Assembly: GCF_037104725.1 (NCBI RefSeq)
Contig: NZ_JBAWSX010000014.1
Coordinates: 1 to 24,000, forward strand
DNA: 24,000 nt
DNA from: Bacillus bruguierae
GTDB taxonomy: Bacteria; Bacillota; Bacilli; Bacillales; Bacillaceae_G
Direction: 5' to 3'
Part shown: positions 1 to 24,000 of the stretch, in pieces
Position numbering within the stretch: position 1 is the stretch's first letter
How the letters are laid out: each line of letters opens with the position of its first letter
Notes under the pieces: generated by a model
Told to the model about the DNA's origin: nothing
What the model saw: only the letters and a program-made list of their open reading frames with translations
Database searches by the model: none
Translations under genes and position numbers: made by a program

Positions 1-4
1 CCTC

Positions 5-268
5 CTAATGCACTAATCCTAATAGTGTATTTATTACGTCATCTTTTTGCATTGATTTTTCAATTATAATTTTCCATACTTGTTCATCTGATTCATAAAT
101 TCCTTTATTAATGTATGAATCTTTTATCTTATTAAACATACTCTCAGCTGTTATTCCAATTAGATTACAGTATTTTTTAATATTTCTTTCCTCTAAACAA
201 GCTATCCCCCAGCAGTCATATCTCCCCTTACTACAATTTTTTGCTGTAATGATTTTTATAATTTGCAA
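5..268 (-). CDS. Small ORF (87 aa, TTG start), probably the remnant of a toxin C-terminal tip
   Basis: Its TAG stop overlaps an AGGAGG. In the duplicate copy that AGGAGG is the RBS of the 149-aa gene 12097-12546 (typical toxin-immunity coupling). No convincing RBS or ATG of its own. The duplicate copy carries a nonsense codon. Confidence 0.3.
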   Translation of the reverse strand: MQIIKIITAKNCSKGRYDCWGIACLEERNIKKYCNLIGITAESMFNKIKDSYINKGIYESDEQVWKIIIEKSMQKDDVINTLLGLVH

Positions 269-270
269 GA

Positions 271-305
271 AAAAAGCACTTCTAGATTTATTCAGAAGTG
301 CTTTT
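271..305 (-). terminator. Rho-independent terminator after gene 314-712
   Basis: Stem AGCACTTCT/AGAAGTGCT extended by A/T pairs, followed on the minus strand by a T-run. Lies 9 nt past the stop codon. Duplicated at 12826-12860. Confidence 0.7.
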
Positions 306-313
306 ACTATTAC

Positions 314-712
314 TTATTTAATATTATATTGCTCTTTAATTTTCATCAACAACTCTTCAATAATCTCTTTCTTTTCAGGATTTTTTCCTATATAAAATTC
401 ACATGCTGTTTGCAGGTATTCACATAATTCTTCGTGGGTCACGATGTCTTCCCATTCTTCGTCTATACCGTAATAGAATAATACTTTATTTTCTCCGAAA
501 TACTCTTCATCACTTTGATCAAATTCATCTGAATATACTACGCCAATGGTATCTCGTCTTTCAACATCCTCTTTAAGAAATCCTTTTAAAATGTCTACAA
601 AATCATAATTAAACACAAACTGTCCTAATACAATAACGGTATAATTCTTTTTTAAGTTCTTTTGTTCAAAAATATCATAAAACTTTTCAAACTCTTCTTT
701 TCTATTTTGCAT
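314..712 (-). CDS. Toxin-less (orphan) immunity-type protein, 132 aa; paralog of 12869-13255
   Basis: RBS AGGAAGTGAGAG before the ATG; small acidic protein. The C-terminal 30 aa (ACEFYIGKNPEKKEI.EELLMKIKEQYNIK) are shared with the 128-aa paralog. The overall pattern (EEYFG.NKVLFY ... Y.YL ... PE.K.E..LL..IKE) resembles 6939-7328, the gene coupled to the EndoU tip. Confidence 0.7.
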   Translation of the reverse strand: MQNRKEEFEKFYDIFEQKNLKKNYTVIVLGQFVFNYDFVDILKGFLKEDVERRDTIGVVYSDEFDQSDEEYFGENKVLFYYGIDEEWEDIVTHEELCEYLQTACEFYIGKNPEKKEIIEELLMKIKEQYNIK

Positions 713-810
713 TTTCTCTCACTTCCTAACTACTTATTGCCAAATTCAAAAACAGTTCAAAAATGGCACATTCTAGAGGACTATGCAATCTTGATATTAA
801 CTTATAAGGA

Positions 811-832
811 AACCTTGACCGAAGTCAAGGTT
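811..832 (-). terminator. Hairpin downstream of gene 853-1308 (weak terminator candidate)
   Basis: 9-bp stem AACCTTGAC/GTCAAGGTT with a 4-nt loop. The minus-strand 3' tail is TTTCCTT, only a weak T-run. Confidence 0.4.
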
Positions 833-852
833 GAAGACGTACAATCTTAGGT

Positions 853-1308
853 CTATTTATAATACTTGATACACCTTTCTTGAAAAGGGATTCTATCATC
901 GTGCAGCACTTCTTCTTGCAGCAATTTTGTTATATTCTCTACTTTTCCAATGAATAGTGCGAAGAAGTCGCCCGAATTTGGATATGCAAATAGTCCATAC
1001 CCCTTTGGTGACAGTATTTTGTTGACCTCCTTGATCTTTTCAGGTAAAAATTCATAATGAAATGCTTCTAATTTCTCGAGTTCTTCTTGTGTTGCTAATT
1101 CAATTTGGTGGGCAAATTCGTAATCAAGAATAAAATTGACAATTTCTTGATATTCCTCACCTTTATAGTCAACGTATAAAAACTGTTTCGTCGTCAATCC
1201 ATATTTTAATAGGTCTTCATGTAAGTCATAACTTCCTTGCTCTTTCAAAAACGTTTCCAAATCCTTGCTATCAGGAAATATAATCTGTGCTATCCCTTTA
1301 TCCGGCAT
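853..1308 (-). CDS. Hypothetical acidic 151-aa protein, second gene of an immunity-type pair
   Basis: Start moved to the ATG at 1308 (MPDKGIAQ...), preceded by GGGAGGAAG. The longer track ORF (to 1392) would overlap the upstream gene, whose stop is at 1325. No family recognised. Confidence 0.7.
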   Translation of the reverse strand: MPDKGIAQIIFPDSKDLETFLKEQGSYDLHEDLLKYGLTTKQFLYVDYKGEEYQEIVNFILDYEFAHQIELATQEELEKLEAFHYEFLPEKIKEVNKILSPKGYGLFAYPNSGDFFALFIGKVENITKLLQEEVLHDDRIPFQERCIKYYK

Positions 1309-1324
1309 ATTAGCTTCCTCCCTT

Positions 1325-2299
1325 TTATTGAAATAATTCTCCATGCTTGTTAGGAATATATTCTGGGTAGTTTTTACGATAAAATTGATCAATCATCTGA
1401 AGCACGGGATCCCATTCAGGGTATGGCTCACGTTCTGCAAATACCATTTTCGCTTCTGGAGTATTCATCAGAAAATTATCGAATTGAGTAGGTACTGGCA
1501 ACCCTAGTTGTTTCCTTACATGGATCAAGAATAAGATTTCAAAAGGATAAAATCCGTATCCGAAATCACCAAATTCACCGAACTGTCCGATTTCAGAAGC
1601 TAATGCAGAATGATACTGAGACATTATCGAAATTAGATGTTCTATTTCTTCTAAATCACCAGTCGACCAACGTTCCAGCACTTCATCATAAATGTTCAGG
1701 TCTTCAGGGATTAAGTCGCATCGCAGTTCAGCTTCCTTAAACTTATTTATCACAGTTAGATGCAATTTTTCATTCGTTCCCATGATGGTTTTATTTCTAT
1801 ACTGCAAGTACAACTCTAGCAAAAACCAAATATGTCTATCTTCTTCATTGGCATCTATTAAATGTCCACCGAAGTGATGAGTCATAAAATCATATAATAT
1901 ATTTTCTTCCTTCTCCCATCCATACATTGCAAAATGAACTAATGTGAAGACGACTTCGCTAAACAAATATTCCAAGAACATCCCTGGATACTTGCTTGTA
2001 TAGAGATCCTGTCCCATGCACTGGTAAAATAAAACCTTCTGCATGTTCTTTAATCCTTCTACATTGTTTCCACCGCTGATCAATACATCATTTTTCCATA
2101 GTGACAAGTAATATGAAGAAATTTGGTTTAGATTTATTAATAGTATGTGATCCTTCTCTGTTTCATTTTGCTCAACGATTTTCTCGTTCTCTTTTCTACT
2201 AACATTATATTTATCTTTCACATCTTCAAATTTGATTCCATCCACAAAATTTTTGCTATATCTTTTAAAAGCCATTTCTAACTTTTTTTGGTTTATCAT
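1325..2299 (-). CDS. 324-aa protein, putative immunity protein (possibly PoNi/DUF1911-like; weak recall)
   Basis: RBS GGGAGGA before the ATG. Sits directly downstream of a degraded toxin remnant. The helical, aromatic-rich C-terminal half (FYPFEILFLIHVRKQLGLP) is reminiscent of DUF1911-type immunity proteins. The family call is not verifiable by eye. Confidence 0.75.
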   Translation of the reverse strand: MINQKKLEMAFKRYSKNFVDGIKFEDVKDKYNVSRKENEKIVEQNETEKDHILLINLNQISSYYLSLWKNDVLISGGNNVEGLKNMQKVLFYQCMGQDLYTSKYPGMFLEYLFSEVVFTLVHFAMYGWEKEENILYDFMTHHFGGHLIDANEEDRHIWFLLELYLQYRNKTIMGTNEKLHLTVINKFKEAELRCDLIPEDLNIYDEVLERWSTGDLEEIEHLISIMSQYHSALASEIGQFGEFGDFGYGFYPFEILFLIHVRKQLGLPVPTQFDNFLMNTPEAKMVFAEREPYPEWDPVLQMIDQFYRKNYPEYIPNKHGELFQ

Positions 2300-2342
2300 T
2301 GCATCCTCCCTATGAATTAATCTATTTCCTTATTCCAGTTCT

Positions 2343-2733
2343 TTACCTGTAACTCATCAACACCGAATCCAATATCAGTGATCTTGATATCTGTTTCAAC
2401 TCTATTGAACTACCCCCACCTACCGTTGCGCGCTTGAGGTAGGGGTCTTCTCGCCAGATATGATAAAATCCAATTGTAGACCAGGACTCTCCTCCATCAG
2501 GTGGATCCATATTAAACACCTATTTATGGGTTATTTTACCACATTTTTGATTAGAACGGTGAATGTTCCCCCTTAATCTCATCATCCATAATCTTACCTC
2601 TCTCTAGATGATACTTATTGATAGTAACCCTTTCTTTGATTCGCTATCATCGTACCGCCTCTAGCTAGTTCAAAACCTTTGAATGCAGCTGCTATATTCC
2701 AGATTTTTATCTTTAAGCCGATCTGTTTTACAT
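2343..2733 (-). pseudogene. Degraded orphan toxin gene (TG-junction remnant plus broken tip)
   Basis: The minus-strand reading gives L-C-K-T-D-R-L-K-D, homologous at nucleotide level to the F-K-T-G-Q-L-K-D junction at 16541-16565. Short ORFs in shifting frames follow (e.g. MDPPDGGESWSTIGFYHIWREDPYLK, 2343-2510). Locally GC-richer than the surroundings. Confidence 0.45.
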
Positions 2734-3030
2734 AAACTAACTATCAGCTTGCTTATACGAATCTTTTATTTAAAATATCGGTTAAACAAATAATTTTCTT
2801 CTAAAACAAAAAAGGGCTGTTCCATAAGCAAGTAAAACCAACTTATGGAACACCCTTTTATTTTAACTATCTATTAATCATGTAATTTGTTTAAAAACTC
2901 AGTGAAGTTACTTGCCACGTAAAATACATTTTCTCTTGCTACTTCCTCTGCTTCTTCTGCTGTAATCCCTTCACTTTCCATCAGTGCTTCTTTTTCCCAT
3001 GCACCCTCATGTTCCCAAAAAACCACTATC
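2709..3030. repeat. Junction module copy 1 (partner 16541-16862)
   Basis: Near-identical stretch: TG-remnant codons, a ~80-nt spacer, the terminator hairpin and the last ~50 codons of the SUKH-1 gene. Similarity drops further into the gene. Confidence 0.85.
2814..2855 (-). terminator. Strong bidirectional-type terminator after the SUKH-1 gene
   Basis: GGGCTGTTCCATAAG ... CTTATGGAACA(-)CCC, A-run before and T-run after. This copy lacks one G in the right arm. Three copies in the window. Confidence 0.8.
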
Positions 3031-3362
3031 GGTTGGTCCCTACGACCTCTAAAATCAAAACAAATTAAGTTTCCTGCGGGATCAAATCCAATTGGAAATA
3101 ACTTACTAGGCAAGGTATCTTTATAGTCATCATAAGTTTCAAGTATAAACTCTTCACTCTCAGGATTAAAAGATAATAGTGAACCAAAAACTCTTTCAAT
3201 ACCTTCAACATCAAAAAGCATTGGTTCAACATGTCCTCCATTATTTATCGCAACACATTCTATATAGTCCATCGGAAAATCAAAACCAGTACCTTTTAAA
3301 GTTTCTTTGACATCATCTGTACTAATTTTATTATATGTATACTTCCATACTAAATTACTCAT
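2874..3362 (-). CDS. SUKH-1 (SMI1/KNR4) family immunity protein, 162 aa
   Basis: Motifs 'FPMDYIECVAINNGG', 'LLSF', 'FDPAGNLICFD' and 'VVFWEHE' are typical of SMI1/KNR4. Its ATG overlaps the stop of the WHH fragment (ATGA) with GGGGGGAG as RBS. Paralog at 16706-17194. Confidence 0.9.
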   Translation of the reverse strand: MSNLVWKYTYNKISTDDVKETLKGTGFDFPMDYIECVAINNGGHVEPMLFDVEGIERVFGSLLSFNPESEEFILETYDDYKDTLPSKLFPIGFDPAGNLICFDFRGRRDQPIVVFWEHEGAWEKEALMESEGITAEEAEEVARENVFYVASNFTEFLNKLHD

Positions 3363-3622
3363 CTAATATCTCCCCCCCATAATTTGTTTCCACCAAAATG
3401 ATTTACACCGTGAGTATCAAATATTACTAACTGTATTTCCCCAGATATTTGATGATGATGCCAAGTTAAATCCGATATACGTGGCAATCCTATTTTTATT
3501 TCTTTTAACTGTTTTGGAGTAAATATTTCTTTTAGAATCTCTCCCTTCTCTATAGCCTTCTTTAACATTTGAGTACACTCTTTAAACTGTATATCATCTG
3601 GCTTAATATATAAACTTTGTAA
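3359..3622 (-). pseudogene. 5'-truncated HNH/EndoVII-type 'WHH' nuclease toxin tip
   Basis: Contains 'DLTWHHHQISGEIQLV...HGVNHFGGNKLWG' (WHH signature). The open frame runs up to an in-frame TAG at 3623-3625, with no upstream secretion domain and no RBS. Confidence 0.6.
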
Positions 3623-3916
3623 CTACTCAGCCATACACTTCATTTAGAAGTTTTGTAAGGGGTATGATTCCAGCAAAAACACGCTTACCCATAATTACTG
3701 CCACGAAGATAAAAATGGGCCTACACCTCGCTGCCTTTCTTTGTTTTCAAACTTTGCACGTGGCGGAAATAGGCCCTGACCACTACTATACATAGCCAGT
3801 CCCTCCCTGGCCATTTAAAAAAATGCTTTTCTATCGTTTTTTCATAAAGTGACTGAGTAGTTACTTAATAAATATACTTAGATGTAATGAGTATACCTAG
3901 CCATTAAATTAGGTTT

Positions 3917-4312
3917 CTAATCTTCATAAATTACCGAACCCATATACCTAAGGTTCCTACCATCAAGTTTTGCTTCCTCAACAAGTTCTTCATATTCAAA
4001 ATCATATAACCTAATGACAATATTGTATTGTTCTTCTAAATTTTCACCATAAAAGTCTTCAAGTTCACTTATAATTGATTCAGAATACGAAGCATTCTTT
4101 AGTAATTCAGACAAAGAAGATGTAGAATATTCATTATAGGTACATTCTAATAAGTCTTGGTTGTACTCAATGAAATCTACTTGAAAATCATTCATAAAAC
4201 TCGAAGGAATCCTGTCTCCCTCATTATCATATTTTATTGCTACATACTTGCTTAACAAATTCTCATTACTACAATTTCCGAACCAAAGAGAAACAGCTCC
4301 TGGGTTTTCCAT
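3917..4312 (-). CDS. Immunity protein, Imm22-like, 131 aa
   Basis: RBS AAGGAGGA. N-terminal 'GAVSLWFGNCSNENLLSKYV' and acidic C-terminal 'YNIVIRLYDFEY' resemble the Imm22 pattern as recalled. Directly follows the GH-E-type toxin remnant. Confidence 0.7.
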   Translation of the reverse strand: MENPGAVSLWFGNCSNENLLSKYVAIKYDNEGDRIPSSFMNDFQVDFIEYNQDLLECTYNEYSTSSLSELLKNASYSESIISELEDFYGENLEEQYNIVIRLYDFEYEELVEEAKLDGRNLRYMGSVIYED

Positions 4313-4335
4313 ATTAATCCTCCTTTTCTAATTAT

Positions 4336-5059
4336 CTAAGTCCTTCTGGTAATGCATCGACCCCACCGCTTAAAAATTGGCGCCCGTGATACTAAATGCC
4401 ATTCATGGTACCCACCGGGATAACAAATCCTACTCGCAATGATAGTCCTTAATTTTGGAGTAGTCCAAGCCAGTTCAAATTCATCTACGCTCAATTCATT
4501 AAACCATTTTGCAAAGTCTTTACTTCCGGGCATAGTCTCTGGGAGTAAAGGTTCTGGTCCTAGATGTTTCTTTAACAAAATTGTCTCTTACAAGTTTATT
4601 TAATTGCGCATTTGATAATCTTTTTTTCTTCTGTTTCTTACTAGCAGAAGGTTTTTTTCTTATGCCGGGGTTCCGTTCTACTTGCTTTAGGTCTTACTGG
4701 CTTCGAGATGCTAGTATTATCCGTACCCTTAGTGCACTTATAAAATTATAACGCTCGTTTCACTTTTCATGCTTAAACAAAAAAGCACTCGTCGCCTATT
4801 GTAGACAATGAAGTGAACCCGCCATCTCATACCTTTTTCCTGGAATCCACTTATACTCCATAAGAGTTTTAATCGCAGCTTGTACCTTCTTGTCTGCTTC
4901 TATGAATGCTGTTTTTACAACTGTTTTCCCTCTTTGCAGTGCATCCCCCAGTTTTTGGGCAAAGGATTTTGCTTTTGAGGCAATCATTGTGACGCCTTCT
5001 GCAATTGGCTTGGTTGCCTTGATAACAGATTTATTGACTTGTATAAAGTTTTCTATTTT
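4336..5059 (-). pseudogene. Frameshifted orphan toxin gene ending in a GH-E/HNH-like nuclease tip
   Basis: Three collinear frame segments: KIENFIQ...MIASKAKSF...(4796-5059); GTDNTSISKPVRPK/PSASKKQKKKRLSNAQLNKLV; then LKKHLGPEP...YPGGYHEWHLVS (4336-4578). Frame changes fall next to A7 runs. The 'GGxHEW' motif suggests the GH-E branch of HNH/EndoVII. Confidence 0.55.
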
Positions 5060-5120
5060 CTACCCTACAGCAGTCTATGTATCTGTTTTTGAATTCCCCA
5101 ATAGCACAAAAATATAAAAA

Positions 5121-5142
5121 AGAACTGGAGTTTCACCAGTTC
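5121..5142 (-). terminator. Terminator immediately after gene 5143-5829
   Basis: Stem AGAACTGG/CCAGTTCT with a 6-nt loop, followed on the minus strand by TTTTTT. Abuts the stop codon. Confidence 0.7.
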
Positions 5143-5829
5143 TCAGTTGCTTTCAAGCAGCTTATGAATACGTAATTCTAGGTCTTGTTTCTCTTTTAAC
5201 AAAAGCTGTTCCTCTGTTTCATTGACATTAAATTGAGACAACTCTTTTATAACACCTTTTGGGATTATAAGGTTTTGTTTTACTAAATACTCTCCTAATG
5301 TTGTATATATAGCCATCTTTTCACTAAGTGTATTTTTGCAATCTCTTTTAAAGCGTTCTAACACATTACTTACAATAGCTTCTGATGATTGCTCACTTTT
5401 AACACTAATTGTAAGGTATTGATACACTTCATTTACTATTTCTTCATAATACCATCTTGCTCTTGGACAATAATCTACTGGAATTTTTTCAAGTCTTTCT
5501 AACGCCTTTTCTCGACGAATAATTAACTCTTCAAGTTGATTTTTAGTTATTTGTTTTTTTTCAATTTGTTTCTCGATTTTTTGAAAATCAATAGATTTTA
5601 ATTCTTTTATCCTATTTTCTTTTGCTATTATAAAAATTCTTGCCTTTTCCGACACTGTTTCTACATACAATACATTTATTAATGCCTTTTCCATTTCATC
5701 TTCAATGTTTGGGCTGTAATACTCATCAAAAGTTCTTGCCAATGCTTCACTATTACTCATATTATCTTGTCGTTTATATTCTAAAAAATCCTCATTAAAC
5801 GCTTCAATGCACTCTTGATACTCCCACAT
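5143..5829 (-). CDS. Helical immunity protein (about 228 aa) for the adjacent deaminase-like tip; internally duplicated
   Basis: Start chosen at the ATG at 5829 (MWEYQE), 6 nt after AAGAGGTG. The N-terminal half (SNSEALARTFDEYY...) and C-terminal half (QSSEAIVSNVLERF...KMAIYTTLGEYLV) both resemble the 116-aa protein at 13442-13792. Confidence 0.8.
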   Translation of the reverse strand: MWEYQECIEAFNEDFLEYKRQDNMSNSEALARTFDEYYSPNIEDEMEKALINVLYVETVSEKARIFIIAKENRIKELKSIDFQKIEKQIEKKQITKNQLEELIIRREKALERLEKIPVDYCPRARWYYEEIVNEVYQYLTISVKSEQSSEAIVSNVLERFKRDCKNTLSEKMAIYTTLGEYLVKQNLIIPKGVIKELSQFNVNETEEQLLLKEKQDLELRIHKLLESN

Positions 5830-5843
5830 TAAACTCACCTCTT

Positions 5844-6617
5844 TTATTTTTTAGGGGGAATTGGTTTTCCATCATTATGAATCACTTCAATTTCAATATC
5901 TGGATAATCCTTTTTAAATTGACTGATAATACTATTACAACTATCACAAGTATCTTTCTCAGTAAATAATTTTATTTTACCCTTTGCATCATGATTACCC
6001 CCTAACCGTGATGCTACATCATTTATAATCTTATACTCAGAATCTTGATCCCTTAAATAACTTACTCCATCTGCATTCTTCGCCTCTTGTGCTTCATACT
6101 TTGGGGTTTTAGGCTTTGGTGAAAATCCTTCTAAGTTCGGATTTTCACCAGCATCCTTAACTTGACTATGGGCATAAAATTCATTTTTATTTATCCCTTC
6201 AATATTTACCTCAGCGTATCCCATATTTGATCCTGATTTGTTCAGAACTCTATTTGATAGAGTTCCTTTAATCTCTGAAACTCTATTAAGAATATCAGCA
6301 TCTTTACTTGAATCAATTGATCTAGTTGGGAATCGAGAAGTCTCTCTACCACCACTCTCTTCCAACTTCGAAATCCGACTATGAATAGCCTCTTTCCTAT
6401 TTTCAAAAGTCGCTTTCACTGAACCTCTCAAGTTCGTTCCACGAAGAACTGTGTTGGCCCCACCGGCGGCGGCATCAGCAGCGTGAGCGTAGGCTAAGGA
6501 ATTATCTAGGGATTTACCAAATAATGCCCTTCTCGCCACATTAATTCCACCTGCTACACCATTTATCACCTTGATCCATTTTAAAAACATCGGAACATTG
6601 CGGCAGGAGTGGCACAA
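5844..6617 (-). CDS. Orphan deaminase-like toxin tip (paralog A), 5'-truncated by an IS3 remnant
   Basis: C-terminal '[18 protein letters not shown]...[15 protein letters not shown]...[18 protein letters not shown]' (DxE ... CxxC spacing like a deaminase core). The first ~10 codons (TTG start, [11 protein letters not shown]) are antisense to IS3-derived sequence, so there is no native start. Confidence 0.7.
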
Positions 6618-6918
6618 TCAAATGAAGAAATACCAAAATGTATTGAAAGAAAAAGGAATTACACAAAGTATGTCCCGTAAGGGGAATTATTTAGATAACG
6701 CAGTCATCGAAAATTTCTTTGGCTTATTAAAATGCTCCCTACTTTACTTACAAGAGTTCAAAAGTATGGAGCATTTTACATTAGAATTAGAAAAATATAT
6801 TCACTACTACAATAATGACCGAATTAAAACAAAATTAAAAGGAATGAGCCCTGTACAATACAGAACGCATTCCTCATTAACCGCTTAAAATATGTGTCTA
6901 ACTTTTTGGGTTCACTTC
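6600..6918 (+). mobile_element. IS3-family (IS150-like) transposase 3' fragment with right end
   Basis: '[29 protein letters not shown]...[23 protein letters not shown]' is the conserved OrfB C-terminus of the IS3 family. No N-terminal part and no left end. The terminal '...TTTTTGGGTTCA' is consistent with an IS3-type IR. Confidence 0.85.
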
Positions 6919-6938
6919 ATCTAGCAAAATAGGCTATT

Positions 6939-7328
6939 TTATAAACCTAAACCTTCTTTTACTTCTAATAACAATTTGTTTAACTCAGACTTTTCTTCTG
7001 GATTATCCTCTATGATTGACAAGACCCTTTTCTCCAAATAATCATATAATTCTTTAAAATTTAAGTAGGCTTGAGTATCTCTATCAGCAGAAGGATAGTC
7101 CATTTCTAATATAATATGAGAATCATCTATAGGCTTCGAAAGATGCGCTAAATCAAAATCGTCAAAATCATATTTAAAAAGAATCGCCACAAATTCTTCT
7201 CCATATCCTCTTTTTTGTGAAAAACATTTTAAAGCCTTTTTAAACTGTTCACCATTTACTACTAAAAAATACGTCAACATCAATTTATCAATTGTTGATT
7301 TATCGCTAACAATAGTATATTCACCCAT
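6939..7328 (-). CDS. Immunity protein (129 aa) coupled to the EndoU tip; CdiI-like
   Basis: Start moved to the ATG at 7328 (MGEYTIV), preceded by AGGAGGA. Lies 25 nt after the EndoU stop. C-terminal pattern 'LYDYLEKRVLSIIEDNPEEKSELNKLLLEVKE' parallels the 132/128-aa paralogs. Confidence 0.8.
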   Translation of the reverse strand: MGEYTIVSDKSTIDKLMLTYFLVVNGEQFKKALKCFSQKRGYGEEFVAILFKYDFDDFDLAHLSKPIDDSHIILEMDYPSADRDTQAYLNFKELYDYLEKRVLSIIEDNPEEKSELNKLLLEVKEGLGL

Positions 7329-7353
7329 TATTATCCTCCTAAAAATTGTAAAG

Positions 7354-7743
7354 TTAGTCCAGCATTGGATAAAAGTTTGTAATATTCCCTTCTGAATCAA
7401 GAAAACCTTTGAACTTCAAACCATTAGAAAATGTGCCTATCACAGTCCTTCCGTCTGCTTGGATTGTTCCATTTTGCATTGCATTTTTTCCCCACTCAAA
7501 CATTTGTGTATCCGAAACTATATTTGGATCGTATACTGTCTTCGGAGTAGATATATCTTTATATGTGATAGGTTTAGCAATATTTCCTGCCATATCTTTA
7601 CGTGGTATCCTATATTCAATTTCATACACACCCTTAATTGTGAGATGAGGTTTTTGTGTTATTATCAAATCTTCAAAGCTCACGCCTTGAGTAGATAATG
7701 ATTTTCTAAATTCATCTAAATTATGTCCTCCACTTACCCCTCT
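7354..7743 (-). pseudogene. 5'-truncated bacterial EndoU-type RNase toxin tip
   Basis: The open frame starts right after a TAA: 'RGVSGGHNLDEF...' then '...PKTVYDPNIVSDTQMFEWGKNAM...GRTVIGTFSNGLKFKGFLDSEGNITNFYP'. This matches the GGH motif and C-terminal signature of bacterial EndoU domains. No ATG/RBS and no upstream domain. Confidence 0.6.
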
Positions 7744-8471
7744 TTATGTATTTATTTTTTCAACATTTTTCAAATGATTAATGCGGAAGTTACTTCTTAT
7801 GAAGAAGAAACAAGAATTGAGTGAATATAAAGCTATTTATATGATTAAAAATTATTTTTTTCTTCTGTTCCAAACTATACAAAAAGACACCCAAGAATTA
7901 TCAAAGATTCTCCTTCATCTGTTTAACCTCCTACAGCGCAACGGACGAAAATCTCATCGATACGAGAAAAAAACAGTCTTTGATATATTAGGTGTCATTT
8001 ATAATTGTACCATATCTGAAGATCTAGCTGCTTAATTGAAAAAAGACAAAACCCATTAGGGTTTATTTCGTATGCGAATTTTTAAATAATCTACACTAAT
8101 CCCTTATAAAAAAAACCTCTGGAAAATTCCTAATGAATTCTTAGCTTGATAGCGATGTGCTCTCAGCCTAATTCAATGTAAAAAAATATCGACACTATTG
8201 TAGTATCGATATTTCAGTTACAATGATATTTTCTTTTACTTTAGGTAGAAAGGGGGCATAGGTAGTAAAGATTTTAGAAAGTATTTTTAGTTTCATCAAC
8301 TAGAAATTACTTTTTAATTTTATCTGCCACTCTTCCCCCTTTACCCCCTATTCACTGCATTATTTAAGTTATGCAGTACTAAATTTTCTTACTATTATTG
8401 ATTTAACTGTATTCTGCTATTACTATTTTTTATGAAGTTACTTAATTCTCTATTTTGCATTAAGTAACAAA

Positions 8472-8722
8472 CTATTTTAATTTCTCTAATATATTCTTTA
8501 CTTTATCTCTAATTTCATTTTCACTACAGTACATATTAGGAATCTTTAGTTCTTCTTCATCATCCGAAAATCTTCCAATCATTTCACATAACTTACCGAA
8601 TTCATAATTTTCATCAGGGCTTGTGTAAAGAGTTCTTCTCACCAGATAAATCTAGCAATCCCTTAACAAGATATTCTATTTCATTGATATTACTGTACAA
8701 GAGAATATCCTGAAAATCCCAT
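8472..8722 (-). pseudogene. Frameshifted small acidic gene (immunity-like remnant)
   Basis: ATG at 8722 just after the upstream stop. 'WDFQDILLYSNINEIEYLVKGLLDLSGEKNSLHK' and 'PDENYEFGKLCEMIGRFSDDEEELKIP...NILEKLK*' lie in different frames. Confidence 0.3.
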
Positions 8723-8740
8723 AAATTTATTTACCTGCCC

Positions 8741-9382
8741 TTACACTTCCATCACATAATCATCTACTATTTTTAAGTAGAATTTATCACCAATTTCTAC
8801 TATGGAGTTCCACTCGTATAAGTTTCCTAAAAAGTCAATAAAAATAGTAATATTCTTTGAACCTTCTTCTCCAATTCTTTGTAAATTTATACTTTCGTTA
8901 CTAATCATATTATTAATGCGTTCTGCTAATTCAGCTTCATCTTCTGAAAAAGCAATTATACTATTTATAATATCATTAAATTCTAAATACCCTGTTATGC
9001 CAAATCCACATTTAAAGTTGTTTAATAGTATGTTGCAAAGGTCTTGTTTATTCACTTGTTGTATATTTTTCAATAACTCTCTATCAACATAGCTAATTTC
9101 AACAAGTTCTTCGTACTCCTCCTCATCAAACACTAAAGGAATGTACATATAATCATCTTTCAATAAGTACTCTTTCGTTGGTACTGTGATAATAATGTCA
9201 CCTGCTTTTTTTATCTCAGAATGATAATACAAATCTGTTCCATAATTTAATTTCAATTCTAACCTATCATTAGCATAAGATATAAGTCCTATTAAACTAC
9301 CATTATGAAAAGTTGTATCACTTTTTTTCATTTCTAACCAGTCCTTATAATCCCCAGTTACTTTGTAAATATATTTATCCAT
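8741..9382 (-). CDS. Hypothetical 213-aa acidic protein (candidate immunity protein, no family recognised)
   Basis: Start moved to the ATG at 9382 (MDKYIYKV), preceded by AAGGAGA. The track ORF's 25 extra N-terminal codons lack an RBS. Confidence 0.7.
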   Translation of the reverse strand: MDKYIYKVTGDYKDWLEMKKSDTTFHNGSLIGLISYANDRLELKLNYGTDLYYHSEIKKAGDIIITVPTKEYLLKDDYMYIPLVFDEEEYEELVEISYVDRELLKNIQQVNKQDLCNILLNNFKCGFGITGYLEFNDIINSIIAFSEDEAELAERINNMISNESINLQRIGEEGSKNITIFIDFLGNLYEWNSIVEIGDKFYLKIVDDYVMEV

Positions 9383-9537
9383 AAACTTTCTCCTTATTTT
9401 AATGCTGGTATATCTGCCAAAGACGGTAATCCATTTACATTTGAAAACCTTTCCCAATCAGATGCAGGTATAAATGTCCTATGAATTATCATATCAGCTT
9501 TTGTATATATAACTGACTTGTCTTTTCGACATGTGGC

Positions 9538-10065
9538 TTAATGCAACCCAAGCCGACGAAGCACGGCTTGGGGAGTGATAGCGATGTCTGATAAAAAGCC
9601 TTGTACCGCCTCTTTTATGGATGCTTGTGTCGGATGAAATCGGTTGGCAATAACCTGTTGTTTTAACCATTTCCACAGTCTTTCAATTGGGTTCAGATTC
9701 GGTAAATATGGAGGAAGGTATACCAACATCAGCCGCTCTTTCTGTTCATGCAAGAAGTTTTGTACAGATTTGCTTTTATGAATGCGAGCGTTGTCTGTAA
9801 CCATGACCACAAACTTATCTTTATATTGCTTTAGCACATAGAAGAGGAATGACAAAAAGTCTTCCTGTTTACAGGAAGACGCCGTCTGGTGTACTACTTC
9901 TCCTGTTTGGGCGTTTACTGTTCCAAAAACGGTTACGCTAGCATGATGACCATAAGTTGGAATCTGTTTTTGCGATCCTCGTTGTGACCAAGTAGCGTGT
10001 AGACTTTGATACGCTCGCACATGCGTCTCGTCTTGATAGAGAAGAACCATATCTTCGGTCAGCAA
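9538..10065 (-). CDS. IS630-family transposase, DDE catalytic part (orfB)
   Basis: 'LYQDETHV', 'VVMVTDNARIHKS' and 'LPPYLPNLNPIERLWKWLK' are DDE motifs of IS630/Tc1-mariner transposases. Overlaps orfA by 7 nt at the A8 run (frameshift or a broken gene). Confidence 0.9.
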   Translation of the reverse strand: MLTEDMVLLYQDETHVRAYQSLHATWSQRGSQKQIPTYGHHASVTVFGTVNAQTGEVVHQTASSCKQEDFLSFLFYVLKQYKDKFVVMVTDNARIHKSKSVQNFLHEQKERLMLVYLPPYLPNLNPIERLWKWLKQQVIANRFHPTQASIKEAVQGFLSDIAITPQAVLRRLGLH

Positions 10066-10595
10066 TTTTTTTTAATCAAAGTAATTTGATGTCGGAACAT
10101 ACGCTGTTTTTTGGGATCTGCCCTCTTGAGTGTGTAGGTCGGACGGGTATAACTTAACTTCAACCGCCAAAGCATGCGTAAAACACCTGTATTCGACATT
10201 TCTATATCATACGTACGACGCAAATATTCCTGAATGACTGGTGTAGTCCAGGACACAGCGCTTCCCAAGCCTTGATCCGTCGGTGTGCTCGTTAGAATGA
10301 TTTCTTTGAGCGCCTGTTGTTGGTCGTCCGTTAGAAAACATGCGCGTCCCGGTGCCATTTTACGCTCGAGAAGGAGGTCCATGCCACCTTCATTAAACCG
10401 TTTTACGTATTCGGAAACAGACTGGCGATGGATCCCACAAATCTCGGCTGCTTCTTTGCCCAATTTCCCTTGCATGACGAGACGCACAGCCATAATACGT
10501 GTGCGAAAAAATGCATTGCTTTCCTGTTTTTCTTGTATCCGCAAGTCAGTAATCGTAAGGTCATGTGTATTTGTAATCTTCAAACGCTTCATCAT
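10059..10595 (-). CDS. IS630-family transposase, N-terminal HTH part (orfA)
   Basis: 'RTRIMAVRLVMQGKLGKEAAEICGIHRQSVSEYVKRFNEGG' is a winged-helix/HTH region typical of IS630/Tc1. Ends at the slippery TTAAAAAAAATTG. Confidence 0.9.
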   Translation of the reverse strand: MMKRLKITNTHDLTITDLRIQEKQESNAFFRTRIMAVRLVMQGKLGKEAAEICGIHRQSVSEYVKRFNEGGMDLLLERKMAPGRACFLTDDQQQALKEIILTSTPTDQGLGSAVSWTTPVIQEYLRRTYDIEMSNTGVLRMLWRLKLSYTRPTYTLKRADPKKQRMFRHQITLIKKNC

Positions 10596-10678
10596 AATCC
10601 GCTCCTTTTTCTTGTCCTTGGAACCAGTATGGACAAGATTTTGAGAGAATAAGCACAGAAGATGAAGAAACTAGTCAG

Positions 10679-11017
10679 TTATATATAGTTTGAAATATAT
10701 CCAGACACTTCACTTATTTCTTCTTTTAAAGCTTTTAATTCATCTTCGTTTAAATTATACTTTGATAAATCTAACATATTAAAACTTTCAATCTTCTTTT
10801 TCAAAACTTGTTTAAAATCATCACCTAATGGTTTTCCATATCTAGCAAATCTAGTAGCAATTGTTATAGGCATCACTATTTCATCAAGCTCATTCTGTGG
10901 TTGGTCATAATATATACATTGTGATGCTGCAACATCATAAGTACTTCCTTGTTCTATCCACATGTAAAAAGATTCCAAAGTTCTAAACTTACTTTCATAA
11001 AAATTGTATTTGTTCAT
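10679..11017 (-). CDS. Helical immunity protein (112 aa) for deaminase-like tip C
   Basis: ATG at 11017 with GAAGG upstream, 46 nt after the toxin stop. The last codon and the stop (ATA TAA) are supplied by the IS630 end. Confidence 0.75.
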   Translation of the reverse strand: MNKYNFYESKFRTLESFYMWIEQGSTYDVAASQCIYYDQPQNELDEIVMPITIATRFARYGKPLGDDFKQVLKKKIESFNMLDLSKYNLNEDELKALKEEISEVSGYISNYI

Positions 11018-11066
11018 CAAATATAACCTTCTTTCTATTTTTTTATCTTATATATTACTTCAATAT

Positions 11067-11786
11067 CTATGTTGTGATATAATTTTTAAATTGTTCTATT
11101 ATATCTAAACAACTTGGGCAACATTCCAATTCAGTAAACAATTTAATTTTCCCTGCTGTACTATACTCGGTTCCCAATTTATTTTGTATTTCTGAAAGTA
11201 TTTTAAATTCAGTATCAACATCCCTTAACCATGCTCCAGCTCCATCTACTACATTGTTTCCATCAACTTTTATTGCCTTTAATAAAGTTGAATCTGGTTT
11301 TATTAAAATGCCAGTTCCCTTAATACTCTCTATCTCTGCCTGTATTGCACTATGTGCAAAATATTCATTTTTAGTTATACCCTCTATAGTTACTTCAGCA
11401 CATTCAAAATTACCTTTTCCTATAGCCCATTGTGGCAATTTATTTTTATGTTTATTGATTATATTTAAGAAATTAGAATTTACCACTTCATCAAGTAATC
11501 TTATAGTAGTTTTAGCTTCTGCCACTCCCTTAGCAAGCGAAGCCTCAAGCCCTTGAATCTTACCATCCATAAACTTAGTACTCTCTGCATGATGCGTATT
11601 GACCCACTCAGTAATCTTTCCTGAGCCACCTTGTTCCCCTATCAACACACTGTCTCCAGCTGGTTTAGGCCCCTTGAAGAAGGCAAGTGTATTATCCATC
11701 CCTTGGGCCATTTTTCTGCCAAACTGATACATTTTTTCATTTCTGGATTTTCCTGTTTTTAATCCGTAAAATTCGAAATAATCTAA
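11067..11786 (-). CDS. Orphan toxin: TG-junction remnant + G-L-E-A-S-L-A block + deaminase-like tip (paralog C)
   Basis: The frame is open from 11786 (LDYFEFYGLKTGKSRNEKMYQFGRKM...), so it begins inside a pre-toxin region without an RBS. 'IQGLEASLAKG', then 'CAEVTIEGITKNEYFAHS...RDVDTEFKILSEI...KIKLFTELECCPSCLDII'. Confidence 0.75.
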   Translation of the reverse strand, partial: LDYFEFYGLKTGKSRNEKMYQFGRKMAQGMDNTLAFFKGPKPAGDSVLIGEQGGSGKITEWVNTHHAESTKFMDGKIQGLEASLAKGVAEAKTTIRLLDEVVNSNFLNIINKHKNKLPQWAIGKGNFECAEVTIEGITKNEYFAHSAIQAEIESIKGTGILIKPDSTLLKAIKVDGNNVVDGAGAWLRDVDTEFKILSEIQNKLGTEYSTAGKIKLFTELECCPSCLDIIEQFKNYITT

Positions 11787-11831
11787 TTATTATTTTACCT
11801 ACTTGAATGTTTTATCTAAACTATTTTTACA

Positions 11832-11919
11832 CTAAAACAAAAGGGGCTGTTCCATAAGCGAGTAAAACCAACTTATGGAACAGCCCTTTTATTTTGAATA
11901 CCTATTAATCACGTAATTT
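11832..11919. repeat. Partial third copy of the junction module
   Basis: Terminator hairpin plus 'TTAATCACGTAATTT', which equals the last 5 codons and stop of a SUKH-1 gene; the rest of that gene is missing. A further spacer scrap (TAATTTTCTTTCTCTAAAACA) lies at 12075-12097. Confidence 0.7.
11844..11886 (-). terminator. Terminator hairpin, copy 2 of 3
   Basis: Perfect 15-bp stem GGGCTGTTCCATAAG/CTTATGGAACAGCCC, flanked by an A-run and a T-run. Confidence 0.8.
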
Positions 11920-12096
11920 TTTTAGTTCGTATTTTACTGATTGTATTTTAAGCACCTGCTAATTGGATCGTAAACTATAATCCTGAGATCTAATTTATTT
12001 GGGACATTTATCTAGAAAATACACAAAAAATATTTGCGAACTCGTTTTATCCATTGGTAGACATTGCTATACGCGTAATTTTCTTTCTCTAAAACA

Positions 12097-12546
12097 CTAG
12101 CTTTTATTCTGTGCTTTAATTATTTCCATACCCTTCATAAATTTCTTAATAGAATCCTCATTCTTCATTAATCCACTTAAGTATAACAATGCATCAAATT
12201 CTTCAGGGTCTGCATCATAATATATCATTCCCGGATCAATAAAAGGTTCATAAACTATATTACATATATTTTGTCCCCCCATTTGTACACTAAAACATCT
12301 TTCCAATTTGGAAATATAACTATTTGTACAAATTAGATCGTCTACAGATGTTTCAAATGATTGTCCATTGTAGAAAAAAAATAGTTTGTTATCTTTAACA
12401 TAAATACCAACTACCTGTCCATCTTCGCTAAATCCTCCCACGCCTTGTCTAACTAACTGTACTTTATTTTTTTCAACTATTGAATATCCACTAGGTTCTA
12501 ATATAATATATGTGTCAATCTTAGGGTAATTATTCAGTATTATCAT
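12097..12546 (-). CDS. Hypothetical 149-aa protein, immunity-type position
   Basis: Strong RBS AGGAGGGGGAG 4 nt before the ATG. The RBS overlaps the stop of the small degenerate upstream ORF. No family recognised. Confidence 0.75.
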   Translation of the reverse strand: MIILNNYPKIDTYIILEPSGYSIVEKNKVQLVRQGVGGFSEDGQVVGIYVKDNKLFFFYNGQSFETSVDDLICTNSYISKLERCFSVQMGGQNICNIVYEPFIDPGMIYYDADPEEFDALLYLSGLMKNEDSIKKFMKGMEIIKAQNKS

Positions 12547-12558
12547 AAGCTCCCCCTC

Positions 12559-12823
12559 CTAATGCACTAATCCTAATAGTGTATTTATTACGTCATCTTT
12601 TTGCATTGATTTTTCAATTATAATTTTCCATACTTGTTCATCTGATTCATAAATTCCTTTATTAATGTATGAATCTTTTATCTTATTAAACATACTCTCA
12701 GCTGTTATTCCAATTAGATTACAGTATTTTTTAATATTTCTTTCCTCTAAACAAGCTATCCCCCAGCAGTCATATTTCCCCTTGCTTCAATTTTTTGCTG
12801 TAATAATTTTTTATAATTTGCAA
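12559..12823 (-). pseudogene. Duplicate of the small ORF 5-268, inactivated
   Basis: Relative to copy 1, a TGT codon is TGA and a 1-nt insertion lies near the 5' end. Only 44 codons remain open. Confidence 0.45.
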
Positions 12824-12825
12824 GA

Positions 12826-12860
12826 AAAAAGCACTTCTAGATTTATTAAGAAGTGCTTTT
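12826..12860 (-). terminator. Terminator after gene 12869-13255 (duplicate of 271-305)
   Basis: Same AGCACTTCT/AGAAGTGCT stem plus T-run. Confidence 0.7.
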
Positions 12861-12868
12861 ACTATTAC

Positions 12869-13255
12869 TTATTTAATATTATATTGCTCTTTAATTTTCA
12901 TCAACAACTCTTCAGTAATCTCTTTCTTTTCAGGATTTTTCCCTATATAAAATTCACATGCAGCACTTAAATATTGGTACAATTGATCATAATTCACAAT
13001 ATCGTAGTCATTATCACCATCGCCAGAATAAAATAAAACTTTATTTTGTCCAAAATACTCCTCATCATCTTGTTCATATTCACCTGAATAAATTACTCCA
13101 TTATATTCCCAACGCTCTCCCTCTTTACTTTTAAAACCTTCTAAGTGTTGTAGAAAGTTACGTCCATTTACATATATATTCAAAACATCAATAACTGCCT
13201 CTTTATTCAAATTTCTCTGTTTCATTATCTCAATAAATTCTTCATATACGTTCAT
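12869..13255 (-). CDS. Toxin-less immunity-type protein, 128 aa; paralog of 314-712
   Basis: RBS GGGTGGA. The N-terminal ~95 aa are diverged from the 132-aa paralog; the C-terminal ~30 aa are near-identical because they lie inside the 408-bp repeat. Confidence 0.7.
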   Translation of the reverse strand: MNVYEEFIEIMKQRNLNKEAVIDVLNIYVNGRNFLQHLEGFKSKEGERWEYNGVIYSGEYEQDDEEYFGQNKVLFYSGDGDNDYDIVNYDQLYQYLSAACEFYIGKNPEKKEITEELLMKIKEQYNIK

Positions 13256-13328
13256 ATTAATCCACCCAGTCTAATACTAGATAAGCATTCTCTATCTCTC
13301 TAGTTTCTGAATTTATCTTAGTTTTAAG

Positions 13329-13385
13329 GTGTAAAATATACTGTGTAAAGTTTAAGAAACGAAGCTTATGCAGTATATTTTACAC
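13329..13385 (-). terminator. Long hairpin downstream of 13442-13792 (terminator candidate)
   Basis: 15-bp perfect stem GTGTAAAATATACTG/CAGTATATTTTACAC with a ~27-nt loop. No clean T-run. Confidence 0.35.
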
Positions 13386-13441
13386 GCCCATTATATGACT
13401 GTTTTTTTATTTAACCTGTTCTGTTTCGTGTCATAAGACTA

Positions 13442-13792
13442 TTAATCATATAGACGTTTCTCTTCAATTTCATGTAAAATTTTCCCGATTCGAGAAAATA
13501 ATCCTACATATTGGTCGCGAGTTAACTCTTGTTGAATTAAATCTGAGTTTAGATGCTTGAGTGTTTCGACTAAGTTATTCTTTGAATTTCTATAGATCTT
13601 TGGCAATGATATTAGAAGTTCTCCGTAAGCAGTATAGACAATTGCCTTTTTGGATTCTGATTGGTTTAAAACTGTCTCATATTCTCCGAAAGTTCTTTCT
13701 ATCGCTTCTTCACTATCTATCTTTTCATCTTCTTTAAAATCATTATACGTTTCATTAAAATACTCAAATATTTCTTCATATGTTAATGCCAT
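13442..13792 (-). CDS. Helical immunity protein (116 aa) for deaminase-like tip B
   Basis: RBS AGGAGGG, 20 nt after the toxin stop. 'SEEAIERTFGEYE...KKAIVYTAYGELL' is homologous to both halves of 5143-5829. Confidence 0.8.
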   Translation of the reverse strand: MALTYEEIFEYFNETYNDFKEDEKIDSEEAIERTFGEYETVLNQSESKKAIVYTAYGELLISLPKIYRNSKNNLVETLKHLNSDLIQQELTRDQYVGLFSRIGKILHEIEEKRLYD

Positions 13793-13812
13793 TGATAATT
13801 CCCTCCTATTGT

Positions 13813-14373
13813 TTATGGTGATATCATATTACCATTATTGTGAACCACTTTGATTTCTATTTTGGGGTACTTTATTTTAAAGTGATTTATAACTCCATTA
13901 CAACTTGAGCATGTATCTTTTTCAGTAAACAGTTTAATCCTTCCTTGGGCATTCACATTATCACCTAATTGATTTGCAATGTCATTGAGTATTTTATACT
14001 CAGTATCAGCATCTCTTAAATATGGTTTCCCTCCATTTGAGTTAGGTGCTTCTGTAGCCTTAAATATCGGATTTTCCGGTTTAAAAGAAAAGTTTTCGGT
14101 TCCTGGAATTTTCTTTGCGGGATCATGTATTCCACTGTGCGAATAAAATTCCGACTTATTTATTCCAATAACATCAACTTCTGCATATGCAAAATTACCA
14201 GTTTCTTTAAATCTATTAGATAGACCACCTCTAGCTTCAGAAACTTTATCAAGTATATGCCCTTCTGTTTCTGGATTTACAATACGCGTTGGAAATCTAG
14301 CCCCACTACCACCCGTGGGGCGGATCTTGAACATGCAAAAAAATAAAAAACTGGGATTTTGAGCACGTAACAA
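13813..14373 (-). CDS. Orphan deaminase-like toxin tip (paralog B), 5'-truncated
   Basis: 'GGSGARFPTR...YAEVDVIGINKSEFYSHS...LRDADTEYKILNDIA...[18 protein letters not shown]', closest to paralog A. The first ~17 codons (MLRAQNPSFLFFCMFKI) come from the GC-rich scar and are not homologous. Confidence 0.7.
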   Translation of the reverse strand: MLRAQNPSFLFFCMFKIRPTGGSGARFPTRIVNPETEGHILDKVSEARGGLSNRFKETGNFAYAEVDVIGINKSEFYSHSGIHDPAKKIPGTENFSFKPENPIFKATEAPNSNGGKPYLRDADTEYKILNDIANQLGDNVNAQGRIKLFTEKDTCSSCNGVINHFKIKYPKIEIKVVHNNGNMISP

Positions 14374-14539
14374 CTGCCAGTAACCACTTGATCTCGCCCG
14401 TTACTTAGGAAGAGCTATCCGCCCTTCGGTTGTTAGGAAATACTTAGCTTCTCCACATCGTCAATCAGCGCTTTCCATGGCTCCCACATCAGCCATCTAG
14501 ATTTATTGGAATCTCGACCATCTCGGTTCGTCACTCGCA

Positions 14540-14675
14540 CATAATTATTCAAAATCTTACAAATAAACTTAATCGAGATAATTTCAGCGAGAAGGAAATT
14601 CGCCAAATTGCTAATTTTCTAAACTGTGATTTTGATGCTGTTTTTACACCTAAAGATAGTGGAGAAAAAATCTAA
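14540..14675 (+). pseudogene. 3' fragment of an XRE/HTH-type regulator gene
   Basis: 'IQNLTNKLNRDNFSEKEIRQIANFLNCDFDAVFTPKDSGEKI*' resembles the C-terminal part of small phage/XRE-like regulators. There is no start and the upstream part is replaced by unrelated sequence. Confidence 0.35.
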
Positions 14676-14806
14676 TATTAATTATAAAAGTGAGAATAAA
14701 AATAGACTGTGTCCGCTACATATCTGTAACTTACACAGTCTATCTTACACCCTCAAGAAAACACGAAAATTGTTACACATCCTTATTAGTCAATTCGATT
14801 TTTTGT

Positions 14807-15205
14807 TTAAAAATCAGATGGTAAACTCAAAATGTATTCAATCCTGCCTGTATTTTCTGTTTCTATTATGTCATAACCTCCTTTTTTTAACATTTCTTTG
14901 CACAATTCTATATCACTGCAAAGCTGATCTATATCTTTTTGATCCCTGCTATCTTCAAAATCTTCAATATTAAAGTATCCTTCCAGCCTATTGAAAATAA
15001 AATCGGCAATTTGTTTCGACTTAAGGCCCTCTAATGCAATGGATACAAAATATAAAGATTTAGTAAATGGACTATAATTCAAACGTCTCGCTTCTTCTTC
15101 TAAAATTTTTGCTGAAGCTTGTGCAACAGTTAAACCTTCCTCATCAATATACTCTTCAAATCCATATGCCACTGAGTTTTTTATTCTTTCATAACTATTT
15201 ATCAT
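14807..15205 (-). CDS. Helical immunity protein (132 aa) for deaminase-like tip D
   Basis: RBS AAGGAG, 13 nt after the toxin stop. Acidic helical protein ('LTVAQASAKILEEEARRL...SLYFVSIALEGL') with the same architecture as the other three. Confidence 0.8.
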   Translation of the reverse strand: MINSYERIKNSVAYGFEEYIDEEGLTVAQASAKILEEEARRLNYSPFTKSLYFVSIALEGLKSKQIADFIFNRLEGYFNIEDFEDSRDQKDIDQLCSDIELCKEMLKKGGYDIIETENTGRIEYILSLPSDF

Positions 15206-15218
15206 ACTATCAACTCCT

Positions 15219-15590
15219 TTATTTCATGCTATTTGTATAAATATCCAACTTAACATTTAGTAATTTTTCCCTGAATTCAAAAATTAAATTTGTACGGCTT
15301 TGACATACGTCAAAATCTGAAAATAGATGTATTTCCCCTATAATATTTGGATCTTTTATTTGTGAAGCTATATCTTCAAGAATCTTTGCTTCAGTATCAT
15401 TATATCGAGGAAATTTGTCATCTACATACGATTCAAGTGATTTAGTATCTTTGGAATGTGTAAAATCTCCGAAACTATCACCAAAGCTATCAGCAGAATG
15501 AACCTGACTATGCGCTTGATAATTAGTTTTTACACCAGGAATATTTACATCTGCCGTATGTTTGCTAACCATCATGAGTATTTGATTCAA
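15219..15590 (-). pseudogene. Truncated, probably inactive deaminase-like tip (paralog D)
   Basis: TTG start with no RBS. 'TADVNIPGVKTNYQAHS...RYNDTEAKILEDIA...IHLFSDFDVCQSRTNLI'. The second Cys of CxxC is Arg (CGT codon at 15294-15296). Confidence 0.6.
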
Positions 15591-15629
15591 AACTCATATT
15601 GCTTTTCACCCTAAATATCTAAAAGTAAA

Positions 15630-15659
15630 AACCTTGAAAGGCAAAAGCCAATCAAGGTT
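15630..15659 (-). terminator. Terminator after gene 15728-15979
   Basis: Stem AACCTTGA/TCAAGGTT with a 14-nt loop. On the minus strand it is followed by TTTTTACTTTT. Confidence 0.6.
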
Positions 15660-15727
15660 CTTATATTGTGCTATATTTCTTGCATACCTATATCTAATAA
15701 AAAATTTATAAAATCATAAGCAAGCTA

Positions 15728-15979
15728 TCAAGGTTCAATAGTTGTTCGATCAACAAAATTTTGATTCTCTTTAATAATCATTCTCGAAAGTCGTCTTCCT
15801 GCTCTCTTAAAAAAGAATTCATCAGCGAACTCTTGTGAATCAATTTGCGATAGCTGGTTGATAACTCCATTTTTTTTATCATATTCAATTCGTCCCATTA
15901 AATCTTCATTCGGTCCATATTGATATACTACCCTCTCTTCATCCTCAAACTCCTTCAACATTAAAACAAAAACTGCCAT
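15728..15979 (-). CDS. 83-aa immunity protein for the unknown toxin tip
   Basis: The RBS GAGGAGTG overlaps the toxin stop codon; the ATG is 6 nt after the stop. Small protein ('FEDEERVVYQYGPNEDLMGRIEYDKKNG') typical of compact immunity proteins. Confidence 0.75.
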   Translation of the reverse strand: MAVFVLMLKEFEDEERVVYQYGPNEDLMGRIEYDKKNGVINQLSQIDSQEFADEFFFKRAGRRLSRMIIKENQNFVDRTTIEP

Positions 15980-15985
15980 GAATCT

Positions 15986-16498
15986 TCACTCCTCATAGTT
16001 TTCCTCCCAATTCCAAGGCCTTCCAGATTCTATTGTTTTGTCATGAGCTGTTCTATAATTAGTCTGGAATATCCCCTCAAATTTTGATTCGAAAATTTCG
16101 TGATCCTTTATATGGGAGTTATTAAAAACATGATCTTTAATCCTTTGTATTCTAGCAACAGAAAAGCCCGTATTTTTAGCGATAGCATTCACATCTTCCG
16201 TTCCTAAATCCCTAAATTTTCCATTTACCTCTTCTGCAATAGCTTCTTCCTTGAAGAACTGCTCTGGGGATATATTTCTTCCACCAGTTTCAGCACATTG
16301 TATAGAATTACCCGTCCCCTTAGCAAGCGAAGCCTCTACACCCTCAATTTTATCATCTATAATCTTTTTACTCTCTATATGATGCTTATCAACCCAGCCA
16401 TGGAAATCTGTACCACCCTGCTTAATTGTTATTACACCATGTTCATTGATTTCAAATCTCTTGGTTTTGGCTGTCATATTATCTATGTTTTGCGGCAT
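15986..16498 (-). CDS. Orphan toxin: G-V-E-A-S-L-A block + C-terminal tip of unrecognised family
   Basis: 'DKIEGVEASLAKG', then a ~105-aa tip ('ARIQRIKDHVFNNSHIKDHEIFESKFEG...RPWNWEENYEE'). The upstream TG remnant (FKTGQLKDRKLGNDKMY) is cut off by an in-frame TAG. Confidence 0.7.
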   Translation of the reverse strand: MPQNIDNMTAKTKRFEINEHGVITIKQGGTDFHGWVDKHHIESKKIIDDKIEGVEASLAKGTGNSIQCAETGGRNISPEQFFKEEAIAEEVNGKFRDLGTEDVNAIAKNTGFSVARIQRIKDHVFNNSHIKDHEIFESKFEGIFQTNYRTAHDKTIESGRPWNWEENYEE

Positions 16499-16540
16499 TC
16501 TTTTACCAAGCTAATACATCTTGTCATTTCCAAGTTTTCT

Positions 16541-16862
16541 ATCTTTAAGCTGACCAGTTTTAAATAAACTAACTATCAGCTTACTTATACGAATCTTTTA
16601 TTTAAAATATCAGTTAAACAAATCATTTTCTTCTAAAACAAAAAGGGCTGTTCCATAAGCGAGTAAAACCAACTTATGGAACAGCCCTTTTATTTTTACT
16701 ATCTATTAATCATGTAATTTGTTTAAAAACTCAGTGAAAGTACTTGCTACATAAAATACATTCTCTCTTGCTACTTCCTCTGCTTCTTCCGCTGTAATCC
16801 CTTCACTTTCCATCAGTGCTTCTTTTTCCCATGCATCTTCATGTTCCCAAAAGACAACAATG
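16541..16862. repeat. Junction module copy 2 (partner 2709-3030)
   Basis: See 2709-3030; the offset is about 13832 nt. Confidence 0.85.
16645..16687 (-). terminator. Terminator hairpin, copy 3 of 3
   Basis: Perfect 15-bp stem GGGCTGTTCCATAAG/CTTATGGAACAGCCC, 18 nt past the SUKH-1 stop. Confidence 0.8.
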
Positions 16863-17194
16863 GGATCTTCTTCATGGTTTTTATAATCAAAGCAAATTAA
16901 ATTTCCTGCTGGATCAAAAGCAAACGGAATCAATTCTTTAGGTAATGTATCGCTGTAGTCATTATATACATCAACTATATACTCGTCACCATTTTCATCA
17001 AAAGATAACAAAGTTCCAAATACTCTTTCACGATTATTCACATTAAATAATTCTGGTTCAACATTAGCACCATTATTTATAGCTACACATTTTATATAAT
17101 CCTTTGGAAATTTGACACCTATGTCATTACCAATTTTTTTTACAAAATCTTCACTTACAGCTTCATCTGCAAATTGCCACTCTACTTTACTCAC
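16706..17194 (-). CDS. SUKH-1 (SMI1/KNR4) family immunity protein, 162 aa
   Basis: 'FPKDYIKCVAINNGA', 'LLSF', 'FDPAGNLICFDY', 'VVFWEHE'. ATGA overlap with the WHH fragment. The C-terminal 50 aa are near-identical to 2874-3362. Confidence 0.9.
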   Translation of the reverse strand: MSKVEWQFADEAVSEDFVKKIGNDIGVKFPKDYIKCVAINNGANVEPELFNVNNRERVFGTLLSFDENGDEYIVDVYNDYSDTLPKELIPFAFDPAGNLICFDYKNHEEDPIVVFWEHEDAWEKEALMESEGITAEEAEEVARENVFYVASTFTEFLNKLHD

Positions 17195-17397
17195 CTAATA
17201 TCATCTCCCCATAATTTATTGCCACCTAAGTGACTTACCTTATGTGTCTTAGACACTACTAACTGCATTTTTCCTGGCACCTGATGATGATACCATGTTA
17301 AATCTAAGATTCGTGGCAATTCCAACTCTATCATCTTTAATTGTTTAGGTGTAAAAATATCTCTCGGTATCTCTCCTTTATTTATTGCTGCTTTCAA
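17191..17397 (-). pseudogene. 5'-truncated WHH-type nuclease tip, signature altered
   Basis: TTG start directly after a TAA. 'DLTWYHHQVPGKMQLV...HKVSHLGGNKLWG'; the first His of W-H-H is Tyr in this copy. Confidence 0.6.
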
Positions 17398-17475
17398 TTA
17401 TCTTATGACCCTTACCATCCTAATCTTCAATCCTTTGACACATTGTTATTACTTCCTTCAATTTCTTTATATGAG

Positions 17476-17517
17476 AAAAAGAGGTAATGTTCTTCATTTA
17501 AAACATCACCTCTTTTT
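17476..17517 (-). terminator. Terminator closing the intact toxin operon
   Basis: 12-bp stem AGAGGTAATGTT/AACATCACCTCT (one G-U) flanked by an A-run and a T-run. First strong hairpin after the immunity gene 17716-18177. Confidence 0.7.
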
Positions 17518-17715
17518 ATAGTTATAATATAAATTTATTTTTTCTTATAGTTATAACCCACTGCATTATCAATAATTATATAATAAGAATTCGTAATAGA
17601 AATCCCTTATTACGAATTCTTGTCTATTTGTTTTTATAGGTCATATAAAAATGCAGCTAATTTATTTATATATTTATAGCAAGTTTAAATTAATAATTCT
17701 TATTATATATCATTA

Positions 17716-18177
17716 TTAAAATATTTTAGGTACCTTAGGGATACATAAACACTCGAGCATCTCTTCAGTATTATCTCCAAATTTAACTAAGCATCCATCA
17801 GTATATCCATAATATTTTTCGCTCGGTGTAATTAATAAAATTAAATTACCTCTATCTGTTTCTCCTACTGGAATTAGTTTTTCTCCAATTTCATCATTAT
17901 ATTCTTCTTCTAAATCCTGAAAATATTCACCATCTAAACAATCTCCAACTGACAGCTTAGGATTAAAATGAATATACTCTTTCATATCAAATGCTGGATT
18001 AGGATCTTGAAAAGTAATTTCCAACATTCCAAATTCAGTTAAAAACTTTTCCGCAGTTTCAAATAAACCAATTCCCCTTTCCTTAAATAAATCTTTTATA
18101 TCGTGTATATCAATCTTTCTATCTTCATACCATCCTGCATTTGTTAGTCTTTCTATTGTAATATCTGATAATTGCAT
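17716..18177 (-). CDS. SUKH-3-like immunity protein, 153 aa, cognate to the full-length toxin
   Basis: RBS AAGGAGAG, 13 nt after the toxin stop. 'LTNAGWYEDRKID...AEKFLTEFGMLEI...IHFNP...KLIPVGETDRGNLILLI...GDNTEEMLECL' fits the SUKH-3 pattern as recalled. Confidence 0.8.
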   Translation of the reverse strand: MQLSDITIERLTNAGWYEDRKIDIHDIKDLFKERGIGLFETAEKFLTEFGMLEITFQDPNPAFDMKEYIHFNPKLSVGDCLDGEYFQDLEEEYNDEIGEKLIPVGETDRGNLILLITPSEKYYGYTDGCLVKFGDNTEEMLECLCIPKVPKIF

Positions 18178-18190
18178 AAAACCACTCTCC

Positions 18191-19813
18191 TTATTCTGCC
18201 GCCTTCATAAATTCACTAAATGTAACCTTACAGTTCTTACAAAAATCTGCAAATTCTCCCGTTTTAAAATTTACAGTTCTAACAAACATATCTTCAATTT
18301 TAGCCCCATCATTAAGTGCTTGATTTACAGCCTGAATTTCTGCGCAATTGTCAACATCCCATTTTTCAAAGCTACCTTTTTCTACATACGGATTATTTAT
18401 ATCTTTTTTTGCTAAATCTTTTGTTCTTTCAATAAGTTTTTGTAAATCTTCATGTAACACTTCAGTCCTACTTGGATTAAACCCTGTTTTACCAGAATAT
18501 CCATAATATATTTTCCCTGTTTTTGTATCTACAATTGCACTTACTTTTGATGGTGCAAATTTTCCTCCTGTTGGTTTTACAATTCCTCCATTTTTAATAT
18601 ATTCAACGTGTTCTGCTAATGCAGTTTTAGAGTCATTTAATGACTTAGATATGATATCAGCATTACTTACTCCCTTACCTGAGCCAACATTCCCTATCCT
18701 CTCCGCAAGCGAAGCCTCAATCCCCTTAATCTCATCAGTCTTTGCAAATCTCCCAGCAATTTCTCCAACTGTTGAGTATTCTGAATAAGGAAGCTTTACT
18801 CCTTCTATTCCAGTATCTGCCCACTTAACTCTTACTGGAATTGGCGTATTTCCCACTGTATTTAGTGCATTTTTTAAAGTATTATTATCTCCCAACGATT
18901 GTACCACATTTTTCCCTTCATTTGGGTTAAAGCCCATTGCTCCCTCTGACGATCTTCCTAATGATCCAATATTTTGGAATCCTTTTACAATTCCTACACC
19001 ACTCGTGATAAACTCGAGGGCACCAGAAACATATCGTTCCGTCCGTTCCCCTTCACTTAATTTCCGATGTGTTCCCCAATCTTCTCCGTCAGAGGCACTT
19101 TTTACTTGGAGCCCCCCAAATATCAGTGATGCTGCAACCCCTAATGGTGGACAAATGAACGTTGCTCCAACTGTTAGAACTCCTAATCCAAAGTCACGAA
19201 ATGCCTCTAGCTGTTTTTGCTCATCCTCTATTGATCTGTATTCAAATCCTCGCGTCGAGGGAACTCGTCTTCTGTACTCTTCATAGTCTAGATTCATGTT
19301 TGGATCTCGTCTTTTCCATTCTTCATACTCCGCACGAAGAACCTCATTAAATGCCTCTGAGTCTCTGAAAATATCATCCACTGTTATTTTCGGTTTTGTT
19401 GTTGTGATGGTTTGCGGTGTGCCACCATAGCTACGTGAATCCACTATAGTTGTCGTTGTAGAACCAATTCGGTTTGTAGTCTCAAAATTTTTAATTGATA
19501 TATCTCTCATTTCTTGTGCAAAGCGATCCATTGTTTCCACAAATGGTTTGTCGATATGTTCATAGACAGCTTGCCCTGCCTGATCACAGTAGCTGTCTAG
19601 ATCTGTATAGGCATTATGTAGTTTACCGATTGTTTCAAGCTGATCTTTATGATGAAAATAAATACTTCGATCTGAATCTAGATCTTGTATCCTTTCCTGT
19701 ATATCTTTTACAAGATTATTAGCTTGGCGTAAGTTTACAAACGTATCTTTTGTGAGCTTGTTCATTCCGTCTTTCATATCTTGCCAAGCCCTTACCTTAT
19801 AACTAACATCCAT
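18191..19813 (-). CDS. Full-length polymorphic toxin, 540 aa: helical N-terminal (LXG-like) domain, pre-toxin TG-like region, YwqJ-like deaminase tip
   Basis: RBS GGGGATGGAG. N-terminal ~115 aa helical. Hydrophobic/Gly-rich 'FGLGVLTVGATFICPPLGVAASLIFGGLQV' followed by 'GEDWGTHRKLSEGER' (TG-type motif). 'IKGIEASLAE' junction. Tip has 'WDVDNCAEIQAVNQAL' ... 'FCKNCKVTF' (C-x-E ... C-x-x-C). Confidence 0.85.
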   Translation of the reverse strand: MDVSYKVRAWQDMKDGMNKLTKDTFVNLRQANNLVKDIQERIQDLDSDRSIYFHHKDQLETIGKLHNAYTDLDSYCDQAGQAVYEHIDKPFVETMDRFAQEMRDISIKNFETTNRIGSTTTTIVDSRSYGGTPQTITTTKPKITVDDIFRDSEAFNEVLRAEYEEWKRRDPNMNLDYEEYRRRVPSTRGFEYRSIEDEQKQLEAFRDFGLGVLTVGATFICPPLGVAASLIFGGLQVKSASDGEDWGTHRKLSEGERTERYVSGALEFITSGVGIVKGFQNIGSLGRSSEGAMGFNPNEGKNVVQSLGDNNTLKNALNTVGNTPIPVRVKWADTGIEGVKLPYSEYSTVGEIAGRFAKTDEIKGIEASLAERIGNVGSGKGVSNADIISKSLNDSKTALAEHVEYIKNGGIVKPTGGKFAPSKVSAIVDTKTGKIYYGYSGKTGFNPSRTEVLHEDLQKLIERTKDLAKKDINNPYVEKGSFEKWDVDNCAEIQAVNQALNDGAKIEDMFVRTVNFKTGEFADFCKNCKVTFSEFMKAAE

Positions 19814-19847
19814 TTTTCTCCATCCCCTATTCCTGTATCAGGTAAAG

Positions 19848-20177
19848 TTACCCTTGAGGTTGTAGTTTATTATGTAATTCTTCATCCTGTTTTCTCATTT
19901 CTTCGCGAACCAGCTCTACAATGGATGCCGCTCGGTTATAATGGTCTGATAGCTCCAATATTTTATTTAATATTTGGGGATATATGTCTATGACTCTCAT
20001 CGCTTCTCCTTCAAGATAGAATTTACATTCTGCTAGACTTTTCGCATTTGTCGCTATAACACCTGTATAAATGTTATATATACTTTGAAAACGTCTTATA
20101 ATCTCTTCTATCTCATCGTAATTCATTACAATTTCTGAACTACTACTTGCACTGCCATCTCCCATTGGTACTTGCAT
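19848..20177 (-). CDS. 109-aa helical-hairpin partner protein (WXG100-like/Lap-like, no WxG)
   Basis: ATG overlaps the upstream stop (TAATG) with AGGAGGAA as RBS. Predicted two-helix protein with a central 'YLEGEA' turn. Confidence 0.8.
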   Translation of the reverse strand: MQVPMGDGSASSSSEIVMNYDEIEEIIRRFQSIYNIYTGVIATNAKSLAECKFYLEGEAMRVIDIYPQILNKILELSDHYNRAASIVELVREEMRKQDEELHNKLQPQG

Positions 20178-20908
20178 TAATGGATTCCTCCTAACGAGAA
20201 TTGTCTTGGATCGCTTATTTTCTTATACGGCATTTTTAAAACATCATATAACTTCTTATTCACCGCATACAGACTAGCCCATTCATAACGCTTACGGTCT
20301 ACTTCAATTTGAATAAAGTCTTCCCCCTCTGTAAAGTACAAGAAGCATTCCCATTTCCCGCTATCTCCTGCTCTTCGATTTCGCGGGCGAGAAAACGTTT
20401 CAATAGCTAATAGATCTTTTTCAGATAAATCCATTTCCTCGAATGTTCGCTGCTCCTTTTCTGTCATTTTCTTTGTAAAAAAAGTATCTTCGATTTCTCT
20501 TGGTTCTCGCATTAAAAACGGAATCCGTTCTAATAATGAAAAATATACATCTCGCTTCGCTATGTAATGAATTTCATATTCTTCATTTTGTTTTCGTTCT
20601 GTTAAGACAGCGACTCTATCTTTATCTTGTGGTAAAAATCCAATTAATAGATTATTAATTCGCGTATATTCTTGGCTTTCTTGATATGCCTTCAGTAATT
20701 CAATCAACTGAAAAGCCGCTGGTGTCAGTCCATTATTCTCCGTAATAAGCCCTTTCTCTTTCAACTTCACTGTCGCCTTCGTTACACATCCTTCATCAGT
20801 TAAAGTAAGAATTCCACGCTCTTGTAGGCCGAATATGTATGTAACTCCAGCTGCACCAGCTAATATGTACAGTTCAGCAGGTGTAAAGCTCCACGTATCT
20901 TTTCCCAT
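20177..20908 (-). CDS. 243-aa operon protein, candidate adaptor/chaperone (DUF5081-like by recall)
   Basis: RBS AAGGAGG. The N-terminus 'WSFTPAELYILAGAAGVTYIFGL' is reminiscent of the N-terminal motif of EspG-type secretion chaperones. No catalytic motif seen. Confidence 0.8.
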   Translation of the reverse strand: MGKDTWSFTPAELYILAGAAGVTYIFGLQERGILTLTDEGCVTKATVKLKEKGLITENNGLTPAAFQLIELLKAYQESQEYTRINNLLIGFLPQDKDRVAVLTERKQNEEYEIHYIAKRDVYFSLLERIPFLMREPREIEDTFFTKKMTEKEQRTFEEMDLSEKDLLAIETFSRPRNRRAGDSGKWECFLYFTEGEDFIQIEVDRKRYEWASLYAVNKKLYDVLKMPYKKISDPRQFSLGGIH

Positions 20909-20928
20909 CCGTTTTTACCTCCTTTCTA

Positions 20929-21234
20929 TTACAATCTTTTTATCTTTTCCACTTCAATTCTATTTGCAAATGATTGAATGCTCTCATCCAGCTCTTTCAA
21001 GGCTTTTGTTTGTCCTTCAAGCACAGTTGCAACTTTAGCATTATACTGAATGAGCACATCTAAATAGCATAAAAAAGCATCGTTTGTTTTCCCGCTCCAA
21101 CGAGTACCTGTCACATATGATTGTAAAGCTTTAGCCTGCTCGAGCGAATCTTTCACACCCTTTTCAATTTGCTCTGCATAAGAGATGGCACTTGATATTT
21201 CACTTCCATGAATCTCAACGTCTTGACTACGCAT
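20929..21234 (-). CDS. WXG100-like small secreted/partner protein, 101 aa
   Basis: RBS GGGGGAA. Central W46-S47-G48 ('GTRWSGKTNDAF') between two predicted helices, the hallmark length and geometry of WXG100/Lap1-type proteins. Confidence 0.8.
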   Translation of the reverse strand: MRSQDVEIHGSEISSAISYAEQIEKGVKDSLEQAKALQSYVTGTRWSGKTNDAFLCYLDVLIQYNAKVATVLEGQTKALKELDESIQSFANRIEVEKIKRL

Positions 21235-21304
21235 GTTCTTATTCCCCCATTTCCTTCAATACATTTCCTTATATTCACATCGCTTTGCCGATTATTTATA
21301 CTTT

Positions 21305-21703
21305 TCAGCCTCCCAAAAGTTTCTTTAACGCTTCAGCTGTCTCTCTATCTTCCGCATCTGCTTTCGCTTTATATTCCGCCCATTTGTGATACGCCTTATC
21401 TTTCGCAGATGTAACATCATCTAATGTTTTTTCGAAGTAACGTATCAGCTCAGCTAGTTCTGAATCCTTTTCTCGTCGTTTTCCCACAAACTCACGGGAT
21501 GGTATTTTATCTTGTGGTAATTCTTGACCCGTTCCCTCATAAGCTGTCTTTGCAGATCCAACATCGTGCATTACTTTTTTTAACTCACTTTCTTTACCCT
21601 TTAAATATTCGTACAATTTATCGTAATTATCACGCTTTCTTTCACTATCCGTATACCCGATATGAAGTAAGTTACCGACGGAATCTATGAAGTTCTCTGC
21701 CAT
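21305..21703 (-). CDS. 132-aa helical first gene of the operon (YwqH/Lap-like by position)
   Basis: RBS AAAGGGGG. Charged coiled-coil-like sequence. First gene after a 450-bp intergenic region. Confidence 0.75.
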   Translation of the reverse strand: MAENFIDSVGNLLHIGYTDSERKRDNYDKLYEYLKGKESELKKVMHDVGSAKTAYEGTGQELPQDKIPSREFVGKRREKDSELAELIRYFEKTLDDVTSAKDKAYHKWAEYKAKADAEDRETAEALKKLLGG

Positions 21704-21993
21704 ATTTGTTCCCCCTTTATTTCCTGCAAAAAAAGAAGATATTTTCCCGATAATTCCCTATCATTCTATTTTAGAATTACATTTGAAAATTTCCCCATAT
21801 AAGGAATCTTTTTTATATCGATATTTTATCAAAAACTAGCAGCTGTTTCACTATTTATTAAGATGAAATGCTTCACTATTTCTCCTCTCTTCTTTCGAGT
21901 TACAAAATAATGTGAAACTTTAATTAGTAAGGGCTTCTTCATACCTACTGATAATTAGTCCAACCAATCCGTTTTTTACAGGTAGTTGAGTAA

Positions 21994-22040
21994 AAAAGAA
22001 GATAACTCCCTACTATATAAATAGGAAGTTATCTTCTTTT
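21994..22040 (-). terminator. Terminator of the M60 peptidase gene
   Basis: 14-bp perfect stem AAAAGAAGATAACT/AGTTATCTTCTTTT with an inner mini-stem. The minus strand is followed by TTTTTT. Confidence 0.7.
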
Positions 22041-22150
22041 TGATTTCAGCAGCTTCTTTTCTGACCAATCTTGTCTTAAGAGACATGCCACGTTGTAATC
22101 GTTCACTTTTTATCGATTACATTACGAGCTGGACCACGTACTCGCCTTCA

Positions 22151-23560
22151 TTATTTTCTTTGACCATACGCGGCTGTTGGTTTAACAGGTTTCGCATCTG
22201 TCGCTTCCCATATAGGGGCAGTTAATGTTGGATAGTTTAAAGCTTCTACTTTTTTTCTCGTTTCTGGTGATGCTTTTAGTCCCCATTGATCAAAAAATGG
22301 AAGTACATTTTGTCTCGCTACTTTTGATGTATTGTAAATAAATGCTTGTATTTTATCTTCATTCGTTTCTGGAAGTTTGTCTTTTGGTAACTCTCGATAT
22401 AGTTTGTGAAGATTTGGATAGAAATCTTCACCATATGCTAAATGAAGTTGCCAAAACATAGCGACTTTCACAAATGGGTCATTAATCTTTTCATATTCTT
22501 TATCTGTTTGTTTTAAGTATTGAAAGGCTCTGTCATAATCCCCTTCTTTTTCTAAACGTGTTGGTTGACCTGGGAATAATTGTTTTTGTGCAGCTAAAGA
22601 GTATATATTAACATTGACTTCAACTACTCCATCCCACGTCCAAGGGTATTGTTGTCTTGTATGCCCTGCTTCATGCATTTGTCCCCATCCAAATTCATTT
22701 ACATCTAAAGCACTTTTAATTGCGTCATAAGCAGTAGTAAATACGACTCCATCCCGACCTGCATACATGTACATGCCAGGTGGATTATTAGGGTTTTCCA
22801 CGAAATTCCAAAGGCGGCGAGTTGAGCGATGTAACGGATTAGAACTTGTTTCAGATAGCCCTGATAATTTATCTTGTACTAGAATCATGTCATCATATTT
22901 TTTTAATAAAGGAACAGGATCTTGATCCACAATATATTTTTTCGCACTATCACGAGTAACAGTAAGTACCGCTCGTTTTGATTTCAATTGTACAGCGGGT
23001 GCATCTGGATACTTTTCCATCATCGCAATCCAGTCTTGTTTCGTATGCTTCCCTAATTCAAAGAATGGAACAGGGCTCCCGCCTTGTGTTACTTTCACCT
23101 TAACTGTTCCTTTTCCTTCACAGTTATCAAATCCCAATAAACCACCGTTTGGAGAAGAGATTGTGTTAGAACCAGAAGAAAGACGAAATACTTTTCCACC
23201 TTCTTTATCATATTCATTTGTCCCAATCGTTGCTCCAAGCTTATCTAGTCCTGATAATCCCGATACTTCAATTGTAACTTGTTCATTCGGTTTTACATAG
23301 ATTCCTGTTGGCGTATAGTTTCTTTGCTCGCTTCTTCTTTCTCTTGCTGCTTCACCCATATAATGTCCTGTACTTGGAAGTTCAAACTTCTTCTCTTCAT
23401 ATTGCGTCTGGGTTTGCGTAGTTTCAGCATGAACATTCAAACTATTTACATTGATAGATGTAAATAATGTCGTTGTCAAAACAGCAGATGTCATCAATAC
23501 TTTCATTGGTTTTTGTGATTTACGATTCTTTCCCCTATTCAAATAAATCAATCCTTTCAT
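22151..23560 (-). CDS. Secreted M60 (enhancin-like) zinc metallopeptidase, 469 aa
   Basis: HExxH motif 'GQMHEAGHTRQ'. Signal-peptide-like 'MKVLMTSAVLTTTLFTSINVNSLNVHAE' (an alternative start is the ATG at 23506). An enhancin-like PlcR-regulon protease is known in the B. cereus group, but identity with it is not established here. Confidence 0.9.
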   Translation of the reverse strand: MKGLIYLNRGKNRKSQKPMKVLMTSAVLTTTLFTSINVNSLNVHAETTQTQTQYEEKKFELPSTGHYMGEAARERRSEQRNYTPTGIYVKPNEQVTIEVSGLSGLDKLGATIGTNEYDKEGGKVFRLSSGSNTISSPNGGLLGFDNCEGKGTVKVKVTQGGSPVPFFELGKHTKQDWIAMMEKYPDAPAVQLKSKRAVLTVTRDSAKKYIVDQDPVPLLKKYDDMILVQDKLSGLSETSSNPLHRSTRRLWNFVENPNNPPGMYMYAGRDGVVFTTAYDAIKSALDVNEFGWGQMHEAGHTRQQYPWTWDGVVEVNVNIYSLAAQKQLFPGQPTRLEKEGDYDRAFQYLKQTDKEYEKINDPFVKVAMFWQLHLAYGEDFYPNLHKLYRELPKDKLPETNEDKIQAFIYNTSKVARQNVLPFFDQWGLKASPETRKKVEALNYPTLTAPIWEATDAKPVKPTAAYGQRK

Positions 23561-23703
23561 TCCAATCCGTTCTAACGTTTATACAAAACGTCGATTTTCT
23601 CACTAAGACAATAACTATAGCAACTTCTTAAACTTACTTATTCCTTCTCTCTTATTTCATACACGTAAAAATTATACCTACATACCATTATATAATATAT
23701 AAA

Positions 23704-23719
23704 TATGCATAATTTCATA
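23704..23719. promoter_or_regulatory. PlcR box upstream of the M60 peptidase gene
   Basis: TATGCATAATTTCATA matches the palindromic consensus TATGnAnnnnTnCATA at every fixed position. A TATAAT -10 (minus strand, 23671-23676) lies 27 nt downstream. About 145 nt upstream of the start codon. Confidence 0.65.
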
Positions 23720-23797
23720 TTTATATATTGAAAATATCGCTTCTAAAGAGATTACCACATGCGAAATTCCGCCCCGCCAATCAAGCGAATCAGGAAA

Positions 23798-23826
23798 AGG
23801 ACTGCTCCGTAAGCAGTCCTTTTTTA
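23798..23826 (+). terminator. Rho-independent terminator (owner gene not in window)
   Basis: Stem AGGACTGCT/AGCAGTCCT with a 5-nt loop, then TTTTTT on the plus strand. An A-run upstream makes it potentially bidirectional. Confidence 0.55.
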
Positions 23827-23871
23827 TCATGTTTATTCACATTCTCATACCCTATCTTTATCAATCATACG

Positions 23872-23939
23872 ATATCGACCGTTCTTTCAAATATATCGGC
23901 GATTTTTAACATATATCGACGTTTCGACACAGGATATCG
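23872..23939. repeat. Four phased ATATCG(A/G)C motifs, 20-21 bp apart
   Basis: ATATCG starts at 23872, 23893, 23913 and 23934. TTCGACA/TCCGACA (reverse complement of a TGNCGAA-like box) lies adjacent to the last two. Confidence 0.5.
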
Positions 23940-24000
23940 ACCTTCCGACAAATTTCGCCGCGCAATAAGAAAAGCAATCACAACTGAATTCGAGTTCCCA

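Follow-up and report, generated by a model that had tools for sequence, protein, structure and literature searches.

An array of orphan toxin-tip/immunity cassettes downstream of an EsaD-type operon in Bacillus bruguierae

Downstream (3') of an EsaD-type T7SSb operon, a draft contig of Bacillus sp. FJAT-51639 (B. bruguierae) carries an array of at least 17.7 kb containing 12 toxin C-terminal fragments and 15 intact immunity-like genes. The window, by which we mean the whole stretch of 24,000 nucleotides analyzed, is very probably the variable 3' region of an EsaD-type polymorphic toxin locus, in which cassettes detached from the toxin gene are retained because of their immunity genes. Every relevant gene of the operon and array lies on the minus strand. 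The layout of one toxin followed by beheaded tips with their antidotes is real and amounts to about 15 leftover cassettes; it was already known for these toxin systems and is common at the same locus across the Bacillus cereus group. Such arrays were described by Zhang et al. 2012, who found a median ratio of one active toxin to three cassettes.

The order of the operon is EsxC-like gene, WXG100 gene, DUF5081/EsaE-like gene, 109-aa gene, 540-aa toxin, SUKH-3 immunity gene and two terminators (Table 1). EsaE is a member of DUF5081 (PMC12478183), and EsaD, together with EsaD-like genes encoding other toxin domains, shows esxC-esxB-esaE-esxD-esaD synteny; in Bacillus, such EsaD-like genes are also found at sites other than the T7SS locus (PMC10653861; PMC12478183). 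The 132-aa protein in the EsxC position had no match in an older Pfam copy, and its counterpart in locus L004 carries a precomputed PF26323 EsxC assignment. The 109-aa gene in the EsxD position had no family match; NCBI names it 'MFS transporter'. Judged by esxC-esxB-esaE-esxD synteny, the carrier toxin is EsaD-like and not a recognisable LXG protein; neither Pfam nor hhalign gave an LXG signal for the carrier. No T7SS core genes were found within the 24-kb window, and the toxin would presumably be exported by a T7SS.

The conserved carrier comprises residues 1-306 of the toxin and ends in FNPNxGKNVVQS. The carrier family yielded 872 matches with at least 12 tip types and diverse Pfam tips, and its alignment falls into a conserved carrier, linkers of two types and hypervariable tips. 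The resident tip shows weak similarity to members of PF14431; AlphaFold modelled the 540-aa protein with low confidence (pLDDT 45). The SUKH-3 gene follows the toxin after 13 nt, has an AAGGAG Shine-Dalgarno (SD) motif and encodes a protein of pI 4.31. The operon terminator placed at 17476-17517 by the initial annotation is present as a hairpin which, read from 17517 to 17476, runs AGAGGTGATGTT...AACATTACCTCT and then TTTTT (fold dG -13.2); a second hairpin lies at 17620 to 17586.

Table 1. Features of the window. P and L numbers are our handles for full-length toxins of the family and for loci of other strains, respectively.
Feature	Position	Strand	Evidence and remarks
EsxC-position helper gene, 132 aa, first in operon	21305..21703	-	82.6% identity to L004 protein
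WXG100 protein, EsxB position	20929..21234	-	PF06013 E=1.1e-9; kept in all related loci
DUF5081 protein, EsaE-family chaperone position	20177..20908	-	PF16887 E=8.4e-86
109-aa gene, EsxD position	19848..20177	-	esxC-esxB-esaE-esxD synteny
Intact polymorphic toxin, 540 aa	18191..19813	-	Carrier, linker and divergent YwqJ-like deaminase tip
Cognate SUKH-3 immunity gene of intact toxin	17716..18177	-	PF14433 E=5e-21
Two terminator-like hairpins ending operon	17476..17623	-	Sequence read, fold, scan match
u1: WHH nuclease tip 17194-17412, SMI1/KNR4 gene 16706-17194, terminator 16691-16641	16641..17412	-	Pfam WHH and SMI1_KNR4; tip 88% identical to last 68 aa of 590-aa P0133/P0152; terminator hairpin dG -33.8
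u2: linker and all-alpha toxin domain 15986-16549, 83-aa gene 15728-15979, terminator	15626..16549	-	Linker aligns to family residues ~323-409
u3: PF14424 deaminase tip 15219-15593, 132-aa gene 14807-15205, terminator hairpin	14701..15593	-	Tip N-terminally truncated: Pfam E=6.8e-15, profile positions 21-145
u4: complete carrier-less PF14424 deaminase domain 13813-14400, Imm3 gene 13442-13792	13442..14400	-	PF14424 1.4e-38, Imm3 5.9e-25
u5: tip-less CdiI_4 immunity gene 12869-13255, terminator hairpin	12828..13255	-	PF18624 E=1.9e-35; no toxin fragment upstream by tblastn
u6: 65-79-aa tip remnant 12562-12800, 149-aa gene 12097-12546	12097..12800	-	Remnant 92% identical to last 65 aa of 587-aa P0058
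Relic of deleted WHH/SMI1_KNR4 cassette: ~20 nt of gene 3' end, terminator hairpin	11834..11925	-	Repeat family D4; three-way alignment
u7: linker-B and PF14424 deaminase tip 11067-11786, 112-aa gene 10679-11017	10679..11786	-	Aligned from residue 315 of P0051; 112-aa gene intact against 110-aa L008 ortholog
IS630-family insertion sequence, 1172 bp	9510..10681	-	HTH and DDE_3, terminal inverted repeats, TA duplication
Tip-less 213-aa acidic immunity-like gene	8741..9382	-	AAGGAG SD, pI 4.37; no Pfam match; UniRef name DUF2262; 93% identical to Clostridia protein
u9: EndoU nuclease tip 7354-7776, CdiI_4-like gene 6939-7328, terminator hairpin	6834..7776	-	PF14436 E=2.6e-13, CdiI_4 E=7.3e-5; tip 47-48% identical to P0055 C-terminus
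IS3-type integrase fragment (rve_2/rve_3)	6571..6888	+	Pfam 3.2e-21; abuts u10 linker
u10: Nuc_N linker and complete PF14424 tip 5844-6617, double-Imm3 gene 5143-5829, terminator hairpin	5120..6617	-	
u11: frameshifted, 3'-truncated tip 4336-4693, Imm22 gene 3917-4312	3917..4693	-	Tip 67-74% identical to P0095 residues 415-515 of 589, split over two frames; PF14112 E=3.2e-22
u12: WHH/Colicin-DNase tip 3359-3622, SMI1/KNR4 gene 2874-3362, terminator	2810..3622	-	Pfam; tip 66% identical to last 86 aa of P0133; 78%-identical paralogue of u1 (array self-match of 862 nt)
u13: linker relic 2615-2740, ADP-ribosyltransferase (ART) tip remnant 2320-2503, 324-aa gene 1325-2299, DUF6630-like 151-aa gene 853-1308, terminator	812..2740	-	Remnant 79-83% identical to last 42 aa of ART toxin P0131
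Tip-less CdiI_4 gene 314-712, terminator hairpin	273..712	-	PF18624 E=1.9e-28; paralogue of u5 gene, 56% amino-acid identity
Tip remnant cut by window edge	5..313	-	Duplicate of u6 remnant 12559-12800 (repeat D2, 98%); 92% identical to last 65 aa of P0058; tblastn match spans 86 aa at 73%

When the window was searched by tblastn with 120 full-length family toxins, 12 toxin-derived fragments were located 3' of the intact gene, all on one strand (minus), as had been claimed, and none on the plus strand; the probability of this is about 2e-4 if orientation were random. All of them correspond to family residues ~315 and beyond, in the C-terminal part, and most match C-termini of full-length relatives, the majority of the orphan tips occurring fused to complete toxins elsewhere. 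For eleven, an intact gene follows within the window; the window edge truncates the twelfth (8-253). The distance from tip stop to immunity start ranges from -4 (GTGA overlap in u1, ATGA overlap in u12) to 49 nt. All 15 immunity-like proteins of the array are acidic (pI 4.05-5.04), and each of their genes shows an SD motif matching over 4-7 nt; none of the tips has a good-SD start codon near its 5' end. Two cassettes have two downstream genes or domains (324 aa and 151 aa; double Imm3). These features bear out the grammar initially described, namely tips lacking a start and ribosome-binding site, each closely followed by an intact acidic gene. It does not hold for every unit, however: three immunity-like genes (u5, the 213-aa gene and the CdiI_4 gene next to the edge remnant) are tip-less. 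Nor is the series uninterrupted, since the IS630-family element, the IS3 fragment and 0.73 kb of non-coding DNA (7744-8470) break it. The two IS elements and the three tip-less genes had been overlooked in the initial annotation. The IS630-family transposase is split at an A8 run, and a copy of the element 97.6% identical is present in L008; the junction of IS3 remnant and linker seen at u10 recurs in L008, L018 and L022.

With regard to tip types, Pfam agreed with the initial annotation on two WHH/Colicin-DNase tips (u1, u12), four PF14424 deaminase tips (u3, u4, u7, u10) and one EndoU tip (u9). The ART remnant of u13 had been missed, and the description of u11 as 'GH-E-like' has no backing from Pfam, where its tip had no match. 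The u2 tip, initially listed as unknown, is indeed uncharacterised, but belongs to a widespread toxin domain whose 2062 relatives mostly sit at the C-terminus of longer proteins, LXG toxins among them, and its alignment reveals an in-frame deletion of 33 residues that are otherwise conserved.

The genes downstream of the tips have counterparts either in known immunity families or among the genes found after the cognate full-length toxin, and the pairing was checked directly in three cassettes. The 324-aa and 151-aa genes of u13 share 89-90% identity with the two genes after P0131; the gene after P0058 in L004 is 57% identical to the 149-aa gene of u6; and the WHH tip pairs with an SMI1_KNR4 gene in related loci. 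The combination of a PF14424 tip with Imm3 is the same pair as in Zhang 2012, and by Pfam the EndoU tip is paired with a CdiI_4 gene. The partner genes of 83, 132, 149, 112 and 213 aa fall in no recognised immunity family; we regard them as putative immunity genes by position, charge and conservation.

We then compared the window with other strains. Up to toxin codon ~307, the window and its close relative L008 share 97.7% identity; beyond it they are unrelated and L008 has a different tip, indicating that tips were swapped at this point. Cassettes are common to the window and to L008, L015, L018 and L022 at 94-99% identity, despite the fact that the operons of the last three are only ~68-70% identical to that of the window. 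For example, the u2 block is 97% identical in L008 and the u3 block 98.6% identical in L022; the 3' part of u7 and its partner gene are 95% identical to an L008 orphan; and the u13 cassette follows the main toxin in L015 and is an orphan in L018. Co-directional orphans were present in 19 of 23 loci of a species survey and in all nine loci fetched through specific toxins (28/32 in all), typically 3-6 per 9-10 kb, and not one of more than 100 orphan units in 33 other loci was inverted. One complete genome has nine orphans over 20.5 kb and ~15 kb more of small co-directional ORFs. Consequently, the array is not, as first proposed, unusually long and diverse.

The products of the operon are three small helical partners, a chaperone of the EsaE family, a single full-length toxin and a SUKH-3 immunity protein, and the array behind it is an accumulation of 3' operon ends that have become detached: toxin C-terminal fragments, each with the cognate immunity gene or genes and in most cases a terminator. 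We propose that recombination both at the end of the conserved carrier, just after FNPNxGKNVVQS (codon ~307), and in the linker or at the '(A/L)AKGTGN' junction would replace the expressed tip and immunity gene, and leave or import others downstream. Cassettes would move horizontally between B. cereus-group lineages, with duplication, deletion and IS activity reshuffling them further. The detached toxin part, devoid of start codon, ribosome-binding site and carrier, erodes, and the immunity genes retain their intact ORFs, ribosome-binding sites and low dN/dS, most likely because they protect the cell against the matching toxins of neighbouring strains.

The array might instead consist of neutral recombination debris, the intact state of its immunity genes then being due solely to their small size and recent acquisition. 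Recent arrival is implied by the many blocks with 95-99% identity to other strains, and IS elements and deletions are frequent. Moreover, terminator-like hairpins end ten units, so that each immunity gene would need a promoter to itself, and the 99 promoter-like motifs found do not rise above background (89.8 +/- 9.3 expected). The pattern of decay nonetheless makes this reading quite improbable. As the initial annotation had noted, decay is asymmetric: all 15 immunity-like ORFs are full length, whereas all 12 toxin pieces lack at least 300 N-terminal residues, and the extra frameshifts, stops and internal deletions are all found in tips (0 lesions in ~7 kb of immunity coding sequence vs at least 5 in ~5 kb of tip coding sequence; probability ~0.01 if lesions were random). 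Between orphan immunity genes dN/dS is 0.13-0.32, with 11-54 substitutions, a range that may partly reflect divergence predating orphaning. Two orphan tips look relaxed (dN/dS 0.73; 7 nonsynonymous vs 0 synonymous changes). All of these values are based on few substitutions. Not only is an SD motif kept by every immunity gene, but L022, whose u4 block is 99.2% identical minus 726 nt including the 5' part of the tip, retains both flanking immunity genes at 99%.

Retention for the sake of immunity also has to be weighed against a functional reservoir (the tips had earlier been suggested to be a silent one), in which the array would mainly supply alternative tips that recombine into the expressed toxin gene and change the weapon, a role demonstrated for Salmonella orphan Rhs. 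Close relatives clearly differ by a tip replacement at codon ~307, complete catalytic domains are kept by u4, u9, u10 and u12, and linker sequence is retained in u2, u7 and u10, with the main toxin gene of L008 matching the u7 5' part at 85.6% identity and that of L022 matching the u10 linker at 96.9%. In this strain, however, the case is weak: the resident toxin gene and the whole array share no exact match longer than 16 nt and no local similarity better than 28 nt at 89%, and 9 of the 12 tips have neither carrier nor linker homology. Truncation, frameshift or internal deletion affects most tips, among them u2 (internal deletion), u7 (which lacks ~13 C-terminal residues), and u11 and u13 (both frameshifted). 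We therefore consider this role unlikely. Self-standing toxin-antitoxin modules, with tips translated from internal starts and stabilising the island by addiction, could account for the in-frame ATG codons in u2 (170 aa) and u7 (221 aa), the annotation of u2 as a CDS by NCBI and the stop/start overlaps suggestive of translational coupling. Neither ATG is preceded by an SD motif, though, in most tips the truncation falls inside or ahead of the catalytic domain, and u2 is missing conserved residues, which makes such modules very improbable. Still less credible is an artefact of collapsed or chimeric repeats, even if the source is a draft contig with a 257-nt repeat of 98% identity (1-257 vs 12555-12811): internal repeats are short and mostly 70-90% identical, collinear blocks of 0.5-2.9 kb match independent assemblies at 94-99%, and complete genomes show the same architecture.

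Orphan tip/immunity arrays are known from CDI, Rhs and MafB systems, and the array described here, with its 12 co-directional tips and family matches, is of the same kind, as the initial annotation had recognised, but is attached to a Gram-positive T7SS-type toxin. The likeness of the operon to EsaD loci is one of gene content and order.

The relevant genes, all of them on the minus strand and hence in an order of falling coordinates, carry the locus tags WAZ07_19500-19655 and come from a 110-kb draft contig of Bacillus sp. FJAT-51639 (B. bruguierae). The first gene of the operon that encodes the intact 540-aa toxin (132 aa) is 82.6% identical to an orthologue with a precomputed assignment to the EsxC family PF26323, a model apparently newer than the Pfam copy used for the window. 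With the genes that follow it (Table), it forms an esxC-esxB-esaE-esxD-like cluster directly upstream of the toxin, the arrangement by which EsaD-type loci are recognized (PMC10653861). The founding member of DUF5081 is EsaE, which serves the S. aureus T7SSb nuclease EsaD as its chaperone (PMC12478183). Yang et al. [quoted passage not shown] The window operon fits this description; no T7SSb core gene (EssC and others) lies within the window. The tip of the 540-aa toxin displays a C-A-E ... C-x-x-C signature and is 27-30% identical to family members with a PF14431 YwqJ-deaminase domain, its own Pfam score being sub-threshold (E=0.12). Two terminator-like hairpins lie 3' of the SUKH-3 gene, one of which (17476-17517) is the terminator that the initial annotation had placed behind the operon. 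The 109-aa gene is recorded as 'MFS transporter' in NCBI and UniRef, in this genome and in relatives, almost certainly a propagated misannotation. A gene for a secreted M60-like (enhancin-type) metallopeptidase (22151-23560) directly precedes the toxin operon. Three related loci (L008, L009 and L022) share this synteny, and the operons of B. cereus sensu stricto loci are flanked by MFS/NETI genes instead.

Features of the resident operon and of the orphan array in the window
Feature	Position	Strand	Remarks
WXG100 gene	20929-21234	-	Pfam
DUF5081 gene	20177-20908	-	Pfam, E=8e-86
109-aa gene, EsxD position	19848-20177	-	Between the DUF5081 gene and the toxin
SUKH-3 immunity gene	17716-18177	-	Pfam; starts 13 nt past the toxin
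Tip-less CdiI_4 immunity-like gene	12869-13255	-	
IS630-family element	9510-10681	-	1172 bp; clean inverted repeats (TAACTGAC...); TA target duplication
Tip-less 213-aa acidic immunity-like gene	8741-9382	-	
Non-coding stretch	7744-8470		0.73 kb, AT-rich; no minus-strand ORF of at least 40 aa
IS3-type integrase (rve_2/rve_3) remnant	6571-6888	+	Opposite to the array
Tip-less CdiI_4 immunity-like gene	314-712	-	

EsaD itself has been reported to carry a very divergent LXG domain on the basis of HHpred (PMC10653861). The PF04740 LXG domain was absent from the 540-aa toxin in Pfam searches, even at E<=10, and the protein had no NCBIfam match and no relative among PDB sequences in a profile search. 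When the conserved N-terminal carrier was compared by hhalign with two LXG toxins, the probability was 0.2%, the LXG profile being built from 2 sequences only. The LXG targeting factors Lap1/Lap2 (DUF3130/DUF3958) or Lap3/4 are not encoded upstream, where the EsxC-like, WXG100, DUF5081 and 109-aa genes are found. An AlphaFold model based on a 25-sequence alignment had a pLDDT of 45 for the toxin, with a moderately confident two-helix hairpin at residues 8-108. Because none of the Pfam, NCBIfam, PDB-sequence and hhalign searches gave an LXG match, we call the toxin EsaD-type rather than LXG, its possible homology to EsaD being argued from gene order.

The N-terminal 410 residues of the toxin are matched by 872 proteins at E<1e-5. 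Among the 120 of these that were listed, lengths range from 488 to 622 aa and every named source belongs to the B. cereus group. The family has at least 12 tip types. Its C-terminal domains include EndoU, PF14424 deaminase, YwqJ deaminase, WHH, AHH, LHH, Tox-HNH-HHH, GHH, Colicin-DNase, Endonuclease_NS_2, TNT, Ntox15, MPTase4 and ADP-ribosyltransferases (ART). In an alignment of 25 members, the conserved carrier closes with an invariant FNPNxGKNVVQS (residues 295-306) and is followed by one of two alternative linker types, a short '(A/L)AKGTGN' junction and then the hypervariable tips. We consider FNPNxGKNVVQS and '(A/L)AKGTGN' candidate demarcation motifs of the carrier family, and they could serve for engineering tips. 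The former occupies 18896-18931 in the window, directly before the point at which the window and L008 diverge; the latter lies near residue ~400, directly before the hypervariable tips, and also opens several orphans of the u2 tip family in other genera.

A six-frame search of the window with 120 full-length family toxins detected 12 toxin-derived fragments past the intact gene, all on the minus strand, all homologous to toxin C-termini from family residue ~315 onward and all lacking the N-terminal domain. The first cassette, u1, has a tip with 88% identity to the C-terminal 68 aa of a 590-aa WHH toxin, and the two fragments initially described as tiny remnants are 92% identical to the final 65 aa of a 587-aa toxin (P0058 type). 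The alignment of the u7 fragment with a 554-aa deaminase toxin begins at residue 315 of the latter, u9 has 47-48% identity to the C-terminus of an EndoU toxin, and u11 matches residues 415-515 of a 589-aa toxin (P0095) in two reading frames. Pfam bears out the two WHH tips, the four deaminase-like tips (PF14424) and the EndoU tip proposed from the sequence; the description of u11 as GH-E-like finds no Pfam support in either the fragment or its full-length relative P0095. A frameshifted fragment at 2320-2503, whose identity to the C-terminal 42 aa of a 599-aa ART toxin (P0131) is 79-83%, was missing from that first inventory. Orphan tips had previously been called hypothetical proteins, and their annotation is hereby corrected.

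The u2 tip had been listed as unknown. In a word-indexed search it matched short proteins only, as though it were only ever an orphan, a notion overturned by C-terminal matches on many long proteins. An exhaustive profile search recovered 2062 clusters of relatives at E<=1e-3, most of the matches being the extreme C-terminus of proteins of ~300 to 5865 aa. Among the carriers are two PF04740 LXG toxins and a PT-TG pre-toxin protein, as well as one distant member of the window's own carrier family. Because the exhaustive search places its relatives at the C-termini of long proteins, LXG toxins among them, the u2 tip is, on sequence grounds, probably a genuine toxin domain; the initial reading of it as a toxin tip stands, and it belongs to a large domain family. 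This domain is all-alpha with an invariant H...H...HE-x-FES-x-FEGIF...Y-x-x-AH (P0168, P0193, P0198 and P0200); it has no Pfam model, and a fold model of pLDDT 75 gave no PDB match with E<2. The window copy (15986-16300) is damaged too, because 33 residues of its conserved positions are deleted in frame.

The organization of the units was found to be largely uniform. Between the tip stop and the immunity start there are -4 to 49 nt, the downstream proteins are without exception acidic (pI 4.05-5.04) and have a Shine-Dalgarno match, and a credible start was found for no tip. To this extent the single repeated grammar first proposed for the array holds; the claim that every unit follows it does not, as tip-less genes, IS elements and a non-coding stretch intervene (Table). 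A strong terminator-like hairpin ends each of ten units, and therefore each cassette resembles a detached operon 3' end. In a promoter scan, matches were at background level. Two start-less minus-strand ORF fragments, 4796-5059 (87 aa) and 8472-8651 (59 aa), had no relatives among toxins, immunity genes and the 32 other loci, and could be relics of another carrier or immunity family. The non-coding stretch holds two terminator-like hairpins (8215-8183 and 8064-8049); an 84-aa plus-strand ORF within it (7781-8035) had no homologues in the libraries or loci searched. The tip-less 213-aa protein has a 93% identical counterpart in Anaerosacchariphilus polymeriproducens (Clostridia), which suggests a recent transfer across classes.

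We then examined the partners of these tips. Where the ART toxin is full length, the next genes encode a 324-aa protein and a 151-aa DUF6630-like protein, and these two genes are 89-90% identical to window positions 1325-2299 and 853-1308. The u6 remnant matches the C-terminus of a toxin whose next gene has 57% identity to the u6 partner gene, and an SMI1/KNR4 gene is always present behind WHH tips. The pairing of PF14424 with Imm3 in the window agrees with a published table (Zhang et al. 2012), and a CdiI_4-like gene lies behind EndoU both in the window and in L008. Cognate immunity is thus assigned by direct synteny for the ART, P0058-type and WHH tips and by Pfam pairings for PF14424/Imm3 and EndoU/CdiI_4; five further partner genes are assigned as immunity by position only. 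The window is a ready list of candidate toxin/immunity pairs for testing, including one uncharacterized toxin domain (u2) and several partner genes without a recognized family.

The syntenic locus L008, from a close relative, has the M60 peptidase gene in the corresponding upstream position. Between the start of the operon and toxin codon ~307 it shares 97.7% identity with the window, and there the similarity ends; the L008 main toxin has a PF14424 tip and Imm3. Codon ~307, right behind FNPNxGKNVVQS, is a recombination breakpoint, and tip switching clearly occurs in this lineage. The 3' end of the u2 tip with its immunity gene and the 3' part of the u7 tip with its immunity gene are 97% and 95% identical, respectively, to orphans in L008. 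L022 has counterparts of the u3 and u4 blocks with 98.6% and 99.2% identity. The ART cassette matches both an orphan in L018, at 95% identity, and the main toxin end in L015, at 94%. For the operons, identity between the window and L015, L018 or L022 is no higher than 68-70%, and the cassettes therefore move independently of the operon. The shared cassettes differ between strains in place and state. Linkers also match between strains: that of u7 is 86% identical to the L008 main toxin, that of u10 is 97% identical to the L022 main toxin, and that of the window main toxin is 88% identical to an L022 orphan. Within the window, positions 1-545 and 12555-13100 form a duplicated block, 90% identical overall and 98% over the first 257 nt. 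The block comprises the 3' end of a CdiI_4 gene, then a terminator and a tip remnant of P0058 type, and it shows intra-array duplication or gene conversion.

The two IS elements of the array (Table) had been overlooked in the initial annotation. The IS630 element adjoins the u7 immunity gene at its stop codon and lies where collinearity with L008 is lost; a 97.6% identical copy is present elsewhere in the L008 array, and a search against plasmids gave no match. Its transposase is split at an A8 run into an HTH ORF (10059-10595) and a DDE_3 ORF (9538-10071), through either programmed slippage or mutation. We considered that the element had truncated the u7 immunity gene, since its in-silico excision extends the product from 112 to 149 aa, and rejected this idea, as the L008 orthologue ends naturally at 110 aa.

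Some junctions recur. One of them, found three times in the window, joins an SMI1_KNR4 3' end, a terminator, a ~90-nt AT-rich spacer and the linker from residue ~320. One copy keeps only ~20 nt of the SMI1_KNR4 gene, and for this reason we read it as the product of a cassette deletion. In the other, the IS3 remnant is joined to the 5' end of the linker; this fusion precedes different tips and is present in the window, in L008 (13821-14323), in L018 and twice in L022 (11191-11761 and 13249-13810). These IS3-remnant/linker fusions may be a trace of IS-assisted cassette movement. It would be a longer step to suppose that the arrays are built via a few reusable composite junctions, or 'adaptors', beyond generic homologous recombination, and we think this improbable. 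If it were true, and such junctions, possibly IS-assisted, drove cassette capture and exchange, T7SS toxin loci would have a defined mechanism of modular exchange, one that would span lineages whose operons are merely ~68% identical.

A further claim was that toxin parts decay while immunity genes stay intact. All of the immunity-like ORFs of the array (15/15) are full length when compared with profiles or orthologues, and all the additional lesions are confined to tips: a stop in the linker and an internal deletion in u2, loss of the C-terminal end in u7, two frame changes and a 3' truncation in u11, and a frameshift in the ART remnant. In L022, 726 nt are lost across the 5' part of the u4 tip, and both flanking immunity genes are kept at 99%. 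Apart from the ~20-nt SMI1_KNR4 relic, no immunity pseudogene was seen in the window and 32 loci. The asymmetry is therefore upheld. In comparisons of orphan with orphan, dN/dS was 0.32 for the 324-aa gene, 0.13 for the 151-aa gene and 0.14 for the u1 immunity gene, and 0.73 for the u7 tip; the u3 tip has 7 nonsynonymous and 0 synonymous changes, and its adjacent immunity gene 1 and 1. We treat this contrast between tips and immunity genes as supportive only, because the counts are small and pairwise values do not date the changes.

The tips had also been viewed as a silent reservoir. The longest exact match between the resident toxin gene and the array is 16 nt, and carrier or linker sequence is missing from 9 of the 12 tips. 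The three that keep a linker (u2, u7 and u10) are 86-97% identical in it to the main toxins of other strains. The array would thus seem a poor substrate for its own main gene, and the reservoir role was overstated for this strain. Incoming DNA or other linker variants seem the more plausible donors.

We asked how common such arrays are. In a family-alignment survey of 23 loci from about 20 species, co-directional orphan fragments were present in 19, usually 3-6 orphans per visible 9-10 kb and none of them inverted; nine loci fetched through specific toxins showed the same pattern. The complete chromosome of Bacillus sp. N5-665 (NZ_CP093325.1, L033/L034) has nine orphan units over 20.5 kb past the main toxin, followed by ~15 kb more of small co-directional ORFs. 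This 5.5-Mb chromosome is entered in PLSDB as 'plasmid p1'. The window contains 12 fragments in 18.2 kb, its left edge cutting the array. The window array is at the high end for tip count, and its size and density are not exceptional; the view of it as unusually long and diverse was overstated, all nine fetched loci having orphans and the N5-665 array extending over 20.5 kb. The orphan toxin/immunity architecture itself is confirmed, and its interpretation as one of a known kind was right.

Much of this has precedents. In the polymorphic toxin loci described by Zhang et al. (2012), toxin cassettes form arrays together with neighbouring immunity genes, with a median of 1 active toxin to 3 cassettes; the authors also singled out B. 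cereus-group genomes as immunity-rich. Orphan immunity genes have been reported in Listeria, and strings of esaG in S. aureus (PMC9484751). Earlier reports also include EsaD-like genes that end in deaminase or NADase tips, and loci in Bacillus that lie off the T7SS cluster (PMC10653861, PMC9484751). In the searchable literature, which deals with EsaD-like loci, esaG strings and a few LXG orphans, we found no paper on EsaD-type loci with orphan arrays in the B. cereus group. The present analysis documents, with breakpoints and cross-strain comparison, long heterogeneous orphan arrays at EsaD-type T7SSb loci of this group. The concept is unchanged, since the architecture and its usual interpretation were already established.

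One of the closest known systems is the S. aureus EsaD (EssD) locus, which shares the esxC-esxB-esaE-esxD order with its DUF5081 chaperone, WXG100 protein and two more small partners, a conserved toxin N-terminus with a variable C-terminus, and an adjoining immunity gene with extra ones beyond. It differs in that its extra genes form a homogeneous esaG (DUF600) string, whereas those of the window belong to unrelated immunity families, each with a toxin fragment; moreover, EsaD is a nuclease, whereas the main toxin tip of the window is deaminase-like. The LXG orphans of OG1RF resemble those of the window in lacking the N-terminal secretion domain, in having an adjacent immunity gene and in their short 5' homology with the full-length gene. 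There, however, the carrier is LXG, which is not recognizable in the window, the tips number 3 as compared with 12, and the IS elements embedded in the array are a difference of the window. The polyimmunity loci of Zhang et al. (2012) likewise accumulate immunity genes of diverse families, among them SUKH, Imm3 and Imm22, in a single orientation. By definition they are never interrupted by toxin genes or cassettes, and they are closely spaced and probably polycistronic, whereas in the window 12 toxin fragments are interspersed among the immunity genes, and fragments and terminators lie between most of them. The Gram-negative cdiA-CT/cdiI and Rhs-CT/rhsI arrays and the cassettes of Zhang et al. 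(2012) share with the window a full-length toxin followed by co-directional C-terminal cassettes and immunity genes, as well as horizontal exchange, and in the window FNPNxGKNVVQS and AKGTGN take the part of the VENN or PxxxxDPxGL pre-tip motif. The CDI/Rhs carriers are unrelated to that of the window and use the T5SS/T6SS, whereas the window toxin would follow the T7SSb route, and the window's ratio of active toxin to cassettes, 1:12, is above the median of Zhang et al. (2012).

Follow-up and report, generated by a model that had tools for sequence, protein, structure and literature searches.

How the toxin and immunity cassettes of a polymorphic-toxin locus come to share the same stretches of DNA at their borders and yet differ in between is the question raised by a 24,000-nucleotide stretch of the Bacillus bruguierae genome (5.1 Mb in total), which is hereafter called the window and corresponds to the first 24 kb of contig C14. 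In a first-pass annotation, a block made up of the 3' end of a SUKH-1 gene, a hairpin, a spacer and a pre-toxin remnant was reported to recur in the window, and it was proposed that tip and immunity units are exchanged or deleted by recombination between such conserved flanks. The comparisons presented here within the window, across the genome and across the genus make it quite likely that the repeated block is the constant junction of a modular array, which is re-sorted by homologous recombination seeded in conserved blocks.

The locus is a type VII-associated polymorphic-toxin array of the Bacillus cereus group, in which a long run of orphan tips and immunity genes, nearly all of them on the minus strand, follows a full-length toxin gene (Table 1). 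The gene order opens with an M60-like peptidase gene and a small operon of WXG100 and DUF5081 genes, followed by the gene for a 540-aa toxin and a SUKH-3 immunity gene; the array proper comprises two WHH tips with SUKH-1 and four tips or fragments of the Toxin-deaminase type, of which two stand ahead of Imm3 genes. It further includes two CdiI_4 genes, a CdiI_4-like gene paired with an EndoU fragment, one Imm22 gene, one copy of IS630 and the remnant of an IS3 element, as well as a small gene outside the assigned families after each of the deaminase tips or fragments at 15219-15590 and 11067-11732. Headless tips with immunity genes of the cognate type are thereby found downstream of a full-length toxin, as in orphan cassettes, and the immunity families identified behind the 540-aa toxin by profile searches are SUKH-3, SUKH-1, Imm3, CdiI_4 and Imm22. 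The array extends by at least 12 kb, in which further genes of the immunity type occur, into contig C20, the end of which overlaps exactly with positions 1-127 of the window. The type VII association of the 540-aa toxin is putative and is suggested only by the neighbouring WXG100 and DUF5081 genes; no LXG domain was recognised at its N-terminus with Pfam and NCBIfam, the latter gave no name to the toxin or its partner genes, and a scan of the genome contigs with the toxin as query returned no relatives. An EssC-like frame of 1507 aa is located on another contig of the same genome. Exact-protein look-ups with both SUKH-1 proteins and the WXG100 protein yielded no strain-variant record, and a PDB sequence search with SUKH-1 no solved relative.

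Table 1. Features of the window considered in this analysis, with positions counted from its first nucleotide.
Feature	Positions	Strand	Details
Copy A, degraded pre-toxin (EASLA-type) arm	2560-2708	-	50-bp deletion and frameshifts
Copy A, spacer	2709-2801	-	92.5% identical to copy B spacer
Copy A, terminator-like hairpin	2802-2873	-	15-bp stem, one bulge, flanked by an A run and a T run; -29.8 kcal/mol, z = -5.6
Copy A, conserved SUKH-1 3' end (last ~52 codons)	2874-3030	-	gene 2874-3362; SMI1_KNR4 E = 7.6e-18
Copy A, truncated WHH/Colicin-DNase tip, 69 aa	3359-3568	-	Pfam WHH E = 5.6e-8
Copy B, pre-toxin arm ending EASLAKG	16313-16540	-	5' part of orphan tip 15986-16498; aligns with copy C arm
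Copy B, spacer	16541-16633	-	sliding identity and alignment
Copy B, hairpin	16634-16705	-	perfect 15-bp stem; -37.2 kcal/mol, z = -8.1
Copy B, conserved SUKH-1 3' end	16706-16862	-	gene 16706-17194; SMI1_KNR4 E = 7.6e-22
Copy B, truncated WHH tip, 68 aa	17191-17397	-	Pfam WHH E = 2.2e-6
Copy C, variant spacer and pre-toxin arm ending EASLAKG	11517-11832	-	15-nt spacer deletion; 5' part of deaminase orphan 11067-11732
Copy C, hairpin and last five SUKH-1 codons	11833-11924	-	hairpin -36.2 kcal/mol; rest of SUKH-1 replaced by unrelated sequence
CdiI_4 block, copy 1	1-410	-	3' end of CdiI_4 gene 314-712 and downstream DNA to contig end
CdiI_4 block, copy 2	12430-12965	-	3' end of CdiI_4 gene 12869-13255, intergenic DNA, first ~39 codons of gene 12097-12546
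EASLA junction within 540-aa toxin gene	18689-18737	-	repeat family D6
SUKH-3 immunity gene	17716-18177	-	between 540-aa toxin and orphan array
540-aa full-length toxin	18191-19813	-	no Pfam or NCBIfam placement
DUF5081 gene	20177-20908	-	small operon with WXG100 gene
WXG100 gene	20929-21234	-	small operon with DUF5081 gene
M60-like peptidase	22151-23560	-	highest-coordinate gene of the described order

Copies A (2709-3030) and B (16541-16862) of the block are 93.1% identical according to self-BLAST, sliding identity and alignment, for which the earlier wording of near-identical was slightly generous, and the rest of the two WHH/SUKH-1 cassettes, namely the 5' part of SUKH-1 and the WHH fragment, is indeed only moderately similar, at about 68-72%. 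Rather than uniform divergence, comparison of the window with itself reveals a sharp mosaic: in a one-breakpoint maximum chi-square test, an identity step at about 3020/16852 gave a value of 75.9, which was reached in none of 5000 column permutations (highest permuted value 26.1), and a second drop in identity at about 2720/16550 marks the other end of the block. Both SUKH-1 genes lie directly behind WHH/HNH-type nuclease tips, and their products match SMI1_KNR4 (PF09346) with 78.7 and 65.8 bits against a gathering cut-off of 25.4. The 3' end of SUKH-1 in copy A is 92-93% identical to that of copy B, compared with ~68% upstream, and the synonymous divergence (pS) is 0.29 in the 3' part vs. 0.57 in the 5' part.

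The conservation is not confined to coding DNA, as the hairpin and spacer, i.e. the 165 nt behind the gene, are 92-94% identical between the two copies, about as much as the coding 3' end, with 94.5% for the hairpin itself. Its 15-bp stem is perfect in copies B and C and carries one bulge in copy A; in all three copies the stem is accompanied by a T run and folding indicates a very stable structure, with energies of -30 to -37 kcal/mol and z-scores of -5.6 to -8.1. A simple terminator scan missed all three hairpins because the loop exceeds the length limit of the scan; folding brings them out clearly, as putative transcription terminators. On the other side of copy A, a degraded tip had been reported and is borne out by an arm with a deletion and frameshifts, of which a remnant at 2569-2622 reads 'INKYHLERGKIMDDEIKG' and which resembles the degraded arm found behind SUKH-1 in a related genome, G005.

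A third copy of the block, C, had been described as keeping only the terminator and the last five SUKH-1 codons. Both are present at 11833-11924, with just K K L R D and a stop left ahead of the hairpin, and a diverged spacer and a pre-toxin arm are kept as well. The hairpin region at 11833-11904 is 94.4% identical to the hairpin of copy B, and the alignment of 11527-11924 with 16317-16725 gives about 70% overall and 70-80% for the arm, which leads into a deaminase tip (orphan 11067-11732; Pfam Toxin-deaminase, E = 4.7e-24). A weak promoter-like site (TTTAGA-17-TAAAAT) is present in the spacer. The same junction, consisting of unrelated DNA, 'AAAAAATTAC(G/A)TGATTAA', the hairpin, the spacer with its 15-nt deletion and the arm, is common to two related genomes, G083 and G093, so that the truncation of copy C would be old or shared rather than recent. 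In two other copies of G093, the spacer variant of copy C still stands behind a SUKH-1 3' end, one of these being a fusion in which an Imm22-like 5' part precedes the last ~40 SUKH-1 codons. From these junction variants in G083 and G093, loss of the upstream gene would stop at various points before the hairpin.

Beyond the spacer, the arm (...GKVTEWVN.RHAES.KFMDGKIQGI/EASLA) is conserved in 15 cassettes from the window and five other genomes, each of which then leads into an unrelated tip; on this ground, EASLA marks the constant/variable boundary of this toxin family, much as does VENN, the boundary motif of CdiA. Most of the arms belong to headless orphans, the open frame extending for 58-121 codons ahead of the arm; the hairpin precedes only some of the arms, which are also found without it. 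Thus, the composite boundary block announced by the first-pass annotation is present in all its parts, but the recycled boundary really is two separately conserved constant parts set end to end, namely the 3' end of the WHH/SUKH-1 cassette (3' end of the gene, hairpin and spacer) and the general 5' arm of orphan tips. The label "TG" initially given to the arm and its remnant had to be dropped: no PT-TG match was obtained in the window with Pfam at E <= 0.01, the sole match being below threshold (E = 0.025) and further upstream in the G005 toxin, and the best Pfam match for the arm is Nuc_N, below the cut-off too (E = 1.6e-4 in copy B). As the arm also occurs in the 540-aa toxin, the orphans have retained homology to the constant region ahead of the tip. 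The arms of the orphans share 71-76% DNA identity over 49 nt with that of their own 540-aa toxin, compared with 80% among orphans, and on account of this level of identity the switching of the present main toxin to these orphan tips by homologous recombination looks inefficient. A better match is also found with toxins of other genomes, the linker of the G005 full-length toxin sharing 95% identity with positions 6348-6574 of the window.

A conserved gene end followed by a conserved hairpin could be explained by selection only, if function constrained the C-terminus of SUKH-1, the terminator and a spacer with a regulatory role, without any recombination. This explanation was weighed on 49 full-length SUKH-1 homologues from the genus and other Bacillales; a profile scan of the genome contigs based on the SUKH-1 alignment returned 56 loci, and the named relatives among them assign the window to the Bacillus cereus group. 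At the protein level, strong conservation of the C-terminal ~50 residues extends to Listeria and Terribacillus, and the nonsynonymous divergence (pN) over all pairs is 0.30 in the 5' part vs. 0.16 in the 3' part, with a median pS of 0.65 and 0.66, respectively. With pN lower in the 3' part and pS equal, these residues form a protein framework under purifying selection, which explains part of the 3' conservation; besides, the stability of the hairpin and the promoter-like site of copy C are what constraint on the terminator and the spacer would produce. Equal median pS, however, argues against a general constraint on synonymous sites, whereas in the SUKH-1 genes of A, B and G005 pS is saturated over the first 112 codons (0.57-0.63) and falls to 0.14-0.29 over the last 50. 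Likewise, 37 pairs of homologues have pS above 0.4 in the 5' part and below 0.15 in the 3' part, as against none with the opposite combination, a count that is descriptive since the pairs are related to one another and have alleles in common; the breakpoints of these pairs are concentrated at codon columns 86-94, where the conserved DPAGNLICFD motif lies. Many relatives that lack the hairpin but have the same protein C-terminus reach only 82-88% DNA identity. Maximum-likelihood trees of the two gene parts reject each other, as anticipated under exchange: the tree of the other partition costs 2910 lnL units on the 5' data (AU p = 2.5e-5) and 670 on the 3' data (AU p = 1.7e-8), the latter being a short partition of ~50 codons and ~28 synonymous sites. 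The nearest relatives of copy B differ accordingly between its two parts, since its 5' part is closest to genes of the B. luti / B. wiedmannii type (pS 0.27-0.36), the 3' ends of which are diverged (pS 0.47-0.64) and without hairpin, and its 3' part is closest to G083 (pS 0.07), G084 and G005, the 5' parts of which are saturated and ~70% identical. Taken on its own, selection is therefore a very improbable explanation of the block.

When 71 species representatives of the genus were searched, 23 gave matches to the block, as many as nine in a single genome. G005, G083, G084, G088 and G093 have the complete succession from SUKH-1 3' end through hairpin and spacer to arm, with 5' parts ~70% and 3' ends 92-98% identical to those of copy B, and hairpin-only copies are present in G083 and G093. 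In other words, the same block joins different SUKH-1 5' parts and the EASLA arm different tips from one species to another, with breakpoints at block edges (CdiI_4, G093), in agreement with what the first-pass annotation had expected of related genomes. In G005, SUKH-1, the hairpin, the spacer and a degraded arm come behind a 651-aa full-length toxin with a complete Colicin-DNase/WHH tip (residues 544-646); the type of tip borne by the orphans of the window is thus carried by a full-length toxin there, as tip replacement would leave it. This arrangement seems to represent the intact ancestral layout, of which cassettes A and B of the window would be truncated and displaced versions, derived from a former primary tip.

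Besides SUKH-1, the 132/128-aa CdiI_4 paralogues had been singled out for a homogenised 3' end and a diverged 5' part, a description that proved apt: positions 1-410 and 12555-12965 are 97-100% identical, the first 221 nt being exact, and the 5' parts of the pair are only about 40-60% identical. In a four-way comparison with G093, the 5' parts are 94-100% identical between orthologues and ~45% between paralogues, and all four genes agree at 94-100% over their last ~130 nt. Further downstream, the resemblance of the two window copies continues at 92-100% and takes in the first ~39 codons of the gene that follows; behind the 128-aa orthologue of G093, by contrast, the DNA is unrelated from the end of the conserved 3' block onwards, a switch of neighbour that points to a rearrangement with its breakpoint at the edge of the block.

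Such near-identity between copies of one genome could also result from concerted evolution within this genome alone, by gene conversion or segmental duplication and without intergenomic exchange. The CdiI_4 block fits this explanation, in that either window copy is 86-98% identical to the G093 orthologue, less than the 100% over 221 nt between the window copies themselves, which shows that exchange has taken place recently within the lineage of the window itself; so do the hairpin and spacer of copies A and B, which are mutual closest relatives (93.9%). The coding 3' end of SUKH-1 does not, A and B being less similar to each other (92.4%) than B is to G083 (98.1%) and G084 (96.8%) or A to G005 (95.5%), so that the homogenisation supposed within this genome failed for the SUKH-1 block. 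Nor do the multiple block copies within G084, or within G083, cluster together, and the truncated copy C junction recurs in G083 and G093. Within-genome homogenisation of the coding 3' end is thus absent, the intragenomic signal being found only in the hairpin and spacer and in the CdiI_4 block; both within-genome and between-genome exchange occur, and concerted evolution as the whole explanation is unlikely. As for the hairpin block being a small mobile or site-specific element, MITE-like or attC-like, that inserts between cassettes, the perfect 15-bp stem with symmetric A and T runs and the persistence of the hairpin where the preceding gene is lost (copy C, hairpin-only copies in G083 and G093) would be in keeping with it. 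Over the whole genome, however, the block is confined to this locus, with only two weak hairpin-like matches elsewhere (43-52 nt, ~81%), which led to the rejection of a MITE or dispersed repeat; no target-site duplication was seen at the block, Rfam returned no family in the window, and no site-specific recombinase was found there, only the IS630 copy and the IS3 remnant. Such an element is extremely unlikely, and it is hardly less so that the hairpin with its perfect 15-bp stem is itself active in the turnover of cassettes, serving as a site of structure-specific breakage, template switching or recombination with a logic like that of integron attC; if it did, its survival when the gene in front is lost would be explained and cassettes would be gained preferentially at the hairpin instead of via general homology. 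Finally, repeats made or collapsed by the assembler can be considered next to impossible: the contig does end inside the 98-100% identical CdiI_4 repeat, with the 127-nt overlap to C20, but copies A, B and C, which all lie in one contig, differ from one another by 5-7%, and other species show orthologous arrangements in assemblies made independently.

The reading retained here is thus recombination seeded in the conserved blocks, as initially proposed for the exchange and deletion of cassettes, which is supported by the sharp mosaic, the incongruent trees and the re-use of the block in related species beside many partners. In the order of transcription, the constant junction would comprise the last ~52 SUKH-1 codons as a framework, the hairpin with its 15-bp stem, a spacer of ~90 nt and the 5' arm of the next orphan up to EASLA, and the variable parts lying between constant blocks, namely a tip together with the first two thirds (~110 codons) of its immunity gene, would bear the specificity. 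Homologous recombination, most probably of the RecA type, would start in the constant blocks, where exact runs of 45 nt (A-B), 52 nt (B-C) and 221 nt (CdiI_4 pair) could serve for strand exchange, either between cassettes of one array or, after DNA transfer, between arrays of different strains or species. New combinations of variable parts would result, and cassettes would be deleted, duplicated or displaced on the way; the direction and timing of single events are inferred from the present-day arrangements.

The principle is already known from other type VII secretion immunity arrays, in which blocks of high identity, 3' flanking DNA included, were described in esaG of Staphylococcus aureus and tipC of Streptococcus together with recombination between them; the lpl genes were cited there as a case of an exchanged stretch that reaches from the 3' part of one gene across the intergenic DNA into the 5' part of the following gene (Garrett et al., 2022; PMC9484751). 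As in these arrays, diverged immunity paralogues stand here downstream of a type VII toxin, with identity blocks at gene ends and in the 3' flank, breakpoints located there and variable parts presumed to bind the toxin, the CdiI_4 block having the very layout of the esaG/tipC homology blocks. The present locus differs by its families, SUKH-1 and CdiI_4 instead of DUF600/EsaG or TipC, by its genus, by a heterogeneous array of many unrelated toxin and immunity types in place of single-family runs, and by a block that takes in a terminator-like hairpin and, from the next orphan, its pre-toxin arm; whereas copy-number change between close strains was reported for the former arrays, the comparison here is between species, with one genome each. 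For SUKH-1 (SMI1/KNR4), a family of immunity proteins of nuclease toxins (Zhang, Iyer and Aravind, 2011; PMC3113570), there is no difference at the family level, the novelty being the mosaic at the DNA level with its conserved 3' end and variable 5' part. In polymorphic toxins generally, a cassette logic is established whereby strings of immunity genes build up behind the toxin gene (Zhang et al., 2012; PMC3482391), a model to which the layout of G005 and the displaced cassettes A and B of the window conform.

The array also shares with the orphan cassettes of polymorphic toxins a full-length toxin followed by pairs of headless tip and immunity gene, the orphans keeping the constant stretch ahead of the tip, here the EASLA arm, and displaced former tips remaining downstream. 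Orphan cdiA-CT/cdiI and rhs-CT modules are reportedly delimited by VENN or PxxxxDPxGL junctions (Poole et al., 2011; Koskiniemi et al., 2014); unlike these, the present orphans are type VII-associated, belong to a Gram-positive bacterium and have an EASLA junction instead of VENN. A further difference from polymorphic-toxin orphans is the second constant block inside the 3' end of the immunity gene, by which the immunity genes themselves are chimeras. What is new is the involvement of the SUKH-1 and CdiI_4 families, the mixed array, the block with hairpin and pre-toxin arm, and the genus-wide view.

For those who annotate and assemble such genomes, the blocks are a warning, as they break short-read contigs, for instance at position 1 of the window, and yield chimeric immunity genes. 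With EASLA, a tip-junction motif is named for this toxin family, and the homology-block model is extended from the single-family esaG/tipC arrays to a mixed one. It can further be predicted that the last ~50 SUKH-1 residues would be interchangeable and that specificity would lie in the first ~110. More generally, a view at base-pair level is gained of how the toxin and immunity arsenal of the B. cereus group is built, with constant blocks re-used across cassettes and species.

The full-length 540-aa toxin of the window (18191-19813), downstream of which the array of headless tips and immunity genes runs, matches no domain in Pfam or NCBIfam, be it LXG or toxin; C-x-x-C motifs occur in the C-terminal part of the protein, and its gene is followed by a SUKH-3 gene. 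Besides, a 50-nt inverted repeat, 88% self-complementary (21993-22041), separates the M60-like peptidase gene from the toxin operon. In the related species G005 (L035:8202-10157), the full-length toxin reaches 651 aa and carries a complete Colicin-DNase/WHH tip, with SUKH-1, the hairpin and the spacer in this order behind its gene. Between G005 and the window, the toxin operon shows only ~68-70% identity, whereas genes nearby (window 846-2380) share 95%.

Regarding the extent of the array, position 1 of the window is a contig end (region 1-257) lying within a 221-nt exact repeat, and positions 1-127 overlap exactly with another contig of the same genome, C20 (L082, G000:C20:56813-76812), on which the array extends for at least 12 kb further.

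Location of the EASLA sites, mobile elements and genes of the array continuation
Feature	Location	Strand	Remark
EASLA sites	window 18689-18737, 16313-16355, 11517-11565; loci L071, L072, L073, L076		
IS630-type transposase	window 9538-10595		two overlapping frames (split)
IS3-family fragment	window 6571-6888	plus	adjoins 5' end of deaminase orphan 5844-6617
153-aa paralogue of window gene 12097-12546	contig C20, L082		
CdiI_4-like genes	contig C20, L082		140 and 136 aa
Ankyrin-repeat proteins	contig C20, L082		several

Contig C51 of G093 (Bacillus sp. 491mf) carries the last ~40 SUKH-1 codons fused to an Imm22-like 5' part, with the hairpin directly behind them (L075 ~9780-10000); this fusion is either a chimeric immunity gene or a deletion scar. 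At L075 8285-8287, the counterparts of window 14695-15555 (98.6%) and 13312-13969 (99.2%) abut, so that G093 lacks a 725-nt piece which the window has (13970-14694) and which contains the 5' part of the deaminase tip 13813-14373. The breakpoint of this difference falls outside the blocks studied, i.e. the SUKH-1 3' end with hairpin and spacer, the EASLA pre-toxin arm and the CdiI_4 3' block.

As for the EASLA arm, the 5' pre-toxin linker of the orphan tips, its sole Pfam match is Nuc_N, below threshold. Across the window and five other genomes, each of 15 conserved EASLA arms leads into an unrelated tip, and EASLA marks the boundary between constant and variable parts in the toxin family of the window.

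What the first reader, a model, noticed from the sequence alone, without database searches (positions are those of the whole stretch)
5844..15590. Four paralogous deaminase-like tips with an atypical D-x-E ... C-x-x-C signature
Tips at 5844-6617, 11067-11786, 13813-14373 and 15219-15590 align by eye. A strand-like '[YC]AEV.I.GI.K.E[YF].[AS]HS' is followed by a 35-45 aa variable insert. Then come 'R[DY].D[ST]E.KI[LI]..[IV]' and, ~30 aa later, 'KIKLFTE...C.SC..[IV]I'. The spacing and context mimic the H/C-A-E ... P-C-x-x-C zinc site of the cytidine-deaminase fold, but Asp occupies the first ligand position. These tips differ from the YwqJ-like CAE...CKNC tip of the live toxin, so the locus holds two deaminase lineages. 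Small bacterial toxin deaminases have been useful as base-editor scaffolds. An expanded, immunity-paired set with variable inserts is therefore worth characterising, including its substrate (ssDNA, dsDNA, RNA or nucleotide), which is unknown.
Basis: partly seen in the sequence, partly recalled or inferred. Interest (0 to 1): 0.75.

Follow-up and report, generated by a model that had tools for sequence, protein, structure and literature searches.

The report
Orphan BURPS668_1122-family deaminase toxin cassettes
The four look-alike segments are real copies of an already described bacterial toxin deaminase family (Pfam PF14424) whose published hallmark is the "odd" Asp-x-Glu ... Cys-x-x-Cys motif, and here they sit as headless, partly broken spare toxin cassettes, each with an immunity gene, behind a type VII secretion toxin of a Bacillus.

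Summary
The four minus-strand ORFs are paralogs (tblastn E 1e-8 to 1e-53) and share the motifs described.

The "deaminase-like" reading is right, but the signature is not atypical. All four score above threshold for Pfam PF14424 (BURPS668_1122 clade). Iyer et al. [quoted passage not shown] In 189 family sequences the first position is D in 184.

The window is from Bacillus sp. FJAT-51639, where NCBI already names tip 3 "deaminase domain-containing protein".

None of the four copies has a secretion domain:
- Tip 1 is cut by an IS fragment.
- Tip 2 has a frameshift that removes strand 4.
- Tip 3 starts at the domain boundary.
- Tip 4 is truncated and has lost the second Cys.

A sister strain carries independent lesions in tips 2 and 4, while the immunity genes stay intact. 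The cassettes lie downstream of an EsaD/EsaE-type T7SSb toxin. That toxin's own tip is a second, rare deaminase-fold domain below the YwqJ Pfam threshold.

Verdict: ordinary polymorphic-toxin biology, new members of a known kind. The family still lacks a solved structure and firm biochemistry.

The parts
5844..6617 (-). Tip 1: orphan PF14424 deaminase module. It has a Nuc_N pre-toxin linker remnant at about 6351-6485 and a complete deaminase domain at about 5847-6239, with R-D-E-K, C-x-S-C and H-N all present.
   Evidence: PF14424 E 1.2e-35 and Nuc_N E 1e-6. Motif census. NCBI protein P0022, 'deaminase domain-containing protein'. The 5' end abuts an IS fragment.
5143..5838 (-). Immunity gene of tip 1: 231-aa protein with two tandem Imm3 domains.
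   Evidence: PF14425 Imm3 E 3.4e-39, two stretches. Two domains also in my own Imm3 profile. The same ~226-234 aa size class follows PF14424 tips in many genomes.
6571..6888 (+). IS3-type integrase-core (rve) fragment that truncates the 5' side of tip 1. In the sister strain it is part of a repeated unit together with the Nuc_N linker.
   Evidence: rve_2 E 3e-21. Window 6346-6920 is 91-92% identical to L072 4907-5477 and 6965-7526.
11067..11786 (-). Tip 2: orphan PF14424 module with a Nuc_N-like linker. Its reading frame is broken after helix 3.
   Evidence: PF14424 E 5.7e-24. The linker is 43% identical to the N-terminus of ORF 15986-16498. Frameshift. An independent lesion is present in the sister strain.
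11035..11085 (-). Out-of-frame remnant of tip 2 strand 4 (KLYHNIDIEVIYKIKK*). It was displaced by a 1-nt deletion in the run TTTAAAAA.
   Evidence: Three-frame translation. Sister strain 491mf reads FKKLYHK* with a different 1-nt indel.
10679..11020 (-). Presumed immunity gene of tip 2 (113 aa), probably a divergent Imm3-like protein.
   Evidence: No Pfam hit. It scores 15.9 bits against an Imm3-like profile built from 55 genes downstream of PF14424 tips, versus 5.0 bits or less for controls. It is 97% identical and in the same position in strain 491mf.
11832..11924 (.). 93-bp inter-cassette repeat with a terminator-like hairpin, upstream of tip 2. Other copies lie at 16633-16725 and 2801-2893, at the 3' ends of SUKH-1 immunity genes.
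   Evidence: Self-blastn 90-93.5% identity. Sequence read.
13813..14373 (-). Tip 3: orphan PF14424 module. The deaminase domain is complete, starts at the domain boundary (about residue 25) and has no linker or trafficking region.
   Evidence: PF14424 E 1.2e-38, full profile 2-146. Residues 1-22 have pLDDT below 50. There is no Shine-Dalgarno sequence upstream. Identical to NCBI protein P0001.
13442..13792 (-). Immunity gene of tip 3 (116 aa, single Imm3 domain).
   Evidence: PF14425 E 5.9e-25. One nt difference in 351 from the sister strain.
15219..15590 (-). Tip 4: decayed PF14424 remnant. It lacks helix 1 and part of strand 1, CxxC has become C-Q-S-R, and HN has become TN.
   Evidence: PF14424 E 6.6e-15, profile 21-145. 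It is the only R at the second Cys among 189 sequences. The sister-strain copy keeps C-Q-S-C but has a nonsense codon. All 8 nt differences are nonsynonymous.
14807..15205 (-). Presumed immunity gene of tip 4 (132 aa) with a good RBS, probably a divergent Imm3-like protein.
   Evidence: No Pfam hit. 12.4 bits against the Imm3-like profile. 99% identical in the sister strain, with relatives downstream of PF14424 fragments in L032 and L005.
18191..19813 (-). Full-length ('live') T7SSb toxin (540 aa): an EsaD-type helical N-terminal carrier plus a rare C-terminal deaminase-fold tip (CAE ... CKNC).
   Evidence: The N-terminal 315 aa are 56% identical to P0044, which carries Nuc_N plus a PF14424 tip. 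The C-terminus has 6 homologs only, none with Pfam. Foldseek top hits are blasticidin-S and cytidine deaminases.
17716..18177 (-). SUKH-3 immunity gene of the live toxin.
   Evidence: PF14433 E 5e-21.
19848..21703 (-). Secretion helper genes: a helical 132-aa protein (21305-21703), a WXG100-like protein (20929-21234), a DUF5081/EsaE-like chaperone (20177-20908) and a small 109-aa protein (19848-20177).
   Evidence: PF06013 E 1e-9 and PF16887 E 8e-86. DUF5081 is the EsaE family required for EsaD export (PMC12478183).

Best explanation
The four tips are C-terminal toxin domains of the BURPS668_1122 / Pfam PF14424 'Toxin-deaminase' clade. They are stored as promoter-distal orphan cassettes, each a toxin tip plus an immunity gene, downstream of an EsaD/EsaE-type type VIIb secretion toxin in Bacillus sp. 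FJAT-51639.

Shown:
- Family membership.
- The family-wide R-x-x-D-x-E-x-K ... C-x-x-C motif.
- A predicted four-stranded deaminase-like core, with the DxE at the N-cap of helix 2 and the CxxC at the N-cap of helix 3.
- Absence of any trafficking domain.
- Inactivating lesions in tips 2 and 4.
- Intact downstream immunity genes.
- In other genomes, the same carrier N-terminus fused through a Nuc_N linker to a PF14424 tip.

Inferred:
- In a full-length toxin the domain is exported by the T7SSb. Inside a rival cell it acts as a zinc-dependent (Asp/Cys/Cys ligands, Glu proton shuttle) cytosine deaminase, most likely on single-stranded DNA.
- The Imm3-type protein encoded just downstream binds and blocks it.
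- The orphan cassettes serve mainly as a bank of immunity genes against neighbours' toxins.
- They may also act as spare tips that can replace the live tip by recombination through the shared linker. The tips themselves drift towards pseudogenes.
For: Family membership and motif:
- All four ORFs pass the PF14424 gathering score, 56-133 bits against 29.6.
- Iyer et al. 2011 define the clade by RxxDxExK, the strand-2/helix-2 insert, CxxC, frequent C-terminal truncation, T7SS association and Imm2/Imm3/SUKH immunity.
- Motif census in 189 sequences: R 187, D 184 (C 5), E 188, K 189, C 185, C 186.

Fold:
- The AF2 model has pLDDT 88.4 and pTM 0.82, with elements H34-49, E61-68, E75-79, H124-136, E144-150, H156-168 and E172-178.
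- 47 of the top 50 Foldseek PDB hits are APOBEC3 deaminases, with probability up to 0.96.

Immunity:
- Pfam Imm3 lies downstream of tips 1 and 3.
- 59 of 84 genes downstream of PF14424 tips in 79 genomes are BLAST-similar to them.

Distribution and carriers:
- The family has 1793 representatives, and the domain is always C-terminal on LXG, Nuc_N-linked, VgrG-like or giant carriers.
- P0044 has the same carrier N-terminus as the window's live toxin (56% identity), followed by Nuc_N and PF14424.

Cassette turnover, from sister strain Bacillus sp. 491mf:
- The same locus has a WHH-nuclease live tip, and Nuc_N-linked orphans.
- Window 6350-6572 (tip 1 linker) is 97% identical to an internal segment of that strain's live toxin gene.
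- Tips 2 and 4 carry independent lesions in the two strains.
- Toxin tips diverge 2.5 to 5 times faster than their immunity genes.

Activity:
- ssDNA cytosine deamination was reported for PF14424 clade members in a base-editor reporter.
Against: - No experiment exists on these proteins.
- I could not obtain model coordinates, so clustering of D, E, C and C was not measured. It is only inferred from their positions at helix N-caps.
- No PF14424 relative has a solved structure, so Asp as a zinc ligand is unproven.
- A 175-enzyme in-vitro screen of 13 deaminase families found nearly all DNA activity in five other families. I could not verify whether PF14424 members were included.
- There is no DNA homology between the orphans and this strain's own live toxin gene, so tip replacement in this strain is not demonstrated.
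- The Imm3 assignment of the tip 2 and tip 4 partners rests on low scores of 15.9 and 12.4 bits.
Confidence: 0.85

Rival explanations
1. The array is purely an immunity-gene bank. The deaminase tips are dead remnants on their way out and will never be reused. Only the Imm3-type genes are under selection, protecting against PF14424 toxins fired by neighbours.
For: - Tips 2 and 4 carry lesions, and the lesions are independent in the two strains.
- Tip 3 is reduced to its last 51 aa in the sister strain.
- All 8 differences in tip 4 are nonsynonymous, while immT4 and immT3 are nearly identical between strains.
- There is no homology handle to this strain's own live toxin gene.
Against: - Tips 1 and 3 retain every conserved residue and a full domain.
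- Tip 1 keeps a 223-bp linker that is 97% identical to the live toxin gene of a sister strain.
- The live tip at this locus differs between the two strains, so replacement does happen.
- Tip 2 shows 12 synonymous versus 16 nonsynonymous codon changes, which is not fully neutral.
Confidence: 0.3
2. Tips 1 and 3 are expressed on their own as intracellular toxin-antitoxin-like pairs (toxin plus Imm3), independent of secretion. They might act in addiction, abortive infection or regulated mutagenesis.
For: - Both have complete domains and tightly coupled downstream immunity genes, with 13-20 nt spacing and a good RBS.
- NCBI annotates both as CDS.
- Many database homologs are short, 108-307 aa.
Against: - No convincing start codon or Shine-Dalgarno sequence lies in front of the tip 3 domain.
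- The tip 1 5' end is an IS scar.
- The promoter scan is at background, 79 found versus 70.6 expected.
- The domain is always C-terminal on secreted carriers when full-length.
- Short homologs are the usual signature of orphan modules in polymorphic toxin loci (PMC3482391, listed).
Confidence: 0.08
3. The PF14424 domain has the deaminase fold but is not a DNA cytosine deaminase. Replacing His/Cys with Asp changes metal binding or chemistry, and the real target is RNA/tRNA, free nucleotides, or a different base.
For: - Asp at the first ligand position is family-wide, 184 of 189.
- The family has no solved structure.
- It is not among the five families that gave nearly all DNA activity in the 175-enzyme screen.
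- The deaminase-like fold also hosts non-deaminase enzymes (abstract of PMC3239186).
Against: - PF14424 clade members gave ssDNA C-to-T editing signal in reporter assays.
- The sister clade SCP1.201 (DddA), which also tolerates D at this position ([HD]xEx[KQ]), is a proven DNA cytosine deaminase (PDB 6U08).
- The catalytic Glu and both Cys are near-invariant.
Confidence: 0.2

Closest known systems
BURPS668_1122 clade / Pfam PF14424 'Toxin-deaminase' (Iyer, Zhang, Rogozin & Aravind 2011, PMC3239186)
   Same: All four tips pass the Pfam threshold. [quoted passage not shown] They sit in a T7SS polymorphic-toxin context and have Imm3 immunity partners.
   Different: Nothing that defines the family differs. 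The local particulars are four copies in one 24-kb array (63 of 79 comparison loci have one), two copies broken, and two immunity partners too divergent for the Pfam Imm3 model.
DddA / SCP1.201 clade (BaDTF1, PF14428), dsDNA cytidine deaminase toxin, PDB 6U08
   Same: Iyer et al. place it as the sister clade. It shares the strand-2/helix-2 insert and a polar residue two positions after the catalytic Glu, and some members also have DxE. It is an interbacterial toxin with a cognate immunity protein.
   Different: No significant sequence or profile similarity to the tips was detectable here (hhalign E 0.24; no PDB hit). DddA itself uses HxE and is delivered by T6SS. Its substrate (dsDNA) is established, whereas the tips' substrate is not.
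B. subtilis YwqJ (PF14431) LXG deaminase toxin with YwqK (SUKH) immunity, recently shown to be an ssDNA cytidine deaminase (PMC13648612)
   Same: It is a T7SSb-delivered deaminase toxin of Bacillus. The window's live tip has the YwqJ-like features Cys-x-Glu, an insert between strand 3 and CxxC, and SUKH-3 immunity.
   Different: The orphan tips are a different lineage (hhalign not significant). The live tip scores only 12.9 bits against PF14431 (cut-off 25.9). The carrier here is EsaD/EsaE-type and has no LXG Pfam hit.
Orphan toxin/immunity cassette arrays of polymorphic toxin systems (CDI cdiA-CT/cdiI orphans, Rhs, MafB, LXG; Zhang et al. 2012, PMC3482391), and S. aureus EsaD-EsaG with multiple esaG copies
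   Same: A full-length toxin is followed, in the same orientation, by 5'-truncated tips. Each tip has an immunity gene, there are short shared linkers and inter-cassette repeats, and cassette content differs between close strains.
   Different: No homology handle links the orphans to this strain's own live gene. The handle matches the sister strain's live gene instead. IS fragments are embedded in the repeated unit.

Membership tests
Pfam PF14424 Toxin-deaminase (BURPS668_1122 clade) | Profile-HMM score above the curated gathering score (29.6 bits) | tested here: met
   Tip 1 123.2, tip 2 85.3, tip 3 133.0 and tip 4 56.0 bits.
Pfam PF14424 Toxin-deaminase (BURPS668_1122 clade) | R-x-x-D-x-E-x-K motif at helix 2 | tested here: met
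   R, D, E and K are invariant in all four tips. The model places D123 at the N-cap of helix 124-136. The definition is quoted.
Pfam PF14424 Toxin-deaminase (BURPS668_1122 clade) | [quoted passage not shown] | tested here: met
   About 40 residues (80-123 in tip 3) lie between E75-79 and H124-136, and they are confidently modelled.
Pfam PF14424 Toxin-deaminase (BURPS668_1122 clade) | C-x-x-C at the start of helix 3 | tested here: met
   Met in tips 1-3 (C-x-S-C). Not met in tip 4 (C-Q-S-R), a derived change because the sister-strain copy has C-Q-S-C.
Pfam PF14424 Toxin-deaminase (BURPS668_1122 clade) | C-terminal toxin domain of polymorphic toxins with adjacent Imm2/Imm3/SUKH immunity gene | tested here: met
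   Imm3 follows tips 1 and 3. The partners of tips 2 and 4 are only weakly Imm3-like. Relatives are C-terminal on LXG, Nuc_N and VgrG-like carriers.
Pfam PF14424 Toxin-deaminase (BURPS668_1122 clade) | Zinc-dependent deaminase activity; D, E, C and C forming one site | not testable with these tools
Only helix N-cap positions support a common site.
Cytidine-deaminase-like fold (CDA clan) | Three-layer alpha/beta/alpha core that superposes on solved deaminases | tested here: inconclusive
YwqJ-like deaminase (PF14431), for the live toxin tip | Profile-HMM score above the gathering score (25.9 bits) | tested here: not met
   12.9 bits, E 0.13, over a 16-residue stretch. The 6 known homologs carry no Pfam domain.
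YwqJ-like deaminase (PF14431), for the live toxin tip | [CH]xE in helix 2, insert between strand 3 and CxxC, SUKH-3 immunity, deaminase fold | tested here: met
   DNCAE ... FVRTVNF-KTGEFADF-CKNC. SUKH-3 lies downstream. The top 34 Foldseek hits are blasticidin-S or cytidine deaminases, with weak E of 0.06-0.5.
LXG toxins (PF04740), for the carrier | N-terminal LXG domain detectable by Pfam | tested here: not met
   No LXG hit at E<=10 in residues 1-238. The context is instead EsaD/EsaE-like: a DUF5081 gene (E 8e-86) and a WXG100-like gene lie upstream.
Orphan toxin-immunity cassettes of polymorphic toxin loci | 5'-truncated tip lacking a trafficking domain, in the same orientation downstream of a full-length toxin, each followed by an immunity gene | tested here: met
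   ORF map and Pfam annotation of the whole window.
Orphan toxin-immunity cassettes of polymorphic toxin loci | Shared homology region with a full-length toxin that allows tip replacement | tested here: inconclusive
   None with this strain's live gene. There is 97% identity over 223 bp between the tip 1 linker and the sister strain's live toxin gene, and the live tips differ between the strains.

The most novel reading that the evidence does not exclude
The PF14424 clade may use an Asp-Cys-Cys metal site that no solved deaminase shows. The four natural variants here differ mainly in the 40-residue insert over the active site. They could therefore have distinct substrate or sequence-context preferences (ssDNA, dsDNA or RNA), giving compact (about 150 aa, four-stranded) base-editor scaffolds with matched inhibitors. 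Separately, the live toxin's tip (6 homologs in 5.8 billion proteins, no Pfam) could be a new deaminase toxin family.
Probability: 0.15. Interest if true: 0.6.

Novelty: new member of a known kind. Interest (0 to 1): 0.25.

Why it matters
The practical value is modest. The family was defined in 2011, has about 1800 representative clusters, is in Pfam, and has already been sampled for base editing.

What remains open for the family as a whole is its structure, whether Asp really ligates zinc, and its substrate range. Tips 1 and 3, with their Imm3 partners, would be convenient intact toxin-inhibitor pairs for that work, but so would hundreds of others.

The locus is a clean two-strain illustration of how orphan toxin tips decay, with independent frameshift, nonsense and Cys>Arg lesions, while their immunity genes are conserved.

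Tried and rejected
- **PDB sequence searches.** A single sequence and a 36-sequence profile found no deaminase. The only hits were a spurious MalE1 match.
- **Profile comparison with DddA.** hhalign of the family profile against DddAtox was not significant. I recalled the DddA sequence from memory and verified it against 6U08.
- **Profile comparison with the live tip.** hhalign against the live-tip alignment was not significant. The two deaminase-fold domains are therefore separate lineages, and a direct residue-by-residue equivalence of DxE with HxE could not be shown by sequence.
- **NCBIfam.** No models matched any tip or immunity protein.
- **Promoter and terminator scan.** At background level.
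- **The look-up of encoding contigs.** No record for tip 3.
- **Literature dead end.** The S. suis 'Imm3' paper uses the name for an unrelated DUF443 protein.
- **Rejected: CAE or AHS as the catalytic motif.** The C of 'CAEV' is present only in tip 2. It lies in strand 1, not at a helix N-cap.
- **Rejected: tip 2 as a naturally short 'truncated after helix 3' variant.** The missing strand is readable out of frame, and the sister strain has a different indel at the same place.
- **Correction.** The synonymous/nonsynonymous count for tip 4 printed used the wrong frame. The correct count comes from the frame-1 translations in the same output: 8 amino-acid changes from 8 nt changes.

Full report
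**1. Observation**

All long ORFs of the window lie on the minus strand. The four stated ORFs exist at the stated coordinates.

tblastn of each against the window recovers the others:
- tip 1 vs tip 3: 52% identity over 174 aa, E 2e-52
- tip 2 vs tips 1 and 3: 30-36% identity, E 1e-24 to 1e-26
- tip 4 vs tip 3: 30% identity over 117 aa, E 2e-8

The four-way alignment has 19 invariant columns, among them R, D, E and K of R-x-x-D-x-E-x-K and the first Cys.

**2. What the tips are**

All four score well above the gathering threshold of Pfam PF14424, 'Toxin-deaminase, the BURPS668_1122 family of deaminases' (E 1.2e-35, 5.7e-24, 1.2e-38 and 6.6e-15).

The paper that defined this clade (Iyer et al. 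2011, PMC3239186) lists its diagnostic features:
- secretion by T7SS among other routes
- immunity proteins Imm2, Imm3 and SUKH

It states explicitly that the clade 'possesses a DxE motif' in place of CxE/HxE.

I quantified this. An HMM alignment of the four tips with 185 relatives, including 150 representatives that are less than 50% identical to each other, gives:
- R 187/189
- D 184/189, with the other five being C
- E 188
- K 189
- first Cys 185
- second Cys 186

The family is large. It has 1793 representative clusters at E<=1e-3 and 866 at E<=1e-10 among 1.84 billion representatives, and the domain is always at the C-terminus.

The window comes from Bacillus sp. FJAT-51639. Tip 3 is 100% identical to an NCBI protein already named 'deaminase domain-containing protein', and tip 1 matches another such protein.

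**3. Fold**

An AF2 model of tip 3, built with a 36-sequence alignment, is confident (pLDDT 88.4, pTM 0.82). Its elements run in this order:
- helix 34-49
- strand 61-68
- strand 75-79
- a structured 40-residue insert
- helix 124-136, with D123 and E125 at its N-cap
- strand 144-150
- helix 156-168, with C155 and C158 at its N-cap
- strand 172-178

This is the deaminase arrangement, truncated after strand 4 as Iyer et al. describe.

No PDB chain is detectably related by sequence, even with the family profile. The family has no solved structure.

I could not obtain coordinates. Clustering of D, E, C and C is therefore inferred from topology, not measured.

**4. The genomic setting**

Pfam annotation of the whole window gives, in transcription order:
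- M60 peptidase
- a helical 132-aa protein
- a WXG100-like protein
- DUF5081
- a 109-aa protein
- a 540-aa toxin (18191-19813)
- a SUKH-3 immunity protein
- a long array of toxin-fragment and immunity pairs

The array contains, in order:
- WHH fragment with SUKH-1
- a Nuc_N-containing ORF with a small ORF
- tip 4 with a 132-aa ORF
- tip 3 with Imm3
- a CdiI_4 gene
- an unknown ORF
- tip 2 with a 113-aa ORF
- an IS630-type transposase
- an EndoU fragment with a CdiI_4-like gene
- an rve fragment
- tip 1 with a double Imm3
- a fragment with Imm22
- WHH fragment with SUKH-1
- CdiI_4

DUF5081 is the EsaE chaperone family needed for export of the S. aureus T7SSb nuclease toxin EsaD (PMC12478183). 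From my own knowledge, the gene order here matches the S. aureus esxC-esxB-esaE-esxD-esaD-esaG order. The carrier has no Pfam LXG hit.

The locus is therefore an EsaD/EsaE-type T7SSb polymorphic toxin locus with an orphan cassette array.

**5. None of the four tips is a complete toxin gene**

- **Tip 1.** It retains a Nuc_N pre-toxin linker, but its 5' side is replaced by an IS3-type integrase fragment on the other strand.
- **Tip 2.** It is preceded by a 93-bp repeat containing a terminator-like hairpin. The repeat otherwise marks the 3' ends of the SUKH-1 genes. Its frame breaks after helix 3: the last strand, 'KLYHNIDIEVIYKIKK*', is readable in another frame.
- **Tip 3.** It begins at the domain boundary, with no Shine-Dalgarno sequence. 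Its first 22 residues are unstructured filler.
- **Tip 4.** It starts inside the domain and reads C-Q-S-R where all other 188 sequences with a residue there have Cys.

**6. Comparison with a sister strain**

Two contigs of Bacillus sp. 491mf (L070, L072) carry the same cassettes at 92-99% DNA identity.

| Feature | Window (FJAT-51639) | Sister strain 491mf |
|---|---|---|
| Tip 2 ending | FKNYITT* | FKKLYHK*, from a different 1-nt indel a few codons away |
| Tip 4 | C-Q-S-R, N-terminus truncated | Intact C-Q-S-C and longer N-terminus, but a GAA>TAA nonsense codon |
| Tip 3 | Complete domain | Reduced to its last 51 codons by a deletion |

All eight nucleotide differences in tip 4 change the protein.

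Divergence between the strains is higher in the tips than in the immunity genes:
- tip 2: 30/687 nt, against 6/342 nt for its immunity gene
- tip 4: 8/337 nt, against 2/399 nt for its immunity gene
- tip 3's Imm3 gene: 1/351 nt

The toxin halves are therefore decaying while the immunity halves are maintained.

**7. Evidence for cassette exchange**

- The live toxin at the same locus in 491mf has the same N-terminal carrier but a Nuc_N linker and a WHH nuclease tip. It is followed by orphans with Nuc_N plus WHH and Nuc_N plus EndoU.
- The tip 1 linker (window 6350-6572) is 97% identical to an internal part of that live gene.
- In the protein database, P0044 (571 aa) combines an N-terminus 56% identical to the window's live toxin with Nuc_N and a PF14424 tip.

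So the carrier-linker-PF14424 combination exists as a full-length toxin elsewhere. Against ready exchange in this strain, its own live gene shares no DNA similarity with any orphan.

**8. Immunity partners**

The genes after tips 1 and 3 are Pfam Imm3 (E 3e-39, as two tandem domains, and E 6e-25).

In 79 genome loci fetched with the family profile, the gene just downstream of a PF14424 tip falls into two size classes, about 116-125 aa and about 226-234 aa. Of 84 such genes, 59 are BLAST-similar to the window's Imm3 genes.

The partners of tips 2 and 4 have no Pfam hit. They score 15.9 and 12.4 bits against an Imm3-like profile I built from 55 such downstream genes, against 5.0, -0.7 and -1.4 bits for three unrelated ORFs of the window. 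They are probably divergent Imm3 proteins, but the support is weak.

**9. How unusual is four copies?**

Among the 79 comparison loci of about 20 kb, 63 have one PF14424 ORF. Those with two or more are mostly frameshift pieces of one gene. Four separate copies is at the top of the range. It is a difference of degree, not of kind.

**10. The 'two lineages' claim**

The live toxin's C-terminal 179 aa have only six homologs among 5.8 billion proteins, and none has a Pfam domain. The domain reaches only 12.9 bits on PF14431 YwqJ-deaminase, against a cut-off of 25.9.

It nevertheless has:
- a Cys-Ala-Glu motif
- a strand followed by an insert and then C-K-N-C
- a SUKH-3 partner
- a moderate-confidence model (pLDDT 74.6) whose top 34 Foldseek hits are all blasticidin-S or cytidine deaminases (E 0.06-0.5, probability up to 0.96)

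Profile comparison with the PF14424 alignment is not significant. The locus does hold two deaminase-fold lineages. The live one is the rarer and less well described, but it is not a member of PF14431 by the curated threshold.

**11. Function**

No PF14424 member appears to have been characterised in depth.
- One study reports ssDNA cytidine deamination for the 'Toxin-deaminase (PF14424)' clade in a Cas9-fusion reporter (bioRxiv 10.1101/2023.05.21.541555).
- A 175-enzyme in-vitro screen of 13 families found nearly all DNA activity in five other families. I could not verify whether PF14424 was included.
- Related toxin clades are proven DNA cytosine deaminases: DddA acts on dsDNA, SsdA and YwqJ on ssDNA, and BaDTF3/DddB on dsDNA.

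The most likely activity is zinc-dependent cytosine deamination of DNA. This is an inference.

**12. Verdict**

However:
- the family and its DxE signature have been known since 2011
- the proteins are already labelled as deaminase domains by NCBI
- the copies are orphan cassettes, two of them broken

Novelty: new members of a known kind. Interest is low to moderate.

Noticed in passing
window 18191-18730 (C-terminal about 179 aa of the 540-aa live toxin): The live toxin's tip is a rare, unannotated deaminase-fold domain. It has only 6 homologs in 5.8 billion proteins, none with Pfam, and is sub-threshold for YwqJ. Its Foldseek top hits are blasticidin-S and cytidine deaminases, and it is paired with SUKH-3. 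It is arguably more novel than the four PF14424 tips.
   Followed up: partly
window 19848-21703 and 18191-19813: The carrier system is EsaD/EsaE-like, not a Pfam LXG toxin. A DUF5081 (EsaE chaperone family) gene, a WXG100-like gene and two small helical genes precede the toxin, in the same order as S. aureus esxC-esxB-esaE-esxD-esaD.
   Followed up: partly
window 11035-11100; L070 about 780-850: Tip 2 has a 1-nt deletion in an A-run that puts its last beta-strand out of frame. The sister strain Bacillus sp. 491mf has a different 1-nt indel a few codons downstream. These are two independent lesions at the same spot.
   Followed up: yes
window 15219-15590; L072 8882-9430: Tip 4 has Cys>Arg at the second zinc Cys and an N-terminal truncation here. 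The sister-strain copy keeps the Cys and a longer N-terminus but has a nonsense codon. All 8 nt differences are nonsynonymous, while the immunity gene differs at 2 of 399 nt.
   Followed up: yes
window 11832-11924, 16633-16725, 2801-2893: A 93-bp repeat (90-93.5% identity) containing a strong terminator-like hairpin. Two copies sit at the 3' end of SUKH-1 immunity genes. The third sits upstream of tip 2 with no SUKH-1 gene, which looks like a scar of cassette loss.
   Followed up: partly
window 6346-6920; L072 3630-3852, 4907-5477, 6965-7526: The unit 'rve (IS3-type) fragment plus Nuc_N linker' upstream of tip 1 occurs twice in the sister strain, in front of WHH and EndoU orphans. Its linker part is 97% identical to the interior of that strain's live toxin gene. 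An IS scar appears to travel with the recombination handle.
   Followed up: partly
window 1-545 vs 12555-13100; 2697-3563 vs 16528-17394: Duplicated cassettes within the array: CdiI_4 immunity genes at 90% DNA identity, and WHH-fragment plus SUKH-1 pairs at 78% identity.
   Followed up: no
window 9538-10595: An IS630-type transposase, split into two overlapping ORFs (HTH part and DDE_3 part), is inserted in the array between the tip 2 cassette and ORF 8741-9457.
   Followed up: no
window 5143-5838 and loci L001-L009 and others: Imm3 immunity proteins come in two sizes, single-domain (about 116-125 aa) and tandem double-domain (about 226-234 aa). Both follow PF14424 tips in many Bacillales genomes.
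   Followed up: partly
window 15986-16498 with 15728-15979; 12097-12546; 8741-9457: An orphan with a Nuc_N linker and a C-terminal region with no Pfam hit (170 aa), followed by an 83-aa ORF. Two further array ORFs (149 and 238 aa) also have no family assignment. These are possible unclassified toxin or immunity modules.
   Followed up: no
window 14374-14806: A 430-nt stretch without ORFs between the tip 4 immunity gene and tip 3. It contains short pieces that read like gene fragments on both strands. It is deleted in the sister strain together with the 5' two-thirds of tip 3.
   Followed up: no
window 21993-22041: A 49-bp near-perfect palindrome (88% self-complementary) lies between the M60 peptidase gene and the T7SS helper genes.
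   Followed up: no

Follow-up and report, generated by a model that had tools for sequence, protein, structure and literature searches.

The window, meaning the whole stretch of 24,000 nucleotides from Bacillus bruguierae, holds a T7SSb polymorphic toxin operon of the esxC–esxB–esaE–esxD–esaD type followed by an orphan tip/immunity array of ~18 kb. The full-length (live) toxin is 100% identical to a protein of Bacillus sp. FJAT-51639, and its homologues (n = 869) carry at least 13 distinct Pfam toxin tip families. The features relevant to the analysis are listed here.

19848-21703, minus strand: upstream partner genes (132-aa EsxC-like, 101-aa WXG100, 243-aa DUF5081/EsaE and 109-aa gene in the EsxD position)
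18890-19813, minus strand: constant N-terminal transport region of the live toxin (codons 1-308), delimited against allele L024
18737-18889, minus strand: type-A pre-toxin module of the live toxin (codons ~309-359)
18665-18736, minus strand: 72-nt junction patch (D360-S383: DEIKGIEASLAERIGNVGSGKGVS), from a three-way DNA alignment
18704-18724, minus strand: G-I-E-A-S-L-A codons of the live toxin (aa 364-370)
18191-18664, minus strand: variable tip of the live toxin, a YwqJ-like deaminase, assigned via homologues matching PF14431
17716-18177, minus strand: cognate immunity gene, SUKH-3
16627-16696, minus strand: terminator-like hairpin before orphan 2 (folding, -35.8 kcal/mol, z = -8.3)
15986-16558, minus strand: orphan cassette 2, a 5'-truncated module B (16311-16558) and a 107-aa tip with no assigned family
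16322-16342, minus strand: G-V-E-A-S-L-A codons of orphan 2
14303-14317, minus strand: 5' edge of orphan 13813-14373
11826-11895, minus strand: terminator-like hairpin before orphan 1 (folding, -35.8 kcal/mol, z = -7.8)
11067-11786, minus strand: orphan cassette 1, a truncated module B and a PF14424 deaminase tip
11532-11552, minus strand: G-L-E-A-S-L-A codons of orphan 1
6354-6371, minus strand: S-K-L-E-E-S, the equivalent motif ending the Nuc_N domain of orphan 5844-6617 (PF14424 tip)

The EsaD-type layout is assigned because gene order in the window and at orthologous loci matches the esxC-esxB-esaE-esxD-esaD synteny rule (PMC10653861). WXG100, DUF5081/EsaE, toxin and SUKH-3 genes are found in this arrangement inside the window, and the EsxC-WXG100-DUF5081 synteny is seen at orthologous loci, with partner-gene orthologues in L021, L022 and L024-L027 carrying PF26323 (EsxC), PF06013 and PF16887. 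The 132-aa and 109-aa ORFs of the window have no Pfam match at E<=0.01, and PF26323 is assigned to the 132-aa orthologue in L024-L027. In addition, NCBIfam has no model for the toxin or partner genes, and no LXG domain (PF04740) is detected in the toxin by Pfam or NCBIfam at E<=0.1, which places it outside the LXG toxins. Its family combines a conserved N-terminus with many unrelated C-terminal toxin domains (29 tip clusters), an adjoining immunity gene, and orphan cassettes bearing remnants of the constant region, as expected of polymorphic toxins. Orphans are present in the window at 15986, 13813, 15219, 11067, 7354, 5844, 3359 and 17191, and its immunity genes comprise SUKH-3, two SMI1, two Imm3, three CdiI_4 and Imm22 (DUF4284). 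A close known parallel in organization is Staphylococcus aureus EsaD (EssD), which the locus resembles, by order and families, in having WXG100, DUF5081/EsaE and EsxC genes upstream (PMC10653861), a helical transport region at the N-terminus, the toxin at the C-terminus and an immunity gene behind it. Several Bacillus alleles even bear EsaD's Endonuclease_NS_2 tip. The Bacillus family is, however, far more polymorphic (29 tip clusters in 106 proteins), and it differs from EsaD in that two pre-toxin modules alternate and the junction is marked by an explicit motif.

The sequence-only reading had drawn attention to a G-[ILV]-E-A-S-L-A block that the live toxin (IKGIEASLAE, aa 361-371) shares with orphan 1 (IQGLEASLAKG) and orphan 2 (IEGVEASLAKG), all encoded on the minus strand, and to exact identities of 16 and 20 nt beneath it. 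All of these are reproduced exactly: 18705-18720 and 11533-11548 share GCAAGCGAAGCCTCAA, 11527-11546 and 16317-16336 share CCCTTAGCAAGCGAAGCCTC, and the window has three occurrences of the 14-mer GCAAGCGAAGCCTC. That the three copies are alike by chance or convergence, EASLA being a generic helix-forming peptide, might be argued from P0165, an unrelated actinobacterial-type coiled-coil protein in which four L/IEASLAE repeats give a weak profile match. The idea is refuted, and strikes us as almost inconceivable, given that the 14-mer has no match in 100 dinucleotide-preserving shuffles even with one mismatch tolerated, that orphans 1 and 2 are homologous over ~400 nt upstream, including a hairpin that is 91% identical, and that the 72-nt patch of the live gene matches the 'B-long' junction of Bacillus sp. 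Xin1 (L004) at ~95% identity. Downstream of the motif, the tips of the two orphans have no mutual similarity, in agreement with the earlier description of them as unrelated. Cassette 1 has a 94% identical copy in L001. The homologous head of orphan 2 reaches ~16558, past the ORF start at 16498, and contains an in-frame stop codon, and the hairpin before this orphan belongs to the conserved 'head' along with the 3' end of an SMI1 immunity gene. These head hairpins were missed by a simple terminator scan, having loops of more than 8 nt, but folding shows their high stability. The two EASLA orphans are transcriptionally insulated relics behind strong hairpins.

EASLA terminates the second helix of a helical-hairpin pre-toxin module of ~100 aa, which is probably a divergent form of the Pfam Nuc_N domain (PF14448). 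In the AF2 model of module B (mean pLDDT 81), a helix at residues 2-51 is followed by a beta-hairpin and a helix at residues 72-107, with EASLA at residues 96-100 and confidence falling past residue 100. After the motif comes a K-G-T-G hinge, either directly (EASLAKGTG) or past a Gly/Ser spacer (EASLAERIGN.GSGVSKE.SGVKGTG). Across the wider family the motif reads E-[AG]-S-[LV]-A-K-G-T-G, EASLA being the version of one lineage, and K-G-T-G is the universal end of the constant part. Nuc_N, or 'Nuclease_N', is a known pre-toxin domain (Zhang, Iyer and Aravind, NAR 2011, PMC3113570). Like Nuc_N, module B is alpha-helical, as judged from the AF2 hairpin, and lies directly N-terminal to diverse, unrelated toxin domains of Gram-positive polymorphic toxins. 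The Nuc_N profile aligns with it as far as the KGTG hinge, with matches ending at ...EASLAKGT(G) at 19.4 (orphan 2, ending at KGTG), 18.7, 23.0 and 20.1 bits. Alignments of module B are always co-linear with positions 2-58 of the profile and score 11.8-23.0 bits, which leaves most copies under the Pfam gathering score of 25, whereas orphan 5844-6617 carries a canonical Nuc_N domain at 29.0 bits, above that score; orphans of L024 and L025 have a precomputed Nuc_N match. The live toxin has no Nuc_N match and neither do type-A modules, although the latter end in LAKGTG. A WXG100-PT-TG-Nuc_N-toxin arrangement can be assembled from separate fragments, namely P0152 (PT-TG, Nuc_N and tip) and P0179 (WXG100 and PT-TG). 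An exhaustive profile search with module B returned 36 cluster representatives, all from the Bacillus cereus group except one spurious coiled-coil protein, and did not reach canonical Nuc_N members. The PDB contains no sequence relatives of the toxin or module B, and Foldseek against the PDB gave only generic helical hairpins (prefoldin, MacA), all with E>0.1. The sequence-only reading knew of no described EASLA-type demarcation motif; the block probably forms the end of a described domain, but our literature search found no paper naming EASLA/KGTG as a demarcation motif, and the available portion of PMC3113570, which describes Nuc_N, does not single out its C-terminal motif as a recombination or demarcation boundary.

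Conservation collapses right after EASLA, as had been predicted for a constant/variable boundary. Across 40 copies, L and A average a pairwise identity of 0.9, which drops to 0.40 at K and G, to 0.23-0.28 in the three residues that follow and to 0.06-0.1 at +6 and beyond, so that the loss occurs within 5-6 residues. A junction of the [AV]KG[TS]G type is found in 106 of the 117 full-length proteins, followed by the 29 tip clusters. Moreover, natural chimeras repeatedly break at the motif. Alleles L024 and L026 match at ~100% identity as far as the module and diverge immediately past GAGGCTTCGCTTGCTA[GA]GGGTAC, and six 'heads' from four sources are 85-95% identical through EASLAKG yet carry four different tips. 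Identical tips are also seen behind both type-A and type-B modules, with homology beginning at E[AG]SLAKGTG, the LAKGTG codons CTTGCTAAGGGTACGGGT being common to both module types. The junction is not the sole boundary in the family, as P0002, P0012 and P0013 have neither module, and the break in P0010 and P0106 comes a few residues before it.

For the live toxin itself, the claims that the motif stands right before the tip and marks the constant/variable boundary hold only in part. A spacer of 12 residues (ERIGNVGSGKG) separates motif and tip, and the AF2 model of the full toxin, with an overall pLDDT of 51.7 that is inadequate for fold comparison, predicts a folded deaminase domain from ~aa 424 (aa 424-540), the preceding residues (aa 352-424, pLDDT <50) being linker. 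Codons 1-308 have 97.7% nt identity to the orthologous allele L024, beyond which identity collapses, and divergence from the closest alleles (L024 and L026) sets in from codon ~308, after GKNVVQSL, placing the replacement breakpoint of the live allele relative to sister strains ~170 nt upstream of the motif. The type-A module that follows has about 80-85% nt identity to B. cereus-type alleles, and the 72-nt patch, which contains the EASLA codons and is borrowed from the other type of module, is flanked by this module upstream and by a unique tip downstream. To judge from these alignments, four segments form a nested mosaic in the live gene: the constant region, the type-A module, the type-B junction patch of 72 nt, and the tip. 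The nested boundaries (codon ~308, module end and KGTG hinge) imply that alleles are mosaics of small segments and not two-part fusions. A BLAST search for the live tip as an orphan in sister strain L024, which would be a direct record of a switch, found no copy.

We consider it probable that EASLA is both the end of a Nuc_N-like module and the 3' limit of homology at which recombination stacks the breakpoints of tip exchange. The module would be part of the EsaD-type (T7SSb) polymorphic toxins found in the Bacillus cereus group, and KGTG would act as a helix-breaking hinge past its last helix, with the toxin tip starting beyond the hinge. The motif would be the last sequence common to all alleles and to the 5' remnants of silent orphan cassettes, and hence the 3' limit of DNA homology usable for homologous recombination; breakpoints would stack there because it is the last shared stretch. 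Alleles might then trade tip and immunity gene with one another, orphans might do so with full-length genes, or imported DNA might take part in the exchange, and the breakpoint pattern would presumably come from recombination inside the upstream module.

The sequence-only reading had proposed a crossover site shared at the nucleotide level, and one can imagine the conserved 14-20 nt core as an active recombination site (a hotspot or microhomology) through which the live toxin and the orphans switch tips in this genome, in which case recombinants joined at GAGGCTTCGCTTGC would be expected. The EASLA codons GAG GCT TCG CTT GC are near-invariant in the copies examined (12/12 copies, 24-26 of 26 copies and 17/22 loci), and TCG, CTT and GAG appear unusual for a genome of 34% GC. 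GC3 is 0.44 in the final 27 codons of module B compared to 0.17 immediately after, the GC3 maximum of the live toxin (0.6) is the bin holding EASLA, and breakpoints are no more than a few nt away from the motif. In P0169 the motif carries a GIE-GIE duplication, which suggests slippage. Special conservation of EASLA in DNA is nevertheless rejected, since the 20 codons before it nearly all equal the motif in synonymous invariance across 26 copies (AAT 24/24, CGC 15/15, CAT 26/26, GCA 21/21, GAG 23/23 and AAG 24/24), which points to common ancestry or gene conversion of the end of the module and not to a dedicated DNA signal; the exact nucleotide identities probably have the same origin. Type-A junctions have no GC3 peak, and a Chi-like hotspot is also rejected because B. 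subtilis Chi (AGCGG) is absent from the core on either strand. In addition, the live gene has a different module and consequently shares just 14-16 exact nt with the orphans (49 nt at 71-76% identity), and this makes homologous switching within the genome unlikely; the real breakpoint of the live allele, as described above, is upstream. An active recombination site in the core seems improbable.

For a tip to occur behind both type-A and type-B modules, crossovers must fall within the ~18-27 nt common to the two types. This is a short length for recombination of the RecA type, and some events may therefore be illegitimate or rely on microhomology. It is conceivable, if rather doubtful, that E-[AG]-S-[LV]-A-K-G-T-G and its unusually G/C-ending codons represent a selected 'universal adaptor' kept for cross-family tip exchange and perhaps for toxin release. 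The motif could, on such a reading, be common to at least two unrelated pre-toxin modules and two carrier families (EsaD-like and WXG100-PT-TG toxins), and it would be a T7SSb counterpart of VENN and a ready splice point for engineered chimeric T7SS toxins.

Some polymorphic toxins undergo processing, and the block had also been put forward as a processing site. Proteolysis at E[AG]S[LV]AKGTG, freeing the tip following T7SS export, would fit a motif that directly precedes every tip and leads into a Gly-rich flexible segment, the low AF2 confidence of the linker in the live toxin, and a general likeness to polymorphic toxins that are processed. Yet the toxin has no peptidase or autoproteolytic domain detectable with Pfam or NCBIfam, PMC10653861 makes no mention of cleavage, and some alleles retain an intact ORF with the motif replaced or shifted (ASLASKGTG, EASLAKDNIK and LEESGG). 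Moreover, a domain-end helix followed by a hinge accounts for the conservation without cleavage. We found nothing in support of proteolytic processing and regard such a role as decidedly unlikely.

The proposed analogy of position with CdiA VENN (PT-VENN) and the PxxxxDPxGL motif of Rhs/YD proteins is borne out, in that a short conserved peptide sits at the constant/variable junction, downstream orphan tip-immunity cassettes keep a stretch of constant region that stops with the motif, and the same tips occur behind different carriers. Sequence and fold are unrelated, however, and the system is T7SSb as opposed to T5SS/T6SS. Neither of the corresponding Pfam domains is matched, and the translated sequence has no VENN or PxxxxDPxGL motif. 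DPxGL is part of an autoproteolytic site, whereas nothing points to autoproteolysis at the Bacillus junction. PT-TG (PF14449), which has a conserved TG, likewise serves as a pre-toxin domain in Gram-positive T7SS toxins but is a separate element, as seen in P0152, where PT-TG (residues 5-53) lies upstream of module B (70-127). The live toxin has a weak PT-TG match (14 bits) at aa 232-276. The 'TG' in KGTG differs from the PT-TG motif.

The EASLA junction is an ordinary feature of polymorphic toxins and not a new kind of system, and it reveals no new mechanism. It provides the EsaD-type family of the B. cereus group with a sequence-defined constant/variable junction, E[AG]S[LV]AKGTG, at the end of a Nuc_N-like hairpin, which aids the automatic annotation of toxin tips and orphan cassettes, the mapping of breakpoints in population genomics and, as VENN did for CdiA, the design of chimeric toxins.

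In orphan 13813-14373, which has no module remnant upstream, homology to a module-B-linked tip (L023) starts exactly at ACGGGT, the T-G codons of KGTG. A fourth orphan, 5844-6617, has the equivalent motif RISKLEES, and its 90% nt identity to an orphan of L024 extends through LEESG, after which the two are unrelated. A fifth head, which is degraded, is seen at about 2560-2800.

The live toxin, a 540-aa ORF, is 100% identical to a protein from Bacillus sp. FJAT-51639 and has 869 homologues, nearly all in the B. cereus group, which have their N-terminal ~300-400 residues in common and among which the toxin domains belong to at least 13 Pfam families (EndoU, two deaminase families, AHH/LHH/WHH/HNH nucleases, TNT, Ntox15, Endonuclease_NS_2 and others). 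No LXG domain was detected in the live toxin with Pfam or NCBIfam.

Genes flanking the live toxin
Upstream, first: 132-aa gene, PF26323 EsxC in orthologues
Upstream, second: WXG100 gene
Upstream, third: DUF5081/EsaE gene
Upstream, fourth: 109-aa gene
Downstream: SUKH-3 immunity gene

[quoted passage not shown] An M60-like/ImpA-type metallopeptidase gene (22151-23560, minus strand) is found directly upstream of the toxin operon, a position kept in L024 and L025, two loci from other genomes.

The sequence-only reading had reported short identities between the live toxin and two orphans around the peptide EASLA, and all of them, together with the three peptides, are found where they had been placed.

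18191-19813, minus strand: live toxin, IKGIEASLAE at aa 361-371
11067-11786, minus strand: orphan 1, IQGLEASLAKG
15986-16558, minus strand: orphan 2, IEGVEASLAKG

GCAAGCGAAGCCTCAA is identical between 18705-18720 and 11533-11548, and CCCTTAGCAAGCGAAGCCTC between 11527-11546 and 16317-16336; past the motif the two orphans are unrelated. The 14-mer GCAAGCGAAGCCTC is common to all three sites and absent elsewhere in the window, and 0 of 100 dinucleotide-preserving shuffles contained any match to it with one mismatch allowed. Chance resemblance of the EASLA copies is refuted.

Conservation collapses after EASLA in the pairwise identity profile of 40 distinct module-B copies, as the boundary proposal had anticipated.

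Mean pairwise identity relative to EASLA (40 distinct module-B copies; the E and S columns were preset by the search pattern that picked the copies)
Motif residues L and A: 0.90
K, G: 0.40
Following three positions: 0.23-0.28
+6 and beyond: 0.06-0.10

EASLA is also present in nearly every copy found with an anchor independent of it, and an [AV]KG[TS]G-type junction occurs in 106 of 117 full-length proteins, with 29 tip clusters beyond. Three homologues (P0002, P0012, P0013) carry neither module, and two others (P0010, P0106) break a few residues before the junction; E[AG]S[LV]AKGTG is not exclusive as a boundary.

Alignment of 120 homologues shows that the constant region runs to GKNVVQSL (aa ~305) and is followed by one of two alternative pre-toxin modules, unrelated to each other. 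Type A, the B. cereus type, ends in ...DDAYQLAKGTG or, in a longer form, in ...AYQLAKGSGGSGVSKEGS[VL]AKGTG, and type B (B. pseudomycoides type) ends in ...WVNTRHAESTKFMDGKIQG[ILV]EASLA, followed by KGTG at once or by the spacer ERIGN.GSGVSKE.SGVKGTG; because of these endings the two have the element E-[AG]-S-[LV]-A-K-G-T-G in common. The codons CTT GCT AAG GGT ACG GGT are identical between type-A and type-B genes, and the Gly/Ser spacer DNA is common to the A-long and B-long forms. Type B is co-linear with Pfam Nuc_N (PF14448) over profile positions 2-58, the match stopping at KGTG, with scores (11.8-23.0 bits) mostly under the 25-bit cut-off. Orphans in L024 and L025 have a precomputed Nuc_N match, and the window orphan at 5844-6617 (minus strand) scores 29 bits, above the cut-off, and carries the equivalent motif RISKLEES. 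[quoted passage not shown] The AlphaFold model of module B (28-sequence alignment, mean pLDDT 81) is a helical hairpin with a beta-hairpin tip, in which helix 2 closes, in its last confidently modeled turns, with EASLA (residues 96-100 of 108), the confidence dropping past residue 100; aa 352-424 of the live toxin are modeled as a low-confidence linker. Module B forms a narrow family: 1.84 billion proteins yielded 36 cluster representatives.

The evidence best supports reading EASLA(KGTG) as the place where the pre-toxin module ends structurally, together with a hinge; as the last conserved sequence it would set the downstream limit of homology usable by recombination, and breakpoints would accumulate there for that reason. 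That it serves as a processing site seems improbable.

Several independent comparisons of natural chimeras, which a tip-swapping site should yield, put breakpoints at the junction. L024, with a deaminase tip, and L026, with an EndoU tip, are the closest alleles of the live toxin at the orthologous locus; they are ~100% identical over 810 nt and 80-100% through module B, and are unrelated directly past GAGGCTTCGCTTGCTA[GA]GGGTAC. The same tips stand behind type-A and type-B modules, with homology from E[AG]SLAKGTG on (P0154 vs P0016, 84% over 186 aa; P0139 vs P0071; P0159 vs P0036). Homology of the orphan at 13813-14373 to a module-B-linked tip begins exactly at the T-G codons, with no module upstream; the canonical Nuc_N orphan is 90% identical between the window and L024 to LEESG and unrelated beyond; and in orphans that descend from WXG100-PT-TG toxins, module B with its junction comes after a true PT-TG domain. 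In the orphan at 5844-6617 the Nuc_N domain leads into a PF14424 deaminase tip, and this tip family (GG.RFPT...) has three joins in the window and its relatives: to EASLAKGTGDS, to LEES and to a bare TG. In P0169, a Bacillus pseudomycoides orphan, a GIE-GIE tandem duplication right at the motif (NDEIQGIEGIEASLAKGTG) suggests slippage or unequal exchange at the junction. The tip of P0147, a 281-aa orphan, starts as a mosaic that combines parts of three other tips, each from their first 10-30 residues (KGTDNLKFKEGYYVEHL / QAQNANRLSGEK / GVGKTGEGIPLEEVKP...), which shows that recombination takes place just past the junction as well.

The live toxin itself is a nested mosaic. At the nucleotide level its codons 1-308 match L024 at 97.7% and then identity collapses (97.7% from 21755 to 18893, unrelated beyond); a type-A module makes up codons ~309-359; codons 360-383 (18665-18736) match the B-long junction of Bacillus sp. 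Xin1 at ~95% identity, and the tip comes next. Its EASLA came within a small patch. The proposal that EASLA is the constant/variable boundary holds across module-B copies; relative to its nearest alleles, the live toxin has this boundary at codon ~308. This second, upstream recombination boundary lies at 18890, after GKNVVQSL, and the block of module, junction, tip and immunity gene was exchanged as one unit.

The nucleotide-level conservation is genuine but not peculiar to EASLA: its codons are invariant in 26 distinct copies, and the same holds for nearly every consensus codon in the 20 positions before them, indicating that the module 3' end is shared through common descent or gene conversion. 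GC3 is 0.44 in the last 27 codons of module B (29 copies) versus 0.17 in the next 12 codons, and its maximum in the live toxin (0.6) falls in the bin with EASLA (18660-18740); biased gene conversion or foreign origin are possible sources of this excess. The alternative that EASLA is a dedicated recombination site is weakened by the equal invariance of the preceding codons, the absence of a GC3 excess at type-A junctions, the break of the live toxin at codon ~308, and the absence of Chi from the core. For RecA-dependent recombination in Bacillus to be efficient, the homology must extend over tens of base pairs. Since its module is of type A, the live gene matches the two orphans over only 14-16 exact nt (71-76% identity across 49 nt), and tip switching within this strain is therefore unlikely. 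The evidence is for exchange at the population level. No paper naming the EASLA motif was found in a literature search, and the Nuc_N pre-toxin domain, the EsaD-type T7SSb polymorphic toxin and a junction motif with orphan cassettes are already known; the motif thus adds a useful new example to a kind of system already described.

The orphan array comprises all window sequence below the live toxin (~18 kb), with toxin fragments (two WHH, four PF14424 deaminase, EndoU) each followed by an immunity gene (two SMI1, two Imm3, three CdiI_4, Imm22). A strong hairpin precedes each of the two EASLA orphans and the head of one contains an in-frame stop, which also speaks against tip switching within the strain. 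Such a head opens with the final ~40 nt of an SMI1/KNR4 immunity gene, which lead into a very stable A-tract/hairpin/U-tract (-35.8 kcal/mol; z about -8); a spacer of ~70 nt separates this from module B, which every copy has cut short at one point. Among six heads (two from the window, and L001, L002, L009 and L010) identity is 85-95% as far as EASLAKG, beyond which four different tips follow; the conserved head recurs across several genomes with differing tips. In the window they lie at 11825-11924, 16626-16725 and ~2760-2860, the third being degraded and stopping after DEIKGG; L003 has one as well. The head looks like a downstream homology arm left after insertion of a WHH-SMI1 cassette.

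An IS630-family element (9538-10595, minus strand; HTH and DDE_3 ORFs, apparently frameshift-split) interrupts the array; it recurs at the corresponding array end of L024, together with other IS elements, and the L022 array has a resolvase and IS110. Within the array, 1-712 and 12540-13255 are a segmental duplication (tip C-terminal end, ...KSMQKDDVINTLLGLVH, and CdiI_4 immunity gene), and the WHH-fragment and SMI1 pair at 2874-3568 duplicates 16706-17397. The orphan 2 tip (15986-16310, minus strand; 107 aa, NSIQCAETGGRNISPEQFF...WNWEENYEE) and its 83-aa downstream partner (15728-15979), both without a Pfam family, are 97% conserved in L024 and are possibly an uncharacterised toxin/immunity pair.
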